Both the position numbers and the translations under genes were made by a program. From sequence record NZ_KX443406.1: a stretch of 64,000 bases of DNA; one strand, written 5' to 3'. The stretch is from a plasmid. A model generated the notes under the pieces. It was not told the origin of the DNA, did no database searches, and saw only the letters and a program-made list of their open reading frames with translations. Numbering within the stretch: the first letter of the stretch is position 1; every line of letters starts with the position of its first letter. This document shows positions 1 through 64,000 of the stretch, one piece after another.

Positions 1-370
1 CCAGTCGATCGGCGGCGATAGTCCATCCCGATCCGCACTGCCTCATTGCCCGGACGTACTCGCCGGCCGGGGTGTTGACGACCGTAAACAGTAGGTCGTG
101 GCCGCCGCCGAAGCACCACCGCAGATCGCCGTCGTCGAGCGCGACGGTCTCGTCGAGCCCGTCGACGTCCGCATCGGAGTCGAGGAGCCGGTACTCGCTG
201 CGCGCCAGCATCACCAGCGACTCCCGGTGCAGCTCCCCCAGTGGTCTGTGTACGGCGATTCCGTCCCCCAGATCCAGGGAGTGAATGGGGCCGAGTTCGA
301 AGTCGAGATCCAGCTCCTCGCCGTTGCCCGCGTGCAGGCGCATGAACATGCTCTCCGTCGTCGTTTCCAT
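1..370 (-). CDS. hypothetical protein, partial (C-terminus beyond window start)
   Basis: Minus-strand reading frame with strong GC3 bias runs from an ATG (revcomp of cat at 368-370) preceded by GGGGAAGGA SD to the window edge. Translation MGMETTTESMFMRLHAGNGEELDLDFELGPIHSL... is not in the ORF track because it is truncated. Confidence 0.4.
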   Translation of the reverse strand, partial: METTTESMFMRLHAGNGEELDLDFELGPIHSLDLGDGIAVHRPLGELHRESLVMLARSEYRLLDSDADVDGLDETVALDDGDLRWCFGGGHDLLFTVVNTPAGEYVRAMRQCGSGWTIAADRL

Positions 371-494
371 CCCCATTCCTTCCCCTACCTGCATCTTTGC
401 AGTCGGCCCGAGTCGTCTCATTGCAAACTGCAATATTGCTGTTTACACTACGCCCGTACCTGATCGATCCGACAAACTCGAGGGGGCGGAGGAA

Positions 495-671
495 ATGGCC
501 GACGAGATGTACAAGCTCGCGTGGCAGATGCGTAGCGAAGGCGCCGGATGGAAGGTTGTCGCCGAGGAGCTGGGCTGCGCGGTGGACGTCGCGAAACTGA
601 TGGTGGCCCAATACGAAAGCGATACGGACGAACGAGCTGCGCGAGATCAGTTCGCGCTCTTCGATATCTGA
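495..671 (+). CDS. small HTH-like protein (58 aa)
   Basis: ATG at 495 preceded by AGGGGGCGGAGGAA SD. MADEMYKLAWQMRSEGAGWKVVAEELGCAVDVAKLMVAQYE resembles a sigma-region-4/HTH fold. GC3-rich. Confidence 0.4.
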   Translation: MADEMYKLAWQMRSEGAGWKVVAEELGCAVDVAKLMVAQYESDTDERAARDQFALFDI

Positions 672-720
672 GAACAACCCGGCGGCGTGTGCCTAACACC
701 CGCCAGGGCAGGGGAATTCA

Positions 721-909
721 ATGACAGTGCTACTCATCTTCAACGCGCTCGCATCGTTGAGCGCGATCGTCTGCGCACAGCGGTCCTACCGCCGCCACGG
801 CGTCGCCGGCCGAGCCTTTGTGGCCGGTCTCGGGGGGCTCTTCATTCTCCCGTTGGTCGTCGTTCTGGCGGTCGCTGTGGCCGCTCCACGAGCAACGCGA
901 ATCGGCTAG
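721..909 (+). CDS. small hydrophobic membrane protein (62 aa)
   Basis: ORF with two predicted TM helices (LLIFNALASLSAIV, GLGGLFILPLVVVLAVAVAA). SD-like GGGCAGGGGAA upstream. Confidence 0.3.
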   Translation: MTVLLIFNALASLSAIVCAQRSYRRHGVAGRAFVAGLGGLFILPLVVVLAVAVAAPRATRIG

Positions 910-1108
910 CGGAGAGCGTTGGTGAAACACTATAAAACCGCAGGTCACGGGCTGTTTTTGTGGGCCCGGATCGGGTAAGATCGACCTCGAAAACGTCCCC
1001 GAAACGGGGGGGAACTACGCCCGAGATCGGGCGCAGTCGAGGAGGTCGTTGTGGCACGCGAGGACGTCGGTCAAGGCGCGTTCGAGTTCGAAGGATCGGG
1101 AGGACGGG

Positions 1109-1753
1109 ATGGCACCGCAGGACGAGGAGTTCCTGACACAGGTCGAGGGGATCGACCTGTTCATAGCCGAGGAGACGCGGCGGATTCTGACCGAGTGGGT
1201 CGGGATCGACCCGGAGCTGACGCCGGAGGCCGCGCAGGAGCAGATCAATCGGGAGGCGCTGCGGCTGCAGAAGCTGACGGAGGAGGCAGCAGAGGACTTC
1301 GAGCGGGCAACGCCGCCGACGACGGATTCGACGTACTGGGACGCGGTGCAGACGAAGGAGTCGGCATGGCGGGCAGCGCGGGAGACGGTCCTCGAACAGG
1401 AGCTGTACCCGCAGGTGACGCCCGAAATGCGGGCGGAGAGAGCGGAGTTCGACGCACAGATCGAACGCGAGATCGAGACGCAGCAGGACGCGGCCCGGAA
1501 GAAGCAGGATCCGGACCGGTGGCGGAGCCTGAACGTGCGGCCGATGCCGGCAGCGGAGCGGGTCGTCGAGCGGGTGTGGCTGGCGAAGGGTCCCCGGTTC
1601 CGCAGTCTGGCCCGAGCGCTGGTCGCGCAGCGGATCGAGGACGATCAACCGGTGCCGATGACCGGACGCGACCCGATCGCCGACGAGCTGGCGCAGATGA
1701 TCGACGACGAGATCCAGCGAACCCCGGAGATCGACCCAGAGCTGCCGTTCTAG
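1109..1753 (+). CDS. acidic coiled-coil hypothetical protein (214 aa); possibly N-terminal part of the downstream giant gene
   Basis: ATG 1109 after GGGAGGACGGG SD. Protein-like acidic sequence (LTEWVGIDPELTPEAAQEQINREALRLQKL...), whereas the overlapping frame called from 1051 is Gly/Arg-rich off-frame noise. Ends at TAG 1751-1753; the giant ORF frame is open immediately across this stop in the -1 frame. Confidence 0.5.
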   Translation: MAPQDEEFLTQVEGIDLFIAEETRRILTEWVGIDPELTPEAAQEQINREALRLQKLTEEAAEDFERATPPTTDSTYWDAVQTKESAWRAARETVLEQELYPQVTPEMRAERAEFDAQIEREIETQQDAARKKQDPDRWRSLNVRPMPAAERVVERVWLAKGPRFRSLARALVAQRIEDDQPVPMTGRDPIADELAQMIDDEIQRTPEIDPELPF

Positions 1754-1755
1754 CT

Positions 1756-4700
1756 CAGGCCGAATGGTCGCAGGTCCGTGACGAACTCGTCGGGATCGAG
1801 CTGCAGGGCGAGTTCCTGGCCAAGAAGCTCGCCTCCGTCAACGTCGCCTTGGCGAAGGCCCAGGACCGAGGGCTGGCCGCCGGTATCGAGGTGAACAGCC
1901 GACGCGCCGCGTCCATTACCAGCGAGATCACACAGCTTCGCGCTCAGTGGCGACAGCTCTCCGCGCGAGAAGGGCTGCTGCGCAACGAGGTGCAAGCCCT
2001 CGGCATCGAACCCGAAGCGGTGCCGAAGCGGACCGTCCGTGAGGTCGCAGCGGCCCGCGAGACGTGGCGTGACCATCCGGCGACGGATGCTCAGATCCGA
2101 AAGCTCGAAGAGCTATCCCGCGAGGTCGACACGCCGTTCGATGTCGACCCGAACATCACCAAGGGCCAAGCCCACGACGCAATCTCGGGCATCCTGTCCG
2201 GGACCATCACTCAGGTCCAGTTCCGTGACCGCCCGGCGGGCCCGATGTTCATCGAGGCGGCCGAGCCGCGCCCGGAAGCGACCCAGCCCGAGATCGAATC
2301 CGCGGGGGCGGAGCCGCCGGTTCTCACGCCGCGGCCGGTCGTGGACCCGGTCGCGGAGGTTGAGCGACGGTTGATGGAGCGGTTGGCGGCGCAGGACCCC
2401 GATGCCGACGCCGCGGTAGGTGCGCAGGCCAACACCGCCGATCAGTTCCTCGACTGGGCGACCGGCCATTTCAAGGTGAAGGCGCAGGTCGCGCTGGCCG
2501 ACTTGATGAGCGAACGCGACACGCTGACCGACGAGATGTTCGTCGTGTGCCGCACGATCCTCGCGGATCCCAAGCGGTGGAGCGAGTTCGGCCACCGAGC
2601 AGCGGAGGCCTACTGGGAGGCGCACCGCGACGAACCGATCCAACATCCGACGACGACGGCCGTCGCCGACGCGATCGTCGAGGCCCGCGCGAGTGAGGAC
2701 CGCGCCGTAGACGAGCGCTATCTGGACACAGCCCAGGGTGTTCTCGCTGACGTCGTGGCCGGGGGTGCGTCGCCCGAGGAACGCGCCGAGCAGGTCGAAG
2801 CCATCCAGGACGCCCTCGACCTCGGTGCCGGCCCGGAGCTCGACGACTGGTGGGCACGTGGCCGCGCCGCGTTCGACGCAGCCACGCCGATGGATCTGCC
2901 GGCACCGGAGACCGATCCGGGCCTGGCGGCCGCGCTCGGGAAGCTGCGTAGCCGCCGTGCCCGCGAAGAGCTGACGAACCAATGGTTCGCCGGCGCCCGG
3001 CAGGGGCAGCGCGAAGCGACGGCGGATGATCGCGCGGCGCTGCTCACAGAGGCAGCGCATGACCCGCGCGTGATCGCCGAGGTCGGCGGCCGCACGACGG
3101 ACTACCTGCCGTCCTTCCAGCCACACACGACCGCGACCCGGAACGTGGTCACCGAGTTGGCCAGGGGCGGATCACCGTTGCGGCAGGCCGCCGCGCAGCT
3201 GATCCTGCGCGAACATGACCTGCCGACCGAGTTCTACGAGGCGTCGCACAGCGAGTGGCAGCGGGCGCATGGCCACGAGCTGACCTGGGACGAGACCACC
3301 CGGCAGGAGTGGACGTCGTGGATGCGGATGCAGCTGCGCCGCGATCCGCTGATCGGATCGTGGGCCGGGTATCCGATGGCCACGCGCACCTACCTCATCG
3401 AGACAGGTATCGAGACGGCGTTCGCCGTCCTCGCCGAGGAACGTCCCGATCTGGTCGAGGCGACGGCGTCCATCCCGGCATCGCGCCTCGCGGCCGAACT
3501 GCGCGGCGACATCATCCCGAACCTGTACGCCGGCGAGGATGCCGAGGCCGCGCGCACGGCGCACCTGTTCAAGAACGCGAACGGTAGCGAACTCACGCTG
3601 CGTAGCTTCGAGAACTCGACGCTGCGACCGTCCCCCGTCCGCGGCTGGGACTTCACCCTCAACGGCGGCGGAACGTCGACCACCTGCGGCCGCGATCCCC
3701 GCGTCGCCGTCGGAGCGATACTCGACGCCCGCAGCCTGCCCATCCCGGAGTGGATCGAACGCGTCTACCGTCCGTATGCGCAGGCCCGGGAGACGGTGCT
3801 GAACACGGCGGTCCTCTACGAGCGTGGCCACGAGTTCTATCACGCGGCCGCCCGCAGTGATCTGCTGTGGAAGTACGACGATCGAGGTAACGCCGCAGCC
3901 TCGTCCGACCTGGTCAACGCCGCACGTGAGTCGATCATCGAGGACCTGCGCCGCACCCTGCCCGAGGAAGTCGCGCTACTCGAGGCCACCGGCATCGACC
4001 TGGACTGGACCCTGCGGACCGACGTCGACAACCAGGTCATGCGCGACCTACGCACTGCGGGAACAGATTCCTACGGCGTCGACACCGGCGACATCAGCGC
4101 CGGACCGGCCGGGTCGATCTACGTCGGCGACCCGAACGGAACCCACGTCGTCGTCAACCGCCGCTGGGCGCAGGGCTTCACCAGCCAGGTCATCACGATC
4201 GACGACCAGGTGTACGCCGGCGTCGACACCATTCGCGACGCGATCGCCGAAGCACGAGCTCAGCTGGCGCGCAGCCCGCAGAGCACCGAGCCTACGGTCG
4301 AGACCGGCAGCAGCAATGCTCCTGCCCGCGACGAGCGAATCGTCGACGTCGAGGTCGAGGAGGCCGACCCGTCCCCGCCGCGAGTCGTAGCGCCCGTCGT
4401 CGACGACACGGGCGCGATCACCTTCGACGAGGTCGACACCGACCAGGAACCCATCATCGCCACCGGTGGCCAGGGCCAAGAGTGGGTCCTGGCAGACCAT
4501 CTCGTCGTCGGCCACATCGGCCCCGCTATCGCACCGCCGGCCGAGGTCGACACGGCGACCGCCGTCGACATCGTCGAGGAGCTCACCGCCGCATCCGGCG
4601 AGCTGATCGTCCCCGACACCGAGTTCGGCGAGCCGATCAGCAGCCCCCTGTGGCGCACCGGCGACCTGGTCAAGGTCCGCAAGGAATCCGGCGGCTACGC

Positions 4701-7700
4701 GTGGATCTCCCCCGCCACCGCAGCCCGCTACGCCTCCGAGAACGCCCCCGAAGCCGAGCCCGAGGCCCCGACTCAGCCGGAGGCCGCATCGGCGGCCAAA
4801 GCTGACGAACCAGCAGTCGAGCAGCACGAACCTCGTGCGGGCCCGCAGTCGGTGGCGGCCACCGACTTCACCCTCGGTACCGGCGTCCACGTCCCGTCGG
4901 GAGCGAAGGCCCGAGTGCGCGCGAACATCGCGGCCGCACGCCTGGTGCTCGAACTCGACGAGCAACAGCGCCCCGCCACGGCCGAGGAACAGGCCGTACT
5001 CGCCCAATGGTCGGGCTGGGGCGCGGTCCCCGAGGTCTTCGACAACCGATCGAAGTTCCTCTCCGAGTGGGCCGATGAGCGCGCCGCGCTCCTCGATCTA
5101 CTCGGCGAGAAGGGGTTCTCGCAGGCCCGCGAGACCACCCTCAACGCGCACTACACCGATCCGGCGATCGTCGGTGAGCTGTGGCGGGCGGTGCAGCGAG
5201 CAGGCCTACCCGACGGTGCGCTCCTCGTCGAGCCTGGCTGCGGGGCCGGCCACTTCGTTGGCACCGCGCCCGCCGGGGTGAACATGGTCGGCGTCGAGAT
5301 CGAGCCGATCAGCGCCAAGATCGCGCACTACCTCTATCCGTCCCAGCAGATCCGCAACCACGGATTCGAGCGCGCGTTCGCCACCGACAACACCTTCACC
5401 GGCGCCATCGGCAACGTGCCGTTCGGACGATGGGCACCGGTCGACCCGATCCACAACGCGGCCGGGCTGACGATCCACAACGCGTTCATCGCGAAGTCGT
5501 TGGCGCTCACCGCACCCGGCGGCTACGTCGCGGTCGTGACCAGCAAGTTCACCTCCGACGCCAAACGAGGCGACCAACGCGCCCAGATCGCCGCCAAGGG
5601 TGACCTCGTCGGCGCCGTGCGCCTACCGACCGGGGCATTCGATCGGCAGGCCGGCACCCCCGTCGTCACCGACGTCCTGGTGTTTCGCCGCCGCGAGGAC
5701 GACGCCCAGCCGACCCAGGACACGGTCGAATGGGCGCTGCCCGCCCGCCAGATCGCGGTCACGGACGCCAAGACCGGTGAAGCCGAGACCTACTGGATCA
5801 ACTCCTACTTCCAGAAGCACCCGGAGCGGGTCCTCGGCAGACTCGCGGTCGGCAACGGACAGCACGGCAACCAAACCCTGATCGTGCAGCCGGACACCGC
5901 GACGCCGCTCGCCGAGCAGCTCCGCGGACAGCTCGACCCGATCATCGACCAGGCCGTCGAGCAGGGACTCGGATTCACCGCCGCAGCACCGAATCCAGCG
6001 GACGTCGAGGTGCACACCGCGCCGGGGCTGCGCACCGGGGCCGACCTCGACTCGTCCGAGGTCCTGCCGGGCACGATGCGGTTCAACGAGGTCGACAGCC
6101 GGTTCGAGCAGTTCACCGTCGGTCGAGGATGGAGCGAGGTCAACTGCCGCGGCAAGGATCTGGCCGAGCAGTGGAAGAAGCTCATCGCTCTCGGCGAGAC
6201 CGTCATGGAGCTGTCCGAGGCCAGCCGGGACGCCGCCAGCACTGTCGCCGGCCGGGACGTCATCCGCGGCCGCCTCAACGGCCTCTACGACGACTACACC
6301 CGCCGATGGGGCCCGCTCAACCGATTCAAGCTGACCGCCCCTAAGCCTCTGACCGAGGAGAAGATCGCCGATCGTCTCGACAAGGCGATCACGAAATGGC
6401 GGGAGAAGGTCGGGCGCGCCGAGGCGATCGCCGACGGAATCGACCCAGAAGACGCCGGCCCCTACACCGGGTCCATCCCCGACGATGTTCTCGAAGAGAT
6501 GCAGGAGAAGGCGGCCGAGGAACCGAAGCCGCAGAAGAACCAGCATCACCTGCAGGGCGCGATTGCCCGGGATCCCCGTCTGGGCATGGTCCTGGCGATC
6601 GAGGACTTCCAGTCCCGGTTCGACGGCACCGACGCCGTGGCCACCAAGTCCGCGATCTTCACCGAGGACACCACTCCGTTCAAGGGGAGGGCGCAGTCGG
6701 CGGCCGACATCGACGAGGCCCTGGCCATCTCGTTCGACGAGCTCGGACACATCTCGCCGGCACGCATGGCCGAGCTGCTCGACCTGTCCGTCGACGAGGT
6801 CCTCGACCGGGCGGACGGGCGGATCTACCCGTCCCTGCAGGCCTCCGACCAGTGGGAGCTGGCGACCGTCGCACTCTCCGGCCAGGTGCGCAGCAAGTTG
6901 GCGATCGCCCAGATCCGGGCCACCGACGACCCGCGACGCTACGCCGGACTGGTCACCGCCCTCGAGGGAGTCATCCCACCGGATGTGGACCCCACCGACA
7001 TCGGCGTTCGCCCAGGCGCAACGTGGATCCCGGTCGAGGACTACCGACAGTTCCTCATCGAAGAGTTCGGGCTCAACCCCCGCCGCCTGACCGTCGAGCA
7101 CGACGAGGTGACCGGCAACTGGAAGATCGCCACCGAACAGTCCAGCCGCCACCAGGTCCACACCGGATACGCCGACAAGTACGGCAACTCCCGACTGACC
7201 GGCGTGCAGATGATGGAGCTGATCGCCAACAACAAGCCGGTCCAGGTCAACAAGACCAAGGAAGAGCTTGAGTTCTCCCCGAAGCCGCGGTTCCACGTCA
7301 AGATGACCGAGACCGCTCAGTCGGCAGCGAACGCGCTGCAGGAGCGGTTCGAGAAGTGGCTGTGGTCCGACGGCGACCGATACCTGCGGCTGGCGAAGGC
7401 GTTCAACGAGAAGCACAACAGCTTCGTCAAACCCGCACACAGCGGGGAGCACAAGAGCTTCCCCGGGCTGAATCCGAAGTACAAGCCGTACGACTACCAG
7501 GCGGCCGCGGTGCAGCGGTTCCTCCACGACGAGACGATCCTGCTCGACCACGTCGTCGGCGCCGGCAAGACCGTGACCATCACGACCTCGTGCATGGAGG
7601 CCAAGAGGCTCGGGCAGATCAACCAGCCCTGGATCGTCGTTCCGAACCACCTGCTCGCGCAATGGTCGGCCGAGGCCCGGGACGCCTACCCGAACGCGAA

Positions 7701-10700
7701 GATCCTCGTCGCGTCGGAGCTCGACGGCCGCGACGACCGCCAGCGGTTCGTCGGTCAGACCGCCGTCGGCGACTGGGACCTGGTCATCGTGCCGCAGTCC
7801 GTGTTCGGTCTCATCGGTATGCGCCGGGAGGCACAGATCGAGTACCTCGAAGGTGAGATCACCGAGCTGCGCATCGCACTCGACGCCGCGAACGAGCGGG
7901 GCGCGGAGTTCTCGGTGAAGCAGATCGAGAACGCGATCAAGGGCGCCACCAGCAAGATCGAGAACCTCGTCGCCGCCAAATCGACCGACGAAGGACTCAC
8001 GTTCGAACAGTCCGGAGCAGACTTCCTGTTCGTCGACGAGGCGCACGACTACAAGAACCTCACACGCCCGTCGAACAGCACGGACCTGTCAGTCGCCGAC
8101 GGCAGCCAACGCGCAACCGACCTCGAAATGAAGGCCAAATACCTACGCGAGCAGGCGCACCGCCGCAACGCCGAACGTGGACTGCCGAACGCGCCGGCCA
8201 AGGCCATCGCGTTCGCCACCGGCACCCCGATCACGAACTCGCTGTCGGAAATCTGGGTGATGATGAAGTACCTGCGCCCAGACCTGCTCACCGAGGCCGG
8301 TCTCGGCCGCATCGACAACTGGGCGGGCACCTTCGCCAAGCCGGTCACCGTCGCGGAAATGAACGCCACTGCCACTCGCCTGCAGATGAAGACCCGCATG
8401 GCTGAGTACGCCAACGTCCCACAGCTGGTCGCAATGTACGACCAGTTCCGCGACGTCGTGACTTCCGATCAGATCCCGGTGCGACTGCCCGAGATGGAAG
8501 GCGGCGCACCAACGATCGTCGAGTTCGACATGGGACAGGACGCGATCGACGCTGTCGCGGACCTCGACGTGCGGTTGGCGAACATCAACGGCGACCGGAT
8601 GGACCTCGACAACAGCCTCAAGGTCAGCACCGACGGCCGCAACCTCACCATGCACCCACGCCTGGCGAACCTGCCGGCGCCCGCCCCGGAGAACAGCCGG
8701 GTCGAGCACGCAGCCGATCTGATCTGGCAGTGCCATGCCGACAACGCCGACGTGCAAATCCCCGCCGACAAGTACGGCCCCGAGATGACGGGTGTCTTCC
8801 AGTTGGTGTTCTGTGACCGCGGAACGCCGAAGGCCGGCAGTGGCCCACGCGCCCGCAACGTCTACACCGAGCTGCGTGACGCGCTCGTCGAGCGTGGCAT
8901 GAAGCCCGAAGAGATCGCCTTCATGCATGACTACGACAACCCGAAGGCGAAGGCGAAACTGGTCGAGGCGTGCGCCGACGGCCGCATCCGCGTGCTCATC
9001 ACGTCGACGAAGAAGGGCGGCACCGGACTCAACGTCCAGCGCGCCCTCAAGCAGATGGTCAACCTCGACCCCGCGTGGACGGCCGCGGACATGGAGCAGC
9101 GGATCGGCCGCATCATCCGGCAGGGCAACGTCAACGAGACGGTCAGCGTCGTGAACATGGTTGCCCGCCGTTCCTACGACGCGATGATGTACCAGTACGT
9201 CGCTCGCAAGGCGAGCTTCGTGGGCATGATCCGCAAGGCCGACCTGCCGCCGTCGATGGAAGACATCGGCGGAGACCTGGCGGCGTCGTGGGCGCAGTCC
9301 AAGGCCGCCGCCACCGGTGACCCGGTGTTCGTCCAACAGGTCGAGGCCGATCAGAGGGTGGCGAACCTCGAAGCCCGCCGCGACGCCGTCCTCAACGCCA
9401 ACGCCGCACGCAACGCGGCGATCCGGGGCCTGCAGGCGAACATCACCGCCACCGAGAAGCAGATCCCCGAGCTGCGCGGGACCACCGACAAGCTCAACGA
9501 GTGGGCGCAGATCGAGGACCGTGCAGCGAAGATGTGGAACTTCCCGACCGGACCGGTCGCCGACGGCGATACCGCCGATCTCGGTGACGCACTCCGTCAC
9601 GCCCTCATCAACACCACCGGCGAGGTCACCAAATCCAAGGACGAGGTGCCGTTCGTCGTGCTCAACGGCGTCCCCGTCAAGCTCGCCTACGTCCAGGTCC
9701 TCGGCGAGTTCTACATCTCGGTCGGTGGCATGGAGAAGTGGTACGACCGCGATCAGATGAACAACGTCCTCGAACGTGCCAGCACCGCACAGGGAATGCT
9801 GGGCACCATTCGGCGTCTCGCCGCGGCCGCCACCGAGCGCATTCCAGCGATGGAAGCACAGCTCGAACGGGACCGCGAGAAGCTCGCTGCAGCGCAGGCC
9901 GAACCGGAGCTCGAGTTCACCCAGACCGCTGAACTCGACAATGCCCGGCTCGAAGCCGACGAGCTCCGCCTGGAAGTCAACGCGCGCGAGAACTCCCCCG
10001 AGGCGCTGCGTCGGGCAGAGACAGAGCGCGAGCGGCGGGCCGCGGACGGGCAGTACGAACGGTGGACTCTCGACCTCAACCCGACCGAGGCGTGGGCCGA
10101 ACAGAACGGAATGAGCAGGGAGGAACTGATCGCATCCGTGCCGGCGAAGATGGCGGCCGCGCGCCAGGCGTGGGCCGATCAGGCCGAGGCACGCGAGGCC
10201 AATCGGAAGTCGCAGCCCTGGGTCGCGACCAACGCCACCGAGGCTGTGTGGCAGTACGGTTTCGACGCCGAGTCGAAGATGCCCGGCGCACGAATCAGCT
10301 GGAACGACCGACAGTGGAACTGGGAAGCGTGGGACGGCCAAGGCTCGGTGGACACCGACACCGCCAACACCCGCGGCGAGGCGTTCGGCCGGGCCGCCCG
10401 AGCTGCCGGCGAGTTCGCACAGGCGAACGACATCCCGGAATCGGCACTGCGCGAAGCAAGCATCGAACGGCGCCAGCGCCTCGAGGGCGAGGACGCCGTC
10501 GTGGAACCGACCGAGCCCGTGGCAGCGGCGGACAGTGCCGTAGTCGAACCGACAGAGCCGATCACCGAGACGTCGATCGACGGCAGCATCGCCCGCGGAC
10601 TCGGCGCCGGCACGAACCTGCGGCCGCTGCGCGACCTGAGTGCCGCCGAGCCGCCGAACGACGTCGGGGCAGCGGCCGAGGAGAGTCGGCCAAACGAGAG

Positions 10701-10740
10701 AGAACTCGACCTCGGCGAGGACGACGGCCGCGCGGTCTGA
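1756..10740 (+). CDS. giant N6-adenine DNA methyltransferase / SNF2-family helicase fusion protein (DarB-like, putative anti-restriction or DNA-modification protein)
   Basis: Continuous GC3-rich frame to TGA 10738-10740. MTase motif I VEPGCGAGHFVG (~nt 5220-5260) and motif IV NVPFG (~5413) are followed by helicase Walker A DHVVGAGKTVTIT (~7550-7590), DEAH box FLFVDEAHDYKN (~8030), and helicase C motifs LITSTKKGGTGLNVQ / QRIGRIIRQGN (~9000-9130). No good in-frame ATG near 1756 (first is at 2243; GTG 1879 and TTG 1846 are candidates), so the true start is uncertain or the protein is fused to the 1109..1753 ORF. Confidence 0.75.
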   Translation, partial: QAEWSQVRDELVGIELQGEFLAKKLASVNVALAKAQDRGLAAGIEVNSRRAASITSEITQLRAQWRQLSAREGLLRNEVQALGIEPEAVPKRTVREVAAARETWRDHPATDAQIRKLEELSREVDTPFDVDPNITKGQAHDAISGILSGTITQVQFRDRPAGPMFIEAAEPRPEATQPEIESAGAEPPVLTPRPVVDPVAEVERRLMERLAAQDPDADAAVGAQANTADQFLDWATGHFKVKAQVALADLMSERDTLTDEMFVVCRTILADPKRWSEFGHRAAEAYWEAHRDEPIQHPTTTAVADAIVEARASEDRAVDERYLDTAQGVLADVVAGGASPEERAEQVEAIQDALDLGAGPELDDWWARGRAAFDAATPMDLPAPETDPGLAAALGKLRSRRAREELTNQWFAGARQGQREATADDRAALLTEAAHDPRVIAEVGGRTTDYLPSFQPHTTATRNVVTELARGGSPLRQAAAQLILREHDLPTEFYEASHSEWQRAHGHELTWDETTRQEWTSWMRMQLRRDPLIGSWAGYPMATRTYLIETGIETAFAVLAEERPDLVEATASIPASRLAAELRGDIIPNLYAGEDAEAARTAHLFKNANGSELTLRSFENSTLRPSPVRGWDFTLNGGGTSTTCGRDPRVAVGAILDARSLPIPEWIERVYRPYAQARETVLNTAVLYERGHEFYHAAARSDLLWKYDDRGNAAASSDLVNAARESIIEDLRRTLPEEVALLEATGIDLDWTLRTDVDNQVMRDLRTAGTDSYGVDTGDISAGPAGSIYVGDPNGTHVVVNRRWAQGFTSQVITIDDQVYAGVDTIRDAIAEARAQLARSPQSTEPTVETGSSNAPARDERIVDVEVEEADPSPPRVVAPVVDDTGAITFDEVDTDQEPIIATGGQGQEWVLADHLVVGHIGPAIAPPAEVDTATAVDIVEELTAASGELIVPDTEFGEPISSPLWRTGDLVKVRKESGGYAWISPATAARYASENAPEAEPEAPTQPEAASAAKADEPAVEQHEPRAGPQSVAATDFTLGTGVHVPSGAKARVRANIAAARLVLELDEQQRPATAEEQAVLAQWSGWGAVPEVFDNRSKFLSEWADERAALLDLLGEKGFSQARETTLNAHYTDPAIVGELWRAVQRAGLPDGALLVEPGCGAGHFVGTAPAGVNMVGVEIEPISAKIAHYLYPSQQIRNHGFERAFATDNTFTGAIGNVPFGRWAPVDPIHNAAGLTIHNAFIAKSLALTAPGGYVAVVTSKFTSDAKRGDQRAQIAAKGDLVGAVRLPTGAFDRQAGTPVVTDVLVFRRREDDAQPTQDTVEWALPARQIAVTDAKTGEAETYWINSYFQKHPERVLGRLAVGNGQHGNQTLIVQPDTATPLAEQLRGQLDPIIDQAVEQGLGFTAAAPNPADVEVHTAPGLRTGADLDSSEVLPGTMRFNEVDSRFEQFTVGRGWSEVNCRGKDLAEQWKKLIALGETVMELSEASRDAASTVAGRDVIRGRLNGLYDDYTRRWGPLNRFKLTAPKPLTEEKIADRLDKAITKWREKVGRAEAIADGIDPEDAGPYTGSIPDDVLEEMQEKAAEEPKPQKNQHHLQGAIARDPRLGMVLAIEDFQSRFDGTDAVATKSAIFTEDTTPFKGRAQSAADIDEALAISFDELGHISPARMAELLDLSVDEVLDRADGRIYPSLQASDQWELATVALSGQVRSKLAIAQIRATDDPRRYAGLVTALEGVIPPDVDPTDIGVRPGATWIPVEDYRQFLIEEFGLNPRRLTVEHDEVTGNWKIATEQSSRHQVHTGYADKYGNSRLTGVQMMELIANNKPVQVNKTKEELEFSPKPRFHVKMTETAQSAANALQERFEKWLWSDGDRYLRLAKAFNEKHNSFVKPAHSGEHKSFPGLNPKYKPYDYQAAAVQRFLHDETILLDHVVGAGKTVTITTSCMEAKRLGQINQPWIVVPNHLLAQWSAEARDAYPNAKILVASELDGRDDRQRFVGQTAVGDWDLVIVPQSVFGLIGMRREAQIEYLEGEITELRIALDAANERGAEFSVKQIENAIKGATSKIENLVAAKSTDEGLTFEQSGADFLFVDEAHDYKNLTRPSNSTDLSVADGSQRATDLEMKAKYLREQAHRRNAERGLPNAPAKAIAFATGTPITNSLSEIWVMMKYLRPDLLTEAGLGRIDNWAGTFAKPVTVAEMNATATRLQMKTRMAEYANVPQLVAMYDQFRDVVTSDQIPVRLPEMEGGAPTIVEFDMGQDAIDAVADLDVRLANINGDRMDLDNSLKVSTDGRNLTMHPRLANLPAPAPENSRVEHAADLIWQCHADNADVQIPADKYGPEMTGVFQLVFCDRGTPKAGSGPRARNVYTELRDALVERGMKPEEIAFMHDYDNPKAKAKLVEACADGRIRVLITSTKKGGTGLNVQRALKQMVNLDPAWTAADMEQRIGRIIRQGNVNETVSVVNMVARRSYDAMMYQYVARKASFVGMIRKADLPPSMEDIGGDLAASWAQSKAAATGDPVFVQQVEADQRVANLEARRDAVLNANAARNAAIRGLQANITATEKQIPELRGTTDKLNEWAQIEDRAAKMWNFPTGPVADGDTADLGDALRHALINTTGEVTKSKDEVPFVVLNGVPVKLAYVQVLGEFYISVGGMEKWYDRDQMNNVLERASTAQGMLGTIRRLAAAATERIPAMEAQLERDREKLAAAQAEPELEFTQTAELDNARLEADELRLEVNARENSPEALRRAETERERRAADGQYERWTLDLNPTEAWAEQNGMSREELIASVPAKMAAARQAWADQAEAREANRKSQPWVATNATEAVWQYGFDAESKMPGARISWNDRQWNWEAWDGQGSVDTDTANTRGEAFGRAARAAGEFAQANDIPESALREASIERRQRLEGEDAVVEPTEPVAAADSAVVEPTEPITETSIDGSIARGLGAGTNLRPLRDLSAAEPPNDVGAAAEESRPNERELDLGEDDGRAV

Positions 10741-10763
10741 CGCGCCATAAGATCGGATCAACG

Positions 10764-10796
10764 GGTGGAGCGAGGCACATTCGGTCTCGCTCCACC
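10764..10796. terminator. perfect 11-bp inverted repeat (GGTGGAGCGAG-11nt-CTCGCTCCACC) just downstream of giant gene stop
   Basis: Read directly from sequence. Hairpin without T-tract, as is common for actinobacterial intrinsic terminators; could alternatively be an operator for the downstream TA pair. Confidence 0.4.
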
Positions 10797-10818
10797 CCGC
10801 ACGCACTGAGGGGGAACT

Positions 10819-11007
10819 ATGAGCACCGAGAGAATCAGCGAAGCCGAAGCACGAGAGGCGTACGAGCGCCTGGCCCCGATCGTGGAGATGGGCGGAGCAA
10901 CCGTCGACCCGCGCGACGAGGAACTCACCGTGCAACTGCTGCAGGGCACCATCACCTTCGAGGAGATGACGGCCACCGTCCTGCGCGAGGCGGGCATCGA
11001 CAAGTGA
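10819..11007 (+). CDS. VbhA/FicA-like antitoxin (62 aa)
   Basis: ATG 10819 after GAGGGGGAA SD. TVDPRDEELTVQLLQGTITFEEMTATVL parallels VbhA (EPDPQVVAQMERVVVGELETSDVIKDL). The stop overlaps the Fic GTG start (GTGA at 11004-11007). Confidence 0.5.
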   Translation: MSTERISEAEAREAYERLAPIVEMGGATVDPRDEELTVQLLQGTITFEEMTATVLREAGIDK

Positions 11008-11996
11008 GCAAGCCCCGGGGCTTCTCGCAAGAGTGGGTCGACTACTTCATCCCCGAGACCGTCTCGTACGACCCGCAGACTGGGTGGCCGAATCTCGACG
11101 ACGCCGTCATGCGCAACCTCATCGCGGTCGATCTGGGTTTCGAGCATGGTCTGCCCGACCAGACCATCGTCGACCGCCTTGAGGTTGCGTCCTCGATCAA
11201 GCGGCTGCACGAGCTCGAACGAGACCCCATCCCGGGGAACTACGACCTCGCTCACATGCAGCGGATCCACCATCACCTGTTCCAGGACGTCTACCCCTGG
11301 GCCGGCGAGATCCGTACAGCGCCGCGGGACTGGCCGATGACGAAGCTGGGCCCGAACGTCAAGGCCCACCTTGCCGGTGAGCCGAACCCGCCCGAGGTCC
11401 CTCACTCCTATTTCGCCGCGAAGGAGATCGTTCCGATCGCCGGGCGAGAACTCGACCGCATCGCCGCGAAAGACAATCTGCGGGGCCTGGACCGAGACCA
11501 GTTCGTTGACGAGCTGACGACGGTGTGGGCGCGGGTGAACTACGTCCACCCGTTCCGGGAGGGAAACACCCGAACGCAGTTCGCGTTCTTCCGGCAGCTC
11601 GCGGCCGAGGCCGGCTACGAACTCGACACCGAGCGATTCCGCGACGCCGTCAGCGCACCGGGCGCTGACAACGCCGTCGCCGGTGACCTACGCACGAAGT
11701 TCATCTGGGGCCGGTTCCAGTTCCAGCAGACCGGCGAAACGACGCTCCTACGGGAAGCTCTCGACGAAGGAATACGGCCGACACCCGAGGCCGATGCAGG
11801 AGAGGATCTGCCCGTCGGCCCGATCATCGAACGAGGCTACGACGTGAGCGCTCTGAGTGCCGCAGCAGCAGGGCATCCGCGGTCGACCGGGGCGATGCTC
11901 GGGTACAACGAGGCAGCGCATGTCGCCGGGCATCCGGCTCCGGCGGACGTCGAACTAGCGCACGGCCACACTGCCGATAGCGGGTACGAGCGGTAA
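11004..11996 (+). CDS. Fic/Doc-family protein with non-canonical active-site motif HPFREGNTRTQF
   Basis: GTG 11004 (VSKPRGFSQEW...) is translationally coupled to the upstream small ORF. Fic core motif HPFx(D/E)GN(G)R is present as HPFREGNTRTQF (G to T, second Arg absent). The track ORF from 10062 is an upstream off-frame extension. Confidence 0.65.
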   Translation: MSKPRGFSQEWVDYFIPETVSYDPQTGWPNLDDAVMRNLIAVDLGFEHGLPDQTIVDRLEVASSIKRLHELERDPIPGNYDLAHMQRIHHHLFQDVYPWAGEIRTAPRDWPMTKLGPNVKAHLAGEPNPPEVPHSYFAAKEIVPIAGRELDRIAAKDNLRGLDRDQFVDELTTVWARVNYVHPFREGNTRTQFAFFRQLAAEAGYELDTERFRDAVSAPGADNAVAGDLRTKFIWGRFQFQQTGETTLLREALDEGIRPTPEADAGEDLPVGPIIERGYDVSALSAAAAGHPRSTGAMLGYNEAAHVAGHPAPADVELAHGHTADSGYER

Positions 11997-12006
11997 GGAC
12001 TCATCG

Positions 12007-12280
12007 GGGTGCGTTGCACCGTTGTACGCCTGCGGCGCACCCTGAAACGAGCTCCGCTGCGCTCCGCCCCTGGAAAAGACTTCTTCCTTTTTCCCTTCTG
12101 GCTTCCGATTTTGACCGGCGGTGACCTCCGCGCAACCCCTTGGCGCTGCGCGGCCTGACGGCTCCGAAAATTCTCTCCCCCGCTGCGCTCCTCCAAGATT
12201 TTTCGACCCCAGGGGTTGCACTCCGGCCCCCTCATACCGGTCCAAATACTCCATGCCAGAAGGGCAAAAGAACGGGCGGG
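12007..12280 (+). repeat. 274-bp direct repeat, copy A (~99% identical to 53487..53761)
   Basis: Hand alignment shows 3 mismatches over 274 bp. Contains internal inverted repeats (GGTGCGTTGCACC; GCAACCCCTTGG ... CCAGGGGTTGC) and pyrimidine-rich tracts. Lies immediately upstream of the DUF4192 gene. Confidence 0.9.
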
Positions 12281-12314
12281 CCACCGAGGTCCGTCCCAGA
12301 CCGGAGGGGGCGCC

Positions 12315-13304
12315 ATGACCACCAACCCGATTCGCATCAGCACTGCAACCGAGATCGTCACCGCAGTCCCCGCGCTGCTCGGCTTCATCCCGCAGCGGTC
12401 CGTCGTCGCGATCCTGCTCGACGGCGCGAAGGTTGTCTGCGCCATCCGAGTCGACGCGGGCATGGACCACCTCGCCACGCAGCTGCTCCCTGTCGCGGAG
12501 AAGCAGGCGGTCGACTCCATGATCCTGGTTTCGGTCGCCGACGCGCAGCACACCGATCAGTCGCTGGCGACCCTCGAGGCGATCCGTGCGACCCTGGCAA
12601 CCGCCGGAGTCGAGACGCGCCGAGCGCTCCACACGGCCGCAACCGAGCAGGGTGCCGAGTGGACGGACATCGAGACCGGCGAGAGCGGTGTAGTCGACAA
12701 CCCGAGCACGACGGCAGCGAACCTCAATCGCCTCATCGAGGGCCGGAGCTTCGTCGCGAGCCGCGAGGCGATCGAGGACATCTACGCGCCCACCGAGGTT
12801 GATCCGACCGCAGAAATCAACCGCGCACGTGCGATCGCTCGCATCCAGGGACGTGACTCCTTCGCCCGCACCACCATCACCGAGCTGGCCGCGCTGGTGA
12901 CGGATCGGCAGACACCGAGCGCCGAGCTGGCGGCCCGAGTGGGAGTGATGATGGCGGACGACGTCGAAGCGCGCGACATCGTTCTGGGGCTCGCTATCAA
13001 CGCCCCCATCGAGGCGCACGACGCGGTCGCGGCGATCGCTCGCCACCTGACAGGCATCGAGCGCGCCGAGGCGCTCACCGTCGCCGGATACTTCGCTTAC
13101 GTGGCGGGACGCGGACCCGACGCGGGCATCGCATTCGCCGCAGCCGAGAACGCCGCTGCGGCGGCCGGAGAGGTTCCGCCGCGACTGCTCGATCTGCTCA
13201 ACCGAGCGCTCAGCAGCGGCATGACCCCGGCCCAGATGCGGACCCTGGGAGACGCAGGGATCGAGGCCGGTCGCAAGCGCAGAGTGTCGCTCACCGCGAG
13301 CTAG
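12315..13304 (+). CDS. DUF4192-family protein
   Basis: ATG 12315 after GGAGGGGG SD. MTTNPIRISTATEIVTAVPALLGFIPQRSVVAILLDGAKVVCAIRVD is typical of actinobacterial plasmid/phage DUF4192 proteins. Confidence 0.6.
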   Translation: MTTNPIRISTATEIVTAVPALLGFIPQRSVVAILLDGAKVVCAIRVDAGMDHLATQLLPVAEKQAVDSMILVSVADAQHTDQSLATLEAIRATLATAGVETRRALHTAATEQGAEWTDIETGESGVVDNPSTTAANLNRLIEGRSFVASREAIEDIYAPTEVDPTAEINRARAIARIQGRDSFARTTITELAALVTDRQTPSAELAARVGVMMADDVEARDIVLGLAINAPIEAHDAVAAIARHLTGIERAEALTVAGYFAYVAGRGPDAGIAFAAAENAAAAAGEVPPRLLDLLNRALSSGMTPAQMRTLGDAGIEAGRKRRVSLTAS

Positions 13305-13318
13305 CCGCGAGTGACAGT

Positions 13319-13348
13319 AGGCCCCGGAGGTGGTTGCACCTCCGGGGC
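13319..13348. terminator. 13-bp perfect stem hairpin (GGCCCCGGAGGTG-GTTG-CACCTCCGGGGCC)
   Basis: Seen in sequence between convergent genes; a second 13-bp hairpin follows at 13382..13412. Confidence 0.6.
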
Positions 13349-13381
13349 CTACGCCGTTCGGTCGGTGCGTCACCGCAATCA

Positions 13382-13412
13382 GTTGTGTTCGGGCATCGAG
13401 CCCGAACACAAC
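13382..13412. terminator. 13-bp perfect stem hairpin (GTTGTGTTCGGGC-ATCGA-GCCCGAACACAAC)
   Basis: Seen in sequence; with the preceding hairpin it forms a bidirectional terminator pair between the DUF4192 (+) and HNH-operon (-) genes. Confidence 0.6.
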
Positions 13413-13450
13413 TTCGCGGCTGGCACGCAGCTCACCCAACGGGCGGCTCG

Positions 13451-13618
13451 CTACAGCAGGTCTTCCGCGCCGTCGGCGGGAAACGAGACGTCGACGCGAG
13501 GACCAGAGTCGTCCAGCGGCTCGCCGGCAACGACGCGACCAAGGTCGTCATCCGTCACACGAACCGTGTCCTTCGTCAACTGATACAAGGCCGCCTCCGC
13601 GGCCGACCGCTCACTCAT
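13451..13618 (-). CDS. small acidic hypothetical protein (55 aa)
   Basis: Internal ATG (M34 of the track ORF) has an excellent SD, GAGGGAGGAAGGGACGAC-ATG. It lies downstream of the HNH gene in the same orientation. Confidence 0.3.
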   Translation of the reverse strand: MSERSAAEAALYQLTKDTVRVTDDDLGRVVAGEPLDDSGPRVDVSFPADGAEDLL

Positions 13619-13634
13619 GTCGTCCCTTCCTCCC

Positions 13635-14177
13635 TCAGAACAGGATGCCTTGGTCTGGACCGGGATCAGTCTTCGCCCGGAGTAGTGCAACTTCGTCATA
13701 GCCGTCTCGGAGCGCATCGCGGATATCGAGCGACCGCTGATAGCGCGAGCGCCCCTGGCCGTCGAGAAAGGTGTGGCCTGACAGTCGGCCGAGCGCGATT
13801 GCGTATCTCACGTTCTCGCTGTGCGTCGACTTCACCAAGTGCGCGTGTCCCACCCGCACGCACAGCGGCTCGTTGCACTTGTGCTCGCACACGACACCAT
13901 CACCGAGCGGCCCGTGCACCAGTTCGACCGAGAAGCGATGCGCCAGCATCGTGCGCTGACGATTGTCTCGTTGGAAGTTGAACCGTCCGTACCCATCGGG
14001 CGCACTGATCGCTCCGACCCAGTACCAACACGTCGGCGACTTCACGACCTTCGACCAGAACGACGCGACGTTCTCAGCCGAGGGTTGAAGGGTGTTGTCG
14101 ACCACCCGGACGCGCGACGGACGCGCCGACGCCGGCGCATCGAAGTCGAAGCCGAAGAGCGGCTCGTCGTCGACCAC
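13635..14177 (-). CDS. HNH homing-type endonuclease
   Basis: Motifs FWSKVVKSPTCWYWVGAISAPDGYGRF and HRFSVELVHGPL..VCEHKCNEPLCVRVGHAHL are typical of HNH_3 / AP2-like HNH nucleases. Confidence 0.7.
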   Translation of the reverse strand: MVDDEPLFGFDFDAPASARPSRVRVVDNTLQPSAENVASFWSKVVKSPTCWYWVGAISAPDGYGRFNFQRDNRQRTMLAHRFSVELVHGPLGDGVVCEHKCNEPLCVRVGHAHLVKSTHSENVRYAIALGRLSGHTFLDGQGRSRYQRSLDIRDALRDGYDEVALLRAKTDPGPDQGILF

Positions 14178-14191
14178 CGCTCACAGATCCG

Positions 14192-14836
14192 TCACGACGC
14201 GACGGTTACTGGCTCAGACGCAGCACCACCGGACTCACTCTCTGCCGCCGCGGTCGATGACGGAACCTCAACGAGGCCGGCTGCAGCGAGGTCCTGCTTC
14301 GCCTGCTCCACAGTCTTCTTCGCCTCCCGCACGCTCACGCCGAGGACCGACGCCAACTCGGCCACTGATGCGTCCTTGGCGAACACCGCGATCGCACGGG
14401 CGTAGTCGAGCAGCAACGAGTCTTCCTGCGCCTGCTCCTCCGCAGTGAGGCTGCTGTCTGTCGATTCCGCTTCCTTCTTCGCGGCCTCGATCTTCGCCTC
14501 GTACTCCTGACGCAGCTTCTCAATCTTCTTGTCCCGCGCCTTCACCAACTGCTCGATCTTCCGCTCGGCAGCGGTCGAGCGTGACTCGACAACGGCATCC
14601 AGCTTCGCGAGTTGCGCGGCAACCTCATTGATCGGGCCAGCCAGCTTCTCGAGCTCGGACTGACGCGCCAGCAGACGCTCCCGCTCGCGGCGCAGGTTCT
14701 CGCGAACGTTCGGGGCGGAGTGCGGTCGGAGGGAGCGGCGTGCCGCCGCATTCGAAGACGTGGCCATAGGCCGCAGTGTATCGGCTCGCGCCGCTCGCGG
14801 GGGGTTCCGCACTTGGGAGCCGTGTCGCCTTGGCAT
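14192..14836 (-). CDS. coiled-coil hypothetical protein with C-terminal HTH-like segment
   Basis: Long charged heptad-like region (ERERLLARQSELEKLAGPINEVAAQLAKLDAVVESR...KIEKLRQEYEAKIEAAKKEAE) then VAELASVLGVSVREAKKTVEQAKQ. Start ambiguous (14836 or internal ATG 14767). Confidence 0.4.
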   Translation of the reverse strand: MPRRHGSQVRNPPRAARADTLRPMATSSNAAARRSLRPHSAPNVRENLRRERERLLARQSELEKLAGPINEVAAQLAKLDAVVESRSTAAERKIEQLVKARDKKIEKLRQEYEAKIEAAKKEAESTDSSLTAEEQAQEDSLLLDYARAIAVFAKDASVAELASVLGVSVREAKKTVEQAKQDLAAAGLVEVPSSTAAAESESGGAASEPVTVAS

Positions 14837-14904
14837 GTCACAGCTTTGGTCACCTTCTCGACGAAACCTCCCGTCAAATGCCTAACACACGCAGGCGCGC
14901 TGCT

Positions 14905-14959
14905 CTGACAGAACCGTCGAGGTTCTGTCAGACCCTGGTCTGACCTGCGGCCAGACCAG
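14905..14959. promoter_or_regulatory. candidate oriT / relaxase-gene control region: nested inverted repeats
   Basis: CTGACAGAACC-GTCGA-GGTTCTGTCAG (14905-14931, perfect 11-bp arms) overlaps GTCAGACC/GGTCTGAC and CTGGTCTG-ACCTGCGG-CCAGACCAG (14935-14959), ~60 bp upstream of the MobF relaxase start. A CATAAT -10-like hexamer sits at ~14995. Confidence 0.45.
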
Positions 14960-15014
14960 AAAACAACACACACCTCATGCACTAAAGTTGCGACCTGGCA
15001 TAATCGGCCCCGTG

Positions 15015-18000
15015 ATGACCGTCCACAAGCTCAGTGCTGGGGACGGCTACGTCTATCTCACGAAGCATGTTGCGGCCGGCGACGCGACCGAGTCCCGCAA
15101 GGCTGACGCGGTCGACTACTACGTCGCGAAGGGCACCCCACCGGGGATCTGGTGCGGAAAGCTCGCCGAGAAGGCCGGCGTGGAGGTCGGTACCGAAGTC
15201 ACCGAGGACGCAATGCGTTCGGTGTTCGGTGCGGCCCGCACCCCGAACGCCTTCGCCACCCGGCCCGGCAAGGGCTCGACGCTGGACGAGCGCCTCGACT
15301 GGTCCGAGAGCACTGCTCTCGGACGGGCGTTCTCCTGGTACGAGAACAGCCAGGAGTTCGTGAACGACGTCGAGGAGCGGTGCTCGGCGTACAAGGCCAC
15401 TTACGGCGAGTACCCGGATTCCGCTGCGCGGGCTGCGATCCAGCAGACCACCGCACGCAAGCACTTGCGGCGCGCCAAGGGTGACAAGGTCGACCTGATG
15501 AGCGACGAGGATGTCACCAAGTTCATCACCGAGCAGTACGCGAAGATGCGCCAACCGGTGGCCGGGTACGACCTGGTGTTCACGCCGGTGAAGTCGATCT
15601 GTCTGCTGTGGGGTCTCGGCGACGCCCAGGTGAAAGAGGCTGTCGAAGAGGCACATAAGCAGGCCGTCGACGAGGCCCTCGCCTGGATCGAGGACGAGGT
15701 GATCTACACCCGTCGCGGGGCCGGCGGCGCCCGCAAGGTCAAGGCCGAGGGGCTGCTGATCGCACGGTTCGACCACTTCGACAACCGTGTCGGTGATCCG
15801 AACCTGCACACCCATTCCGCGATCCTGAACCGGGTACTGGCAGAGGGAAAGTGGACGACGATCGACGGCCAGGTGCTCTATAAGGCGAACGTTGCTGCGT
15901 CGGAGCGCTACAACACGCGCGTCGCCGATCTGGTCGCGCGCAAGCTCGGCGTCACCTTCGCCCCGCGCCCCGATACCGCCGTCGGCAAGCAGCCGGTGTA
16001 CGAGGTCGAGGGCATCCCCGTCGGGCTGCTCGAGGAGTTCTCACGACGCGCCCAGATCGAGGATCGACAGGCCGAACTCGCACGCGAGTACAAGGACAAG
16101 TACGGCAAGAACCCGCCGAAGAAGGTGCAGTACGCGCAGGCGCAGCAGGCGACGCTGGACACCAGGAACGCGAAGAACCCGCCACGATCGTTGGCAGAGT
16201 TGCGCGCCGAGTGGCGCGAGCGTGCGTCCGCGATTCTCGCGGGCTCCGACCCCAGCACACTGGTCGACGAGGTGCAGTCCGGTCGCGATCGGCGCCCTGC
16301 GTTCTACGCCCCGCAGCTACCTGCTCTCGTGCAGGAAGTGACCGACGATCTTTCGCGCAAGGTCGGTTCGTGGACCGTATTCTCTCTGCAGGCCGAGATT
16401 CAGCGTCGGCTGCGAGAGTTCAGTTTCGCGGGCGAGATGGACGTCAACGAGTACGTCTCGGACGCGGTCGATCTCGCCGTCCGCGACTACTGCCTGCCCA
16501 CCTTCACAGAGGTCTACGACGCACCGGAGAGTGTCAGCGAACGCGTCGAGCGTGGGTTGCGACGAATGGTCGACGTCGATCGGGCAGAGATGCGATACAC
16601 CGCGCAGGCGGTGCTCGACGCCGAAGAGTTCATGCGTGACAACGCGGAGATCGACGACGAGCACACCGTCGCCGAACGCGTCATCCGCCGCCAGATCCGA
16701 CGAGCGGAGAAGAAGGCCGGACACACCCTCGGATCCGACCAGATCGCGATGATCGAGCACTTCCTCACTGCGAGGAAGAAGGTCGCCGTCGCTGTCGGTG
16801 CGGCGGGCGCCGGCAAGACCACCGCGGCGACAGTGATCGCCCGCGCATGGGAAGACATCAACGGAAAGGTGGTCGCTCTCGGGCCGTCGGCACGTGCCGC
16901 AGAAGTGCTCGGGGAGGAGATTTCCGTCGAAGGACGCACGATCGCGGATGTGCTCACCCGTGCCCGCGTCGGCATCCCGACCGGCATCGACAGAGGCGAT
17001 CTTCTGCTCGTCGACGAAGCCGGTATGGCCTCTGCTCGCGACCTCGCGGACCTCACCCGCATCGCGACCGAAGCAGGCGCAGTCGTCCGCCTGCTCGGTG
17101 ATCCCCAGCAGCTCGCCTCCGTCGAAGCTGGCGGCGTTCTGCGTGATCTGGCCGAGCGAACCGACGCCCCGTTCCTCGAACAGGTTCACCGGTTCAAGAC
17201 CGAGGGCGAAGCCGAAGCCAGCCTGCTTCTGCGTTCCGGAGCCGACAACGCCCTTGACTGGTACGAGCGCCGTGACCGCATCCGTGACGGAATGCGGCAC
17301 GAGCTGCCCGACATGGTTTTCGACGCGTACGTCGCCGACGTCGAGGCCGACAAGGTTGCCCTCATGGTCGCCCCGACGAACGACCTGGTCCGCGACCTCA
17401 ACATCAAGGCCGCCGCGTACTACCGCGCCAACGGCACCGTCACCGGACCCGGCGTCGTTCTCGCAGACGGCCTTGAGGCCGCCGTCGGCGACGTCGTCGT
17501 CACCCGCAAGAACAACAGCAAGTACGTCGTGAAGGACGCCGACGGACAACGGTCCGGGCGCGTGAAGAACGGTGACCTGTGGACCGTCTCCGAGATCGGT
17601 GAAGATGGTTCACTGCGCCTGCGGAACAACGTCTCCGACGGCGAGGTGACCGTCGCAGCCGACTACATCACCGACAACGTCCAACTCGGCTACGCAACGA
17701 CGGTGCACCGGTCGCAGGGCATGACCGTCGGTAGCTGTCACGTCCTCGCGGCCGCGAACATGGACCGCCAGTCGCTGTACGTCGCGATGACTCGCGGCAA
17801 GAACACGAACATCGTCTACGCCGCCAACGACGAGCTACCCGACTGGGACTTCGAGCATCGGCCGGACGAGCATCCGGCCGCGATCGACCTTCTCAACAAG
17901 ATCGTCGCCCGCGATGGTTCGCAGCGAACCGTGCACCAGATGATCGAGGACGAGCAGCGCCAAGCCGCGTCGTGGGACCGACTGCGCAGCACCCACAACC

Positions 18001-19283
18001 TCGCGGTCGGCGCGCTCTACGAGAATCTGACCGAGAGCCTTCTCGGCGAGATCCTCACCGAACGCCAGTTCTCGTGGGTCCACCAGCTCGGCGGCTGGGA
18101 CAAGATCGTCGAGATCGTCGCGCAGTCCGAAACCTTCGGCTGGGACACCCGCGCCTTGTTGTCGGATGCGGCCGCGGCGATGCGTGCTGCCGGAAAGGCG
18201 GGCGAGCTCGACAGCGAGCGTCGCGCTCCGGGCCGCGTGATGGCCGATGCCCTGCAGGCTGCGACGAGTCGGGAGAACAGCACCCCTCTCCCCCGCACTC
18301 GCACCGACGCGGTGGCCGGATACTCGGTGCCGGCCCTGAGCGAGGCTGCGGCCGAAACCGATCCGATCCTCGCCGCCTACGTCCAATCGCAGCAGCAGCA
18401 GATGCACGCGTTCGTCGACGCGTACACGACCGCGGCCATCGCCGAGAACGCCGGATGGGTGACGGCAATGGGCGACCCAGGGACGGACTCGCGGAAGATC
18501 GCGATGTGGGAGAAGGCGGTTCGCGAGGTCGCGCTCTCCCGCGTCAAGAACTCCGCGCCGGCCGACGAATCCGACCCCGTGGCGTACCTGACCGCGACGC
18601 GCGCCGAACAGATCACACGAGTGATCGACAGGGTGCAGTCCGCACCGGCTCGACGCTCCCCCTACGCCGATCACACCGCTGCCGAACTCGCGGCCGCGCG
18701 TGAATCGAGTAAGCGGCGGATCGGCGAGACCCGGACCCTCATCGCTCTGGCGAGGCAGGAGCTCGACCGCGCACAGGGCAAGGATTCAGGCACCGCGGCC
18801 GTCGATTCCACGGTCGCGGCCGTCGCGGCGGACGAGCAGAAGATCCACGCCGTGCGGCAGGCCCGGGAAGACCTGGAACTGCTGCGCCGCTCCGGTGTCG
18901 CCACTCGCGATCAGCTCGACAGCGCCGCCCGGGCGGTAGCGGCCGCAGAGGCAGCCGCGCCCCCGGAACGCCGTTGGCCCGTGATCGAGAGGTCCGCACA
19001 GTCGAATCGTGCGATCGCTGCGCAACGCGCCCGCGCCCACGTGACGGACGAGCGCGTCGTCGGAAAGCTCAACGACCGCATCGCCCGCTTGGAGACGTCG
19101 CTGGCGGCCGAGCGCGGGCACCTCAAGTCGATCGACACGGAGATCGAGCACCGTGACGGCTCCGGGACACCCGGCTCCGGGCGGCGCGACGCTCGCGGCA
19201 CGCAGCGACCCACAGGGCCGCCGATCGGGCGGGAAGAGGCTCCGCGCGTCGACCGCGATCACGGACCAGACCTGGATATGTGA
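15015..19283 (+). CDS. traA: MobF-family conjugative relaxase-helicase (TrwC/TraA-like)
   Basis: N-terminus MTVHKLSAGDGYVYLTKHVAAGD is TrwC-like. His-triad motif HFDNRVGDPNLHTHSAILN is present, and the C-terminal half carries Walker A AVGAAGAGKTT (RecD/TraA-like helicase). ATG 15015 is chosen over upstream ATG 14988. Confidence 0.85.
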   Translation: MTVHKLSAGDGYVYLTKHVAAGDATESRKADAVDYYVAKGTPPGIWCGKLAEKAGVEVGTEVTEDAMRSVFGAARTPNAFATRPGKGSTLDERLDWSESTALGRAFSWYENSQEFVNDVEERCSAYKATYGEYPDSAARAAIQQTTARKHLRRAKGDKVDLMSDEDVTKFITEQYAKMRQPVAGYDLVFTPVKSICLLWGLGDAQVKEAVEEAHKQAVDEALAWIEDEVIYTRRGAGGARKVKAEGLLIARFDHFDNRVGDPNLHTHSAILNRVLAEGKWTTIDGQVLYKANVAASERYNTRVADLVARKLGVTFAPRPDTAVGKQPVYEVEGIPVGLLEEFSRRAQIEDRQAELAREYKDKYGKNPPKKVQYAQAQQATLDTRNAKNPPRSLAELRAEWRERASAILAGSDPSTLVDEVQSGRDRRPAFYAPQLPALVQEVTDDLSRKVGSWTVFSLQAEIQRRLREFSFAGEMDVNEYVSDAVDLAVRDYCLPTFTEVYDAPESVSERVERGLRRMVDVDRAEMRYTAQAVLDAEEFMRDNAEIDDEHTVAERVIRRQIRRAEKKAGHTLGSDQIAMIEHFLTARKKVAVAVGAAGAGKTTAATVIARAWEDINGKVVALGPSARAAEVLGEEISVEGRTIADVLTRARVGIPTGIDRGDLLLVDEAGMASARDLADLTRIATEAGAVVRLLGDPQQLASVEAGGVLRDLAERTDAPFLEQVHRFKTEGEAEASLLLRSGADNALDWYERRDRIRDGMRHELPDMVFDAYVADVEADKVALMVAPTNDLVRDLNIKAAAYYRANGTVTGPGVVLADGLEAAVGDVVVTRKNNSKYVVKDADGQRSGRVKNGDLWTVSEIGEDGSLRLRNNVSDGEVTVAADYITDNVQLGYATTVHRSQGMTVGSCHVLAAANMDRQSLYVAMTRGKNTNIVYAANDELPDWDFEHRPDEHPAAIDLLNKIVARDGSQRTVHQMIEDEQRQAASWDRLRSTHNLAVGALYENLTESLLGEILTERQFSWVHQLGGWDKIVEIVAQSETFGWDTRALLSDAAAAMRAAGKAGELDSERRAPGRVMADALQAATSRENSTPLPRTRTDAVAGYSVPALSEAAAETDPILAAYVQSQQQQMHAFVDAYTTAAIAENAGWVTAMGDPGTDSRKIAMWEKAVREVALSRVKNSAPADESDPVAYLTATRAEQITRVIDRVQSAPARRSPYADHTAAELAAARESSKRRIGETRTLIALARQELDRAQGKDSGTAAVDSTVAAVAADEQKIHAVRQAREDLELLRRSGVATRDQLDSAARAVAAAEAAAPPERRWPVIERSAQSNRAIAAQRARAHVTDERVVGKLNDRIARLETSLAAERGHLKSIDTEIEHRDGSGTPGSGRRDARGTQRPTGPPIGREEAPRVDRDHGPDLDM

Positions 19284-19332
19284 GATCACCGGATCCTCGC
19301 CAGAACGCGAGGGGGGAACGAGGAGAGACGAC

Positions 19333-20385
19333 ATGGCTGACAACGACAACAAGCGCCGATTCGGTCGACCGCAACGGGCCCGCGCGATCGACCCGGGACC
19401 GGATGGAGCGGCGGCGCCGCAGCCGGACTGGGCGAAGCCAGGGCGCCCGGCGCACGAGCAGGCTCACCAGGACGTCGTGGATGTCGCTGGATTCCTGTCG
19501 AAGGTCGACCGTGCTCGCGCGCAGGGACGTTCGGTGCCAAAGCCCCAGCCGATGCGCGAGGTGCTCGGCGCGTTCCACAGCTCGCCCCGGGACCAGACAC
19601 GGGTTCAAGTTCTCGCCGCGGCCGCGACCGCTCGCCACCTCGAGGGGGCGCAGTCCGCGAACGCGCAACGCTGGGAGCGGTTGGCCCGGGAGAACGCCGA
19701 CCGGCTCGACGCTCTGCGCCGTCAACAGCACCACCGTGAGCAGGTCGCGTACCAGGCGGCGCGGATGAGTCCGGAACAGATTCAGCAGCGTGACGCGCAA
19801 CGATCGGCCTCCGAAACCGAGTCCGACAAGCGAGCGTTCGACGCCGCGGCCGCAATTGCGCTCGGCTACGTCGCAGCCCGAGGACTCCCTCCATTCGACA
19901 GACTGGCCGCGCTGTCCGCAGAGCATCTCGACGTCCCCGCGCCGGAGCCGACCTTCGAGATCGACGAGGAACCCACCGCCGACGTGCAGGCCGACCCGTC
20001 CGCCAGCCCGGATCTCGAACAGGGCCCCGCCGCTGATGAAGCGGTGGACGTATCGGCGGACCTCGAACCGGTGGCCACACCGGAAGCGGGCGGGGCATCC
20101 GCGCCGAGCAGGCTGGGGCCGGAGCTCGAACGCGCCGGCCGCGGCCTGGCAAGCGCGATCGGAGCCACGCACGGCGACGATGAAGTCGCGCCGAACCTTT
20201 CCCCGGTCCATCTGCCGCAGGTCACCGACGAACTTCTCGGCGCCCTGCGCGCTGCGCAGCTAGGGCATCCGCGGTCCGTGACCGAAATGCTCAACATCGA
20301 GCGCGAACCCGATCAGAGCAATGAGGCCGCGTTCGTTCCCGATATGGGTGTCGGGCGCGACCACTCGATGACCGCCGAAATGTAG
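19333..20385 (+). CDS. hypothetical protein (350 aa)
   Basis: ATG 19333 after AGGAGAG SD. Low-complexity Ala/Arg/Glu-rich sequence with no recognisable domain. Confidence 0.4.
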   Translation: MADNDNKRRFGRPQRARAIDPGPDGAAAPQPDWAKPGRPAHEQAHQDVVDVAGFLSKVDRARAQGRSVPKPQPMREVLGAFHSSPRDQTRVQVLAAAATARHLEGAQSANAQRWERLARENADRLDALRRQQHHREQVAYQAARMSPEQIQQRDAQRSASETESDKRAFDAAAAIALGYVAARGLPPFDRLAALSAEHLDVPAPEPTFEIDEEPTADVQADPSASPDLEQGPAADEAVDVSADLEPVATPEAGGASAPSRLGPELERAGRGLASAIGATHGDDEVAPNLSPVHLPQVTDELLGALRAAQLGHPRSVTEMLNIEREPDQSNEAAFVPDMGVGRDHSMTAEM

Positions 20386-20470
20386 GCGGTCACGGTCTAT
20401 CCCGTGCATGCCGATGCCCCCGATCCAGTGCCGGATCGGGGGCATCGTCATTCCCCAGCGCAGAGGGCCG

Positions 20471-22897
20471 CTACTTGGCGGCCTTGCGCTTCGTCGTGCC
20501 GCTGGGACGCTTCGCGTCGTCGAATTTCAAGACGAACCCGACCACTTTGCGCCCGTTGAAGGTCTTCTCCGCCAGCGCACCTTTGGCCGTGTACGGTCTG
20601 CCGGTCTTGCTCTTGGCTGCGAACTCGATGGTCTCCCCAGCCAGCAGCTTCGCCAGCTCCTCCTCCGTGAAGTCCTTGCCGGGCCAGTGTTCGTTGGCAC
20701 CCCAGCCCCGACCCTTGAACGAGACCTTCTTGCCCTTCCACACACCGGTGACCAGGTCGGTTCTCTCCTCGAACTGAGGCTTGAAACCCACGTACGGGTA
20801 CTGCTTGCCGTCCTTCTCCAACACGCCGGACTCAAGCCGGCCCTTGCAGGTGTACGTGGTACCGGTCTTGGGACGCTTCGCGGTGATCTCGATGCTCTCG
20901 CCGGCCAGCAGCGCCGCCACCTCGGCGTCGGTGAACCGGTGCCCACCGAAGACCCGCTTCGCGCGGGTGACCACGGTGCCGTTGTGGGTGAACTGCAGCG
21001 CGGGCGGCAAGTCGATGGCCTCGACAGGCGCATGGGTCAGTCCGGCCTTGGCGATTCGGTCCTTGACCTCAGCAGGCAATCGGCCCGCGTTCACCTTCAT
21101 CTTCTCGATGTCGTGACGCACCAGGTCGGCCACCAACGGCAGGAAGTCGGGGGTCGCGCCGGTGCCCGCCTCGATCTGCGCCATCTGCTCGTATACCTGC
21201 TCGGTGATCGACAGGTCGCCGATGTGTGTGCCCGGGAGGATGCGGTGGTTGAGCTCGCCGAGCGGGCTGAGGGTGAGCTTGCCGCGCTTCTCGATCATGA
21301 GGGCCTTGCCGGTGGCGTTGTTGGTGACCTCGGCGTATGTGCTGGTCCGGGTGGCACCGGTGCCCACGCTCCGCTTCTCGAGCTGCTTCATCAGCCAGCT
21401 CATCGTCGGATGGGGCGGCCTCGCTGGGAAGCCTTCGTGCACGAACGGTTCCGCGAGCTTGCCGAGTGTGGTCGCCCCCGACGCCGGTTCGGGCTCGTCG
21501 GTGTCGTCGTCTTCGACGACGAACACGCCCTTCCAGCCGAGCACGGCCGGCACGTTCAGCGAACCGACGAAGGTCGGGTACTTCTCGACATGTCCCCGGT
21601 GCTGGTCGTACTCGTAGTCCGGTGCCAGCATCGTCAGATAGTTCTTCGCCAGCACCTCGTAGATTTCTCGGCCCAGCTCGCCGAATCTCTTCTCCACCGC
21701 GTCCAGGCTGGGAGGGACGTTGGGTCCCGGGCGGTTGGCACCGTGCGCGCCACCGGACTTGACGTGACTCTTGCGCGGGGTGCGGTGGCTCAACGCCGCC
21801 GATTCCACACCGACGACGGCGGCGATCGCGTCGATCAGCGGAAGCAGCTCGTTGAACTGCTCAGGCGAGATGAACTTGTCCTCGGTGCGCGGGTACGAGA
21901 CCACCTGGACCTCGTACATCTTCTGGTAGGTCTCGAGCACGTTCTTGGCGCCGAACCCCTTCTTCGACAGCAGCGAGGAGAGCGCGGCCAGGTCCATCAG
22001 CCGCGGCGGCGTGGTCTTCTTACGGGTCGTCCCGTCGTGGACCACCGCGGACGCGCTCAAGCCGTCTGGGACGTCGGCCTTGTTCTCGAACCGGTCGATA
22101 TCGGGATCGGTGTAGGTCACGCCGTTCTCGTCACGGAACCGGTTCTCGTAGAACGCCTTCTTGACGTAGCCGTTGTGGGCGTCGAGGCCGTCGCCGACGA
22201 TCACGACCATCGCCGACTTGAGGCGGCCGTTGCGCAGCACCGTGTTGGACCCGGAGACCCTGGTCGCGACGCGGGTGAACTGCATCGACAGCATGTCCCA
22301 CTTCGATCGGAAGTCGGCCTTGCGGTAGTCACCCTCGTCTTGGATAGACGACACCGGCCGCCGCGTCCTGAACGCCTTCTGCAGCGAGGCCGGGGTCTCG
22401 TCGAGGAACTCCATCCGCTCGAGCTTCTTGCCCTGCAGGCCGAGGAACTCCACGATCTCCCAGCCCAGCAGTGAGCCCTCACCGGTCGGATCGAGGTCGG
22501 CGGCGTTGCACACCGTGTCGCAGTCCGACAGCGTCGTCTTGAGCTGCGCGAGCAGGCTCTTCGCGTCCTTGTCGGTGACCAGCTTCCCGCCCGAGAGCTT
22601 GCGCCTGACTTCGCGCTCCCAGCGGAAGTCTTCGGAGCGCCACGGGAGATTCGCGAGTTCCCAGCTCTTGTACCGCTCAGCGAGCGCCTCCGGCACCATC
22701 GCCGACGGGTCCTTTAATTCGAGCAGATGGCCTCGCGCATTGACGATGACGTATTCCGTGCCGTCGAACGTGCCACTCATGCCACCGAGCGCGGCCGCGA
22801 AGTTGCGCGCCGCCGAGGGCTTCTCGGTGAGGATGCCCACTTTCCCCTTCGAGGTGGATCGACTGTCAGAGTTACGGGACACAGAAACACACTCCAT
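20471..22897 (-). CDS. type IA DNA topoisomerase (Topo III-like) with C-terminal repeat domains
   Basis: Toprim start GILTEKPSAARNFAAALGG...ARGHLLEL is Topo III-type (AEKPS). Tandem C-terminal repeats (FTDAEVAALLAGESIEITAKRPKTGTTYTCKGRL / FTEEELAKLLAGETIEFAAKSKTGRPYTAKGAL). Start set at MECVSVS (ATG revcomp at 22895-22897) after GGGAGGGG SD. Confidence 0.8.
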   Translation of the reverse strand: MECVSVSRNSDSRSTSKGKVGILTEKPSAARNFAAALGGMSGTFDGTEYVIVNARGHLLELKDPSAMVPEALAERYKSWELANLPWRSEDFRWEREVRRKLSGGKLVTDKDAKSLLAQLKTTLSDCDTVCNAADLDPTGEGSLLGWEIVEFLGLQGKKLERMEFLDETPASLQKAFRTRRPVSSIQDEGDYRKADFRSKWDMLSMQFTRVATRVSGSNTVLRNGRLKSAMVVIVGDGLDAHNGYVKKAFYENRFRDENGVTYTDPDIDRFENKADVPDGLSASAVVHDGTTRKKTTPPRLMDLAALSSLLSKKGFGAKNVLETYQKMYEVQVVSYPRTEDKFISPEQFNELLPLIDAIAAVVGVESAALSHRTPRKSHVKSGGAHGANRPGPNVPPSLDAVEKRFGELGREIYEVLAKNYLTMLAPDYEYDQHRGHVEKYPTFVGSLNVPAVLGWKGVFVVEDDDTDEPEPASGATTLGKLAEPFVHEGFPARPPHPTMSWLMKQLEKRSVGTGATRTSTYAEVTNNATGKALMIEKRGKLTLSPLGELNHRILPGTHIGDLSITEQVYEQMAQIEAGTGATPDFLPLVADLVRHDIEKMKVNAGRLPAEVKDRIAKAGLTHAPVEAIDLPPALQFTHNGTVVTRAKRVFGGHRFTDAEVAALLAGESIEITAKRPKTGTTYTCKGRLESGVLEKDGKQYPYVGFKPQFEERTDLVTGVWKGKKVSFKGRGWGANEHWPGKDFTEEELAKLLAGETIEFAAKSKTGRPYTAKGALAEKTFNGRKVVGFVLKFDDAKRPSGTTKRKAAK

Positions 22898-22956
22898 CGT
22901 GGGATAACCCCTCCCGGGGATTGGCTGGGCCTGGTGCCCTGCCATGCGATTTGAAT

Positions 22957-23400
22957 CTATACAAGATCACTCTTCGGCTCGAGTCGACCCGCGTGCGTGC
23001 TCTTCTGCTTCCGGCGCAGGGCAATGACGCCCACCGCGGCACCGAGGGCCGCCGGGGCCACGATGATCGCGGCAAGCCCGGGGTCTGGGATCACGTCGAC
23101 GAAGTTCACTCGCCGCCCGCGGATGTCGGCCATCTGTGCGGCCGCGGCGAGAAGTAGATTCCACGAAGCAGCCACACATGTGACACCGACACCTCCGATT
23201 GCCTCGACGGCCAGAGACCCCCGCGGCTGGAATGTCCCACCGCGGCGCGACGTGGTGCCGATCTTCCAGAGCAGTACGGCGAGCCCGATGAACGCGGTGC
23301 TCGGGAGGATCACGCTCAACACAATGTCGAGTATGGCCAATGACCCGCCAACGTCCGACGGGGGCGGCTCTGGGATCGGTTCGGTGAAAACGGAACTCAC
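22957..23400 (-). CDS. small integral membrane protein
   Basis: Three to four hydrophobic helices. Start overlaps the stop of the DUF4913 gene (ATGA), so it is operon-internal. Confidence 0.5.
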   Translation of the reverse strand: MSSVFTEPIPEPPPSDVGGSLAILDIVLSVILPSTAFIGLAVLLWKIGTTSRRGGTFQPRGSLAVEAIGGVGVTCVAASWNLLLAAAAQMADIRGRRVNFVDVIPDPGLAAIIVAPAALGAAVGVIALRRKQKSTHAGRLEPKSDLV

Positions 23401-24014
23401 TCTTCCGCCCCCTCGCCGTTGTTGACGATGTAGTTGAAGACGTCGGCGGGGACGTCGTCGACGGGCAGGACCGGCCAGCCCATCCAGTCACGGGATTCTT
23501 TCGCGTTGGCCATCGGCCCGGTGTCGCCGTCGAGGATCACGCGCAGATGCGGTTCGAGGTGCTGAATCCACCACAGCGACATGGCCGACATCGAATCCGA
23601 GGCCCTCGCCTCTTCCCATGAGTAGTGCAGCGCGGTCATTCGTGCGACGACCTCGGGGTAGGCCCACCAGCGAGCGTCCCAGGACAGGGAGGAGTCTGAG
23701 TCGCCGATCTTGCGGCGGATCACCGGGCGGAAGAACCCATCGAACCACTCGAAGACGTTCGCGAACTGCGGTTTCTTCGCTGGGGGCTCCTCGGCTTCGG
23801 GCGGTGCGTCGTGTGCGCCGTCCGGTTGCTCGGCAGCTCGCTCGGCGTACTCGTCTTCGTCCTCCGGGCCGTCGGCGAAGTCGTGGTCGGCGTATTCGCT
23901 GCCCGTGTCGTCAGCGTCGGCCTGCTCGGCGTCCTCCCAGCCGACGATCTCGGGCTCCGTGGTTTCGTCGCCGGCATCCCAGTTGTCTGCGTCCTCGACA
24001 GCGAACCTGACCAT
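23397..24014 (-). CDS. DUF4913-family protein (acidic N-terminus)
   Basis: FANVFEWFDGFFRPVIRR...WWAYPEVVARMTALHYSWE matches the family typically found beside coupling proteins in actinobacterial conjugation loci. Confidence 0.6.
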   Translation of the reverse strand: MVRFAVEDADNWDAGDETTEPEIVGWEDAEQADADDTGSEYADHDFADGPEDEDEYAERAAEQPDGAHDAPPEAEEPPAKKPQFANVFEWFDGFFRPVIRRKIGDSDSSLSWDARWWAYPEVVARMTALHYSWEEARASDSMSAMSLWWIQHLEPHLRVILDGDTGPMANAKESRDWMGWPVLPVDDVPADVFNYIVNNGEGAEE

Positions 24015-24016
24015 GT

Positions 24017-26029
24017 TCAGTCCTTCCCCAGGAACTCGGAATCGAATAGGGCATCGACGCGCGACGAGCTCACGCCGACGTCGGGCGTGTGGTCTGCGAC
24101 GAGCTGCGGGGCTGCGGTGTTGACTACGGCCTCCGGTTCCGGATCGACGTCCACGGCGGTGGCGGGCCGGTCGGACATGCCGAGGGGCAGGGCCTTCTGC
24201 TGTTCGAGCGTGGTCGCGAGCTTGCTGTCCTTCTTCGACTGGCGGATCTCGTCGGCGAAGGGGGAACCGCCCCAGAACGCTTTGCGGACCAGGATCGGTG
24301 AGCTGCCACCGATCGTGACGATGGCGCGGGTCTTCGGAAGCGCCTTGAGGTCACGCTTTTCGAAGATGCTCTCCTTCTGCCAGCTGCTCGACACCGTCGA
24401 TTGGCCAGAGGCGAACAGGCCGGCGCCCCGGTTCCGGGACTCGGACTCGACGTAGTGCGTGCCGATGGCGTCGACGAGACCAGAGATGTATGCGTCGTCC
24501 TTGACGTTGCCGCCGTACCAGGTGACGCTGCAGGCGTCGACCATCGCGTCGAACGCTTCGCGTCCCCAGACCTTCTCGCCCTGCGAGGGAGACTGCAAGA
24601 AGGTGATGAGGATGATGCCGCGGCCGCCGAAATGGGAGTACCACCGCGGCAGGTCTTCGAGCTTGCAGATGTTCGCTGCCTCGTCGAGGACCGCGGTCAT
24701 CGGGATCGGCATCCGCTCCGACTCCTGCTGCTCGGAGTATTCCTCGGCGCTGTTGAGGATCTGACCGACGAGCGCGCTCGAGATCGCCGACGACGATCCC
24801 GGACCGTCCTTCGACATGGCGTACATGGTGTCGGTGCGGGCAACGAACTCTTCCGCGATGAACTCCGGGAGGTCGTGCACCACATCGCCCGGGGCGAAGG
24901 TGATGTTCCCGTCGGGATCGGTGCCGATGATGGTGCGCTGGTTCGGCAGGACGGCCTCGGCGTAGCGAGGCTCGTCGAGTGGGGCGAGGAAGCGGCGGGC
25001 CATGTCGTAGAAGCCGTCGCGCTGCTTTGCGTTGACGGACTGCTTGCCGCGCATCGTCTTCGCCAGGTCCGGATATCCGTACTGCTTGAGAATCGCGGGC
25101 GGGATCTGCGACTGGGTGTTCGTCAGCCACTCGACCACGTGCCGGATGTCGCCGCCGGCCAGCGAAGCCGCCAGCATGTACGAGGCGAACAGGTCGCGAG
25201 CATTGCCGTCGAAGTAGGCGTCGACCTTGGCATTGGCGTCGGTGGCCGCGGAGATGAAGTAGCCACACACGGCCGCCGCGGACGGCAGGTCGGTCACGTT
25301 CCGCAGCGGGTTGAACCAGAACGTGGCGCGCTGGCGACGATCACCGGTGGTGACGCCCTGCAGGTCGAACAGCCAGACCCGGCCCGACTTCCGGCGCAGG
25401 CCGACGGTGTGGGAGTAGACGTCGCCGCGATTGGAGGCGACGATAATGGCGCCGGGAGCATGGCAGATCGCCGGGATCGCCAGACCCGCCGACTTACCCA
25501 TTCGGGCGCCAGCGTAGGCGAGGCACACGAACTCCCACGGCAGCCGCAGGTCGCGTTTGCCGACGACGGTTTCGCCGAGGGGAATGCCCAGGTATCCGGG
25601 GTGATCGCGGGGAATGGCAGGGGCGAGGCGTTCGGTCGTCTCGGCGAGGTGCTTGAAGTTCGTCTCGTCGACCTCGCGGGGGTCGACCATCGTGTCCGCG
25701 AGCTTGTCGATACGGATCTCCGACCGCTTGTCCTTCACCTTCTCGAGGACACCGATCTTGCGGAGGATCCACCATCCGCCGAGGAACGCGACGGCGAGCA
25801 GGAGCAGTTCGAGGATCAGCACCGATGTCGCGCCACCCGGCCAGGTCGTCTTGCCGAAGCCGAGAGAGATGAACAGCGCGAGCGGATTCCAGGTGGGGTG
25901 ATCGCCACCGCCCTGGTTGTAGGCGATGGTCGGCAGGAACGCCGCCGCTACGACCACTGGAAGTGCCTTCAACAGGACTTCGTCGGAGTTGGAGCTGCCA
26001 TTCGGTCGGTCGCGTCGTGCACGTGCCAT
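24017..26029 (-). CDS. type IV coupling protein (VirD4/TraG/TraD-like ATPase)
   Basis: N-terminal TM segments. TraG/TraD-family features include LDEAANICKLEDLPRWYSHFGGRGIILITFLQSPSQ. 670 aa. Confidence 0.8.
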   Translation of the reverse strand: MARARRDRPNGSSNSDEVLLKALPVVVAAAFLPTIAYNQGGGDHPTWNPLALFISLGFGKTTWPGGATSVLILELLLLAVAFLGGWWILRKIGVLEKVKDKRSEIRIDKLADTMVDPREVDETNFKHLAETTERLAPAIPRDHPGYLGIPLGETVVGKRDLRLPWEFVCLAYAGARMGKSAGLAIPAICHAPGAIIVASNRGDVYSHTVGLRRKSGRVWLFDLQGVTTGDRRQRATFWFNPLRNVTDLPSAAAVCGYFISAATDANAKVDAYFDGNARDLFASYMLAASLAGGDIRHVVEWLTNTQSQIPPAILKQYGYPDLAKTMRGKQSVNAKQRDGFYDMARRFLAPLDEPRYAEAVLPNQRTIIGTDPDGNITFAPGDVVHDLPEFIAEEFVARTDTMYAMSKDGPGSSSAISSALVGQILNSAEEYSEQQESERMPIPMTAVLDEAANICKLEDLPRWYSHFGGRGIILITFLQSPSQGEKVWGREAFDAMVDACSVTWYGGNVKDDAYISGLVDAIGTHYVESESRNRGAGLFASGQSTVSSSWQKESIFEKRDLKALPKTRAIVTIGGSSPILVRKAFWGGSPFADEIRQSKKDSKLATTLEQQKALPLGMSDRPATAVDVDPEPEAVVNTAAPQLVADHTPDVGVSSSRVDALFDSEFLGKD

Positions 26030-26045
26030 TTCGAGTAGACCCCTT

Positions 26046-26591
26046 CTACTTCTGGAATCGGTAGTCGGTCATGCGCCATCCGTCGTCGGTACGGGTGACT
26101 GTGGTGCGCCAGGTCTCGGGCGTGAGCCGGGTGCTTTGGCCGCTGGCGTGCAGGACCGTTTGCCGGCAGGTGACGTCGATGACGACGGTGCGCATTCCAG
26201 CCGGCGCCGCAGGTGTGGTGTCGGCGCGAACGCAGTTCGCCGTCAGCGCGTCCTTGTCGGCCGCCCACTGTTGCCAGTCGCGGTCGGGGCGGAGCGACAC
26301 GCTCTTCCCTTCCTCGGCGGCCGCGAGAAGGTCGCCACCAAGCCACGGCTTGGCCCGTACGAGGGCGTCACCCTTGCTGTCGTCGACCGCGGGCTGCCAG
26401 GACAGGATCGTTTGCATGGCCGTGATGGCGGTCTGGTCAGCGTCAATTTCTTGCGGAGACAACGGGGTTATGGCGGCGTGGTCGTCGGTGCCGGTGTGCG
26501 GAGCGTTGTCCGAGTCGCTACCGCAACCCGCGAGTGCGATTGCGGTCGCGGCGGTCAATGCCACTGCTGCGGTTGCGCGCTGGATCCTCAC
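26046..26591 (-). CDS. lipoprotein (LAGC lipobox)
   Basis: Start inferred at GTG (VRIQRATAAVALTAATAIALAGCGSDSD) after AAAGGACCA SD; the upstream part of the 343-aa track ORF is off-gene read-through. Confidence 0.5.
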   Translation of the reverse strand: MRIQRATAAVALTAATAIALAGCGSDSDNAPHTGTDDHAAITPLSPQEIDADQTAITAMQTILSWQPAVDDSKGDALVRAKPWLGGDLLAAAEEGKSVSLRPDRDWQQWAADKDALTANCVRADTTPAAPAGMRTVVIDVTCRQTVLHASGQSTRLTPETWRTTVTRTDDGWRMTDYRFQK

Positions 26592-26602
26592 TGCTGGTCC
26601 TT

Positions 26603-28258
26603 TCACTGGTTGATCGACCGGTACTTGGCTTCGTTGGCGATGATCTTGTCCGCGTAGGGCCGGGTCTGAACGACGTAGTCGGTGGCGCCGGTGGGGAATC
26701 CACCGGACTCGAGGACGGCGTACTCGCCGGCGTTGTAGCCGGCGAGGTACAGCTCGGTACGGCCGTTGGGCGCGGAGACTTTGCCTTCGGTGATCCAGCC
26801 GTCGATCTTGTTGGCGATCGTGCACATGTAGTTGCCCTGCGCCATCACGGCGTCGGAGACCTTGTTGCGGTCGCCGGACCCGGGCGGCCCGGTCTTGCGG
26901 CCTTCGTCGTCGACGGCGTACCCATACACGTTCCAGGTCGAGTCGATGAACTGGGTGTAGCCGGACGCCCCGGCGGAGTTGTAGCCGTGCTGCTGGAAGT
27001 TGCCTTCCGCTTCGATTTGCGCGGCGAGCAGGGAAGGCTTGATCTGGGGGCAGATTCGTCCGGCGCGTTCGAGCCACGGCGCGAACTCCGGCGGCACGCT
27101 GCCCGGGGCGAGACTGTCGCCCAGGCCCTCACCGGAGATGACGCAGTCCGCGGCCGTCGCCGATGCGCTACCGCCACCGCCGCCCGGAGCCGATCCCCAG
27201 GCGAAGCCCGCTTCGTTGAATCCCTGCCCATTGACCGTGATGTGGACATGGTTGTAGTGGTTCTCGTTCTCCGAGCCGCGGTCCTCCATGAGGTTCGGAG
27301 TGCCGCCCCCGGCCGGGTAGTACGTCTGCCGCCAGATGGCGTACTCGACGTTGAAGAACTCGGCGTTGGCCATAACGTAGTCGAGAATCTCGTTGCCGAG
27401 CTGGACGCCGGCTCCGGATCGGTAGTCCGGGATCATCGCGTCGATGGCCCGGCCCTCGGGATGGTCACCGAACCCGCCACCGTCGGCGCGCCACCCGCCG
27501 AGCGTGCTGATCCGGTCGCCGAACTTTGCGTGCAGGGCCCGGATCAACTTCTTCGTGTCGACCTGCATGTTGGTCTCGGATCCGGCCGACGCCGGAAGCG
27601 GCTTCGACAGATCCGCCGTCAGGGTCTCGCTCGGAGGATTCGGCACCGCCGTCGGGTCACCAGCGGCCGGTGCGCCCGGGGCAGGGGCGGAGTCGTAGTA
27701 CGGCTCGGGGTCGACGGCGGTCGTGCCCCATCCGCCGGGCCATACCTCCCAGTGCAAGTGTGGGCCCGTCGACTGGCCACGATTGCCGATAGTGGCGATC
27801 TGCTGACCGGCCCGAACCTGCTGACCTACCTCGACGCTGTAGGTGTCGATGTGCCCGTAGACGGTGGCCACGAGCTGGCCGTCGCGGACGTGGTCGAGAA
27901 CGACCCACTGCCCGAAACCGCTGGCCTCCCCCGCATTGCGGACAGTGCCGTCGGCCGCCGCGTAGATCGGGGTACCGATGTCGCCGGCGAGGTCGATGCC
28001 CTTGTGCTCCTCGCCCCACCGCGCACCGAACCCGGAGGTGAGTGTGACGGTGGAGGGATCGACGGGCTTGATGAACGAGCCGAGCGGTGCGAGACGGTCG
28101 CCGCCCTGGACCGTACTCGTCGGGCCGAGGCAATTCGTCGCGGCCTGCTGGTCCTCTTCGTCCTGGATCCCCACCATGAGCAGCAGGATCAGCATGAACG
28201 GCACGAGCACAACCGCGAGAATGACCGCGATCAGCCCGGTCCCCCCCTTGTCGTTCAC
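26603..28258 (-). CDS. bifunctional cell-wall hydrolase: M23 peptidase + lytic transglycosylase (SLT) domains (VirB1/TcpG-like)
   Basis: N-terminal TM. M23 motifs HKGIDLAGDIGTPIYAAADGTV ... GPHLHWEV. SLT-like segment at the C-terminus: LLAAQIEAEGNFQQ ... AGASGYTQFIDSTW. Confidence 0.75.
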   Translation of the reverse strand: MNDKGGTGLIAVILAVVLVPFMLILLLMVGIQDEEDQQAATNCLGPTSTVQGGDRLAPLGSFIKPVDPSTVTLTSGFGARWGEEHKGIDLAGDIGTPIYAAADGTVRNAGEASGFGQWVVLDHVRDGQLVATVYGHIDTYSVEVGQQVRAGQQIATIGNRGQSTGPHLHWEVWPGGWGTTAVDPEPYYDSAPAPGAPAAGDPTAVPNPPSETLTADLSKPLPASAGSETNMQVDTKKLIRALHAKFGDRISTLGGWRADGGGFGDHPEGRAIDAMIPDYRSGAGVQLGNEILDYVMANAEFFNVEYAIWRQTYYPAGGGTPNLMEDRGSENENHYNHVHITVNGQGFNEAGFAWGSAPGGGGGSASATAADCVISGEGLGDSLAPGSVPPEFAPWLERAGRICPQIKPSLLAAQIEAEGNFQQHGYNSAGASGYTQFIDSTWNVYGYAVDDEGRKTGPPGSGDRNKVSDAVMAQGNYMCTIANKIDGWITEGKVSAPNGRTELYLAGYNAGEYAVLESGGFPTGATDYVVQTRPYADKIIANEAKYRSINQ

Positions 28259-28554
28259 TGGCTCCTCAATCCCTCTCCGGCCCCGTACTTCGCGATCAGC
28301 ACCCGGTTCAGCTCCCGCGCCATCGCCAGCTCGGTTTCGAGTGCCGCCACCTCTTTCGCGGTCCGTCGCGGGCGCAGCCCGGACCGATTCACCCAGGCCC
28401 TGACGGTTGTCTCTGACACGTCGAGTTGCTTCGAGGCGGCACGCGCTGCAGCGGTGAAGCTGTCACCCGCCTCGATACGGGCGACGACAGCTCGCACGGC
28501 CGCGTCGCGGGTGTCGTCGTCGACGACGTTGTAGCGGCGACGCTCGTAGGTCAT
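28255..28554 (-). CDS. small HTH protein (100 aa)
   Basis: MTYERRRYNVVDDDTRDAAVRAVVARIEAGDSFTAAARAASKQLDVSETTVRAWVNR has an IS3-OrfA-like HTH. Overlaps neighbours by 4 nt at both ends (ATGA). Confidence 0.5.
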   Translation of the reverse strand: MTYERRRYNVVDDDTRDAAVRAVVARIEAGDSFTAAARAASKQLDVSETTVRAWVNRSGLRPRRTAKEVAALETELAMARELNRVLIAKYGAGEGLRSQ

Positions 28555-30326
28555 GCTGCGAATTCCTTCCCTCGGTCGTCGTCGGCCGAGCGCAGTCGGG
28601 CGTCGGTGTCGTGGATGCCGGAAGCTTCTTCCGCTGGGGGAACCCACACCTTGAACGGCGTTCCTGGGGCTGCGCCTTCACCGAGCTTGAGCAGGAACTG
28701 TCCAACGCCGGCCGCGGTGCGCTTGGTCTCTGGCGCCGAGGTGTCCACCGTGTCGTCGGCGGCGACGTAGTTCACGGCGGCCTTGCGGCGGGCCTGTCGC
28801 AGCGCCTTCTTCTCATCGACGGCCGATGTGCCGTCGGTGGCCCAGCTGGTGAGCATGTTCCGTTCGGCTTCCGAGAACTTCATGAACTTGCTCAGCCGGT
28901 CGACCTCTGCCTCCGGAACGGGGCCGATGATCCGGGCGCGGGAACGCTCGACCAAGCCGAGGCCACCGGCCTTTTCCAGCTCTGCGAGCGAGTGCGTCAC
29001 CATCGTCATCGCGACACCGATCGAGCGCTGCAGACGCTGAACAGCATCCACTCGCGGGACTAGCGCGCCGTCCGCGACCGACAGGACCTGCCAGAACTCG
29101 TCCATGAGGACGTGGAACGCCAGGTTCGGCCCCAGCCCAGCATCGGCGAGGATGTGCGCGGCCTCGACAGCGGCGAACGCCTCGTTCCATCCCGAGAGCA
29201 ACACAGCGGCTCGCATGAGCTCGTCGCCCGGCGGGACGGACGACACGTCCAGGCACACCATCGGCTTGGAGATGTCGATCCGAACAGTGCTGTGGCGGTT
29301 GAACGTCTCACCGAAACGTCCCTTGACCAGTGCACGCATCGACCGCAGCAACGGCTTGATCTGCGCACGGTACTCCTCGGCTGAATCGGCGACCGCGTCT
29401 TCCATCAGCTCGTCCGGAGCACCGGCGATGACGTCGATGAGGTCCTGCATCAGTGCCGGCTTGTCGTTGCTGAACTCCGAGTCCTCCGCGTACAGCAGCC
29501 GGATCGCCGAAGCGAGCATCGTCTCCTCGAAGTCCCGGAGGGGCCCGCGACGGACGATCTCGAGCAGCGCGCACGTCATGTTCAACTGGCGGGCGTGCAG
29601 CGCGAACTCTGCACGCTCGCGTTCAAGTGATCCTTCCGGCAGCTGCGCGATCGCTTCGCCGATCGGGCCGCGCGCCAGGGGGTTGTTCGAGCCGGTGCCA
29701 TAGCCCACCTCGCTGACCTGCCCCTCGACAGCCTCGGTCAGGCGACGAAGATCCGGCTTGAGGTCTCCGGGGACCAGGACGCGGGTACCACGCGCGATGT
29801 CGCCCAGGCAGATTCGACGCAGCAGCGTCGACTTACCGAACCCGTTCAGCGCGCAGATCAGGCACGACGGTGCGGTGATCGCCTTCATCTTCCACGCGTA
29901 CAACGGATCGAACCCGACTGCTGCACCGGTGCGCAGGTGCCGGCCGAGGGGGGTACCGAGAAGCGGGGCCTTCGCGCCGACGATCCAGGGGTAGGCGCCT
30001 GCGACCTGCACGTTGGTCCCCCGGTACTCGACGGGCGGCATGACGGTCGACATTCGGCCGCCGCCCGGGCCGTCGAAGCCGCGCTCGTCGAGGGTGGCGA
30101 CGTCGCGGGTGAACCCGTCCGTGCTGGACTTAGTCAGCCGTTCCAGCGTGGCCCGGCGGCTGTACTGGCGCTTGATGAGGGCCTGCTTCCAGGCCTTCTT
30201 GACGGCATTCTGCTCGGCCGCGGCCGCGGATTCGAGCGCGGCAAGATCGGCGTCGGAGAGCAGCGTGCGGGCGATCTTGTCAGCAGGCGTCTGCGGCTTC
30301 GCCTTGGCAGCTTTGTGTGCACTCAT
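28551..30326 (-). CDS. VirB4/TraE-like conjugation ATPase (AAA-like, DUF87-type)
   Basis: Walker A CLICALNGFGKSTLLRRI. Size (591 aa) and position between hydrolase and polytopic membrane proteins fit a Gram-positive/actinobacterial VirB4 homologue. Confidence 0.6.
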   Translation of the reverse strand: MSAHKAAKAKPQTPADKIARTLLSDADLAALESAAAAEQNAVKKAWKQALIKRQYSRRATLERLTKSSTDGFTRDVATLDERGFDGPGGGRMSTVMPPVEYRGTNVQVAGAYPWIVGAKAPLLGTPLGRHLRTGAAVGFDPLYAWKMKAITAPSCLICALNGFGKSTLLRRICLGDIARGTRVLVPGDLKPDLRRLTEAVEGQVSEVGYGTGSNNPLARGPIGEAIAQLPEGSLERERAEFALHARQLNMTCALLEIVRRGPLRDFEETMLASAIRLLYAEDSEFSNDKPALMQDLIDVIAGAPDELMEDAVADSAEEYRAQIKPLLRSMRALVKGRFGETFNRHSTVRIDISKPMVCLDVSSVPPGDELMRAAVLLSGWNEAFAAVEAAHILADAGLGPNLAFHVLMDEFWQVLSVADGALVPRVDAVQRLQRSIGVAMTMVTHSLAELEKAGGLGLVERSRARIIGPVPEAEVDRLSKFMKFSEAERNMLTSWATDGTSAVDEKKALRQARRKAAVNYVAADDTVDTSAPETKRTAAGVGQFLLKLGEGAAPGTPFKVWVPPAEEASGIHDTDARLRSADDDRGKEFAA

Positions 30327-30338
30327 CGGTAGGTCCTT

Positions 30339-31841
30339 CTAGCTGCTGAGGAACGACGGAATGGTGGAGTGGTCGGCGGGAATGACACCGATACCGAGCG
30401 AGGCCGCGAACGCGGCGGACTGCCAGCACCACGATCGGCGCACCGCGAGGCGGCTCTGCCGGGACAGGTCCTGGATCAGCGCGTCGATCTTCGGGACATC
30501 GGAGCTGCCAACCGGTTCGGTGACCGTGACCAGAACACCGAATCGGGTCACGCCGGCGCCACGGGCCTGCTCCATCCGGGCCTGTGCCGTGGAGGCGACG
30601 TCGATCTGGGCCTGGGCGGAGGCGATCCCCATCTGCTTCACCGAACCGCCGCTCGCGGCGGCGAGCGCGTTGCGGTAGTCGCTGTCGACGATCTGAGTGC
30701 CTTCTCCGGCCGAGTGCGGGCGGTAGACGATCGCTACGCGCTTGATCGGCACGGCGGAGTTCGGGGACAGCAACCGCTGCAGCACCGACTCGGTGACCGC
30801 GCCCTTGGGAGCCTCACGCATCTCCCACGTCGCGGAGACCGCGCCGTCGTGGAAGTACCGCCCCCCGTCGGAAGTCTCGTTGGCGGTACGGGGACCACAG
30901 TCCGCCCACTCGAGGCCGGTTCCCTCGCCGGAGTGCAGGCCACGTTCGATGTCGACGACCGACGCCGGGTCGTACGAGCGGCGCACGAACGCCATGATCT
31001 CGTCGGCATCCATCGGCGAGCATGGCGCACCGGCACGGGCGGCGGCCGCGGTCAGGCCGGGCAGCCGGCGACCGAGCTCGACGGCCTGCTCGGACGGGTC
31101 CTGTTTGCGCTCAGCTGTCTTGGCTTCGAATGTGAGCGCGATACGCGCAGTCAGGCGAAGCCCACCGGAGGTCAATCCGGTGGCGAGCTGGTAGTTCGAG
31201 TCCCGGGCCAGCTGCGGAGCATCGGGAAGGGTGTTCTGGTGAATCGTCTCGTACAGCTCGATGCCCGTCTCGGGGAGGGTTTCGAGGACCGTCACCACAC
31301 CGAGGACGTCGGACGTCTCGCCCGCTCCGTTGAGGAACTGCGCCCAGTTCCCGACGTACTGGTCGATCACTTCCTGGTCGACGGTCTCCGCGCCCTGGGG
31401 GAACGCGTCGAGCACGATCGTGTAGGCGTCCTTGCTCGGCATGTGGATCATTCCGAAGCTGCGGCCGTCCGAGTCGATGCCCTCGTACAGCTCGGTATCC
31501 GCGAGGACGCCGGGCAGCCGGTACTTGCGGCCCGGGATGCGGGAGAACGTGCCGGAGGAGTAGACGTGTTCGCCGCGCCGGCCCGCACGCCAGAACTGGA
31601 ATCTCATGAGTGCCCTTTCGTAGCCGGAGCGGCCGTCACGCGAGTTGATGAGGGGGATGAAGGCGAGCGCCAGGGGGACGGCGATCACGAAGGCCACCCC
31701 GAAACCGAAGAAGAGACCGATCAAGAAGACAACCGCAGCGGCACCGATGCCGAGCATCGTCGTGCCGAACGTCGCGCCCATCAGTCCGGTATCGCGGGGC
31801 CGACGCCACGCCCCGTAGGTGTGGTACTCCTGCTCCTTCAT
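30339..31841 (-). CDS. conjugation-associated membrane protein (N-terminal TM hairpin + large C-terminal domain)
   Basis: Hydrophobic hairpin LGIGAAAVVFLIGLFFGFGVAFVIAVPLALAFIPL, then a ~400-aa soluble domain. Overlaps the VirB6-like gene stop (ATGA). Confidence 0.45.
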   Translation of the reverse strand: MKEQEYHTYGAWRRPRDTGLMGATFGTTMLGIGAAAVVFLIGLFFGFGVAFVIAVPLALAFIPLINSRDGRSGYERALMRFQFWRAGRRGEHVYSSGTFSRIPGRKYRLPGVLADTELYEGIDSDGRSFGMIHMPSKDAYTIVLDAFPQGAETVDQEVIDQYVGNWAQFLNGAGETSDVLGVVTVLETLPETGIELYETIHQNTLPDAPQLARDSNYQLATGLTSGGLRLTARIALTFEAKTAERKQDPSEQAVELGRRLPGLTAAAARAGAPCSPMDADEIMAFVRRSYDPASVVDIERGLHSGEGTGLEWADCGPRTANETSDGGRYFHDGAVSATWEMREAPKGAVTESVLQRLLSPNSAVPIKRVAIVYRPHSAGEGTQIVDSDYRNALAAASGGSVKQMGIASAQAQIDVASTAQARMEQARGAGVTRFGVLVTVTEPVGSSDVPKIDALIQDLSRQSRLAVRRSWCWQSAAFAASLGIGVIPADHSTIPSFLSS

Positions 31842-33415
31842 CGCTCAAACCCTCCCGAATTGAATTGCGGGGCAGCCGCGCCCGTCGAGACGGGCTGTCG
31901 GCCGCCGCTGTCACCCGACGCCGGCGCTGCGCCCGAGCTCGTGGGTGTCCCCGCCTCGCTACCGCCCGGGTTGCCCCCGGCCGCGCCGTTGACGTTCGGA
32001 TTCCCGCCACTGGTTCCTCCGGGCTGCTGACCGCCGTCACCGCCGCCACCGAAGCTGGCCGGGGCCGGTTGCGCCGCACCTGTCGTCATGCCGGAGTCGC
32101 CACCAGAGGCGCTGGTAGAAGCCGTTGTCGACGAGCTGCTCGCCACCGCAGCACCGGTCGGTGCACCGCCGCCGGCCATCATCCCGGCGCCCTTCATCGC
32201 GAGGGCTCCGAGTGCCGCACCGGCCGCGGCACCACTGCCACCGCCGCCGAGAGCGCCGACGTTCGGAACGATCATGCGCATCAGCGACGGCAGCACGAGA
32301 GCCGCCGCGCACAGCAGAATCACGCCGGTCAGTGCCATCAGCGCGTCCCCGTTGTCGGGGTTCGAGATCGTCGGTGTCGCCTTGAGGAACAGCATCGCCG
32401 AGCAGCCAATGACGAAGGCACCCACAGGCTTGACCAGGAGCCAGGCGATCGTCCAGGCGATCATCTTGTCGAAGGCCTGGGAGCCGATCTTCGTACCGCC
32501 AGCCGCACCGGCGATCGGCAGGGCGGCCGCCATCAACACGAGGAAGCCGGTTCGCATCAGCATCAGGAAGGCCATCACCAGGCCGCCGAGGATGCCGAGG
32601 AGTCCGATCACGAACAGCAGGGCGGTCCCGCCCGGGCCCGCGTAGACGGCGATCGAGACCATCGCCTCGACGAGGCCACGCGGGTCTTCACCGACGGTCC
32701 CTTCCATGAACCAGTTCGCGATGCCGTCCGAGAGCCGGGTGCCGAGAACGACGAGGCTGGTGAACGTGCCAGCGACGAGGGTCGCCCGCGCCATCTGCCG
32801 GAAGCCCTCTTCCGAGGTGTCGCGGATCGCGCCCGAGCGCGCCATCGCCAGGCGAGCACCGAGGAGAATCATCGACAGCGCGAACGCTGCGACCTGGATG
32901 TAGAAGGTGTACTCACCGATCGAGGAGACGGTGTCGGTGAAGACGTCCGTGTCGATCGGGTTGAACGTGATCCACCAGCCCAGAGCGAACTTGAGGATCT
33001 CCGCTCCAGCGTTGCCGAACGAAAGCGCCGTTTTCTCGACGGCACCCTCAGCAACCGACTGGGCAGCATCACCAATCTTGCCGGTGACGCCCGACATCAC
33101 ATCGCCAGCGGTTTCCCCACACGTATTGACTTCCGCACCGACCGCGCCGGCAAGCCAGCCAGCGACTGCGCCAGCGGTGTTGCCGAGCATCTTGGCGCAG
33201 TCGAGGGCACCTGTGATCGTGCCGGTGACCGTGTCAAGGGTGCTCTTTTCGGATTCACCGTCGGTCGGAGCAGCTTCCTGGCTCGTCGGAGCCGGGGAGC
33301 TCTCCTGCGCCGCCGCCGGTTGAACTGCTATGAGCATTCCGAGAAGAGCGATAAGGGCAATCAGAAGACCCTGCAGCGTCGATCGTTTGAGCGTGCTCAC
33401 CACCAAGATGTCCAC
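31838..33415 (-). CDS. VirB6/TrbL-like polytopic membrane protein with Gly/Ser-rich C-terminal tail
   Basis: Signal peptide, at least 6 TM helices (e.g. WWITFNPIDTDVF...IQVAAFALSMILLGARLAMAR), and a C-terminal low-complexity GGGSGAAAG...GGNPGGS tail. Confidence 0.55.
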   Translation of the reverse strand: MDILVVSTLKRSTLQGLLIALIALLGMLIAVQPAAAQESSPAPTSQEAAPTDGESEKSTLDTVTGTITGALDCAKMLGNTAGAVAGWLAGAVGAEVNTCGETAGDVMSGVTGKIGDAAQSVAEGAVEKTALSFGNAGAEILKFALGWWITFNPIDTDVFTDTVSSIGEYTFYIQVAAFALSMILLGARLAMARSGAIRDTSEEGFRQMARATLVAGTFTSLVVLGTRLSDGIANWFMEGTVGEDPRGLVEAMVSIAVYAGPGGTALLFVIGLLGILGGLVMAFLMLMRTGFLVLMAAALPIAGAAGGTKIGSQAFDKMIAWTIAWLLVKPVGAFVIGCSAMLFLKATPTISNPDNGDALMALTGVILLCAAALVLPSLMRMIVPNVGALGGGGSGAAAGAALGALAMKGAGMMAGGGAPTGAAVASSSSTTASTSASGGDSGMTTGAAQPAPASFGGGGDGGQQPGGTSGGNPNVNGAAGGNPGGSEAGTPTSSGAAPASGDSGGRQPVSTGAAAPQFNSGGFER

Positions 33416-34236
33416 CCCTCATCGAAGGTGGGCACAGTCGTGGAACCCATTCCGTTGGAATCAACTTTGAGAATCCAGCCGGTCCCCTCGCGCCAGACCA
33501 TCGGAACCTTGGTGACGGAGTTCTTGTTCTTCCCATCCGCCGTGTCGGCGCTGTAACCGAACTCCACGAGCGCCAGATCAGGGTTGAACCGCACCTTGAC
33601 CATTGGCATTGCCGAGGCCGGGGTGTTGTTCGGAATGGCTGCCAGGTTCGCCTTCTTGACCTCACCGCCGGGATCGGACAGGAATCCTGCATCGACGAGC
33701 ATCTTCTGGCGATCCGGGCCGCCGAACAGGTAGCCCATGTAGTGGGCAGCAGCCAGTCCGGCACCCTGCGCGGTACGCGAGAACCCTGCCGCGACGCCAT
33801 TGTCGGTGAAGCGCGTCGGACCATCCGAGGTGGAAAACGGAAGATCCATGTTTCCGTGGATTCGCTCGAGCATCACGCCGCCTGGCGCCTGGTCGGCGGG
33901 ACGGTCGGTGCCGGGCTGGGACTGCGGAAGGACGGCACCCTTCTCGTCAATCGGGACGTAGATGACTCGGTTCACACGGTCGAAGACGGGCTCGGGTTCG
34001 AACAGGCTTTGCGCCACCTGGCTGTTCCCTCCAGTGGCGTTCCGATCTGCAGGAACGAGTGGTCCTGCGTCCTCACCGCGGACGAGGATCACGATGCTGA
34101 ACACGATGCCGGCGATGATGATGACCGCGAGAACGGACAGGCCGATCATCAGCTTGGTCGCGGAGTTTCCCTTGTCGTCCGTGGAGGAGTCGTCGGCCGG
34201 CGGGGCGGCCGTCGTGTTGGTGTTCTGTTCGCTCAC
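33397..34236 (-). CDS. membrane-anchored secreted protein (paralogue of the following lipoprotein)
   Basis: GTG start (VSEQNTNTT) after GGAAGGAA SD. Single TM, then an extracytoplasmic domain. Motif AAGFSRTAQGAGLAAAHY aligns with FTGFTHTPQGAALAAITQ of 34233..34844. Confidence 0.5.
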   Translation of the reverse strand: MSEQNTNTTAAPPADDSSTDDKGNSATKLMIGLSVLAVIIIAGIVFSIVILVRGEDAGPLVPADRNATGGNSQVAQSLFEPEPVFDRVNRVIYVPIDEKGAVLPQSQPGTDRPADQAPGGVMLERIHGNMDLPFSTSDGPTRFTDNGVAAGFSRTAQGAGLAAAHYMGYLFGGPDRQKMLVDAGFLSDPGGEVKKANLAAIPNNTPASAMPMVKVRFNPDLALVEFGYSADTADGKNKNSVTKVPMVWREGTGWILKVDSNGMGSTTVPTFDEGWTSWW

Positions 34237-34844
34237 TTGCGGGTTCCTTCCAGGTTGACCAGGTCCGAGGGCATCTCGTCGAGCGCGGTGATGCTGGTGG
34301 CGTCTTCTGCGGGGAGTTCGAGGTGCCAGTCCTCCCCGGTCCACACGACTCGGCTGTGTGATGCGGCGAGGGAGTTGTCGGGGAAGCGCTGCACGACGTC
34401 GACGCTCGCGGCGTCGTCGCTGTAGTCGGTGATCGTGTAGCCGACGATCTCCGGTACCGCCTCAGGGTCGAGTCCCGAGATGGAGACGAGGGCTCGGTTG
34501 GCGGCATACACGTCCCGGGTCTCCCCGGGTGCGGCGACAGATCCGAGGATCTTCGGCCAATCGGTGTCGGACGCTGTTGCCAGCTGGACGGACTGGGTGA
34601 TGGCCGCGAGTGCGGCACCCTGCGGAGTATGGGTGAATCCGGTGAAGGGCTCCCCACTTCCGCCCTTCGGCCCATCGTTCTTGCCGATGGGCACCCACAC
34701 GCCCTTGACCGAGGACCAGCTCGCGATCTCCGGTGCGTCGGTCAGTGATGCTGTGGGCTGGTTGTCGGGCTGTCCTGCTCCTCCGCAGCCGGCGGTGGCC
34801 AGTGCCACCGCGACGATTGCTGCCCCTGCCAGGCGCCGAATCAT
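34233..34844 (-). CDS. lipoprotein (LATAGC lipobox)
   Basis: MIRRLAGAAIVAVALATAGCGG signal/lipobox. Paralogous to 33397..34236. Confidence 0.55.
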   Translation of the reverse strand: MIRRLAGAAIVAVALATAGCGGAGQPDNQPTASLTDAPEIASWSSVKGVWVPIGKNDGPKGGSGEPFTGFTHTPQGAALAAITQSVQLATASDTDWPKILGSVAAPGETRDVYAANRALVSISGLDPEAVPEIVGYTITDYSDDAASVDVVQRFPDNSLAASHSRVVWTGEDWHLELPAEDATSITALDEMPSDLVNLEGTRK

Positions 34845-35239
34845 TCGTTCTCCTGATCCTGCTGTTCTTCTTGCTGCTCAGTCGGTTTCGTTTTGTTCTT
34901 GATTTCTTGGACGATGTCGGCCTTCTGGGGTGGTGTCGTCGACTGCGGTCCGTAGGCGCTCGAGAGCAGGATCGTGGCGATGGTGACCGAGACGCCTCCG
35001 GCCAGGAGTGCACCGATGTTCGCGGCCAGGAACTCCGCGGCCTTCGGCGACTCCATGCCTGCGCCGTGCTTGTGGTCCCACGCCATGCGTGCGCCGACGA
35101 AGATGACCTTCGCGACGCAGATGACGAAGACGATCCCGGCGGCATATCCGAGGAGCGTCTGAATATCTCCGACGACGTCACTGGGCAGTTCGACCACTGC
35201 CAGGTTCTCGGTAGGTGGGTACGAGTCAGGGAATCGCAT
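34841..35239 (-). CDS. VirB2/TrbC-like pilin candidate (paralogue 1)
   Basis: Two hydrophobic helices flank ARMAWDHKHGAGMESPKAAEF, paralogous to GKFAWEKWQNGQSDAVKM of 35258..35539. C-terminal Gln/Glu-rich tail. Confidence 0.45.
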   Translation of the reverse strand: MRFPDSYPPTENLAVVELPSDVVGDIQTLLGYAAGIVFVICVAKVIFVGARMAWDHKHGAGMESPKAAEFLAANIGALLAGGVSVTIATILLSSAYGPQSTTPPQKADIVQEIKNKTKPTEQQEEQQDQENE

Positions 35240-35257
35240 TCCGGGATCGCCTTCTGC

Positions 35258-35539
35258 CTACGCCGAGGTGACGGCGGAGAGGATCGAGTTCGCCGAGATG
35301 GCGACGATCGCACCGACGAGGCTGCCGACGAGCATCTTGACGGCGTCGGACTGGCCGTTCTGCCACTTCTCCCACGCGAACTTGCCGCCCGAGAAAACCA
35401 GTGCGGCAACGCAGGCGAGGGTGACGCCCCAGAGGAGCCAGTTCAGCAACTTGAGCAGGCCGTTCGCGCCGGGCGGCACCTCAGGATTGATGTCGAAGTT
35501 CTGCGCGAGAACCGCGGTGTCGAGGACGGTGTGGAGCAT
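35258..35539 (-). CDS. VirB2/TrbC-like pilin candidate (paralogue 2, 93 aa)
   Basis: Signal-like N-terminus and two TM helices, with a conserved loop shared with 34841..35239. Confidence 0.45.
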   Translation of the reverse strand: MLHTVLDTAVLAQNFDINPEVPPGANGLLKLLNWLLWGVTLACVAALVFSGGKFAWEKWQNGQSDAVKMLVGSLVGAIVAISANSILSAVTSA

Positions 35540-35569
35540 GGAGATTTCCCTCCCTTTGGTGGTGATGAA

Positions 35570-36142
35570 CTACTGCGTCGACCACAGGTCGGGCAGTCGG
35601 TCCTGGATCGCCGTGACGATGCCGATGCCGGCAGCGATCACGTCCGCGGGAACCTGGATGGCGGCTCCCTTGGTCTGGATGGGCACGCCGTCGATCGCGC
35701 GCCAGGTGGGCAGGCTCGACCGGGCGGCCGAGCCGAGGAATCGGTGCCAACCGATCGACCAGTTGTCGTGCACCGCGCCAGCGACGATGGAGCGCCGCTG
35801 GCGAACGTCCTTCGGGACCGCGCCCGCTGTGTTCGCGATCGTGACCAGGCCGAGGAGTTCGGTCTGCAGGCCCCGGTTTCGGTGTTCGAGGATCAGATCG
35901 TGCGCGCTGGCGAGTCCTTCGATGGTTTCCCGGCACACCACGACGACGTACGGGGATTCGCGTTCGCGGTCGGTGCCGCACGGCCATTGCTGGCGGGCAT
36001 CACCTGCGAAGTCCCAGTAGTGCGCGAGCGTCGAGACACCGGCGCCGCCGTGCGCGCCGACAAGCCACACAGCGGGCGACGGACGAACGCCGTCCATCGG
36101 TTCCGATCGGACGTCGAGAGTGATCGAGTCACGTTGGCTCAT
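35570..36142 (-). CDS. ParA/MinD-like protein with lysine-less Walker A (pseudo-ATPase)
   Basis: ATG after GGAGAG SD (MSQRDSITLD). The deviant Walker A position reads VWLVGAHGGAGVSTLA (KGGxGK[ST] with both Lys replaced). Overlaps the next gene by ATGA. Confidence 0.45.
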   Translation of the reverse strand: MSQRDSITLDVRSEPMDGVRPSPAVWLVGAHGGAGVSTLAHYWDFAGDARQQWPCGTDRERESPYVVVVCRETIEGLASAHDLILEHRNRGLQTELLGLVTIANTAGAVPKDVRQRRSIVAGAVHDNWSIGWHRFLGSAARSSLPTWRAIDGVPIQTKGAAIQVPADVIAAGIGIVTAIQDRLPDLWSTQ

Positions 36143-45449: not shown

Positions 45450-46367
45450 GTGGTGACGACCCACAGCTCCAATGAGCCGATCCTGACCTGGCTATCCGCT
45501 GTACGCAGCAAGGCCAGCGACCTCCCGCACAGCGCACGGTCCGTCGCGCTCGCAATCCTCACGCACGTCCACCCTGAAACGGGAATGACACCGCCGCTCA
45601 GCTACGCGGCCCTGCAGCAGGAGGCCGGTTGCTCTCGCGGCACCCTGGTCGCCGCCCTGCGCCGCCTCGACGACGCCGGGATGATCCGTCGATTCGGCGC
45701 CCACCAGCAACTGAACGTCTACTCGTTGGCTGTGGATAACTCGCTGGCCAGCGCTGTCGAACCCGGTACAGAATTCGCACCGACCCCGGTACAGCCGCTG
45801 ACCGCTGCGGACCACGTCGGCAGCGATTCCGCACCGACCCCGGTCCAAATTTTGCACCACGAGAAAGAGCTTTTCTCTTCCTCTTCTCCTTCTCTCTCCT
45901 CGGTTGACCCCGATGCCCTGGGGACCGCTGCCCCGATCCCGCTGCCGCGGGACTGGGCACCGAATCCCCAGCATCTGCGCCGCGTCGCCGCACGAGGCCT
46001 CGACCTCGCGGCCGTGGTCGAAGCGTTCCGCCAGTACGCGGACGGGAAGACTCGCACGGGCGTCGACAAGTGGGACAAGGCGTTCGGCTGGTGGCTCAAG
46101 CCCGGCGAGGGCTGGGACAAGCACGTCGCCACACGGGCCGCAGCCGCCACTGCGCCATCGGAGCAGGCCTCTGCCAGCGAGGAGACGCCCGTCAAGCGCA
46201 CGAACCACCGTGGGATCAGCACCGTAATGCGCACACTGCAAGCCCAGGGCATCTCTGGCGCACGTGTTAGGGATCGGGTGGTCGAACTCCTCGACCAGGG
46301 CACCCCGGTCTACGAGATCGCGGGCATGATCGAGAACGAACTCTTCGCGCTACCTGTGGGGGCCTAA
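45450..46367 (+). CDS. winged-helix DNA-binding protein with internal tandem repeats (possible Rep or regulator)
   Basis: LSYAALQQEAGCSRGTLVAALRRLDDAGMIRR is a wHTH. Tandem repeat EFAPTPVQPLTAADHVGSDSAPTPVQILHHE. GTG 45450 after GAGAGGAA SD (alternative ATG 45390). Confidence 0.45.
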   Translation: MVTTHSSNEPILTWLSAVRSKASDLPHSARSVALAILTHVHPETGMTPPLSYAALQQEAGCSRGTLVAALRRLDDAGMIRRFGAHQQLNVYSLAVDNSLASAVEPGTEFAPTPVQPLTAADHVGSDSAPTPVQILHHEKELFSSSSPSLSSVDPDALGTAAPIPLPRDWAPNPQHLRRVAARGLDLAAVVEAFRQYADGKTRTGVDKWDKAFGWWLKPGEGWDKHVATRAAAATAPSEQASASEETPVKRTNHRGISTVMRTLQAQGISGARVRDRVVELLDQGTPVYEIAGMIENELFALPVGA

Positions 46368-46425
46368 CACCCGCGACGAAGGAGGGGGCTCGCGTGAGGT
46401 ACTCGGCGATCGACGCCGCCAGAGT

Positions 46426-46893
46426 GTGGGTGGGGGAGCAGCTGCGTTACCCGCAGCGGATCCCGCGGACGACCACGGTCCTCATTGGAGTGCGATTCCG
46501 TGGACGCTGCAACGGCGTCTCGAGGACGTCGCCCGCGCCAGTGGGACCATCGACTTCGGGTCATTGCCCCGGCGGCGATGGTTCTCGACCCGGTCGGCGC
46601 TGTCCGCGAGTGACCACACGACAGTCGCCAGCGCGAGCACGATGCTCCATTGGCCGACGCACGCCGATACCGACGAGACCCGGATCGTCACTCTCGCCGA
46701 AGGTGTCGTGGACCGAACCGCATCTCACCCCGCATGGACGATCCCCGCGGTGGGTGGCCGCCGATCGGTGATCGGGCTCCACATGGAGCTGCACGCGATC
46801 GCAGCCGCCGCGAACGAGTTGCTGACCCTTCGCAGCTCGACCCCGGATCTGCCGACTGCGGCCGGCGTTGCGACGCAGTCCCGAGAGGAATAG
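46426..46893 (+). CDS. hypothetical protein; frame continues after the TAG stop as a coiled-coil ORF to 47193
   Basis: GC3-rich frame. TAG at 46891-46893 is followed in the same frame by 100 GC3-rich codons ending TGA 47193 (…AEQLHQQMAGAELAAADARTAGEQLEEVEQNLRAQVDYLDTL…). Confidence 0.3.
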   Translation: MGGGAAALPAADPADDHGPHWSAIPWTLQRRLEDVARASGTIDFGSLPRRRWFSTRSALSASDHTTVASASTMLHWPTHADTDETRIVTLAEGVVDRTASHPAWTIPAVGGRRSVIGLHMELHAIAAAANELLTLRSSTPDLPTAAGVATQSREE

Positions 46894-47213
46894 AACCGTC
46901 GTCAGGTCCTCTTCGCGCAGAGCCGTTCGGCACTCAGCGATCGCGTCGCAGCACTCCGTGTCGTCGAGGACGCCCTCGACCGCGTCCACTCCGTTGCCGA
47001 GGAGCTGAGAACTGTCCAGCGCCTCTCCGCCGACACACACCTCGCCGAACAGCTCCACCAGCAGATGGCAGGCGCGGAGCTCGCGGCCGCCGATGCGCGC
47101 ACCGCCGGCGAACAGCTCGAAGAGGTCGAACAGAACCTTCGAGCGCAGGTGGACTACCTCGACACCCTCGTCTCGCGAACGCCGCGCCCCTGAGACCCGT
47201 AGAACGGCAAGAA

Positions 47214-47249
47214 GAAAGCCCCAGCCAGGGGGGATCGGCTGAGGCTTTC
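47214..47249. terminator. 13-bp stem hairpin (GAAAGCCCCAGCC-10nt-GGCTGAGGCTTTC, one mismatch)
   Basis: Seen in sequence, 20 bp after TGA 47193. Confidence 0.5.
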
Positions 47250-47496
47250 GTGCGAGTCCGCAGGACTCACTGGCTGAATCGGGGGGGATTCAAACTGCCG
47301 CCCGCAGTCTACCGTCACCACCCGACAAGACCGAGGCGCGTGACCAAGATCGCCAACCCGATGCCACGCGTTCGAACGACAGTGCTGCCGCGGCACCGCT
47401 ACGCGCCGCCTTGCCATCTATCACTCCCTGGTCACCAGAGCGCGGAGGCCGCGACGGCGCAGTGCCGGCGGGTAGAGTCACCTCGATCAATCCGCT

Positions 47497-47537
47497 GGGG
47501 CAGCCAGGCCCAAGCACGAACCCGGAAGGGAACTTTC
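47497..47537. promoter_or_regulatory. diverged copy of conserved leader cassette (GGGGCAGCCAGGCCCAAGC ... CCCGGAAGGGAACTTTC-ATG)
   Basis: Aligns to the GGGCATCAGGCCCAGC + CCCGGGAAGGG cassettes at 48007, 51251 and 56616. TAGAGT -10-like hexamer at 47473. Confidence 0.4.
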
Positions 47538-47909
47538 ATGGCCGACACGGACCGCCGCTCCGGCGCAGAACTGCGCGCTCGACGGGAGCTGCTCGGCCTC
47601 AACGCGCAGGAGACCGCCGCACTACTCGGTGTCGACGAACGCGTGATCCGAAGATGGGAACAAGGCAAGCCCATCCCCGAAGGAGTCGTCGCCGAACTCG
47701 CGCAACTCGAACAGGTCCAGGACGACGTGATCCGGGAACTCGAAGACGCCGGCAAAGACAGTGGCGTCATCACCACCTACAAGGGCGACGGCGTCGTACC
47801 CGACCGCCCCGAACTGCCTGCCCGCTGGCACCGCGTCGCGGCCGCAACCGCGGTCCGCAACCTCGCAGCCGAGGGAGTCGACACCCGAATCATCTACGCC
47901 GAAAGCTGA
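47538..47909 (+). CDS. XRE-type HTH regulator (123 aa)
   Basis: ATG 47538. LRARRELLGLNAQETAALLGVDERVIRRWEQGK. The long track ORF from 46650 is an off-frame extension. Confidence 0.6.
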   Translation: MADTDRRSGAELRARRELLGLNAQETAALLGVDERVIRRWEQGKPIPEGVVAELAQLEQVQDDVIRELEDAGKDSGVITTYKGDGVVPDRPELPARWHRVAAATAVRNLAAEGVDTRIIYAES

Positions 47910-47953
47910 CTACCAGGCGATACGTGCGGATCCGGTCCGTTCTGGCATTGTGC

Positions 47954-48050
47954 CGTTACAACGATTGAACGGCTAAACGTTGTAACGTAGAATGGTTGTA
48001 GCGAGCAGGGCATCAGGCCCAGCTCACGATCCCCGGGAAGGGGACTCCTC
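47954..48050. promoter_or_regulatory. leader cassette copy 1: inverted repeat CGTTACAACG-14nt-CGTTGTAACG, TAGAAT -10, 17-nt motif AGGGCATCAGGCCCAGC (48007-48023), SD CCCGGGAAGGGG
   Basis: All elements read directly. The 17-nt motif is identical in three copies and contains the hairpin GGGC-AUCA-GCCC. Confidence 0.6.
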
Positions 48051-48242
48051 ATGCACGACTATGTCGTGGCGATCAGCCATCGCGACGGTGACCACGTCGG
48101 CTCCGTCAAAGTCTCAGCAGCGTCAGCGCCCGATGCGGCGGACGCCGGAATCTTGACCATGCTCGACGGGCGGCCGTTGCCGTCGAGCGACTACCGGGCG
48201 ATCGCCGTTCCGCTGCGCCAGCTCGCACCGGCCTCCCACTGA
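48051..48242 (+). CDS. small hypothetical protein (63 aa)
   Basis: GC3-rich ORF immediately after leader cassette copy 1. Confidence 0.5.
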   Translation: MHDYVVAISHRDGDHVGSVKVSAASAPDAADAGILTMLDGRPLPSSDYRAIAVPLRQLAPASH

Positions 48243-48319
48243 CCTTCGGATCGGCGGGGCGCCCGACGGCAAGCCCCGCCGATCCCTCTCCTTGACCAGC
48301 CCTGGAAAGGGACACGGCA

Positions 48320-49318
48320 ATGAATCTTGCAATCGAATCATCCGGCACCCCAACGGACGAGCTGTTCAACAACCTCTCGAACATCCTCAGCACCGTCGCG
48401 TGGGCCGGCATGGCTCTCGGGGTCATCATCATGGTCGTCAGCATGGGTCGGTTGGCTTTCGCCTACGACTCCTACGCCTGGTCCAGTGCCCTTCGCGGAA
48501 TCATCGGGGGAGTGGGAGCCATCGTCGGCTTCGGACTCGCCGCACTACTCGGTGCGGCCGGCTCCGCCTCCGACGCTCCCGCCGAGCCAGCAGAATCAGA
48601 ACCGTCCCCGGCTCCGCAGCCGGTTCCGATCCCGACCCCGGCCCCTGATCCGACCCCGACTGACGTCGGCGACTCCACCCCCGCTGGTTTCGACATCAAT
48701 CCCATGATCCTGCTCGCTGCCTTCGGCGCGATCGGGTTCGTCGTCGTCACCTGGTTCGCCGTGTCCAACTTGCGAGCCCGCCGCGCCGAGCGCCGCGAGG
48801 AGCGAGAAGCCCGCGAGCGCGACTGGGCGACCGGTCAGGCCGTGTACAAGGGCGTCCTCGACGACTACAGCGCCTATCTGCTCGATCCCTTCGCGTGGCT
48901 CCAACGGCCCATCCTCGAAGACGTCGACGAGCCGCTGACGGCCGCGTTCCTCGAAGCGCTCGCCCACGCCCAGGCGCTCGACCTCGACGTCGTCCCCGCC
49001 GACCAGAACCGAATCGACCAGTTCCGCACCGCGGCCCACGAACTCCGGGCAGCCTGGGACAAGGCCGACGAGAACGCCCGCCGCATCGGCACCAGCATCT
49101 ACGAGCGGTCCAGCCGCAACAAGCTCCGCAAGGCCGCCTACGCGCTCCGCACCGCACTCGACACCTCCGCCACCGCAGCAGAGCGTCAAGCCGCCACCGA
49201 GACCGTCAAGCGACTGACAGACGGCCTGGTCAAAGCGCCCGAACGCGTCCTCAGTGCCGTCACCGCGGCCATCGACACAGCACGTCGCAAGGAACTCCCT
49301 GTCGGACTCAACCAGTAG
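48320..49318 (+). CDS. membrane protein with Pro-rich linker and cytoplasmic coiled-coil domain
   Basis: Two TM segments separated by the PAEPAESEPSPAPQPVPIPTPAPDPTPTD linker; the C-terminal 200 aa are helical and charged. Confidence 0.5.
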   Translation: MNLAIESSGTPTDELFNNLSNILSTVAWAGMALGVIIMVVSMGRLAFAYDSYAWSSALRGIIGGVGAIVGFGLAALLGAAGSASDAPAEPAESEPSPAPQPVPIPTPAPDPTPTDVGDSTPAGFDINPMILLAAFGAIGFVVVTWFAVSNLRARRAERREEREARERDWATGQAVYKGVLDDYSAYLLDPFAWLQRPILEDVDEPLTAAFLEALAHAQALDLDVVPADQNRIDQFRTAAHELRAAWDKADENARRIGTSIYERSSRNKLRKAAYALRTALDTSATAAERQAATETVKRLTDGLVKAPERVLSAVTAAIDTARRKELPVGLNQ

Positions 49319-49357
49319 CTTGTAGACCGAGCCCCCACCAGACGCAGAACGGACTCC

Positions 49358-49669
49358 ATGGATCAGATGAACGCATTCACATGGATCGGCCTCGCCCTCC
49401 TCATCGTCGGCGGCGGCATCGTGATCTGGGTGTCGCCGATGGTGCTCGCCCTACAAGCCAAGGGGCTTCCCGGAGGGAAGTACCGCACCCGGCACGGCAT
49501 CGGGCTCGGGCTCGCCGCATTTGGCGCCATCCTGATGAACATCGGCACGCTGAGCTCGAGCGCCGGCGTCGCGATGAAGATCGCCGCCCTCGCGGCCGCA
49601 GTGATCCTGCTGGGAACACTGGTATGGGCCACTGTGCGGATGCGCGACCAGAGCGGAGCAGCTGAGTAA
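49358..49669 (+). CDS. small membrane protein (103 aa, 3 TM)
   Basis: Hydrophobic ORF with GC3 bias. Confidence 0.45.
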   Translation: MDQMNAFTWIGLALLIVGGGIVIWVSPMVLALQAKGLPGGKYRTRHGIGLGLAAFGAILMNIGTLSSSAGVAMKIAALAAAVILLGTLVWATVRMRDQSGAAE

Positions 49670-49734
49670 CCACCGGGACCGACAAGAAGGCGGGGCACAT
49701 GCCCCGCCTTCTTTGTGTCTATATGGCTCCCGAT

Positions 49735-50310
49735 CTACTCCGGTGCGGGCGGCGGGGGCCCGATCACGGGGGGAGGGGGAGCCTTCGGCAGCGGCGGCAG
49801 CGGTTTGCCTCCCAGATATTCCAGGGCGTTTCGAACCAGTCCGGGTTCGGCCTCTGCGACGACGCGGCGGCGCTCCTTGATTCGCCGCCAGGTGCGTATG
49901 CGTCCGATCCTTGGGTGCCAGACCACGCTTTGAAGGTCCCACGCGGCCTCGCGCGATAACCGGGTTAGCTCCGGACCAATTTTGCCTGCGTCGTAGTCGA
50001 GAGGTTGATCTTCCGCATCTTGCAGGCTCTTCCACCACGCTACATATGCGAGCAGTTTGTAGTGCTCGACAACGTTTCTCGGGGTTGCGGCAACGATCGC
50101 CGCCTTCTCCAACTCAGCGATCGCCTGCTGAAAGGGCGGGGCGTCCGGGAGGTCGCTGGGGCCGGCCCACCGAGCGGCCTCGCAGTCGGCCAATCGACGC
50201 AGGACCTCGCTGCGCACCTGCCGTCGCCCTTGGGCGCCGATCAAATACTGACCGACGAATGACCCGATACCGAGCGCGCCAAGGATGGATGCGAAAGCGG
50301 AGAGGTCCAC
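49735..50310 (-). CDS. hypothetical protein with N-terminal TM and Pro-rich C-terminus
   Basis: ORF on minus strand with GC3 bias; ends PLPPLPKAPPPPVIGPPPPAPE. Confidence 0.4.
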   Translation of the reverse strand: MDLSAFASILGALGIGSFVGQYLIGAQGRRQVRSEVLRRLADCEAARWAGPSDLPDAPPFQQAIAELEKAAIVAATPRNVVEHYKLLAYVAWWKSLQDAEDQPLDYDAGKIGPELTRLSREAAWDLQSVVWHPRIGRIRTWRRIKERRRVVAEAEPGLVRNALEYLGGKPLPPLPKAPPPPVIGPPPPAPE

Positions 50311-50408
50311 CAGCGCAGACTAGCCCGCGCCGCGGCACAACTAGTGTCCTCGAGATGACGACAGGTCGAGATGAAGGATCACGCTCGAAGTGGACGCGCG
50401 GTACTCGA

Positions 50409-51005
50409 ATGTGGGGGGCCGCGACTGTCTTCGCGGTACTCGTCCTTTGGGGAGGCACGCAGCTGGCCATTGCACGGGGGCAAGATGTGGCCTGGTACAC
50501 GGGATTCGGCCAGTGGCTCGGTGCGCTGGGTAGCCTGATCGCAGCCGCCGTAGCGTTGGGAATCGCCACCACGGACCGGCGCCAGGCCGCGAAGCTGCGG
50601 ACGGCTGAGCAAGACGACCGCGACGCAGACCTAGCCCGCGAAGCAGGGCTGGTACGGATTCAAATCGAACACGTGCAGGATGGTGTTCCGCCGATGCCCG
50701 TGAAGGCCATCACCGTGAGGAACTGGAGGCAGTCCCGACTGTTCGAAGTGGAACTGGTGAGGATCGCGGTGACCAGCGCGCAAACGAAGGCTGAGATCGG
50801 AAGTGTCCGGATGCACTTCCCCAACGGTCGGAGCTGGGGGGTAAACAAGCATGACGTGAAGCTGACACCGATCGACCACGGGATGACTTTGTGGGTCTTC
50901 CCAATGAACGGTGCTGTGCCGAAATACGGGGCGCTCCAATACACCGATGAAGCCGGGCGGCGGTGGGAGGTCGACACCAAGGGGATCATCGCGCGGAAGC
51001 TGTAG
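50409..51005 (+). CDS. hypothetical membrane-anchored protein
   Basis: ATG 50409 (MWGAATVFAVLVLWGG...); two N-terminal TM helices then a beta-rich domain. Confidence 0.4.
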   Translation: MWGAATVFAVLVLWGGTQLAIARGQDVAWYTGFGQWLGALGSLIAAAVALGIATTDRRQAAKLRTAEQDDRDADLAREAGLVRIQIEHVQDGVPPMPVKAITVRNWRQSRLFEVELVRIAVTSAQTKAEIGSVRMHFPNGRSWGVNKHDVKLTPIDHGMTLWVFPMNGAVPKYGALQYTDEAGRRWEVDTKGIIARKL

Positions 51006-51194
51006 GGACTGAGGTTCCTGCCCCGCCGGGTCGTCATTATCGCGGCGGCTCGTCGCTGCGTACCCCTGGCCCGCTCCGCTCTACCAGGGGCAATGCCTAC
51101 CTGCGGCAGGTACTGCACTCCTCGTCCACCGCACCATTCGTCTCTTGCCGGCGGGGCCGGGGAACGGTTGAAACAACACCGAAAAACAGGCCGC

Positions 51195-51291
51195 CATCAG
51201 GCATTACGTATTGCAAACAGCTATATTGTTGGATAGAATGAGAGGGCGGTAGGGCATCAGGCCCAGCCGCCGACACCCGGGAGGGAAACTC
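51195..51291. promoter_or_regulatory. leader cassette copy 2: TAGAAT -10 (51234-51239), motif AGGGCATCAGGCCCAGC (51251-51267), SD CCCGGGAGGGAAA
   Basis: Read directly; same spacing as copy 1. Confidence 0.6.
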
Positions 51292-51585
51292 ATGGACACC
51301 GATCTGATCGAGCAGACCGTCATCGTCACCGCAACCATCGCCCAGGAGGCGGACGGCCACACCAACACGGTCGACCTCGAGGCGCACCTGGACGGCGCAG
51401 GCTGCGTCCTCCCGCCCGTCTGGGCGCAGAGTCTCGTTGCCGCGCAGGCCGACCCGGGGGAGTGGAGCACTGACATCGCCGACCGGGTCCTCGCGGGCCA
51501 CGGATACCGCCGCACCGACGAGTGGCTCGATGACGACAGCGGATGCTGGACCGCGACCGTCGAGCACATCGCCAGCGCATCCTGA
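51292..51585 (+). CDS. small acidic hypothetical protein (97 aa)
   Basis: GC3-rich ORF directly downstream of leader cassette copy 2. Confidence 0.5.
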   Translation: MDTDLIEQTVIVTATIAQEADGHTNTVDLEAHLDGAGCVLPPVWAQSLVAAQADPGEWSTDIADRVLAGHGYRRTDEWLDDDSGCWTATVEHIASAS

Positions 51586-51658
51586 CACCATCGGATACCG
51601 GCAGCAGTTGGGCCGGGCCACTGGGTTCCGGCCCAACGCATACGAGGGGGAGAGCCAC

Positions 51659-52228
51659 ATGCAGGACGTCGAGCACGACGAGACGAACGCGTTCGTCGAC
51701 GAGCCGACCGACGACCCGGGCAGCGAGTACACCGAGCCCGAACTCGACCCCAAGGCTCACATGCTCTGCGCCGCCGTGTGGACCCGAGACGACACCACCT
51801 TGAGGTTCGTCGTCGAGCGGATGACCGAGGCCGACTTCGCGAACCCCTTCCACCGCCCTGTTTTCGCGGCGATCCGGGATGCGGTGCTGGCCGGCCACCC
51901 GCACGACCCGGCTAGCGTCAGCATGGCGCTCGGTCGCGCAGGCAGCCAGGCCGTACCGGCCGCCGTCCACAACCACTTCCGCGCGGCGCTCACCCTGGGG
52001 TCGTCCGCGGGCGCGCTGCGCTACTACGCCGCTGACGTCGTCGCTGTTGCGTACCGACGGAGCTTCCATGAGCTGGCGGCCACGATGGCGCACGCGGCAG
52101 CCGGGGCCGCGGAAGATCAACTGTTCCCGATCCTGGTCGACCTGGGCACCCGGCAGCGCAGCGAGATGAATCGACTCCGGTCCCTCCGCGACGACCCACT
52201 GCCCACGACGGCGACCGACCAGGCGTGA
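51659..52228 (+). CDS. DnaB-helicase N-terminal-domain protein (stand-alone)
   Basis: ATG 51659 after GAGGGGGAG SD. AHMLCAAVWTRDDTTLRFVVERMTEADFANPFHRPVFAAIRDAV ... RYYAADVVAVAYRRSFHELAA matches the DnaB N-terminal domain pattern; no ATPase domain follows. Confidence 0.5.
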   Translation: MQDVEHDETNAFVDEPTDDPGSEYTEPELDPKAHMLCAAVWTRDDTTLRFVVERMTEADFANPFHRPVFAAIRDAVLAGHPHDPASVSMALGRAGSQAVPAAVHNHFRAALTLGSSAGALRYYAADVVAVAYRRSFHELAATMAHAAAGAAEDQLFPILVDLGTRQRSEMNRLRSLRDDPLPTTATDQA

Positions 52229-52274
52229 CGCGGGGTCCAGGCTGCAATATTCCCGTTCGCAATAGGATGGGCGC

Positions 52275-52859
52275 ATGATGATCGGATACGCGCGGGCCGA
52301 GGAAGGCCACGACGAGGACCAGCAACGCTCGTCGCTCGTCGCGCTGGGAGTCCAGCCCGATCACATCCATATCGACCGCGGTCTACGCGGGACCAGGAAC
52401 GACCTGCCCGCCCGCACGGCCATGCTCGCACGCCTCACCGCCGGCGACGTCATCGCGGTCACCGGACTCGAGCGACTGGCCCGCTCCGCTGCCGAGCTGG
52501 GCGAAGTCGCTGGCGTGATCGAGCAGCGCGGCGCATCACTTCGCGTCGGATCGACCGTTTACGACCCGGACACCGAGACCGGCCGCACCGCGTTCGCCAT
52601 GCTCACCCAGACCTTCCCCGACTTCCAAGCCGGAATCTTCCAACTTCGGCTGTCCGGGCCGCGCGCGAAAGCCAAAGCTGCAGGACGGTATCCGGGCGGC
52701 AAGGCGAAGCTCACACCAGAGCAGAGCCGTGCAATGTTCGAGCAGTACCAGTCCGGCGAGAAGACAGTCGCCGACCTGCAGAAGGAACACGGGCTGAGCA
52801 AGTCCGGTGTGTACGTGTACCTGCGGCAGGAACGCGACGCCCGCAACAACACTGCCTAG
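52275..52859 (+). CDS. serine-recombinase (resolvase/invertase) homologue lacking the catalytic serine; C-terminal HTH
   Basis: MMIGYARAEEGHDEDQQ replaces IGYARVSTxxQ. Otherwise clear resolvase similarity (DVIAVTGLERLARS ; GIFQLRLSGPRAKAKAAGRYPGGKAKL) and an HTH (TVADLQKEHGLSKSGVYVYLR). Confidence 0.6.
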   Translation: MMIGYARAEEGHDEDQQRSSLVALGVQPDHIHIDRGLRGTRNDLPARTAMLARLTAGDVIAVTGLERLARSAAELGEVAGVIEQRGASLRVGSTVYDPDTETGRTAFAMLTQTFPDFQAGIFQLRLSGPRAKAKAAGRYPGGKAKLTPEQSRAMFEQYQSGEKTVADLQKEHGLSKSGVYVYLRQERDARNNTA

Positions 52860-53042
52860 ACCACGCAATCGGAATTGCCCTCGCTCCTGCCGATACCTGT
52901 TCGGGCCGCACCTCGACTGAGCCGGAGATTGCCGCTGGGTATCAAAGGAGACGAACGTGCCCTACCCCCAGTGGGTGGTGGCGGACGATGGACTCGCCCC
53001 CGACGCAAACCCAGGCAGAGCACGCCCACTGAGGAGGCTGCG

Positions 53043-53126
53043 ATGTTCGATCTTCCGTTCTGGGGGCCGCTCACGCCCGTGGTGATCGCAGTGGCCAACG
53101 CGCTCGACTGGCTGGGGGTGTGGTGA
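53043..53126 (+). CDS. tiny Trp-rich hydrophobic peptide (27 aa), first of four tandem
   Basis: MFDLPFWGPLTPVVIAVANALDWLGVW. Stop overlaps the next ATG (TGATG). Confidence 0.3.
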   Translation: MFDLPFWGPLTPVVIAVANALDWLGVW

Positions 53127-53212
53127 TGGCACCGCTCGGCGGCGTCCTCGTCCCGGAGTGGCTGTACGACGTGCTCTACCAACTCTGGCTATGGGGCATT
53201 CCGCCGCACTAG
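53126..53212 (+). CDS. tiny Trp-rich peptide (28 aa)
   Basis: MAPLGGVLVPEWLYDVLYQLWLWGIPPH; translationally coupled to the preceding peptide; AGGAGAG SD follows for the next. Confidence 0.3.
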   Translation: MAPLGGVLVPEWLYDVLYQLWLWGIPPH

Positions 53213-53226
53213 CAGGAGAGAAGCTC

Positions 53227-53331
53227 ATGGGTGACACGTTCTGGTTTCTGCCGTTGCCATTCGAGACGCTCCGATGGCTGGCTGCGACGTACCCATGCCT
53301 GGTCGACTTCCGCCAGGCGTGTGGGCGATAA
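53227..53331 (+). CDS. tiny Trp/Phe-rich peptide (34 aa)
   Basis: MGDTFWFLPLPFETLRWLAATYPCLVDFRQACGR after AGGAGAGAAGCTC-ATG. Confidence 0.3.
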   Translation: MGDTFWFLPLPFETLRWLAATYPCLVDFRQACGR

Positions 53332-53341
53332 GGAGACGGTC

Positions 53342-53449
53342 ATGCTCGACTACGGATTCTTCGGCCGCACCCTCGGCCCTCTCGGCGAGGCGATGGACAT
53401 TGTCATCTACTGGATCGCCACAGGCGTGCGGCTGATGCCGCACGCATAG
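53342..53449 (+). CDS. tiny hydrophobic peptide (35 aa)
   Basis: MLDYGFFGRTLGPLGEAMDIVIYWIATGVRLMPHA after AAGGAGACGGTC-ATG. Confidence 0.3.
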   Translation: MLDYGFFGRTLGPLGEAMDIVIYWIATGVRLMPHA

Positions 53450-53486
53450 CGCGCGAATCACCGAGGCCCTTCTCGACAATTTCCCC

Positions 53487-53761
53487 GGGGTGCGTTGCAC
53501 CGTTGTGCGCCTGTGGCGCACCCCGAAACGAGCTCCGCTGCGCTCCGCCCCTGGAAAAGACTTCTTCCTTTTTCCCTTCTGGCTTCCGATTTTGACCGGC
53601 GGTGACCTCCGCGCAACCCCTTGGCGCTGCGCGGCCTGACGGCTCCGAAAATTCTCTCCCCCGCTGCGCTCCTCCAAGATTTTTCGACCCCAGGGGTTGC
53701 ACTCCGGCCCCCTCATACCGGTCCAAATACTCCATGCCAGAAGGGCAAAAGAACGGGCGGG
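53487..53761 (+). repeat. 274-bp direct repeat, copy B
   Basis: See copy A (12007..12280); 3 mismatches. Confidence 0.9.
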
Positions 53762-53959
53762 GGAGAGACCCGTCCCCGAGTGAGGAGGGCGTCATGCGTC
53801 GCGTTGAGGCGGAAGTCGATTCGAAGGACGAGATCGCCGAGATCGTCGAGTTGCTCGACGGAAACCCCTGGAACTAGATCAGCGCCCGAGAAATGAGTGA
53901 GTCGGGACAGAAGGTAGCTGCCCCGACTCGCTCTCCCGAACTGTAGGAGAGAGGCCATC

Positions 53960-55510
53960 ATGACCGCAACGACCACCCCCGAACTGCTCACCGTCGATCC
54001 CGCCACCCTCGAGATCGGTGACAACGTCCGCGACGAGGTCGACCTCGACGCGACACCCGAGTTCGTCGAGTCCATCGCAGAACACGGTGTGCTGCACCCG
54101 ATCCTGGCAGAGCGCCGGAATGACGGCACCATCTTGGTCACCGATGGCCAGCGCCGACTTCTCGCCGCCCGCGTCGCGAACCGGACCAGCGTGCCCGTCA
54201 TCATCCGGCCCCAGGGGAATGGAACCGACAACGCTCGCAAGGCCGCTCGCATCGGCCAGCAGATCGTCTCCAATGACCAGCGCGAAGCCCTCACCGATGG
54301 CCAGCGCGCCGCCGGCATCGCCGCCATGCTCGACCTGGTCCTGTCCCAGACCGCCGTCGCCAAGGCAGCCAGCGTCTCCCGCGACAGGGTCAAGACCCTC
54401 GCGACGGTCGGCGCATCGAAGGCCGCTCGCGCCAGCGTGGACGAGCATCAGTTCACCATCGAACAGGCCGCGACCATCGCCGAGTTCGAGGAAGCCGGCG
54501 ACACCGAGGGCATCAACCGCCTGCTCTCCTCTGGCAGCCACTACCAGTTCGACTACATGGCCGAGCGTCTGCGTTGTGACCGGGCGGAACGCATCGCACA
54601 CGCCGAGGCAGCCGCGCCGTACGAGGCCAAGGGCTTCACCATCCTCGACGGCTACAACTACCACCCGGTCACGTTCGAGCACGTCCTCACCGAGACCGGC
54701 GAACCGATCACCCTCGAGACGGTCGAAGCTGACGCCTCCCGCTGGGGCGTCCGGCTGAGCTGGACCGAGGCGTGGTTCGACCGCCAGAGCGGGGCAGAGG
54801 TCGCCGAGGACGAAATCGACTGGGACACCCACGAGAACCCCGACCTCGAAGCCGAGGACGGCCTGATCCACATGAACAACATCGAGACCCGCCGCGTGTG
54901 GGACCGCGAGTTCCACCTGCTCGACCCCGGCAACCTCGAGGGCAGCGGCCTCCAGCTGAGCGATGTCGCCAAGGTCATGGTCGCGCGCAGGACCGGACGC
55001 GCTGCCGCAGTGCCGGCGACCGCCGAAGAAGCAGCCGCCCAGATCGAGGCGGAGCGCGAGGAACGCCGCCGCGTCCGAGAGCTGAATAAGCGCGCCGAGG
55101 CGGCGAACACCGTCCGACGCACCTTCCTGCGTACCCTGCTCGGACGCACCAAGCTCCCCGCGAACGCCTCCGTGTGGATCGCGGTCACCCTCGCGAGCGA
55201 TCCTCACCTGCTGGCCGAGTACCACGCGAGCGACTGCTTCGGAGAGCTACTCGGGATCAAGGACTACCGACTCTCGAACAACGCCGTCCGGGACCTGGCC
55301 GTCGCAGCCAGCGACGCCCGCGCCCAGGTCATCACCTTCGCCCTGGTGATCGCCGCGATGGAGGCCCGCATGGTCAAGGACGCCTGGCGGACCCGGCCCC
55401 GAGGCGCAACCGCCTACCTCGAACTCCTCGCCGCGAACGGCTACGAACTGTCGGACGTCGAGAAGGCGATCGCCGCGCACATCAAGCCCGAGACCATCAG
55501 CCTCGACTAG
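53960..55510 (+). CDS. ParB/Srx-domain protein (516 aa)
   Basis: N-terminal ParB nuclease-like domain with GxRRxxAA box (ILVTDGQRRLLAARVANR). Long C-terminal helical region. ATG 53960 after GGAGAGAGG SD. Confidence 0.65.
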   Translation: MTATTTPELLTVDPATLEIGDNVRDEVDLDATPEFVESIAEHGVLHPILAERRNDGTILVTDGQRRLLAARVANRTSVPVIIRPQGNGTDNARKAARIGQQIVSNDQREALTDGQRAAGIAAMLDLVLSQTAVAKAASVSRDRVKTLATVGASKAARASVDEHQFTIEQAATIAEFEEAGDTEGINRLLSSGSHYQFDYMAERLRCDRAERIAHAEAAAPYEAKGFTILDGYNYHPVTFEHVLTETGEPITLETVEADASRWGVRLSWTEAWFDRQSGAEVAEDEIDWDTHENPDLEAEDGLIHMNNIETRRVWDREFHLLDPGNLEGSGLQLSDVAKVMVARRTGRAAAVPATAEEAAAQIEAEREERRRVRELNKRAEAANTVRRTFLRTLLGRTKLPANASVWIAVTLASDPHLLAEYHASDCFGELLGIKDYRLSNNAVRDLAVAASDARAQVITFALVIAAMEARMVKDAWRTRPRGATAYLELLAANGYELSDVEKAIAAHIKPETISLD

Positions 55511-55593
55511 ACCCGCACGCGAAGGAGGCCCGCACCGCACGGTGCGGGCCTTCGCCCCGTCTGCTGCACACTTGAACGAACGAGGAGGGGACA

Positions 55594-55832
55594 TGACCGG
55601 CGAGCAGCACTTCGATCAGGATCCAGGCCCAGACGCCTGGGCCGACGACACGCTCGGCGCAGCCGAAGCGATGAGTGACGACGAGCTCGACGCAGCAATC
55701 GACGCCCTGGCCGCTCGCGAGCGACGGTGCCTCATCAGGGGGAACGTCGAGTACGCCAAGTCCCTCGCGCACGACAAGTGGGTCTGCATCACCGTTCGGA
55801 CGAACAGAAACCGGCCGTGGCCTGGTAGTTGA
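55594..55832 (+). CDS. small acidic hypothetical protein (79 aa)
   Basis: ATG after GAGGAGGGGAC SD. Confidence 0.4.
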
Positions 55833-55884
55833 CGTTCCGAACCGGCCTTCGCGCCAGCGCGGACCGCCCCACCGGAATCCCTAT

Positions 55885-55918
55885 TTTGTAGTACACAAAT
55901 AGCCAATTTTGTAGTACA
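55885..55918. promoter_or_regulatory. direct repeats TTTTGTAGTACA x2 (10-bp spacer) in AT-rich promoter of brnTA
   Basis: Read directly; a likely RHH-antitoxin operator, 9 bp upstream of ATG 55927. Confidence 0.5.
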
Positions 55919-55926
55919 GTATTAGC

Positions 55927-56193
55927 ATGGCAATCAAGTGGACCGGCAGCGCCGACAAGCATGGAATCGACCATGCCGACGCGACCCATGCAATCGCGCA
56001 CGCGATGTACGTCGAGGAGGAGTTCGATGATCCTCGACCGCCGTCGACGATTCGGCCCACCCTGTTCATTGGTCCGCCGCGAAAGCTGGGCGGCCCCTTG
56101 CTCGAAGTGATGGTGGAGATCGGCCCTCGCGACATCACGGTCTTTCACGTGATGGAGGCCCGCCAGAAGCATCTCGACCGGATGGAGGACTGA
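55927..56193 (+). CDS. brnT: BrnT-like toxin (DUF497)
   Basis: IKWTGSADKHGIDHADATHAI ... RPTLFIGPPRKLGGPLLEVMVEIGPRDITVFHVMEARQ follows the DUF497 pattern (W..KH GV..E...R..iG....g.ll.Vv...r...i.ii.AR). Confidence 0.55.
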   Translation: MAIKWTGSADKHGIDHADATHAIAHAMYVEEEFDDPRPPSTIRPTLFIGPPRKLGGPLLEVMVEIGPRDITVFHVMEARQKHLDRMED

Positions 56194-56558
56194 TGACGAC
56201 CATGAAGACGGGGGTGGCGGCACAGATGGAGGAAGCCATGACCAGCAAGAAGAAGAGCTACGACGAGGCAGCCGACTGGGCCGAACACGAGATGACCCTG
56301 CCGGAGAACTCGAAGACGGCCCGCAGGGGAGCCGCCGCCGCCGAGGCGGGGCGAGCGCTCCTCGCGCGCGCCCATGCCGGGCGGCCGAGTCTGGATCCGC
56401 AGGCCAAGCCGGGGGAGGAATCTCCCCGGCGACAGGTGCGACTGCCCCTCGCGGTGAGCGAGCAGGTGGACGCGCTGGCGGCCGCCCAGGGTCGGCGCGC
56501 CGCCGAGGTCATGCGCGACGCGATCACGATGTACGTCAACGAGCACGCAAGCCGCTGA
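56193..56558 (+). CDS. brnA: BrnA-like antitoxin (C-terminal RHH)
   Basis: Start overlaps brnT stop (TGATG). C-terminus RQVRLPLAVSEQVDALAAAQGRRAAEVMRDAITMYV is a CopG/RHH fold, as in BrnA. Confidence 0.55.
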   Translation: MTTMKTGVAAQMEEAMTSKKKSYDEAADWAEHEMTLPENSKTARRGAAAAEAGRALLARAHAGRPSLDPQAKPGEESPRRQVRLPLAVSEQVDALAAAQGRRAAEVMRDAITMYVNEHASR

Positions 56559-56607
56559 CGTGCCGTCCCGTCGGCGCGACGCCAGCGCCGGCGGGTAACG
56601 GAGCTTG

Positions 56608-56657
56608 AACAGGGCAGGGCATCAGGCCCAGCCCATCCGCCCAGGGAAGGGAACCTC
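56608..56657. promoter_or_regulatory. leader cassette copy 3: motif AGGGCATCAGGCCCAGC (56616-56632) + SD CCAGGGAAGGGAACCTC-ATG
   Basis: Read directly. The downstream ORF (56658..) is coding-like for ~30 codons and then runs antisense through the SRAP pseudogene. Confidence 0.5.
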
Positions 56658-57330
56658 ATGGAACCGATGAGCACCGCACTGCTGCCGGACTCTGCACGCG
56701 TGCCGGCGCCCGAATCGATCCGTGCCGCGCTGCAACGGCCGACTATGGCGGACGGTGTTGACCGCGGTGCTCACTTCGTAGGGCTGCAGATGCGGTTCGG
56801 GGATGGAGTTCACCATCGCCTGCACTTCGTCGCGGTCGGTGATCGAGGGGTCGAGCCAGTGCTCCCAGAACGACGCGGGCAGGATGACAGGGGAGCGGTC
56901 ATGGATGTGTCCGGTCGCGTCCGTCGCCTGTGTGGTGAGCACGGTGGTGGTCCACAGCCAGCCGACCCGGGTCGTCCTCGGTCTTGGACGGGTCCGGCCA
57001 CAGCTCGTAGAGGCCGGCCATCGCGAGGACCGGGTCGTCGCCGTGGAGGAGGTACGGATTTCCTCCGTACCTTTTATCCATGGACCTGATTCCTGAGGCG
57101 TAGTCACTCCCGTCGCGCCCACCGCACAATCATCGGGATCCCCAATAACCCCGCGCCGATCTCGGCGACCGCGAGATTCGCAGCCGGTGAGGTGGAGGTT
57201 GCCGGTGTATGGGGTGGTATCCCACGCCGACGTGCGGCCCCGCCGCTGAAGGTCTTCCACGGGCCGCTCATCTACTCCGCGTATGCCCGCGTCTGGTGAC
57301 GATCCAACAAAACCAGAGCCGATCGCAATA
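56622..57330 (-). pseudogene. SOS-response-associated peptidase (SRAP/YedK, DUF159) remnant, frameshifted
   Basis: Minus-strand fragments in two or more frames, in order: MIVRWARRE (N-terminal-like), then MDKRYGGNPYLLHGDDPVLAMAGLYELWPDP (matches the central SRAP motif), then HIHDRSPVILPASFWEHWLDP ... YEVSTAVNTVRHSRP (matches the SRAP C-terminus). No intact N-terminal Cys2-containing ORF. Confidence 0.55.
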
Positions 57331-57622
57331 CGCTTCACAGGATGAAGTCCACTTGGCTTCTCAAGGAGAGCCGACACAGGCGGCGAACGGTGAGCCTACG
57401 GCCCTCCTACTGGCAGTTCGGGCCGTATCGGGCCCGTCCACTCATCAGACTTTTCAGGCGGGGATGGTCAGGCCATGCGAACTAAGGTATCCGTCTACCT
57501 ATCTAAACTTCAACTGAGGTCTTTGGCTTCATAACACTTGGCGCTCCTGCGTCGCATCGGTTGGAGTCAGCGCGTCGGGTTCCTGTATAAAGGGGAAAAT
57601 GCTTACCCGAGGGAGGTGTAGA

Positions 57623-57982
57623 ATGGCAAGAAAAGTAGTCACACTCACAGAGTTCTTCGACGACTTCGATGGTGAGAAGATCGACGACGGCCTGTCCGAG
57701 ACCATCGAGTTCACCGTTCAAGGGACTAGTTATAGGATGGACCTCCGTCCGAAGAACGCCGAGAGGTTCCGCAAAGACCTTGAAAAGTGGATTGCAGCCG
57801 CAGTAAAGGTGGGCGGGCGTGCCAGTCGTTCTAAGCGGTCGGGGGTCGTGCCCGGGGGCTCTAGGAGATCCAAGGAAGGGCTAGCGGCGATTCGGAACTG
57901 GGCCGCCCGCAACGGCTACCAAGTCTCCACCCGGGGGCGCATCGCCCGGGAAGTAGTTGAAGCCTACGACGCGGCACACTAG
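57623..57982 (+). CDS. lsr2: Lsr2 nucleoid-associated protein (H-NS-like xenogeneic silencer)
   Basis: MARKVVTLTEFFDDFDGEKIDDGLSETIEFTVQGTSYRMDLRPKNAERFRKDLEKWIAAA ... IRNWAARNGYQVSTRGRIAREVVEAYDAA aligns essentially end-to-end with mycobacterial Lsr2, including the RGR DNA-binding motif. ATG 57623 after GGGAGGTG SD. Confidence 0.85.
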   Translation: MARKVVTLTEFFDDFDGEKIDDGLSETIEFTVQGTSYRMDLRPKNAERFRKDLEKWIAAAVKVGGRASRSKRSGVVPGGSRRSKEGLAAIRNWAARNGYQVSTRGRIAREVVEAYDAAH

Positions 57983-58663
57983 CCTCCATGTTCTTTCCTA
58001 CCTCCGTGCACGCCCGGACTTCGGACCGCAGCTACCTCGCCAGCGGTTTCCCGGGCCTAATCCCACCGTGGCCCCTGGAAACTGGATGTGCGCGGAATGC
58101 TTACGAAAGAAGGATGACGTCTGCTGCAACAGAGGGAGGAGTCCGGCTATCTTTCAGTGAATCGATTGGCCTCACACCAAAAGGATCCTTCAGTGCCCGG
58201 TATTCCGGGCAAAGCACCTAGTCGACGATCGCCTCCGTCACATATTTCGAGTTTCTTACGCTTCAAAGAGGTGATCGGCTCCGGCGCAGAGGGGGCGCTA
58301 GTATCGATTCTGGTGCGGACGTACTCCGTACAATCCGCACTGGCTGGTCGGCAGCAGCCCCCGACCGCGCCGGCCAGCCCTTGTGGTGGGGAGGGGGTAG
58401 GAGGCGGCCCCCGGTGACGTGCTTGGTGCTGGGGGCCGTTTTAGTGCCGGGCGGAGTTCAATTGAGGCGGCGAGCATGAGTGACCAGCAGCCATACCTCG
58501 CAACCGGCGTTCTGGCTTCGATGTACAAAGATATTCCCGGCGCCGGGATGGGGGGCACTGGTACCCCTAGTGCGATGCGAGAACATCTCTTTCGGCTGGA
58601 TCCCAATCGCGGACAACCGGTAGGTCGCTGGAGCCTCATCTGGATGTGCCGGACATTCCTCTC

Positions 58664-59488
58664 CTACCCGTTAAGGCATGCGTCCGCAAGCGTGCTGATC
58701 GCGCAGGTAGCTCCGGCGGCGCTGCGCACCTCAGCGCCTGCCTGGAGGCCGTTTTGACTAGGAACAACGCTGAAGGTTTGTGGCATCGTCATCGGGGAAG
58801 TAAATCGATAATCGAAGACCTTATCGACGATAGAAATGTCATTTCGGCGCATGTGCTCGCCCATCATGATGGCCAGCAGCGGACCATGGATTACAAGGCC
58901 GACGTAGCCCTCTCTATGACACCAATCGAGATCGTAGTGGATCCGATGGGCATTATATGTGAGGGCAGAAAACCGGAAAAGTAATCGTTCGTCAACAGCA
59001 ACATCCAGGGTGGGGCCTTGTAGCGGCGTGGGTGATGTTGCGGGACGGGGAATCGGGTCTGAACCCGCGGCTCGATAGAGGATGTCTTGCTCTTCATGAA
59101 TGATGAGGACGCGGTCCTGAAAAATATCCTGTTGGACCGTGGTAATGGTTAGCGGACCGGTTCGCCCCTCTTTGGTAACGGTCTTTTTGACGGACATGAC
59201 CTTAGTCGCAGGCTTACCAATCTCAAGAAGTTGATGGGTTGTCACTCGACCGCCAGCGAACATGCGGCGTAGACCTGGCCCTGGTGGTACAGGTATACCG
59301 ACAACTGGGTGGCCGTCTTCGCCCAGGTGTCGCTCTGGAGTACGTTCAAGGAGGTAGATCCAATGCCAGAGTGGCGGGACCCTGTCGCCCGGGGCGCAAG
59401 GTATTGTGAGGTCGAGCATTGCAGCGAGGGATTCAGCCGGCTCGCTAGCGATGATTTCGGTCCGTTCGATTTTGTCAGGCTGGGACAC
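58664..59488 (-). CDS. MaoC-like (hotdog-fold) hydratase/dehydratase
   Basis: LTYNAHRIHYDLDWCHREGYVGLVIHGPLL matches the MaoC dehydratase NPIHxD region. 274 aa, a two-hotdog arrangement. Confidence 0.5.
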   Translation of the reverse strand: MSQPDKIERTEIIASEPAESLAAMLDLTIPCAPGDRVPPLWHWIYLLERTPERHLGEDGHPVVGIPVPPGPGLRRMFAGGRVTTHQLLEIGKPATKVMSVKKTVTKEGRTGPLTITTVQQDIFQDRVLIIHEEQDILYRAAGSDPIPRPATSPTPLQGPTLDVAVDERLLFRFSALTYNAHRIHYDLDWCHREGYVGLVIHGPLLAIMMGEHMRRNDISIVDKVFDYRFTSPMTMPQTFSVVPSQNGLQAGAEVRSAAGATCAISTLADACLNG

Positions 59489-59597
59489 GATTTCGTCTCC
59501 TCGCAGCTTGAGGTTCCTGTCTTGTTGAGGGCGGCTGCTCGGCGTCGTCGTGGTGGATAGAACTCAGTAGAAAGAAACGCGAGAAGAAGCCGACCAA

Positions 59598-60359
59598 TCA
59601 GAGCTGGCCGGGACAAACCAGAAGATCGCTGCCTTCCGGTTGTGGAAGAGCATGGGGAGACTCGTCTGACTCACTGCGTGGTCTTCTGGCGATGAACTTG
59701 GCTACGGACCCTTCTACAACGACATTTACTCTCTCAAAGAAGGCCTCAAGGACGTCGACCAGACCATCCTTATCGTCCTTACTATTGTGAAAGCCACCCA
59801 ATCGGCTGTTAAAGACGCCACGCAGGGTTCGTCCAAGGAGGTTGTGACGAACGCCGACTCCAAGGATGGTTGCTCCAAAGAACACCCCATTCTCTTTGAG
59901 AGCGTCGGAGATGTAGCGGATTGCGAGGCTCTTCTCGGACCAGGTTCCGGGAATGCGGTGGAAAACAAGATTGGCTGCGATCGAATCAAAACAGCCCACC
60001 GACGGCGCGATGGGCGCCATCACGCTGCTGATATAGACCCGTGTAAGTAGACCCTGATCGGTTAGGCGCTTTTTGGCCGCAATTGTCTCCCGCGTCTTGG
60101 GGCCTAGTATGTATGTTTCTGCCATGGTCGTCGGGGGATTCGCTTGTTCCAGAAACCAAGCTGACCGCGCGCCGACTTCGAGGTGACGAGTGCCAATGTT
60201 GTCGTCGTAGTACTGAAGAAGACTAGCAGTGGGACACTTCCAAACTAGCGAGTTGCTCCACGCTGAAACACGGCTGTTGTACTTTGCAAGCATGTGCTGT
60301 CCGTAATTCAAGGCGCCGTCGGGCTCGGCGCAGATGGGGTCGTTATCTCTCATGCTCAT
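59598..60359 (-). CDS. hypothetical protein, possibly a SAM-dependent methyltransferase-fold enzyme
   Basis: Moderate-GC ORF (253 aa). Weak Rossmann-like signature (TRHLEVGARSAWF ... ENGVFFGATILGV). The call is tentative. Confidence 0.3.
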   Translation of the reverse strand: MSMRDNDPICAEPDGALNYGQHMLAKYNSRVSAWSNSLVWKCPTASLLQYYDDNIGTRHLEVGARSAWFLEQANPPTTMAETYILGPKTRETIAAKKRLTDQGLLTRVYISSVMAPIAPSVGCFDSIAANLVFHRIPGTWSEKSLAIRYISDALKENGVFFGATILGVGVRHNLLGRTLRGVFNSRLGGFHNSKDDKDGLVDVLEAFFERVNVVVEGSVAKFIARRPRSESDESPHALPQPEGSDLLVCPGQL

Positions 60360-60605
60360 CAGTAGTTAGTGCTCCTCTCCTGCTTCTGCGCAAAAGAGCG
60401 CAGAAGAACTAGGAGGCGACTGGTCTGGCGGCGGGGGGCGAGGAGGAGCCGGGGATGAACGCTTGCGTGCGAAATCCTGGTGCCTGGCAACGAGGTGCGC
60501 CCTAGGCTTCAGAGCTTTGGAATGTAACTGTCTTGATTGTTAGCATAGGTTGGTGTCGCGGTCAAGAGATTGCCTATCGCCGCTTCGTTCGAGATGCTTC
60601 CGTAG

Positions 60606-61493
60606 GTGAATGTTGACGAACTCCGCTGGTTTGTGGCGTTAGCGGAATCGGGGCACATGCGCGATGCGGCTGACGACCTACACATATCTCAACCGACCCT
60701 CTCGCGGGCGCTTGCTCGGATCGAACGTCAGGTTGGCGTACCCCTCTTCGACCGGGTGAACCACCGCCTGCAGCTCAACGACTACGGCCGTATCATGCTT
60801 GAGCATACTCGTCGGAGTCTGACTGAACTTCACTCAGCCAGTGAGCGGATTGCTGCGCTCCGTAACCCTGAGTCTGGCACTGTTCGGCTAGGCTTTCTTC
60901 ACTCCCTTGCGAGTTGGTTTGTGCCCGAGATCATCCGGGTGTTCCGCGAGAGCGCGCCGCAGGTGAACTTCGCACTGGATCAGGCCCCGAGCGGGGACAT
61001 CGAAGCCATGCTGGCTCGGGGGGAGATTGATGTCGCAGTGATTGGGCCACGACCCGCCGCAGACGAGTTCGACTGGTATGAGCTGTATGTAGAACGCCTT
61101 TGCCTTGCTGTTCCTGAATCTCACCCACTAGCGGGGCACGCGACTATCCGCGTAGCAGACGCCCTAGATGATGCATTCGTTATGCTACGAAAGCCCTTTG
61201 GGCTTCGCAGGTTGACCGATGAGCTGTTCGCGGCTGCTGGCGTCGTGCCCCGCATCGTCTTCGAGACGATTGAGATCCCCACCATCGAGGGCCTGGTGGC
61301 TGCGGGTTTCGGTGTCGCTGTGGTTCCTTCGCCCCGCCCCACTAAAGAAACCGAGGGTGTCAGGTACGTACCCCTGGACGATGTAGGAGCCTTTCGTCCG
61401 ATTGGCCTGGCCTGGCCAGTAGGACGAGAACCCTCGCCAGTTGTCGCGCGATTCATCGCTTTCCTAGTAAGCCGCGGGCAAGGGGGCAATTAG
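60606..61493 (+). CDS. LysR-family transcriptional regulator
   Basis: N-terminal HTH LRWFVALAESGHMRDAADDLHISQPTLSRALARIERQVGVPLFDR; C-terminal substrate-binding domain. GTG start. Confidence 0.85.
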   Translation: MNVDELRWFVALAESGHMRDAADDLHISQPTLSRALARIERQVGVPLFDRVNHRLQLNDYGRIMLEHTRRSLTELHSASERIAALRNPESGTVRLGFLHSLASWFVPEIIRVFRESAPQVNFALDQAPSGDIEAMLARGEIDVAVIGPRPAADEFDWYELYVERLCLAVPESHPLAGHATIRVADALDDAFVMLRKPFGLRRLTDELFAAAGVVPRIVFETIEIPTIEGLVAAGFGVAVVPSPRPTKETEGVRYVPLDDVGAFRPIGLAWPVGREPSPVVARFIAFLVSRGQGGN

Positions 61494-61634
61494 ACGTGCC
61501 GACCAAGGGTGTGACGACCACTACGGGCCCTCGCTCAGGAGTGGAACGCAAACAGGCTTGATGCGATCTGCGCATCACGGGGGCTGTGAAGCGAATTGGA
61601 CACTAGGCCCTAATCCCTCCTAGCGTCGGACACC

Positions 61635-62936
61635 GTGGATGATCGGTCGAAAAATCAAGCGCGCCGGGAGCATTCGCTGAACGCAGACACGCGATCTGTG
61701 ATGAGGCGCACGTCTGCGGCGCTCTTCCTGGTCGGAGTTGCGACCTTCGCTCCGCTCAATGCACCACAGCCAATACTGTGCCTGATTGGGCAGGACTTAG
61801 GTATTAACCCGGCGAGGGCGGCGCTTGTCACCACTGCATCGACCGCGGGACTCGCTGTAGGCGTATTGCCCTGGATCTACACATCCGACCGGGTGGACCG
61901 CTACTGGGCGCTTATCTCGTCTGCGACGTTATCTGCTGCGACGGGCATGGTTGTTCGCGCGCTTCCCACGTTCGAGGCCATCTTGGTGGGACGAGTTGCA
62001 GAGGGGATGATGCTCGCAGGCGTACCCGTAACGGCTATCACTTACGCCAGTGAACGGTTACCGGGGAAGTGTACGGCTAAGCCTGCAGGGTTCTTCGTCG
62101 GGGGCGCAACCGTCGGAGGGCTGGCGGGACGTCTCATCTCCAGTACAACCGCTGACCTATCTGGCTGGCGCGCAGGCCTATTCGCATCATCAGCCTTCTC
62201 GACCGCTGTGGTTATTCTGTTCCTTTTCGTCGCACCCCGTAGGGCGTACGGAACGCATCCCCCGCGCGCGAGCGATCGGGGGAGGTGGAAGCCTCTCGCA
62301 ACGCCACGGCAGGCGGCAATGTATGCGCAGGGGTTTTTACTTACGGGAGCGTTCTTTGCGTTATATAATTATATCGGATTCAGGTTGGGCCGTGACCCAT
62401 TCAATCTGTCCCAGCAGCAGATCGGACTGACATATGGTGCCTATCTGGCAGGAACATGCGCGGCCCTGGCTGCCGGTTCCATTGTGGGTGTCGTCGGTCG
62501 TCGTCCAGTACTGCTAGTCGGGACAGGAGCGATATTTCTAGGCGGGGCGGCGACGCTCGCTAGCAGCCTATGGATTTTCGTCTGCGGCTTAGCGCTCGCA
62601 ACCGCCGGTTTCTTCGGTGCACATTCAGTTGTAGCGGGATGGGTCGGATCTGAAGTGTCCGCTGGCACACGGGCGTCATCTCTTTACACGCTTGCGTACT
62701 ATGGGGGCGCGAGCCTATTCGGCTGGCTCGGCGGGGAGGCGTACCAATCCTATAGTTGGCCGGGCCTCGTGGGTGGCATCATGCTCCTAACAATCATCGC
62801 AGCAATACTTTCCCTCATCCTGCTGCCAGGAGGGGGGCAGCAAGCGGACATTGTCCGAAAGCCGGAGAGGACCCTTGACGCCGGCACATCGGCTCCACGG
62901 GAGGAGAGAGGCGAGAATAAATCTATGACGAACTGA
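61635..62936 (+). CDS. MFS transporter (12 TM)
   Basis: Twelve hydrophobic segments; MFS-like loop motifs (GRVAEGMMLAG ; GRRPVLLVGTG). Confidence 0.75.
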   Translation: MDDRSKNQARREHSLNADTRSVMRRTSAALFLVGVATFAPLNAPQPILCLIGQDLGINPARAALVTTASTAGLAVGVLPWIYTSDRVDRYWALISSATLSAATGMVVRALPTFEAILVGRVAEGMMLAGVPVTAITYASERLPGKCTAKPAGFFVGGATVGGLAGRLISSTTADLSGWRAGLFASSAFSTAVVILFLFVAPRRAYGTHPPRASDRGRWKPLATPRQAAMYAQGFLLTGAFFALYNYIGFRLGRDPFNLSQQQIGLTYGAYLAGTCAALAAGSIVGVVGRRPVLLVGTGAIFLGGAATLASSLWIFVCGLALATAGFFGAHSVVAGWVGSEVSAGTRASSLYTLAYYGGASLFGWLGGEAYQSYSWPGLVGGIMLLTIIAAILSLILLPGGGQQADIVRKPERTLDAGTSAPREERGENKSMTN

Positions 62937-63000
62937 CAAACATGACGAACTGACAAACGTGTTGTGCGGATCGAATAAGCCGAGCCGACGAGAGGAATGC

Positions 63001-63554
63001 AAATGAATCTGGCGCACGTAACTCGAAAGTTCCTGGTAAGTACAGCTGTTCCTGTCACCCTCGTAATAGCCTTCGCTGCCCCATTCCAGTTTTCCGCACC
63101 GCTCGCGAGCGCGGCCACAAGCGATCTGTCTATTCGGCGCGACGGCTCGGCACATTATAGCGACAGTACGCTATCTTTGCGTGCTTCTTCTGATTCTCCT
63201 GAGCCCACGACTCATGGTGCGCAGCAGCAGTGGGCAGTGCACGGCGTGTTGGCGAGCGCGCTCGTGTACCAACTGCTCACGCTCACGGTTGATGGAGGCG
63301 AGCAATTTCAGGGCTATGCCGGCGGTGTTTCCTTTCCAGGTGGAGCAGCGGTCTGGGGCACGCTTTTCACAGACGACATACAGCGGTTATACGACCAGAC
63401 CGCATCGTTCCAGTTCAACGCGGTCGGGCCATATCTCAACGTCAACTTCTTCGACCGCCACGGCACATTACTCGGCCACGCACAATTAGGCGGAGTGAGC
63501 TCGGTAATCGGTATTGGAGGGGGCTCGGGGACTTGGACCGGCGACGTCGCGTAG
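63001..63554 (+). CDS. secreted hypothetical protein with signal peptide
   Basis: Signal peptide VSTAVPVTLVIAFAAPFQFSAPLASAATSD; beta-rich mature domain. Confidence 0.45.
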
Positions 63555-63731
63555 TCCAAAAAATCAACTCAGAACGTTCGGACAGTAAACGATTCAGTGA
63601 GGTTTAGCGTGCACTCCCTGAAAACTATCGGACTTCCTCTGGACCTGCTTTCGAATCCCAATCAAATCCAACATAGCCCAGCCTTCCCTCCAGAACACCG
63701 TGTCGAGCTGACGCTAGTGGGAATAATCGAC

Positions 63732-64000
63732 TCAAGGCGACGCAAGACGACTCAGGTGATACCGATCTCTGACGAATTGCGCATAAATCCAGCCCACCCC
63801 GGTGCGCCTGCCGTAGCACTTGAAGTCGGGGCAGTTCTCGGCGATTGCTTTGTGTTTCTCGTCCCAGTCGTGTGGGACTCGGCCGAAAATCAGTGGAAGA
63901 AGGTTGCAGATCACGTCGTCGCAGGCGGGAAGTTCGCGGCAGGGGGGCCGAAGTTTGAAGACCTCGTAGAAGAGCTTACGGGCTCCTGCTTTTACGGCGC
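63732..64000 (-). CDS. hypothetical Cys-containing protein, partial (N-terminus beyond window end)
   Basis: Open minus-strand frame from the window edge to TGA at 63732 (…CDDVICNLLPLIFGRVPHDWDEKHKAIAENCPDFKCYGRRTGVGWIYAQFVRDRYH…). Confidence 0.3.
   Translation of the reverse strand, partial: AVKAGARKLFYEVFKLRPPCRELPACDDVICNLLPLIFGRVPHDWDEKHKAIAENCPDFKCYGRRTGVGWIYAQFVRDRYHLSRLASP

Follow-up and report, generated by a model that had tools for sequence, protein, structure and literature searches.

The giant DarB-like gene of pVAPB1475, a virulence plasmid of P. equi (Rhodococcus equi), is probably one uninterrupted open reading frame that begins at GTG 1051 and carries a second gene, ORF1, nested out of frame within it, such that the region codes in two frames. 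The window, i.e. the whole stretch of plasmid DNA analyzed, is 64,000 nt long, and all features described here lie on its + strand. As proposed, the giant ORF spans 1051..10740 (3,229 codons, GTG start), and the ORF listing gives it as one ORF with no interruption. The original prediction had the giant frame opening at TAG 1751-1753, where ORF1 ends. This triplet is no stop in the giant frame, so the frame does not open there; it is open from GTG 1051 to its end at 10740. We propose that ribosomes initiate the giant at GTG 1051, behind the Shine-Dalgarno sequence GAGGAGG, and read straight to 10740, and that ORF1 is a separate +1-frame gene inside the first 700 bases of the giant, with its own Shine-Dalgarno sequence, ATG, and Pro-Phe-stop end. 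If so, the 645 bases of ORF1 are read in two frames. The ORF1 frame would yield a folded, acidic, helical protein, and the giant frame a presumably disordered segment of ~215 aa, rich in Gly, Ala, Arg and Asp and lacking stops, Cys and Lys. This segment would link a short conserved N-terminal peptide to the remainder of the DarB-like methylase-helicase. We infer that both frames are translated and that the overlapped segment of the giant acts as a flexible tether. The proposed dual-coding segment (1109..1753) corresponds to aa 20-234 of the giant and consists of 70% G/A/R/D and 7% hydrophobic residues; a predicted tryptic peptide of giant-frame aa 1-234 is AAVLAQAEWSQVR. The exact 3,229-codon product is absent from a collection of 15 billion proteins, meaning that the full-length protein is unannotated. 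Current annotations miss the nested arrangement, and every database probably lists the largest gene of R. equi pVAPA/pVAPB 266-280 codons too short; the same probably holds for many catabolic and resistance plasmids of Rhodococcus.

The proposed start of the giant lies upstream of ORF1. Its Shine-Dalgarno sequence, GAGGAGG (1039..1045), is found 5 nt before GTG 1051, and that of ORF1, GGGAGGA (1098..1104), lies inside the giant ORF, 4 nt before ATG 1109; both were read from the sequence. For comparison, we used 26 related loci, Hoyosella included, in which identity in the giant N-terminus goes down to about 28%. In all 26, a giant-frame Shine-Dalgarno sequence and GTG or ATG occur upstream of the Shine-Dalgarno sequence and start of ORF1 itself, the former kept as GAGGAGG or GGAGG. 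The overlap is open in both frames, each frame has a start codon and ribosome-binding site to itself, and this layout is conserved across the set. The spacer from the giant-frame start to the ORF1 start is 55, 58, 61 or 64 nt long, which means that all indels within it are multiples of 3. In one locus (L004), the ORF1 frame has a stop between the two starts, so the upstream start is unable to serve ORF1. The intervening 19 codons (1051..1107) encode a peptide unique to the giant, VAREDVGQGAFEFEGSGGR, for which alignment and translations give the consensus [MV]-A-x-x-[DN]-x-[DN]-Q-x-x-[FL]-x-[FS]. This stretch shows almost no codon-position periodicity (entropy 0.51/0.55/0.59), and GC content at third codon positions (GC3) of the spacer fails to separate the frames (0.71 for the giant versus 0.74 for ORF1). 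The Shine-Dalgarno sequence and GTG at 1039-1053 had been overlooked in the original prediction.

ORF1 (1109..1753; ATG start, TAG stop at 1751-1753) is in frame +1 with respect to the giant and encodes 214 aa with a pI of 4.4, in agreement with the earlier description of an acidic ORF of this size and extent. It is an independent protein, as indicated by unfused homologues, a conserved Shine-Dalgarno sequence of its own, a predicted fold and a preserved terminus. Its homologues form 65 clusters of about 205-260 aa, none of them fused to the giant, and amino-acid identity among relatives is 40-70%. A GGAGG-like sequence before the ORF1 start is kept in relatives, and the giant-frame residues encoded there vary. 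The AF2 model (pLDDT 84.9) is all-helical, with low confidence in the last ~10 residues. These form part of an acidic, disordered tail, which ends ...DPELPF at the C-terminus. In 25 of 27 ORF1 homologue clusters the tail ends in (L/M/V)-P-F-COOH, and the ...DPxLPF end remains a true terminus whichever of the three stop codons follows. As to function, ORF1 has no match in Pfam, NCBIfam or PHROGs, and a Foldseek comparison of the model with the PDB returned no match (best E = 2.1). The ORF1 frame appears to be the older of the two, based on its native GC3 (0.88) and the existence of a stand-alone homologue.

At the end of ORF1 lies the junction CCG TTC TAG (1745..1753), read as Pro-Phe-stop in ORF1 and as x-Val-Leu in the giant frame. 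CC(G/C)TTC followed by TAG, TGA or TAA is present in 26/26 related loci, with the giant always in frame -1 with respect to ORF1. GC3 is high in the ORF1 frame (0.82-0.93) and switches sharply to the giant frame at ~1750, bearing out the frame change first noticed there; within the overlap, GC3 of the giant frame is only 0.35-0.55. Amino-acid conservation in the giant frame, as seen in the alignment of relatives, starts right at the junction, and the conserved N-terminal domain region (1753..3252) contains an invariant Q2 and W5. The 26 loci share no start codon at the junction or downstream of it. The first in-frame ATG is indeed ~490 nt downstream, as had been stated. Candidate starts had been placed at TTG 1846 and GTG 1879; the actual in-frame codons are TTG 1849..1851, the RefSeq/PGAP start (2,963 aa product), and GTG 1891..1893, the start of the original submission CAQ30280.1 (2,949 aa product). 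Conservation reaches 96 nt upstream of TTG 1849, which is probably not the true N-terminus of the giant. Both codons were rejected, because conservation runs upstream of them and because the first canonical giant-frame start falls at inconsistent homologous positions in relatives, +53 to +344 nt from the junction. Giant-frame starts within ORF1, at -157, -175 and -232, stem from Trp codons conserved in ORF1 (xxG TGG); hence they are not independent evidence, and they are needless given the upstream start.

Across relatives, selection is detectable in both frames of the overlap. Over the last 200-210 codons of ORF1, the giant frame has no stop in any locus tested (24 loci; 14 lineages). Shuffling of synonymous codons predicts 0.7-4.1 stops per locus, with P(0) ranging from 0.003 to 0.43, probabilities which would overstate significance if multiplied, since the loci are phylogenetically related (third-position identity 0.48-0.75 versus a baseline of 0.44). 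Pooled over the 14 lineages, about 33 stops are expected in the giant frame across ORF1, and 0 are observed. By comparison, the -1 frame of the giant itself, used as a control, contains 31 stops versus 39.5 expected; divided into 210-codon blocks, it has at least one stop in 13 of the 14. As a natural control, an ORF1 homologue that stands alone, lacking a giant downstream, has 4 stops in its -1 frame. Codon context gives a similar picture: in ORF1, a T-ending codon precedes a C-starting one in 93.6% of 125 cases, compared with a background of 30.5% and 37.5% in the non-overlapping part of the giant. Giant-frame residues in the overlap are likewise skewed (observed/expected: Cys 0/19.6, Lys 0/13.5, Tyr 3/9.8, Ser 186/91), although the avoided set of Cys, Lys and Tyr was picked after seeing the data, and the stop-codon test alone was set a priori. 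Finally, conservation at synonymous sites is 0.654 in ORF1 versus 0.498 in the adjacent non-overlapping region of the giant, and is higher in ORF1 in 74 of 78 locus pairs; this could partly come from the stronger codon bias of ORF1. The R. ruber plasmid pYYL1.2 (L036) was considered as a relaxed control and set aside as too decayed or error-ridden.

The most serious competing explanation, albeit an unlikely one, is that these are ordinary adjacent genes: ORF1 ends at 1753, and the giant initiates independently at TTG 1849, at GTG 1891, or at or near the junction. PGAP and the original submitters so annotate them, and the original prediction, too, had offered a downstream GTG or TTG start. Amino-acid conservation, which begins at the junction, nevertheless lies upstream of every canonical start in the relatives. 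Initiation at or near the junction would involve termination-reinitiation on a non-canonical codon; relatives with a TGA stop have a CTG that overlaps it as CTGA. Translational coupling often involves a four-base stop/start overlap, and PGAP gives a CTG start overlapping the stop in one locus (L005). However, the junction codon is CTA, no near-cognate start, in loci with TAG or TAA, including this window, and from the junction to the invariant Trp the loci share no other near-cognate codon. If the genes are merely adjacent, the open frame upstream is a by-product of high GC, and giant-frame GC3 is in fact low upstream of 1750; low GC3 is expected of an overprinted frame, yet it also fits non-coding sequence. 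Weighing against nesting as well, long same-strand overlaps in bacteria are usually mis-annotations, and the long ORF is called by no annotator or gene caller. Adjacency leaves several things unexplained: the conserved giant-frame Shine-Dalgarno sequence and start upstream of ORF1, the spacer indels in multiples of 3, a frame with no stops, the lack of Cys and Lys, and the rule of C after T-ending codons.

It was also proposed that a programmed -1 frameshift at the end of ORF1 (CCG UUC UAG) allows some ribosomes to make an ORF1-giant fusion of ~3,200 aa. The -1 relation and exact abutment are kept in 26 loci, the nine junction bases are invariant, and P-site slippage can be favored when the A site holds a stop codon. 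Yet a slippery heptamer X XXY YYZ is absent at the junction in all loci, which read (C/A/G)T(G/T/A) CC(G/C) TTC plus a stop, and re-pairing of tRNA-Phe from UUC to GUU or CUU creates a mismatch at the first position. Nor is there a conserved stimulatory hairpin or pseudoknot 5-9 nt downstream, as judged by RNAalifold on 13 lineages (-0.23 kcal/mol, 4 trivial pairs, no covariation), and downstream RNA of the window, folded as a single sequence, does no better than shuffles (z = -1.1). Comparing the 1109..1753 product with the N-termini of giant homologues had been suggested as a check; the 65 ORF1 clusters include no fusion, a count that reflects gene calling. Retention of the PF terminus with all three stops points to a functional free C-terminus. 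Frameshifting, moreover, gives no reason for a giant-frame start upstream or for purifying selection along the whole of ORF1. We regard it as very improbable.

A sequencing or assembly indel, as the original prediction allowed, or a recent inactivating frameshift in a single ORF1-giant gene, would account for a one-base frame change at a single point, and R. ruber pYYL1.2 is truly broken over several frames, but the identical layout in >25 independently sequenced P. equi plasmids and in relatives only ~28-33% identical in the giant N-terminus, including another family, Hoyosellaceae, together with an ORF1 stop maintained as TAG, TGA or TAA and the lack of fused homologues in 65 clusters, makes this negligibly likely.

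With regard to the giant itself, its identification as a DarB-like methyltransferase-helicase is well borne out, and every motif originally quoted was found. Homology to phrog_10089 (DarB-like antirestriction; E 5.8e-292) spans the methyltransferase-helicase dyad, aligning aa 1238-3070 to profile positions 1536-3290 of 4647. This DarB-like core (4762..10260) comprises an adenine methyltransferase followed by an SNF2-type helicase, as defined by phrog_10089 and Pfam. The methyltransferase motifs (5227..5427) include the SAM-binding motif I, VEPGCGAGHFVG (5227-5262; aa 1393), and the catalytic motif IV of (D/N)PP(Y/F)-like type, NVPFG (5413-5427; aa 1455), which mark an N6-adenine enzyme. Both phrog_10089 and phrog_11801 (DNA methyltransferase) span this region; Pfam gives no methyltransferase domain at E<0.01. 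C-terminal to it, a SWI2/SNF2-type SF2 helicase (motifs within 7558..9129: GAGKT at 7558, DEAH at 8035, QRIGRIIRQGN at 9097) is supported by Pfam (ResIII, SNF2-rel_dom, Helicase_C) and NCBIfam matches and by similarity to the Snf2/Rad54 helicase structure 1z63 (E 6e-5). The N-terminal domain belongs to a tiny family, for which an exhaustive HMMER search yields just 18 representatives after 50% clustering, and a word-indexed protein search with the giant N-terminus returned 5 matches only, with low-complexity words dominating. An Rfam scan of 1-12000 matched nothing, and a promoter/terminator scan of 300-2000 gave nothing informative. By homology to P1 DarB and to the polyvalent methylase-helicase dyad, the giant most likely shields incoming plasmid DNA from restriction.

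How the two products might act together can be imagined as follows, although we consider this idea quite unlikely as a whole: the 645-nt overlap is truly dual-coding, and both products carry short motifs able to dock onto replisome hubs. The extreme N-terminus of the giant (Q-x-x-L/F-F/x-F) would be a beta-clamp-binding peptide on a ~215-aa tether lacking Lys and Cys, and nested ORF1 would contribute the SSB-tip-like end ...DPxLPF-COOH. Both motifs could direct the methylase-helicase to the strand that is coated with SSB and newly replicating as the plasmid enters, and the DNA would be modified before host restriction enzymes encounter it. The clamp motif is weakened by variants in L035 (NYDQF) and in L003 and L005. 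An N-terminal peptide on a long tether, with a co-encoded SSB-tip-like partner, suggests a targeting route for a plasmid DarB-like protein.

Long same-strand dual-coding cases are few and are usually filtered out by annotation pipelines. If confirmed, this region of 214 codons, kept across plasmids of Nocardiaceae and Hoyosellaceae with a clean selection signature, would be among the longest conserved examples reported for a bacterial replicon. Counting alternative-frame stops and residues against synonymous shuffles, with a stand-alone homologue as control, is a cheap, reusable test, one that separates frameshifted from nested genes in high-GC genomes.

Several known systems resemble parts of this locus. 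DarB of phage P1 is one, as is the "DNA methylase-helicase dyad" of polyvalent proteins, carried by phages as well as conjugative elements (Iyer et al. 2017, PMC5512222). Like these, the giant is encoded by a mobile element and has, within one very large polypeptide, an EcoKI/TaqI-like adenine methyltransferase directly upstream of a SWI2/SNF2-type helicase. Unlike P1 DarB, it resides on an actinobacterial MOBF/MPF_T conjugative plasmid and is not virion-packaged; it also has ~1,200 N-terminal residues outside the core, a tiny N-terminal family and a 5′ overlap with a nested gene. Programmed -1 frameshift fusions include dnaX tau/gamma, IS3-family orfAB and the phage tail-chaperone G/GT. As in these cases, the end of ORF1 coincides with the point at which the coding signal shifts to the -1 frame; here, however, the junction is without slippery heptamer or stimulatory structure, and the -1 frame has its own conserved upstream start and is under selection far from the junction. 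The acidic C-terminal tip of SSB has the form ...DDDIPF-COOH (PMC7145534, PMC4137731). The disordered acidic tail of ORF1 similarly ends in (L/M/V)-P-F-COOH, but ORF1 is all-helical with no OB-fold, and the likeness is one of a short motif, with binding putative.

Genes nested out of frame on the same strand include mobB in mobA (RSF1010), Rz1 in Rz (lambda) and comS in srfAB (B. subtilis). As with these, a complete ORF that has a ribosome-binding site to itself lies within a larger same-strand gene, in a different frame. Dual translation of ORF1 and the giant is, for its part, a prediction from sequence, and ORF1 differs from the three in being long (214 codons) and apparently the older frame, and in that the overlap extends the host gene at its N-terminus or serves it as a linker. 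Overprinting in general has been described elsewhere (PMC8227390, PMC3744397, PMC9927249); in overprinted pairs, one frame has genome-like codon usage and the other an unusual composition and a tendency to disorder (PMC3744397; bioRxiv 10.1101/229690). The same division is seen here: ORF1 keeps the codon usage of the genome, and the giant frame has an unusual composition and a presumed tendency to disorder.

The reading frames of this locus suggest that the giant DarB-like methylase-helicase would be encoded by one uninterrupted ORF at 1051..10740 (+), with ORF1 lying within its 5′ end in the +1 frame. We consider it probable that the two form a conserved nested pair, with the giant ORF uninterrupted and ORF1 inside it, unannotated; all support for this arrangement is computational. 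ORF1 is real, running from an ATG at 1109 to a TAG stop at 1751–1753 (1109..1753, +) and encoding 214 aa with a pI of 4.4. The coding signal changes frame at about 1750, GC3 being 0.82–0.93 in the ORF1 frame up to that point, after which the giant frame, −1 relative to ORF1, takes over. The original prediction recognized the frame change and read it as a giant gene split from ORF1 by frameshift or a late start. The observation was real, and its description was at fault. The TAG at 1751 lies outside the giant frame, which is open from GTG 1051 to 10740 (3,229 codons), and the in-frame downstream starts are TTG 1849 (PGAP, 2,963 aa) and GTG 1891 (CAQ30280.1, 2,949 aa) rather than codons at 1846 and 1879. 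A conserved upstream start and selection on the giant frame indicate that the split-gene reading is probably wrong. The long form is unannotated: a collection of 15 billion proteins does not contain its 3,229-aa sequence, and in an exhaustive HMMER search the gene calls of long homologues begin downstream of the junction where ORF1 stops (CCG TTC TAG, 1745..1753), the sole exception being P0100, which starts inside the overlap.

For comparison, 26 related loci were gathered, including Rhodococcus plasmids (L003–L005), a Logan contig (L010), 15 genome loci (L013–L027), four distant plasmid loci (L028–L031, among them Hoyosella subflava) in which the giant N-terminus is about 28–33% identical, and two more distant contigs (L034, L035). 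The frame relation is constant in every locus: where ORF1 occupies frame f, the giant occupies f−1. Giant-frame amino-acid conservation extends from the junction onward, with Q2 and W5 after the junction invariant. It is conceivable, if unlikely, that ORF1 and the giant are simply adjacent genes and that the giant has an unrecognized start. Long gene overlaps in bacteria are mostly mis-annotations. However, the first canonical starts past the junction are scattered from +53 to +344 nt at positions non-homologous among loci, and conservation begins before them. PGAP starts are likewise inconsistent (+98 nt in the window, +53 in L003, +206 in L004). In L005, the PGAP start is a CTG overlapping the stop, a codon present only in TGA loci and replaced by CTA in TAG and TAA loci, including the window; from the junction to the invariant Trp, the related loci compared conserve no further near-cognate codon. 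Because conservation begins at the junction and no conserved start is found there, giant-frame translation must come from upstream.

In 26 of 26 loci, a strong Shine-Dalgarno (SD) sequence and start codon lie in the giant frame 55–64 nt upstream of the ORF1 start, which adjacent genes would not need. The window has GAGGAGG at 1039–1045 (+), five bases before GTG 1051; distant loci have GGAGG followed by ATG. Giant-frame stops occur shortly upstream of the proposed start, down to 15–18 nt away in some loci, and the frame is then stop-free for >3,000 codons. A conserved peptide begins at the proposed start; it reads VAREDVGQGAFEF in the window, and distant loci have MA.R.DDQxxLFS. The spacer between the giant and ORF1 starts is 55, 58, 61 or 64 nt, all indels being multiples of three, and in L004 an ORF1-frame stop follows right after the upstream start, which therefore cannot serve ORF1. 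ORF1 has its own conserved start and conserved SD (GGGAGGA, 1098–1104, +), the latter maintained even though the giant-frame residues encoded by it vary. Codon periodicity is unclear in the 19-codon N-terminal peptide, and GC3 there does not separate the giant frame from the ORF1 frame. A small inverted repeat, GCCCG-AGAT-CGGGC (1019–1032), lies 7 nt upstream of the giant SD; relatives have equivalent GCCC...GGGC repeats with different loops (alignment A2). Conservation of this 106-nt leader extends to 63 plasmid records, each with one copy.

Within ORF1, the giant frame shows several signs of selection, which adjacent genes do not call for either. Across the last 200–210 ORF1 codons, giant-frame stops number zero in each locus tested, compared with 0.7–4.1 expected per locus (P(0) 0.003–0.43) when synonymous codons are shuffled within ORF1. 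The pooled expectation is about 33 stops over 14 lineages. These lineages are diverged, their third-position identity being 0.48–0.75 where composition alone would give 0.44. Since their independence is incomplete, the product of per-locus probabilities (~1e-19) overstates significance. As a within-gene control, the giant’s own −1 frame contains 31 stops versus 39.5 expected, with at least one stop in 13 of 14 blocks of 210 codons. A stand-alone ORF1 homologue serves as a natural control, with four stops in its −1 frame versus 5.2 expected. Codon context tells a similar story: T-ending ORF1 codons are followed by a C-starting codon in 93.6% of cases (n=125), against a background of 30.5% and a rate of 37.5% in the part of the giant that lies outside the overlap at these loci, so that T-first giant-frame codons are nearly all serine. 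Pooled giant-frame residues, observed/expected, are Cys 0/19.6, Lys 0/13.5, Tyr 3/9.8, His 27/54.7 and Ser 186/91, a residue set picked post hoc; only the stop test was specified a priori. Lys and Cys codons are absent from the overprinted segment (giant frame, 1109–1753) in 12 of 12 lineages. An inert linker is the sole explanation offered for this absence, and avoidance of pupylation targets is speculative. Finally, synonymous-site conservation is 0.654 in ORF1 versus 0.498 in the adjacent non-overlapping giant region (ORF1 higher in 74 of 78 locus pairs), a difference to which stronger ORF1 codon bias may contribute.

Stop avoidance, codon context, residue depletion and synonymous conservation are all features that neither a frameshift nor a restart requires where ORF1 ends. 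A −1 frameshift at that point, joining the two products, is very improbable on other grounds as well. The junction has no X XXY YYZ heptamer, slippage of tRNA-Phe from UUC to GUU or CUU would create a first-position mismatch, and RNAalifold detects no conserved downstream structure across 13 lineages (−0.23 kcal/mol, no covariation); the 112-nt segment of the window folds no better than shuffles (z = −1.1). Moreover, an ORF1 homologue fused to a giant is seen in 0 of 65 homologue clusters (about 205–260 aa). A sequencing indel or recent inactivating mutation is excluded by the Pro-Phe-stop layout kept across loci: ORF1 always ends in CC(G/C)TTC followed by TAG, TGA or TAA, and the use of all three stops implies that termination itself is under selection. 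Two records show local irregularities. In L036 (R. ruber pYYL1.2, NZ_CP024891.1; 2370–4490), ORF1 and the giant N-terminus are scattered across several frames, so that this copy is broken, whether through decay into a pseudogene or through errors in the assembly. L031 (R. opacus PD630 plasmid 2, CP003951.1; 2280–3260) contains a tandem duplication of the ORF1 end, the junction and the start of the giant conserved region, and its giant is annotated as two pieces.

In the nested model, the ORF1 frame retains native codon usage and specifies an all-helical protein with a confident predicted fold (AF2 pLDDT 84.9). The giant-frame segment of the overlap comprises 215 aa, 70% Gly/Ala/Arg/Asp and 7% hydrophobic, in line with what overprinting and disorder would lead one to expect (PMC3744397; bioRxiv 10.1101/229690). 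Giant aa 1–234 would yield Arg-C/tryptic peptides such as GVPDTGR and VGMAGSAGDGPR, and a junction peptide, AAVLAQAEWSQVR. For ORF1, Pfam, NCBIfam and PHROGs gave no family match and Foldseek against PDB gave no fold match (best E = 2.1). Its C-terminus reads D-P-(D/N/E)-(L/M/V/T)-P-F-COOH in 25 of 27 homologue clusters (window 1724–1753) and is disordered in the AF2 model. Two stand-alone homologues, P0064 and P0063, end 8 residues earlier and lack this tail; the latter is the most distant homologue (39% identity), with no giant downstream. At the extreme N-terminus of the giant, aa 8–13 (QGAFEF, window 1072–1089) fit Q-x-x-(L/F)-(F/x)-(x/F), a pattern similar to beta-clamp-binding motifs. 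Distant loci have QPSLF, QQQLF or QYDLF, and the motif is degenerate in L003, L005 and L035. The ORF1 tail resembles the acidic C-terminal tip of SSB (...DDDIPF) (PMC7145534, PMC4137731), and a required free ORF1 C-terminus would explain the invariant PF-stop. We regard both motif likenesses as leads only.

The window is identical, with equal coordinates, to Prescottella (Rhodococcus) equi pVAPB1475 (NZ_KX443397.1, 100% identity), which came from a porcine isolate in Hungary (PMC5434932). pVAPB1593 matches as well, shifted by 68 nt, and >20 pVAPA plasmids are 98.8–99.3% identical over this region. The plasmid is of a conjugative type: its relaxase is MOBF and its mating-pair formation system is MPF_T. 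The locus lies 4.3 kb upstream of mobF (15015..19283, window), and immediately downstream of mobF in L028 and L029. Immediately 5′ of the locus are ORFs of 58 and 62 aa (495–671, 721–909), whose annotated positions are shared by pVAPA and pVAPB; in L003 and L004, which are distant Rhodococcus plasmids, similar-sized ORFs precede ORF1 at matching places. Directly 3′ of the giant, another 62-aa ORF (10819..11007) overlaps a Fic-family gene (11004..11996) by 4 nt, and the same pair also follows the giant in L003–L005. This pair (10819–11996) resembles a Fic toxin accompanied by a small partner. In R. pyridinivorans pGZ03 (L003), the macrolide-resistance gene erm(46) (13968–14780) lies just downstream of the giant-Fic module, indicating that the module moves with resistance plasmids akin to the R. 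equi backbone.

The identity proposed for the giant in the original prediction holds. It matches phrog_10089 (‘DarB-like antirestriction’, E 5.8e-292, aa 1238–3070) and Pfam ResIII, SNF2 and Helicase_C, and every motif cited for it is found: methyltransferase motif I at nt 5227, motif IV at 5413, GAGKT at 7558, DEAH at 8035 and motif VI at 9097. Precomputed Pfam annotation of homologues L010, L012, L034 and L035 also includes three recent families, PF28553 (WH_1), PF28554 (DUF8437) and PF28555 (Helicase_dom), none of which a Pfam scan (E<0.01) reports for the window giant. By homology, the giant is probably a DarB-like anti-restriction methylase-helicase, corresponding to the ‘methylase-helicase dyad’ of polyvalent proteins (PMC5512222). 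The nested pair would combine two known kinds of system, overprinted genes and DarB-like polyvalent proteins.

Follow-up and report, generated by a model that had tools for sequence, protein, structure and literature searches.

The F plasmid of E. coli carries in its leading region two experimentally validated single-stranded-DNA promoters, Frpo1 and Frpo2 (PMC9849209). Analysed here as a positive control, these units are direct repeats 5.4 kb apart with 90-95% identity, and each folds as a long T-strand hairpin (z = -5.9) with its base about 47 nt away from where ssb begins. Relative to its complement, the T strand gains about 9 kcal/mol in stability, and the genes 3' of the two units encode SSB, ParB-family and DUF932 proteins. 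Other signals of this kind are the sso (ssoA, ssoU, ssoT, ssoW), orientation-dependent imperfect palindromes of 150-300 nt that are active only as single-stranded DNA and are recognised by the host RNA polymerase through promoter-like features of the stem. We know of no experimental demonstration of transcription from single-stranded DNA in any actinobacterium.

The window analysed here is a stretch of 64,000 nt from the virulence plasmid of Rhodococcus (Prescottella) equi (NZ_KX443406.1). A repeat search over the window returned a single long direct-repeat family of two 276-nt copies with 99% identity, spaced 41.5 kb apart at 12005-12280 (copy 1) and 53486-53761 (copy 2). Both lie on the plus strand, which is the orientation of the downstream genes; the predicted folding strand is the minus strand. 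The first-pass annotation had described this near-identical pair and its three differences correctly but had placed their 5' ends 1-2 nt too far in. The copies differ at 12026/53507 (A/G), 12033/53514 (C/T) and 12043/53524 (T/C). The pair is not a chance occurrence, because just one other repeat family, far shorter, was found within the 64 kb. Nor is it an assembly artefact of the kind that would leave a single occurrence in close relatives, because 24 of the 25 P. equi plasmid records contain the unit in at least two places, the exception being a 51.7-kb deletion derivative; of the pVAPA/pVAPB plasmids sequenced, almost all have the two copies. The sequences flanking copies 1 and 2 are unrelated on both sides. 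Copy 1 lies between a Fic-family gene, with its stop at 11996, and a DUF4192 gene (12315-13304, plus strand; PF13830, E = 1e-39), the ATG of which follows the end of the copy by 34 nt. A 27-codon open reading frame that, from reading of the sequence, has a Shine-Dalgarno sequence (53794-53877, plus strand) follows the end of copy 2 by 32 nt. A gene for a 516-residue protein with a ParB N-terminal domain comes next (53960-55510, plus strand), named from the RefSeq annotation of an identical gene and from ParB_N in eight homologous contexts. The earlier placement of each copy directly 5' of a plus-strand start is thereby confirmed. At the 5' end of copy 1, beginning 10 nt past the Fic stop codon, a small hairpin (GGGTGCGTTGCA...TGCGGCGCACCC, 12006-12044; 53487-53525 in copy 2) contains all three inter-copy differences, and the inverted repeat GGTGC-GTT-GCACC is at 12010-12022. 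The sequence of this hairpin is specific to P. equi, other plasmids having a different small hairpin in the same place, and it probably serves the upstream gene as terminator or insulator.

The two repeats are copies of a widespread and apparently undescribed hairpin element found 5' of early-entry genes on actinobacterial conjugative plasmids. The family occupies 228 places in 127 plasmid records, with 72 additional stretches in genome contigs, so that the unit is recurrent, structured and orientation-specific. A profile search gave more than 100 matches, often as two to four co-oriented copies per 8 kb. The hosts are Mycobacteriales plasmids of Rhodococcus, Nocardia, Williamsia, Mycolicibacterium and Mycobacterium; several copies are found on relaxase-bearing plasmids of 60-220 kb. 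Typing as non-mobilizable, which applies to 22 of the 127 plasmids, counts against reading the element as a single-stranded-DNA promoter. A Shine-Dalgarno sequence and start codon follow 9-54 nt 3' on the same strand in 101 of 106 copies (mode 34-41 nt). The first downstream genes, scanned for 85 copies, included DUF4192 (11), ArdC-N (9), ParB_N (8), DUF932 (7) and IrrE/M78 (7), and the same gene strings also carry SSB, Fic/VbhA, Lsr2 and NrdH. The downstream genes are thus of the establishment or anti-defence type, as are those of Frpo/ssi promoters. The 5' part of the unit is absent from Mycobacterium and Williamsia copies. No match to the element was obtained in 50,697 phage records, or by blastn against 5,426 complete E. 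coli genomes and their plasmids. On pELW1-1, a second, unrelated family of hairpins of about 300 nt fills eight more gaps of the same gene string, with position and strand asymmetry as in the first family; that plasmid has at least 11 cassettes from the two families, and nearly every gene of the string can have its own.

The conserved core of copy 1 is an imperfect hairpin of about 185 nt on the minus strand (12087-12270; 53568-53751 in copy 2), defined by folding and covariation. Its stems are S1 (12087-12102/12255-12270), S2 (12107-12118/12237-12248), S2b (GGTGACC/GGCCCCC), S3 (12130-12144/12210-12223) and the apical S4. Inverted repeats had been noted inside the unit at a distance of about 50 nt; the pair GCAACCCCTTGG (12133-12144) and CCAGGGGTTGC (12210-12220) does exist, but 65 nt apart, and such repeats are only part of the far longer hairpin. 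The apical part of the core contains two GNA-triloop mini-hairpin motifs, d(GCGCAGC), at 12145-12151 and 12182-12188 on the minus strand, and three more overlapping motifs of this type lie at 12051-12067, also on the minus strand. Covariation among homologues, a check that had been suggested earlier, supported the fold: 80.8% of cells were paired in the core alignment against 70.7% in shuffles, a level reached by 0 of 500 shuffles, and 43 of the 58 core pairs had changed on both sides. In a control with partners slid by one to three columns, at most 51% of cells were paired. The cores of the P. equi copies are 100% identical, whereas identity between paralogous copies on other plasmids is no more than 71-84%, in keeping with the recent duplication or gene conversion proposed at first. 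This near-identity is a separate and secondary fact that reflects recent homogenisation, by gene conversion or by replacement of one copy by the other.

Four tests (wobble asymmetry, energy, GNA motifs and a motif on one arm) indicate that the strand predicted to fold is the complement of the genes, that is, the minus strand. In plus-strand notation, A.C cells, which are G.T on the minus strand, numbered 185 and G.T cells 71, or 32 and 13 when split by pair column (p = 0.007), neither count being phylogenetically independent; A.C exceeded G.T in 41 of 53 sequences. DNA folding energy was lower on the minus strand in 53 of 53 cores (mean -53.1 versus -44.7 kcal/mol; z-scores -4.9 versus -4.0), an asymmetry that is partly compositional, with shuffled means of -35.3 and -31.1 kcal/mol. 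The motif d(GCGNAGC) occurred 96 times on the minus strand and never on the plus strand of the 53 cores. A long stable stem-loop of the template strand, a feature of Frpo/ssi, is thus found here by covariation and minus-strand bias, and the F controls behaved alike. The minus-strand folding therefore speaks for a single-stranded-DNA form rather than a leader in sense RNA. Of the initial suggestion of a structured RNA leader or protein-binding site, the conserved, covarying structure stands, whereas the sense RNA leader is disfavoured. Such a leader would place the hairpin in the 5' UTR or in intercistronic mRNA, where it would stabilise the message, mark a processing site, regulate translation or cause processive antitermination of the type known from Gram-positive conjugative elements. 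It would agree with the orientation specificity of the element and its end 9-54 nt before a start codon; the plus strand as RNA is also stable (z = -3.2), and covariation by itself fits RNA and single-stranded DNA alike. We nevertheless consider it unlikely: the excess of A.C over what would be G.U runs contrary to the tolerance of a helix in sense RNA, in every core the better fold belongs to the complementary strand, and the GNA-triloop motifs are exclusively on the opposite strand. Furthermore, no conserved promoter was found 5' of the element, Mycobacterium and Williamsia copies, as noted above, lack the 5' part, and a search of Rfam gave no match even at E <= 1. The wobble excess, the lower stability of the plus strand in 53 of 53 cores and the negative Rfam search, where a leader of this type would usually have a curated family, speak against a cis-regulatory sense RNA leader, whether riboswitch, attenuator or antitermination RNA.

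The motif on one arm resembles a promoter. A -35-like hexamer, TTGCGC, is located at 12130-12135 on the minus strand, in the 3' arm of the minus-strand hairpin (53611-53616 in copy 2), and its conservation in 53 non-redundant copies is T49 T45 G48 C42 G48 C45. The -10-like hexamer is CAAAAT (family consensus cANAAT) at 12108-12113 on the minus strand (53589-53594 in copy 2). The spacer between them is 16 nt in 46 of 53 copies; the A at -11 and the T at -7 are each found in 51 of 53, and the -11 A lies opposite a mismatch in 51 of 53. On the other arm the mirror positions are variable and spaced 19-20 nt, and constraint beyond pairing is confined to one arm. The mirror spacing is stretched by a five-nucleotide bulge, TCATA (TCATG in most relatives; 12232-12236, plus strand), present only on the gene-proximal arm, and the duplex plus strand therefore lacks a properly spaced promoter. 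The sequence TTGCGC-16-cANAAT stands on the arm and in the direction needed for transcription towards the downstream genes. It is a weak match, with 7-8 of 12 consensus positions and without the T at -12, and a consensus promoter scan found nothing on either strand.

In overall design the element resembles Frpo of F and ssi of ColIb-P9. In both, non-coding units of 200-330 nt recur as direct repeats that are nearly identical, with a long imperfect hairpin of the template strand (T) that is more stable than its complement and has its base about 35-50 nt from the first start codon. Both stand in a unidirectional gene string co-oriented with relaxase or tra genes, and they share downstream domain families, namely ParB-family, DUF932, SSB and anti-restriction proteins (PMC9849209, PMC11541004). 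There is no detectable sequence similarity to Frpo/ssi, and the element is therefore an analogue and not a member by descent. It further differs from Frpo/ssi in its high-GC Mycobacteriales hosts, its shorter core (about 185 nt), its cANAAT with unpaired -11 A and fixed 16-nt spacer in place of canonical TTGACA/TATAAT, its GNA mini-hairpin motifs, a cassette for nearly every string gene, and an activity that is predicted only. The relaxase geometry is that of F: in all eight loci containing a relaxase gene (MOBF or MOBP), the elements, 18 in total, are upstream of and co-oriented with it. In the window the MOBF relaxase gene traA/mobF (14988-19283, plus strand) shares the orientation of the two repeats and is located 2.7 kb 3' of copy 1. 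The 250-bp gap 5' of traA contains two adjacent perfect or near-perfect hairpins (14904-14959), a candidate oriT or operator. On the circular plasmid a single plus-strand string begins with the ParB-like gene, continues through the vap island and the large helicase and Fic genes, and stops at DUF4192, immediately ahead of the relaxase gene. Both copies lie within this string; they do not bracket a transfer/partition module, as had first been thought. By analogy with F, R388 and RP4, the minus strand, the template of the downstream genes, is predicted to be the transferred strand. Because the vap island and the 9-kb helicase gene intervene, copy 2 would lie about 41 kb from the presumed oriT, which is far out for a leading gene and counts against the promoter reading.

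The element probably represents a new, non-homologous family of single-stranded-DNA promoter or priming hairpins through which genes for establishment and anti-defence are expressed zygotically. Most likely it acts in the manner of Frpo on the F plasmid of E. coli, as a promoter that works only as long as the incoming plasmid remains single-stranded; we infer both this promoter activity and zygotic induction. Each repeat would be a cassette whose core folds into its hairpin while the minus strand is in single-stranded form. The relaxase would nick oriT, presumed to be just 5' of traA, and the minus strand would enter the recipient 5' to 3', so that the hairpin of each cassette would arrive after the gene body. 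Folding would restore a duplex promoter carrying TTGCGC-16 nt-cANAAT on the 3' arm; the A at -11 would be unpaired, and a 6x7-nt bubble would mark the expected start site. Host RNA polymerase would start within the hairpin and exit at its base along the single-stranded template. The transcript would be the sense mRNA of DUF4192 in the case of copy 1, and of the small open reading frame and the ParB-like gene in the case of copy 2, and it may double as a primer for complementary-strand synthesis. Once the plasmid is double-stranded, the hairpin would be lost and the motif would face away from the gene, and expression would therefore end.

Priming might be the sole function, with RNA polymerase or primase recruited for complementary- or lagging-strand synthesis in the manner of ssi or sso and the position next to genes incidental. 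The minus-strand hairpin evidence is identical for this reading, and several copies per leading region would fit multiple priming events; a passage of PMC11541004 citing Masai and Arai 1997 gives Frpo as first described as a primer-RNA promoter. The tight Shine-Dalgarno and start-codon spacing and the confinement of the element to positions 5' of certain gene families would be superfluous for priming, which makes a priming-only role improbable; it overlaps the promoter reading instead of excluding it. The sso share with the element orientation-dependent imperfect palindromes and promoter-like stem features. They occur, however, once per small rolling-circle plasmid and act only as primers, whereas the element has many copies, each at a gene start, on large relaxase plasmids. 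Origins of the ssoA type have conserved RSB and CS-6 motifs. Neither the ssoA signature CS-6 (TAGCGT) nor its complement was found in the unit by direct reading of the sequence, and, given also the multiple copies on 60-220-kb relaxase-bearing plasmids, an ssoA-type sso was rejected. The long hairpin, central bubble and promoter-like shape also recall 6S RNA and Ms1 RNA, a likeness confined to design: the two RNAs are stable and sequester polymerase, whereas the element is predicted to act as DNA and as a productive template, and lacks an Rfam match.

It is very unlikely that the unit is a double-stranded operator or centromere-like site for a plasmid protein, such as the adjacent ParB-like protein or a global repressor, that co-regulates operons, with the hairpin a by-product of palindromes. 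Repeated operators are a feature of KorB-type plasmid global regulons, and here too the site is repeated before several operons, often adjoining a ParB-domain gene. Yet binding to duplex DNA leaves unexplained the compensatory changes along about 58 pairs in 185 nt with asymmetric bulges, the strand asymmetries would be meaningless for a duplex, and the family is found on different backbones and relaxase types. A role for the repeats as module boundaries, MITE-like insertions or substrates for excising the 41-kb transfer region has equally slight probability: 99% identical direct repeats 41.5 kb apart make homologous recombination between the copies possible in principle, a concern likewise raised for Frpo1/2 of F (PMC9849209), but orientation to the next gene is fixed in 101 of 106 copies, the copies are old, diverged and covarying, unlike recent transposition copies, and the family occurs only in gene strings of plasmids, 5' of relaxase genes. 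Nor was evidence found for the excision first envisaged: the 25 P. equi records include no single-copy product of 39 or 41 kb, and the sole natural deletion derivative in the database, pVAPA_U19, has other endpoints, inside the helicase gene and the T4SS cluster. A MITE/REP-like mobile repeat, which would have terminal inverted repeats and target-site duplications, insert in either orientation and be spread genome-wide, was rejected on the fixed orientation and start-codon distance and the restriction to plasmid-type strings; no duplication is shared by the sequences that flank the two P. equi copies.

Returning to the single-stranded-DNA promoter, a broader proposal, to which we give about even weight, is that Mycobacteriales conjugative plasmids, the R. 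equi virulence plasmid included, have their own non-homologous families of such promoters. Nearly every leading-region gene (ArdC, ParB-like, DUF932, DUF4192 and others) would have a private one, in the form of hairpin cassettes with a pre-opened -10 and GNA mini-hairpins that fire only during DNA entry. If this is true, zygotic induction would extend from enterobacterial plasmids to the Actinobacteria, and DUF4192 and the many small unknown open reading frames behind such cassettes would become candidate establishment or anti-defence genes.

The stretch was identified as part of a Prescottella (Rhodococcus) equi pVAP-type virulence plasmid from its plasmid matches and the annotation of pVAPA1037 and pVAPA1357. 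A repeat search found a single family of long direct repeats in the window, with two copies of 276 nt at 12005-12280 (copy 1) and 53486-53761 (copy 2). The near-identity reported in the first-pass annotation was confirmed over this length: the three mismatches, at 12026, 12033 and 12043, all fall within the first 40 nt, and the sequences flanking the two copies are unrelated. Copy 1 is preceded by a Fic-family gene and followed by a DUF4192 gene with its ATG at 12315, and copy 2 lies 5' of a 27-codon ORF (53794-53877) followed by a gene with a ParB-N domain (53960-55510). Of 25 P. equi plasmid records, 24 carry both copies, and the pair is therefore not the assembly artefact that a unit occurring singly in close relatives would have indicated. 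An apparent third copy in eight pVAPA records was rejected as probably an untrimmed circularisation overlap, because these records are about 200 bp longer than pVAPA1037; one of them, NZ_KX443389.1, carries a full copy at the record end (stretch L085, 30545-30818) and nt 73-276 of the repeat at its start (stretch L084, 1-204).

Read around the annotated circle, copy 2 is followed by the ParB-like gene, Lsr2, the vap island, a 9-kb helicase gene, Fic, copy 1 and DUF4192, after which three minus-strand genes, traA, the T4SS genes on the minus strand and the partition and replication genes lead back to copy 2. Copies 1 and 2 thus share a single plus-strand string ending at the relaxase gene, and their bracketing of the transfer region, proposed earlier as a module boundary, follows from the circular map and marks no functional boundary. 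The vap pathogenicity island (stretch L084 of pVAPA1357, 4583-24589; approximately window position 57000 onwards, where GC drops) sits within this leading-type string, between the ParB-like and Lsr2 genes and the large helicase gene. A separate three-copy repeat of 50 nt (GCAGGGCATCAGGCCCAGC...GGGAAGGG; 47996-48045, 51240-51289 and 56605-56654) lies directly 5' of plus-strand start codons. Since canonical TTG...N17...TAGAAT promoters precede two of its copies, it looks like a module that supplies ordinary double-stranded promoters with a conserved 5' leader and ribosome-binding site; the 276-bp repeats, in contrast, lack such promoters.

A blastn search of the unit against 72,556 plasmids gave 228 places in 127 records, with matches in Rhodococcus, Prescottella, Nocardia, Mycolicibacterium and Mycobacterium; among the matches listed, none overlapped annotated features except three labelled 'hypothetical protein'. 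A pattern from the most conserved block added 72 stretches in species-representative genomes, and a profile from the first matches found more than 100 copies of the element, often two to four per 8 kb, co-oriented and 1.2-2 kb apart. Numbered along the P. equi unit, the broadly conserved portion spans nt ~82-276; the ~80 nt that precede it are lineage-specific. Searches of 50,697 phage records, complete E. coli genomes and Rfam turned up nothing resembling the element. Copies were also seen on short metagenome-bin contigs labelled Planctomycetaceae, Pseudoxanthomonas, Rhizobiaceae, Pseudaminobacter, Verrucomicrobiota and Thermoanaerobaculia, and on Streptomyces and Kitasatospora contigs (set L039, L055, L056, L069, L074, L078, L051, L076). 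The scores of several equal those of Rhodococcus copies, pointing to mis-binning or contamination by plasmid contigs and not to a wider host range.

The core of copy 1 is a long imperfect hairpin (12087-12270). Covariation was analysed in an alignment of 53 core copies, mutually less than 95% identical. RNAalifold on MAFFT and HMM alignments returned only 6-13 pairs owing to gaps in the apical part; a 58-pair, five-stem structure was therefore written by hand and tested by counting pairs in the 53-copy alignment. Standard pairs were formed in 80.8% of cells, against 70.7% in column shuffles (observed value reached by 0 of 500) and at most 51% when partners were slid by one to three columns as a control. 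Changes on both sides were present in 43 of the 58 pairs, with compensatory examples such as AT 29 / GC 19, CG 22 / GC 14 and GC 27 / CG 18. Pairing beyond the controls, together with these two-sided changes, shows the hairpin to be under selection as a single-stranded structure. Action of the repeat in double-stranded form, as a duplex operator, is one of the main rival explanations.

The folding strand appears to be the minus strand, the template of the downstream genes and the predicted transferred strand. With the hand-written structure, 185 cells held A.C (G.T on the minus strand) against 71 with G.T; A.C was favoured in 32 pair columns versus 13 (sign test, p = 0.007) and exceeded G.T in 41 of 53 sequences. 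An earlier count on HMM match columns had been weakly asymmetric (100 vs 61). By DNA folding energy the minus strand was more stable in all 53 cores (mean -53.1 vs -44.7 kcal/mol), and its z-score after composition control was -4.9 versus -4.0 for the plus strand. The motif d(GCGNAGC), the GNA-triloop sequence whose DNA mini-hairpins are unusually stable, occurs 96 times in the 53 cores, always on the minus strand and never on the plus strand. It is the minus-strand reading of the conserved CGCTGCGCTC blocks, three per unit (12051-12067, 12145-12151 and 12182-12188 in copy 1), and its N is C in 62 instances, G in 17, A in 15 and T in 2. A sense RNA leader, also a main rival, is disfavoured, all four strand tests being against it.

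The 3' arm of the minus-strand hairpin carries TTGCGC, a 16-nt spacer (46 of 53 cores) and cANAAT, with A(-11) and T(-7) each present in 51 of 53 cores and the -11 A opposite a mismatch in 51 of 53. Sequence constraint beyond pairing is confined to this arm; mirror positions of the opposite arm are poorly conserved, and a conserved 5-nt bulge widens their spacing to 19-20 nt. As a promoter the motif matches the consensus weakly, at 7-8 of 12 positions and without the T at -12, and a consensus promoter scan reported nothing. Transcription would start in the 6x7-nt internal loop that follows the -10-like hexamer. In the hairpin form the motif is directed out of the hairpin base towards the downstream gene, and in the duplex form it faces the opposite direction.

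In 101 of 106 copies a Shine-Dalgarno sequence and start codon follow 9-54 nt downstream on the same strand (mode 34-41 nt). Pfam searches of 85 downstream ORFs gave DUF4192 (11), ArdC-N (9), ParB_N (8), DUF932 (7) and IrrE/M78 (7), and genes for SSB, Fic/VbhA, Lsr2, NrdH and DnaB-N-like proteins occur within the surrounding strings. Eight loci include a relaxase gene (MOBF or MOBP), and each of their 18 elements is upstream of that gene and co-oriented with it. The repeat was also considered as an oriT, its 5' hairpin GGTGC-GTT-GCACC followed by GTTGTAC resembling the R388 IR2/nic region; this reading was dropped because the 5' part is P. equi-specific, not family-conserved, and because the family accompanies both MOBF and MOBP relaxases. 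A candidate for an oriT or operator lies in the 250-bp gap that precedes the MOBF relaxase gene: two hairpins, adjacent and perfect or nearly so (TCTGACAGAACC/GGTTCTGTCAGA and CTGGTCTGACC/GGCCAGACCAG; 14904-14959), followed on the minus strand by TGCGTGTGTTAGGC, which loosely resembles MOBF nic regions. In R. opacus B4, the plasmid pKNR carries a gene for a sigma factor of the sigma-70 family (stretch L082, 16719-17984) inside a leading-type string, where it precedes a copy of the element by two genes; such a plasmid-borne factor could affect which polymerase holoenzyme reads the hairpins.

The leading region of the F plasmid, used as a positive control, has the same geometry as the actinobacterial loci, all its genes being co-oriented with traM/J/Y. 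Its single-stranded-DNA promoters Frpo1 and Frpo2 are direct repeats, 90-95% identical and 5.39 kb apart, and the transferred strand of Frpo2 forms a ~320-nt hairpin (z = -5.9) with its base ~47 nt from the ssb start. In both, the transferred strand folds more stably than its complement by ~9 kcal/mol, matching the actinobacterial family in the sign and size of the difference; SSB, a ParB-family protein and a DUF932 protein are among the products encoded behind them. The element has no sequence similarity to the F elements, and in pairwise BLASTP the P. equi ParB-like and pELW1-1 DUF932 proteins resemble their F counterparts at domain level alone. The relationship is one of analogy, not descent.

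The Mycobacterium sp. ELW1 plasmid pELW1-1 carries a second, unrelated repeat family of ~300 nt (76-98% identical), which fills eight more of the gaps between genes of the same unidirectional string, the last of them preceding mobF (stretch L005, gap ends at 25520, 27060, 28412, 29607, 30258, 31630, 32788 and 34129). It too forms a long hairpin (z = -4.3), ending ~25-30 nt before the start codon, with the minus (template) strand 15-21 kcal/mol more stable and TTGA(G/C)C-19 nt-NANNCT on the corresponding arm.

Paralogous cores are 100% identical in P. equi and 98% in pRDE02, compared with 73-84% in pRECF1, 74% in a Nocardia plasmid and 71% in pELW1-1, and some copies are closer across genera than within one plasmid (a pRECF1 and a Nocardia copy share 82%). 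These identities indicate that the family is old and the P. equi pair recently homogenised, by gene conversion or replacement of one copy by the other, in keeping with the recent duplication or conversion first suggested. A recombination or mobile-element role is another main rival. Copies 1 and 2 could recombine, and possible recombination between Frpo1 and Frpo2 of F has likewise been noted (PMC9849209). The excision or deletion through the repeats that had been envisaged found no counterpart: no single-copy product of 39 or 41 kb exists among the P. equi plasmid records. The sole natural deletion derivative available, pVAPA_U19 (stretches L006 and L079; 51.7 kb, one copy), lacks copy 1, DUF4192, traA and part of the T4SS cluster; one end of its deletion falls within the large helicase/methyltransferase gene and the other within the T4SS cluster. 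A repeat-mediated origin was rejected for it, as neither endpoint lies in the repeats.

On balance, the element probably represents a new, non-homologous family of Frpo-like hairpins that act in single-stranded DNA as promoters or in priming and belong to the leading regions of conjugative plasmids in Mycobacteriales; a signal for priming only, the remaining main rival, overlaps with this explanation. No such elements were described for Actinobacteria in the literature searched, a search that left outside it the main R. equi plasmid papers, which may mention the repeat. To our knowledge, single-stranded-DNA promoters have been demonstrated solely for a few enterobacterial plasmids, and large surveys have located them mainly through homology to F. 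If the promoter or priming reading is right, an unrelated, analogous family in high-GC Gram-positives would establish a general strategy with more than one evolutionary origin. The element would also provide a sequence handle for leading regions on Rhodococcus, Nocardia and Mycobacterium plasmids, through which oriT polarity and early anti-defence genes could be located. For R. equi, the prediction would be that the virulence plasmid expresses its ParB-like and DUF4192 genes at the moment of transfer; the vap island, if the strand assignment is right, would reach the recipient relatively early.

Follow-up and report, generated by a model that had tools for sequence, protein, structure and literature searches.

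Among the described systems, those controlled by Aca2, such as the acrIF8-aca2 operon of Pectobacterium phage ZF40 (PMC13551039), are the natural point of comparison for the locus presented here. As summarised in that source for the work of Birkholz et al. (2024), Aca2 binds two hairpins in the 5'-UTR, the second of which lies over the ribosome-binding site, and translation is repressed as a result. The same account describes an RNA motif that begins directly past the transcription start and has a conserved start-codon position, and states that up to three adjacent operons carry it, only one of them having aca2 (PMC13551039). 'Proteo-' and 'actino-' classes of the RNA motif are also distinguished there (Birkholz et al., Nature 2024, via Feussner et al., NAR 2026, PMC13551039).

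A similar layout is found in the SAS/ESAS elements of cluster K mycobacteriophages, present in 11–19 copies in each phage genome: an asymmetric box overlapping the Shine-Dalgarno (SD) sequence is repeated a few bases before the starts of unrelated genes of a Mycobacteriales mobile element, co-oriented with them and often preceded, across a variable spacer, by an inverted repeat (PMC3203893). Pope et al. (2011; PMC3203893), the authors of ESAS, saw little that would support an mRNA hairpin. The elements are assumed to act in translation, and no regulator is known to be linked with them.

On plasmids, coordinated expression after transfer is familiar from the IncP KorA/KorB regulons, in which a single plasmid-encoded repressor recognises sites at several operons of the backbone. 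The operators of these regulons are conserved, promoter-borne DNA palindromes, and they act on transcription.

The whole 64-kb stretch of DNA analysed here (the window) is the P. equi virulence plasmid pVAPB1593. Five backbone transcription units of this Rhodococcus (Prescottella) equi plasmid open with the same short mRNA leader, hereafter called the cassette. Unlike the Kor operators, this shared element is transcribed, structured and strand-specific. With the Aca2 system it has in common a mobile element that encodes a helix-turn-helix (HTH) protein (about 120 aa) of predicted Aca2/YdiL fold; two conserved 5'-UTR hairpins with covariation (here in the first), which would begin right past the transcription start, the second overlapping the ribosome-binding site; a fixed start-codon position; several nearby operons with the motif, one holding the regulator; and small genes of unknown function behind it. 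The two systems differ in that a conjugative virulence plasmid takes the place of the phage as host, and that the five units are scattered across 34 kb on both strands, with at least ten in related mycobacterial plasmids. Moreover, no known anti-CRISPR gene is present here, the regulator gene seems to be the only one behind its own leader, the most diverged of all, and mycobacterial relatives fuse two HTH domains in one protein. Overall, the best reading is that the five-unit plasmid regulon belongs to the known Aca2/5'-UTR-hairpin kind, the binding itself being predicted.

Five copies of the cassette

The original prediction proposed a 17-nt motif at four genes, three copies being identical and one diverged. 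Indeed, AGGGCATCAGGCCCAGC is exact at 48007, 51251 and 56616, all on the plus strand, and the diverged copy at 47497 is real (hairpin at 47494-47515; covariance model R1, 39.4 bits, E 2e-7). What had escaped notice is a fifth copy on the minus strand (22944-22895), with one mismatch in the 17-mer, before a topoisomerase ORF. Each of the five cassettes is co-oriented with its own gene. At up to three mismatches, 0.27 occurrences of the 17-mer were expected by chance, and none of 100 shuffles reached four matches. The SD context had rightly been called fixed: the box CCMGGRARGG has exactly five occurrences across the 64 kb, all of them within these cassettes, against 1.68 expected by chance. Model R1 gave 39–58 bits for the five copies in the window and 10.7 bits for the next match.

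Cassette A (47473..47540, plus strand), identified by reading the sequence, by its fold and by the R1 score given above, is the diverged copy. A putative -10-like hexamer, TAGAGT (47473-47478), would set its transcription start. Hairpin 1, GCUGGGGCAGCCAGGCCCAAGC (47494-47515), comprises 3 bp, a G.A mismatch, 4 bp and a 6-nt loop; it is followed by the SD box CCCGGAAGGGAAC (47521-47533) and the ATG at 47538, which opens a 123-aa HTH gene (47538..47909, plus strand).

Cassette B with its promoter (47954..48053, plus strand; R1, 55 bits; model R2, 53 bits) begins with the inverted repeat CGTTACAACG(ATT)/(AAA)CGTTGTAACG (47954-47987; 13 nt, 92% complementary), and the -10 hexamer TAGAAT (47988-47993) stands 13 nt before the 17-mer. 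Folding gives hairpin 1, GAGC-A-GGGC-AUCAG-GCCC-A-GCUC (48003-48025), and the SD-bearing hairpin 2, UCCCC-GGGAA-GGGGA (48030-48044), before a 63-aa gene with its ATG at 48051 (48051-48242). This cassette is 100% conserved across pVAPA, pVAPB and the SGAir0479 plasmid.

In cassette C (51211..51294, plus strand; R1, 53.7 bits; fold -26.3 kcal/mol, z -3.4), the promoter consists of TTGCAA (51211-51216), a 17-nt spacer and TAGAAT (51234-51239). The latter lies 11 nt upstream of the 17-mer, so that the predicted distance of 11–13 nt in two copies is exact for B and C. Hairpin 1, GGCGGU-A-GGGC-AUCAG-GCCC-A-GCCGCC (51245-51271), precedes the SD box CCCGGGAGGG (51276-51285) and the ATG at 51292 of a 97-aa gene (51292-51585), after which genes annotated as a DnaB-like N-terminal domain protein and a resolvase follow. 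A possible, marginal second copy without a promoter lies inside this operon, before the DnaB-like gene (51610..51661, plus strand; R2, 15.4 bits, E 0.088): the hairpin UUGGGCCGGGCC-ACUG-GGUUCCGGCCCAA is followed by GAGGGGGAG and an ATG at 51659 (fold -29.3 kcal/mol, z -2.5).

Cassette D (56612..56660, plus strand) has the highest R1 score, 58.4 bits. A terminator-like hairpin lies upstream (56567-56595), where no clear -10 hexamer was found. Hairpin 1, GGGC-A-GGGC-AUCAG-GCCC-A-GCCC (56612-56634), and the SD box CCAGGGAAGGGAAC (56641-56654) lead to an ATG at 56658. The ORF behind it is a remnant, which has only about 27 codons in common with an intact SGAir0479 homologue and ends abruptly where the plasmid backbone meets the pathogenicity island (PAI). 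Plasmid pVAPA1037 offers a natural control: there, the gene behind copy D is destroyed, and the orthologous cassette has decayed too, its start codon being lost.

Finally, cassette E (22895..22959, minus strand; R1, 48.1 bits), supported also by its fold and the ORF frame, comprises the -10 hexamer TAGATT (22959-22954), hairpin 1 UGGC-A-GGGC-ACCAG-GCCC-A-GCCA (22944-22922), the SD box CCCCGGGAGGGG (22919-22908) and an ATG (22897-22895), which is the furthest upstream of those in frame with the DNA topoisomerase ORF. From this ATG, translation is clean for 808 codons, ending near 20471.

The proteins behind the cassettes are mutually unrelated, as had been claimed (no match with E<1 in all-against-all BLASTP). 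Likewise, the 100 nt on each side of the cassettes are 0.56–0.59 identical, against 0.58 for random 100-mers, while identity among the cassettes themselves is 0.76; the claim of an isolated, selected start-associated element as opposed to a segmental duplication is thereby borne out. The promoter sequences and promoter inverted repeats differ among the five units as well, and since the flanks are at random identity, the leader is the sole shared part. We found neither a common DNA inverted repeat overlapping all five promoters, unlike the operator repeat typical of Aca2 promoters, nor an inverted repeat at the HTH gene's own promoter. The best explanation is that the cassette is a modular 5' mRNA leader, and not a DNA site or a duplicated segment.

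RNA structure and position of the leader

The earlier proposal of a GGGC/GCCC hairpin proved correct in that the element folds as an RNA hairpin, but it described only the core. Hairpin 1 spans 22–27 nt around the 17-mer, with a variable yet complementary outer stem, a purine-purine mismatch (conserved as A.A, elsewhere A.G), a 4-bp inner stem and a 5-nt loop. After a spacer of 3–6 nt in the window copies comes the small G-C hairpin 2, whose loop and 3' arm form the SD sequence, and the start codon lies 4–12 nt past the SD box. In 25 of 26 copies, the SD core lies in the loop of hairpin 2 or in its 3' arm. This hairpin is short, and it outdoes shuffled sequence by a moderate margin only (mean z -1.16). 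RNAfold returned the same hairpin 1 for every window copy, with differing outer stems (GAGC/GCUC, GGCGGU/GCCGCC, GGGC/GCCC, UGGC/GCCA and GCU/AGC).

Covariation in hairpin 1 was counted over 8 pairs in 28–29 copies from 9–10 replicons, in two alignments, one fitted by the model and the other built from hand-chosen positions. Paired cells made up 94–96%, and changes on both sides occurred in 5–7 of the 8 pairs (25–31 cells); the third inner-stem pair, for instance, occurs as G-C, C-G, A-U and U-A. For four of five measures, at most one of 500 shuffles reached the observed value; for the fifth, which counts the pairs changed on both sides, 37 of 500 did so in the position-built alignment. Pairing collapsed when the 3' partners were slid by 1–3 columns. 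No family in Rfam 15 matches the element.

These counts bear on whether the cassette might be a double-stranded DNA operator, with CAGGGC-N5-GCCCAG as the binding site of a dimer of the HTH protein, or of some other repressor, that would block promoter escape. The half-sites of the repeat are about one helical turn apart and just 3' of the -10 hexamer, its centre would lie some 15–20 bp past the transcription start, and Aca2 proteins are established DNA binders (PMC9410906; PDB 7vjq), so that such an operator may also coexist with RNA binding. However, 14 cells are G.U or U.G and at most one is A.C, a bias that is not symmetric in DNA and therefore favours RNA from the coding strand over a DNA palindrome. 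Read on the coding strand, both bases of the mismatch are purines in every case, which would make the DNA half-sites constantly asymmetric; the stems vary yet pair within a single plasmid (the outer stem in pVAPB, the inner in pMYCSM03); and the position is tied to the SD sequence and start codon as well as to the promoter. We regard a DNA operator as quite improbable, and the sequence evidence points to a selected RNA structure on the sense strand.

Hairpin 1 has its base 8–12 nt past the -10 hexamer in 18 of 25 copies. Judging from these hexamers, hairpin 1 would fold from roughly the second to fifth transcribed base, leaving an unpaired 5' tail of a few nucleotides. Such a tail is the geometry of 5' stabilisers like the ompA leader, in which a hairpin likewise sits within a few nucleotides of the 5' end and pairing outweighs stem sequence. 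The cassette might accordingly be a generic expression or stability leader without a dedicated regulator, in which a 5' hairpin guards against RNases that depend on the 5' end (RNase E/J), next to a strong insulated SD sequence that would make translation high and independent of context. The freely varying stem sequence is consistent with this, as is the long, strong SD sequence, where GGGAAGGGG would pair with the 3' end of 16S rRNA, counting G.U. Nevertheless, 5' stabilisers can do without a conserved mismatch or loop, a fixed SD spacing and a second SD hairpin, so that a pure stabiliser leaves the purine-purine mismatch and loop pattern, the fixed spacing to hairpin 2 and the partial burial of the SD sequence unexplained. 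In addition, 15–24 nt separate the HTH genes' own leaders from the -10 hexamer, the window copy being at 15 nt. We consider this explanation unlikely, though it is the strongest of the competing ones.

A promoter-proximal RNA element acting on RNA polymerase, either a pause or attenuator hairpin or a nut/put-like antitermination site, would likewise be placed where transcripts begin, and some transcripts here cover long operons; early phage transcripts contain the nut and put elements as hairpins. The cassette hairpin, in contrast, has no U-tract after it and no Rfam match, its short fixed distance to the SD sequence and start codon together with the SD-bearing hairpin 2 points to translation, and the candidate intra-operon copy between genes is promoter-less. 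We hold such a role to be very improbable.

The HTH protein and the proposed regulation

The protein encoded at 47538-47909, named 'DUF1870 family protein' in RefSeq, was assigned to the Aca2 family mainly by its predicted fold, because its match to Pfam PF08965 (Aca2_YdiL) is barely over the cut-off (24.3 bits against 23.8) and covers the HTH half only, and Aca2 chains from the PDB resemble it only weakly in sequence (E about 0.03). According to the AlphaFold2 model (pLDDT 88.9), the protein would have the Aca2/YdiL fold: the best full-length PDB matches in Foldseek were Aca2 (7vjp/7ezy/7b5j), SO3848 (2ox6) and YdiL (1s4k), with TM-scores of 0.60–0.78 normalised to the query. It is also worth mentioning that the original prediction overlooked this gene directly behind the diverged copy, even though its family is known to bind 5'-UTR hairpins.

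We propose this protein as a candidate trans-acting partner of the cassettes. Both hairpins would form the RNA operator of the plasmid's own Aca2/YdiL-family regulator, which, once bound, would occlude the ribosome-binding site and hold translation down. The presumed targets are the HTH gene itself, the 63-aa operon, the operon of the 97-aa, DnaB-like and resolvase genes, the remnant at the PAI junction and the topoisomerase gene. By analogy with Aca2 of phage ZF40, entry of the plasmid into a repressor-free cell might cause a burst of target expression followed by shutdown. That the shared leader lets one plasmid-encoded Aca2-type regulator jointly control the translation of the five units is, in our opinion, probable, albeit by a modest measure. 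In this respect, the suggestion that the hairpin and its SD context are the target of a translational regulator turned out to be the best-supported reading. Compared by description only, the cassette may be identical with the published 'actino-motif'.

Occurrence in other replicons

Diverged copies of the cassette, with compensatory stem changes, were found in plasmids of Rhodococcus, Mycobacterium and Streptomyces. All model hits in other plasmids end at or near a start codon, and most of these start codons are annotated. An independent test used loci retrieved solely by homology to the HTH protein and only then scored for the cassette. It is present at the operon start in a Streptomyces plasmid (L244; 28.6 bits, E 7e-6) and in L245 (29.5 bits), and at three operons in L249 (24–29 bits); scores in L246-L248 were weak. 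Conversely, an Actinomycetales contig (L175) found by its DNA pattern has a cassette before an HTH homologue.

For a stability leader, the link to the HTH gene would reflect common plasmid ancestry, the module having spread among promoters by recombination, and shared ancestry could indeed account for part of the co-occurrence. Still, DUF1870 genes have the cassette next to them in settings that are otherwise unrelated, namely a Streptomyces plasmid and metagenomic contigs, and a strict-pattern scan of 185,579 species genomes gave no chromosome context save one HTH-linked contig. 5' stabilisers are not known to recur as a cassette alongside a linked regulator gene.

The SAS/ESAS analogy, which the original prediction had drawn, holds for the architecture described above and not for sequence or structure. 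The SAS consensus GGGATAGGAGCCC, as opposed to CCMGGRARGG here, has one match at two mismatches in the window against 1.84 expected, not at a cassette, which refutes membership in that family. ESAS arms are 17 bp without compensatory changes, whereas cassette arms are 8–11 nt (7–10 bp plus the mismatch) with abundant ones; furthermore, the phage contigs of IMG/VR yielded no full cassette, and the phage collection contains nothing that closely matches the window. We give such membership next to no credence.

Mycobacterial plasmids carry the HTH domain as a tandem-fused double copy, the gene for which also lies behind a cassette, and pMYCSM03 contains at least ten cassettes in 40 kb. A possible degenerate sixth cassette lies before a DUF4192 gene in the window (12274..12317, plus strand; R2, 17.9 bits, E 0.025). 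It consists of a perfect 9-bp hairpin, GGGCGGGCC-ACCGA-GGUCCGUCC, lacking the purine-purine mismatch, then CCGGAGGGGG and an ATG; R1 gave only 7.5 bits, and the fold is no better than that of shuffled sequence. In the mycobacterial plasmids, DUF4192 genes carry a strong cassette.

Five leader cassettes and their promoters

The original prediction described four genes preceded by a shared leader with a 17-nt hairpin motif; these four copies are real, but the total is five, an extra 17-mer with one mismatch lying on the minus strand at 22924-22940 before the topoisomerase gene (copy E). As claimed, exact copies of the 17-mer are found at 48007, 51251 and 56616 (copies B, C and D, which precede a 63-aa gene, a 97-aa gene and a remnant ORF, respectively), against a chance expectation of 0.27 at up to three mismatches. 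Copy A is diverged and precedes a helix-turn-helix (HTH) gene at 47538-47909. All five places display the same order of elements: a hairpin, a short spacer, a CC(C/A)GG(G/A)A(A/G)GG Shine-Dalgarno (SD) box, 4-12 nt and ATG. The box occurs five times in the window, every time inside a cassette, and this restriction rules out that it is the plasmid's generic ribosome-binding site. A covariance model built from 13 cassette copies (R1) gave 39-58 bits at these five places and at most 10.7 bits anywhere else in the window; with a broader model (R2), the leader of the DUF4192 gene (12274-12317) and a site lacking a promoter (51610-51661) emerged as marginal further candidates.

The downstream proteins proved to be non-homologous to each other for all five copies, and the cassette is an isolated element rather than part of a longer duplicated segment, both as had been argued. 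The 100-nt flanks are 0.56-0.59 identical versus 0.58 for random 100-mers of the window, while the cassettes among themselves are 0.76 identical; such random-level identity of the flanks rules out segmental duplication. Overall, the cassette observation holds. Each copy has the orientation of its own gene, and both strands are used. A role on the transferred single DNA strand, as an ssDNA promoter, is unlikely, because one copy sits on the opposite strand and all copies keep to the orientation of their genes.

The GGGC/GCCC inner stem of the predicted 17-nt hairpin was recovered, but computed folds of each copy showed that the 17-mer is just the core of a longer hairpin (hairpin 1). The outer stems of the copies are unlike in sequence yet complementary (GAGC/GCUC, GGCGGU/GCCGCC, GGGC/GCCC, UGGC/GCCA and GCU/AGC). 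They enclose a 1x1 mismatch, A.A in all copies but the diverged one (G.A), followed by the inner stem GGGC/GCCC and a loop reading AUCAG, ACCAG or AGCCAG. Hairpin 2 can form from the SD box, e.g., UCCCC-GGGAA-GGGGA; of the 26 copies with a recognisable SD core, 25 place this core in the loop or the 3' arm of hairpin 2, with moderate support from shuffles (mean z -1.16).

Sequences resembling a -10 hexamer, originally claimed for two copies, were recognised before four of the five (TAGAAT, TAGATT, TAGAGT). Of 25 copies from several plasmids, 18 have their hairpin base 8-12 nt past a -10 hexamer of the form TANNNT, the transcription start being placed from the promoter consensus; in leaders of the regulator genes themselves, the distance is 15-24 nt. 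The five promoters of the window differ both in sequence and in inverted repeats, so that the leader is their sole common part. No inverted-repeat operator was found to be shared by these five promoters, and none was present at the HTH gene promoter; an operator common to all promoters was rejected, given that the inverted repeats differ. In the promoter of the 63-aa gene, an inverted repeat at 47954-47987, CGTTACAACGATT / AAACGTTGTAACG (13 nt, 92% complementary), covers the -35 region and directly adjoins the TAGAAT; this repeat resembles a DNA operator used by that promoter alone.

The hairpin as a probable RNA element

Base pairs of hairpin 1 were counted in two alignments, one of 29 sequences fitted to the model and another of 28 canonical 23-nt hairpins aligned by position alone. 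In these alignments, both of which hinge on the structure we chose, 94.5% and 96.4% of cells were paired, and two-sided changes were found in 7 of 8 pairs (31 cells) and 5 of 8 pairs (25 cells), respectively. For four of the five measures, the observed value was attained by at most 1 of 500 shuffles; in the alignment by position, 37 of 500 shuffles attained the fifth, which counts the pairs with two-sided changes. When the partners were slid as a control, pairing dropped to 15-60%. The wobble is one-sided, with 14 G.U/U.G cells versus at most one A.C; the mismatch is a purine on both coding-strand arms in every copy; and the stems differ within a single plasmid, hence within one protein set, but keep pairing. 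Taken together, these three features make a hairpin in the sense RNA more likely than a palindromic operator in DNA. Rfam 15 gave no matches at the gathering score over the whole window, and nothing relevant at E up to 10 in the stretch 47400-48100 carrying copies A and B; thus, a known RNA family was rejected.

The cassette had been likened to the start-associated sequences (SAS) and ESAS of cluster K mycobacteriophages. SAS are 13-bp elements, 5'-GGGATAGGAGCCC, located just before start codons in 11-19 copies (PMC3203893). In the window, the SAS consensus gave a single match at two mismatches (16241-16253), with 1.84 expected, and not at a cassette; taken as membership, the likeness to SAS is therefore rejected, the consensus being absent from the window. 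In ESAS, imperfect inverted repeats of 17 bp flank a spacer of 4-13 bp, and compensatory changes are lacking (PMC3203893). Unlike them, hairpin 1 has arms of 8-11 nt around a 5-nt loop, with abundant compensatory changes. We regard SAS/ESAS membership, a DNA operator and an element acting on RNA polymerase as less likely or refuted.

The search in phages that had been proposed did not extend the cassette to them. The phage collection contained no near match to the window, and a 17-mer scan of IMG/VR returned 112 single hits, all lacking the SD box and therefore chance or unrelated coding matches; on these two grounds, phage origin was rejected. Many of the IMG/VR hits (L004-L115) come from samples 3300028925, 3300028548 and 3300028550, on contigs of approximately 4-6 kb, which suggests that the 17-mer there belongs to coding sequence conserved in certain small viruses, unrelated to the cassette. 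A strict hairpin-plus-SD pattern matched 115 times in 185,579 species genomes, almost always within coding sequence; only one match, an Actinomycetales contig (L175), looks real, so wide chromosomal spread was rejected as well. The hits from Actinoplanes (L122, L145, L149, L179, L201, L204, L233) belong to a separate repeat of approximately 90 nt, several per genome, built on the long inverted repeat CCCTTCCGGGC...GCCCGGAAGGG and matching the pattern by accident.

Related cassettes and a candidate DUF1870 regulator

The pattern search in related plasmids was more rewarding. In PLSDB, near-exact cassettes are confined to pVAPA/pVAPB-type plasmids and the plasmid of Rhodococcus sp. SGAir0479. 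All five sites are kept in SGAir0479 and in pVAPA1037, copy D of the latter being decayed. Seven other places carry diverged copies: plasmid p1 of P. equi WH99, a contig of R. marinonascens, a metagenomic plasmid contig (L119), the Actinomycetales metagenome-assembled contig L175, and plasmids of M. vanbaalenii, Mycobacterium sp. JS623 (pMYCSM03, at least 10 copies in 40 kb) and M. chimaera. All of them end at or near start codons, mostly annotated ones. In the mycobacterial cassettes, the internal loop is A.G or AA/GG and the inner stems are GGUC/GACC, GGCC/GGUC or GGCC/GGCC, with the SD box nearly unaltered (UUCCCGGAAGGGGA).

The cassette stands directly before a homologue of the HTH gene in three loci (L116, L118, L119), and L175, reached via the DNA pattern, likewise has an HTH homologue behind its cassette. 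In eight loci (L116, L118, L119, L175, L239, L244, L245, L249), the cassette is found at the regulator operon and recurs. DUF1870-type regulators normally act as dimers. In mycobacterial plasmids, the gene following the cassette encodes a protein of 281-287 aa in which the whole domain occurs twice in tandem (L239, 11771-12616; L240, 17539-18402; 12 plasmids in all); judged by its sequence, this protein is a covalent pseudo-dimer of a DUF1870-like regulator. The tandem gene is present in all five mycobacterial plasmids located through the cassette. Seven further plasmids were located only through the tandem protein, and the three fetched all show the cassette architecture; on the most diverged mycobacterial plasmids, R1 scores are weak and the architecture is visible by eye.

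In searches that started from the protein only, a DUF1870 operon of a Streptomyces plasmid (L244) was found to have the cassette at its first gene, at 28.6 bits (E 7e-6). A perfect DNA palindrome abuts the -10 hexamer there, and L246 also has a palindrome abutting its -10 hexamer. Of five additional DUF1870-like loci, taken from metagenomes and genomes, L245 carries a cassette (29.5 bits) and L249 carries three, each at an operon of its own; L246-L248 show the same layout with weak scores. For comparison, 50 kb of SGAir0479 cargo DNA gave no model hit at E up to 1, and the rest of the window gave none above 10.7 bits.

Several minor features accompany these cassettes. A TGTCGGTGG box is conserved approximately 16 nt upstream of the -10 hexamer at nearly every cassette promoter of the mycobacterial plasmids (L239, L240, L117, L241-L243). 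There it lies 6-8 nt upstream of a GGTAGnnT -10 element, and thus in the spacer, not at the -35; a similar TGCCGGCGG is found at 47464-47472, before the -10 hexamer of the window's HTH gene. Genes behind the cassettes of the mycobacterial plasmids L239 and L240-L243 include those for DUF4192, a methyltransferase-domain protein (4.7-kb gene), AAA/VWA ATPases and DUF3560, with PAPS-reductase-family and RAMP-superfamily genes nearby. This set resembles anti-defence or leading-region islands.

The HTH gene directly behind the diverged copy (47538-47909, plus strand) is annotated in RefSeq as a DUF1870 family protein of 123 aa. It passes the Aca2_YdiL family (PF08965) narrowly, with 24.3 bits against a cut-off of 23.8, and has weak sequence similarity to Aca2 chains of the PDB. 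The best full-length matches of its AlphaFold2 model (pLDDT 88.9) in a Foldseek search of the PDB were phage ZF40 Aca2, SO3848 and YdiL. The part of Feussner et al. 2026 that treats Birkholz et al. 2024 (PMC13551039) describes Aca2 as repressing transcription via a promoter inverted repeat, and as binding two conserved 5'-UTR hairpins, the second over the ribosome-binding site, to repress translation. [quoted passage not shown] With transcription starts placed by consensus, the cassette appears to fit this RNA-motif account point by point.

Overall, the evidence best supports an RNA operator of the Aca2 type, common to five backbone transcription units and with the DUF1870 protein as its putative repressor. 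The likeness includes a 123-aa DUF1870 HTH protein, within the defining range of approximately 115-135 aa; a two-hairpin leader with covariation in hairpin 1 and the SD in hairpin 2; and copy A before the HTH gene, with four more copies elsewhere in the window. Unlike the Aca2 system, the window's core promoters have no conserved inverted-repeat operator, which counts against such a reading, as do the borderline Pfam score and the possibility that cassette and HTH gene co-occur by ancestry. Pfam found no domain in the 63-aa, 97-aa or remnant protein. An acr gene in the operon is not strictly defining for the Aca2 type, because only about 3% of Aca2-like genes adjoin a known one (PMC9410906). 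The main rival is a regulator-free module of mRNA stabilisation and translation: the cassette geometry, with 5' ends likewise placed by consensus, is compatible with a 5'-terminal stabiliser hairpin, which lies approximately 0-4 unpaired nt from the 5' end and lengthens mRNA half-life.

A proposed regulon and the island boundary

The backbone of pVAPA/pVAPB plasmids is essential to the spread of the vap pathogenicity island (PAI), and to our knowledge its regulation in R. equi has been little studied. Returning to the Aca2-type operator, from the RNA structure onward we infer binding, repression and timing alike. Tentatively, as a serious possibility rather than a probable one, we propose a plasmid-wide entry or establishment regulon in which Aca2-type RNA-binding HTH proteins would be the master post-transcriptional regulators of large conjugative and virulence plasmids of Mycobacteriales, the mycobacterial regulator having been rebuilt as a tandem-fused pseudo-dimer. 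On the R. equi virulence plasmid this regulon would have five units, and on mycobacterial plasmids at least ten; among its genes would be those for the topoisomerase, DUF4192, a giant methyltransferase/helicase, a PAPS-reductase-like protein and many small proteins of unknown function.

Were this regulon real, Aca2-type proteins would be more than repressors of phage anti-CRISPR operons and, by analogy with Aca2-controlled operons, new factors for anti-defence or establishment might be sought among the small proteins that follow the cassettes. Should the mechanism prove true, HTH proteins would bind RNA not only at phage anti-CRISPR loci but also in plasmid-wide regulons. For the R. equi plasmid, the proposal amounts to a concrete circuit, in which a single small HTH gene would control five marked leaders; of these, one adjoins the island boundary. 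As a marker, the cassette finds co-regulated genes, flags start codons and picks out small unknown genes on plasmids of Rhodococcus, Mycobacterium (including M. abscessus and M. chimaera) and Streptomyces.

Aca2-family HTH proteins with 5'-UTR hairpins, an actinobacterial class and reach over several operons are already known. Our literature search, incomplete in coverage, found no account of the five-unit R. equi plasmid set, the mycobacterial expansion or the tandem-fused regulator, and nothing on leaders in the literature on pMYCSM03, pRAW and DUF4192; 'Rhodococcus' and 'Mycobacteri' are absent from the main text of Feussner et al. 2026 (PMC13551039).

The region 40000-62000 is 100% identical to the Prescottella (Rhodococcus) equi plasmid pVAPB1593 (NC_011150.1) and 93-94% identical to pVAPA-type plasmids. 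The offset between the window and NC_011150.1 is 68 at the window start and 89 at 40 kb, and there are therefore approximately 21 nt of indels within the first 40 kb. Past approximately 58 kb, where the vap PAI starts, the G+C content drops from approximately 0.65 to 0.58. The copy-D gene is intact in SGAir0479, where it encodes 116 aa. Approximately 27 codons of its pVAPB counterpart (56658-57089) match this homologue, followed by complete divergence; on this comparison, the divergence near 56740 marks the putative left junction of the plasmid backbone with the vap PAI. The gene lsr2 (57623-57982) lies to the right of the junction. In pVAPA1037, the copy-D gene is destroyed, and its cassette has lost part of the 3' arm and the start codon, providing a natural control.

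Copy E points to the ATG at 22897 (minus strand) as the topoisomerase start, approximately 60-80 nt upstream of the pVAPB/pVAPA RefSeq starts; the annotated start is probably mis-annotated. Near it, a second SD-like GAAGGGGAAA followed by GTG is found at 22850-22838. Finally, perfect long hairpins, gttgtgttCGGGCATCGAGCCCGaacacaac and aagaaggcGGGGCACATGCCCCgccttctt, occur between convergent genes near 13400 and 49690 (13471-13501 and 49773-49802 of the record) and look like bidirectional terminators.
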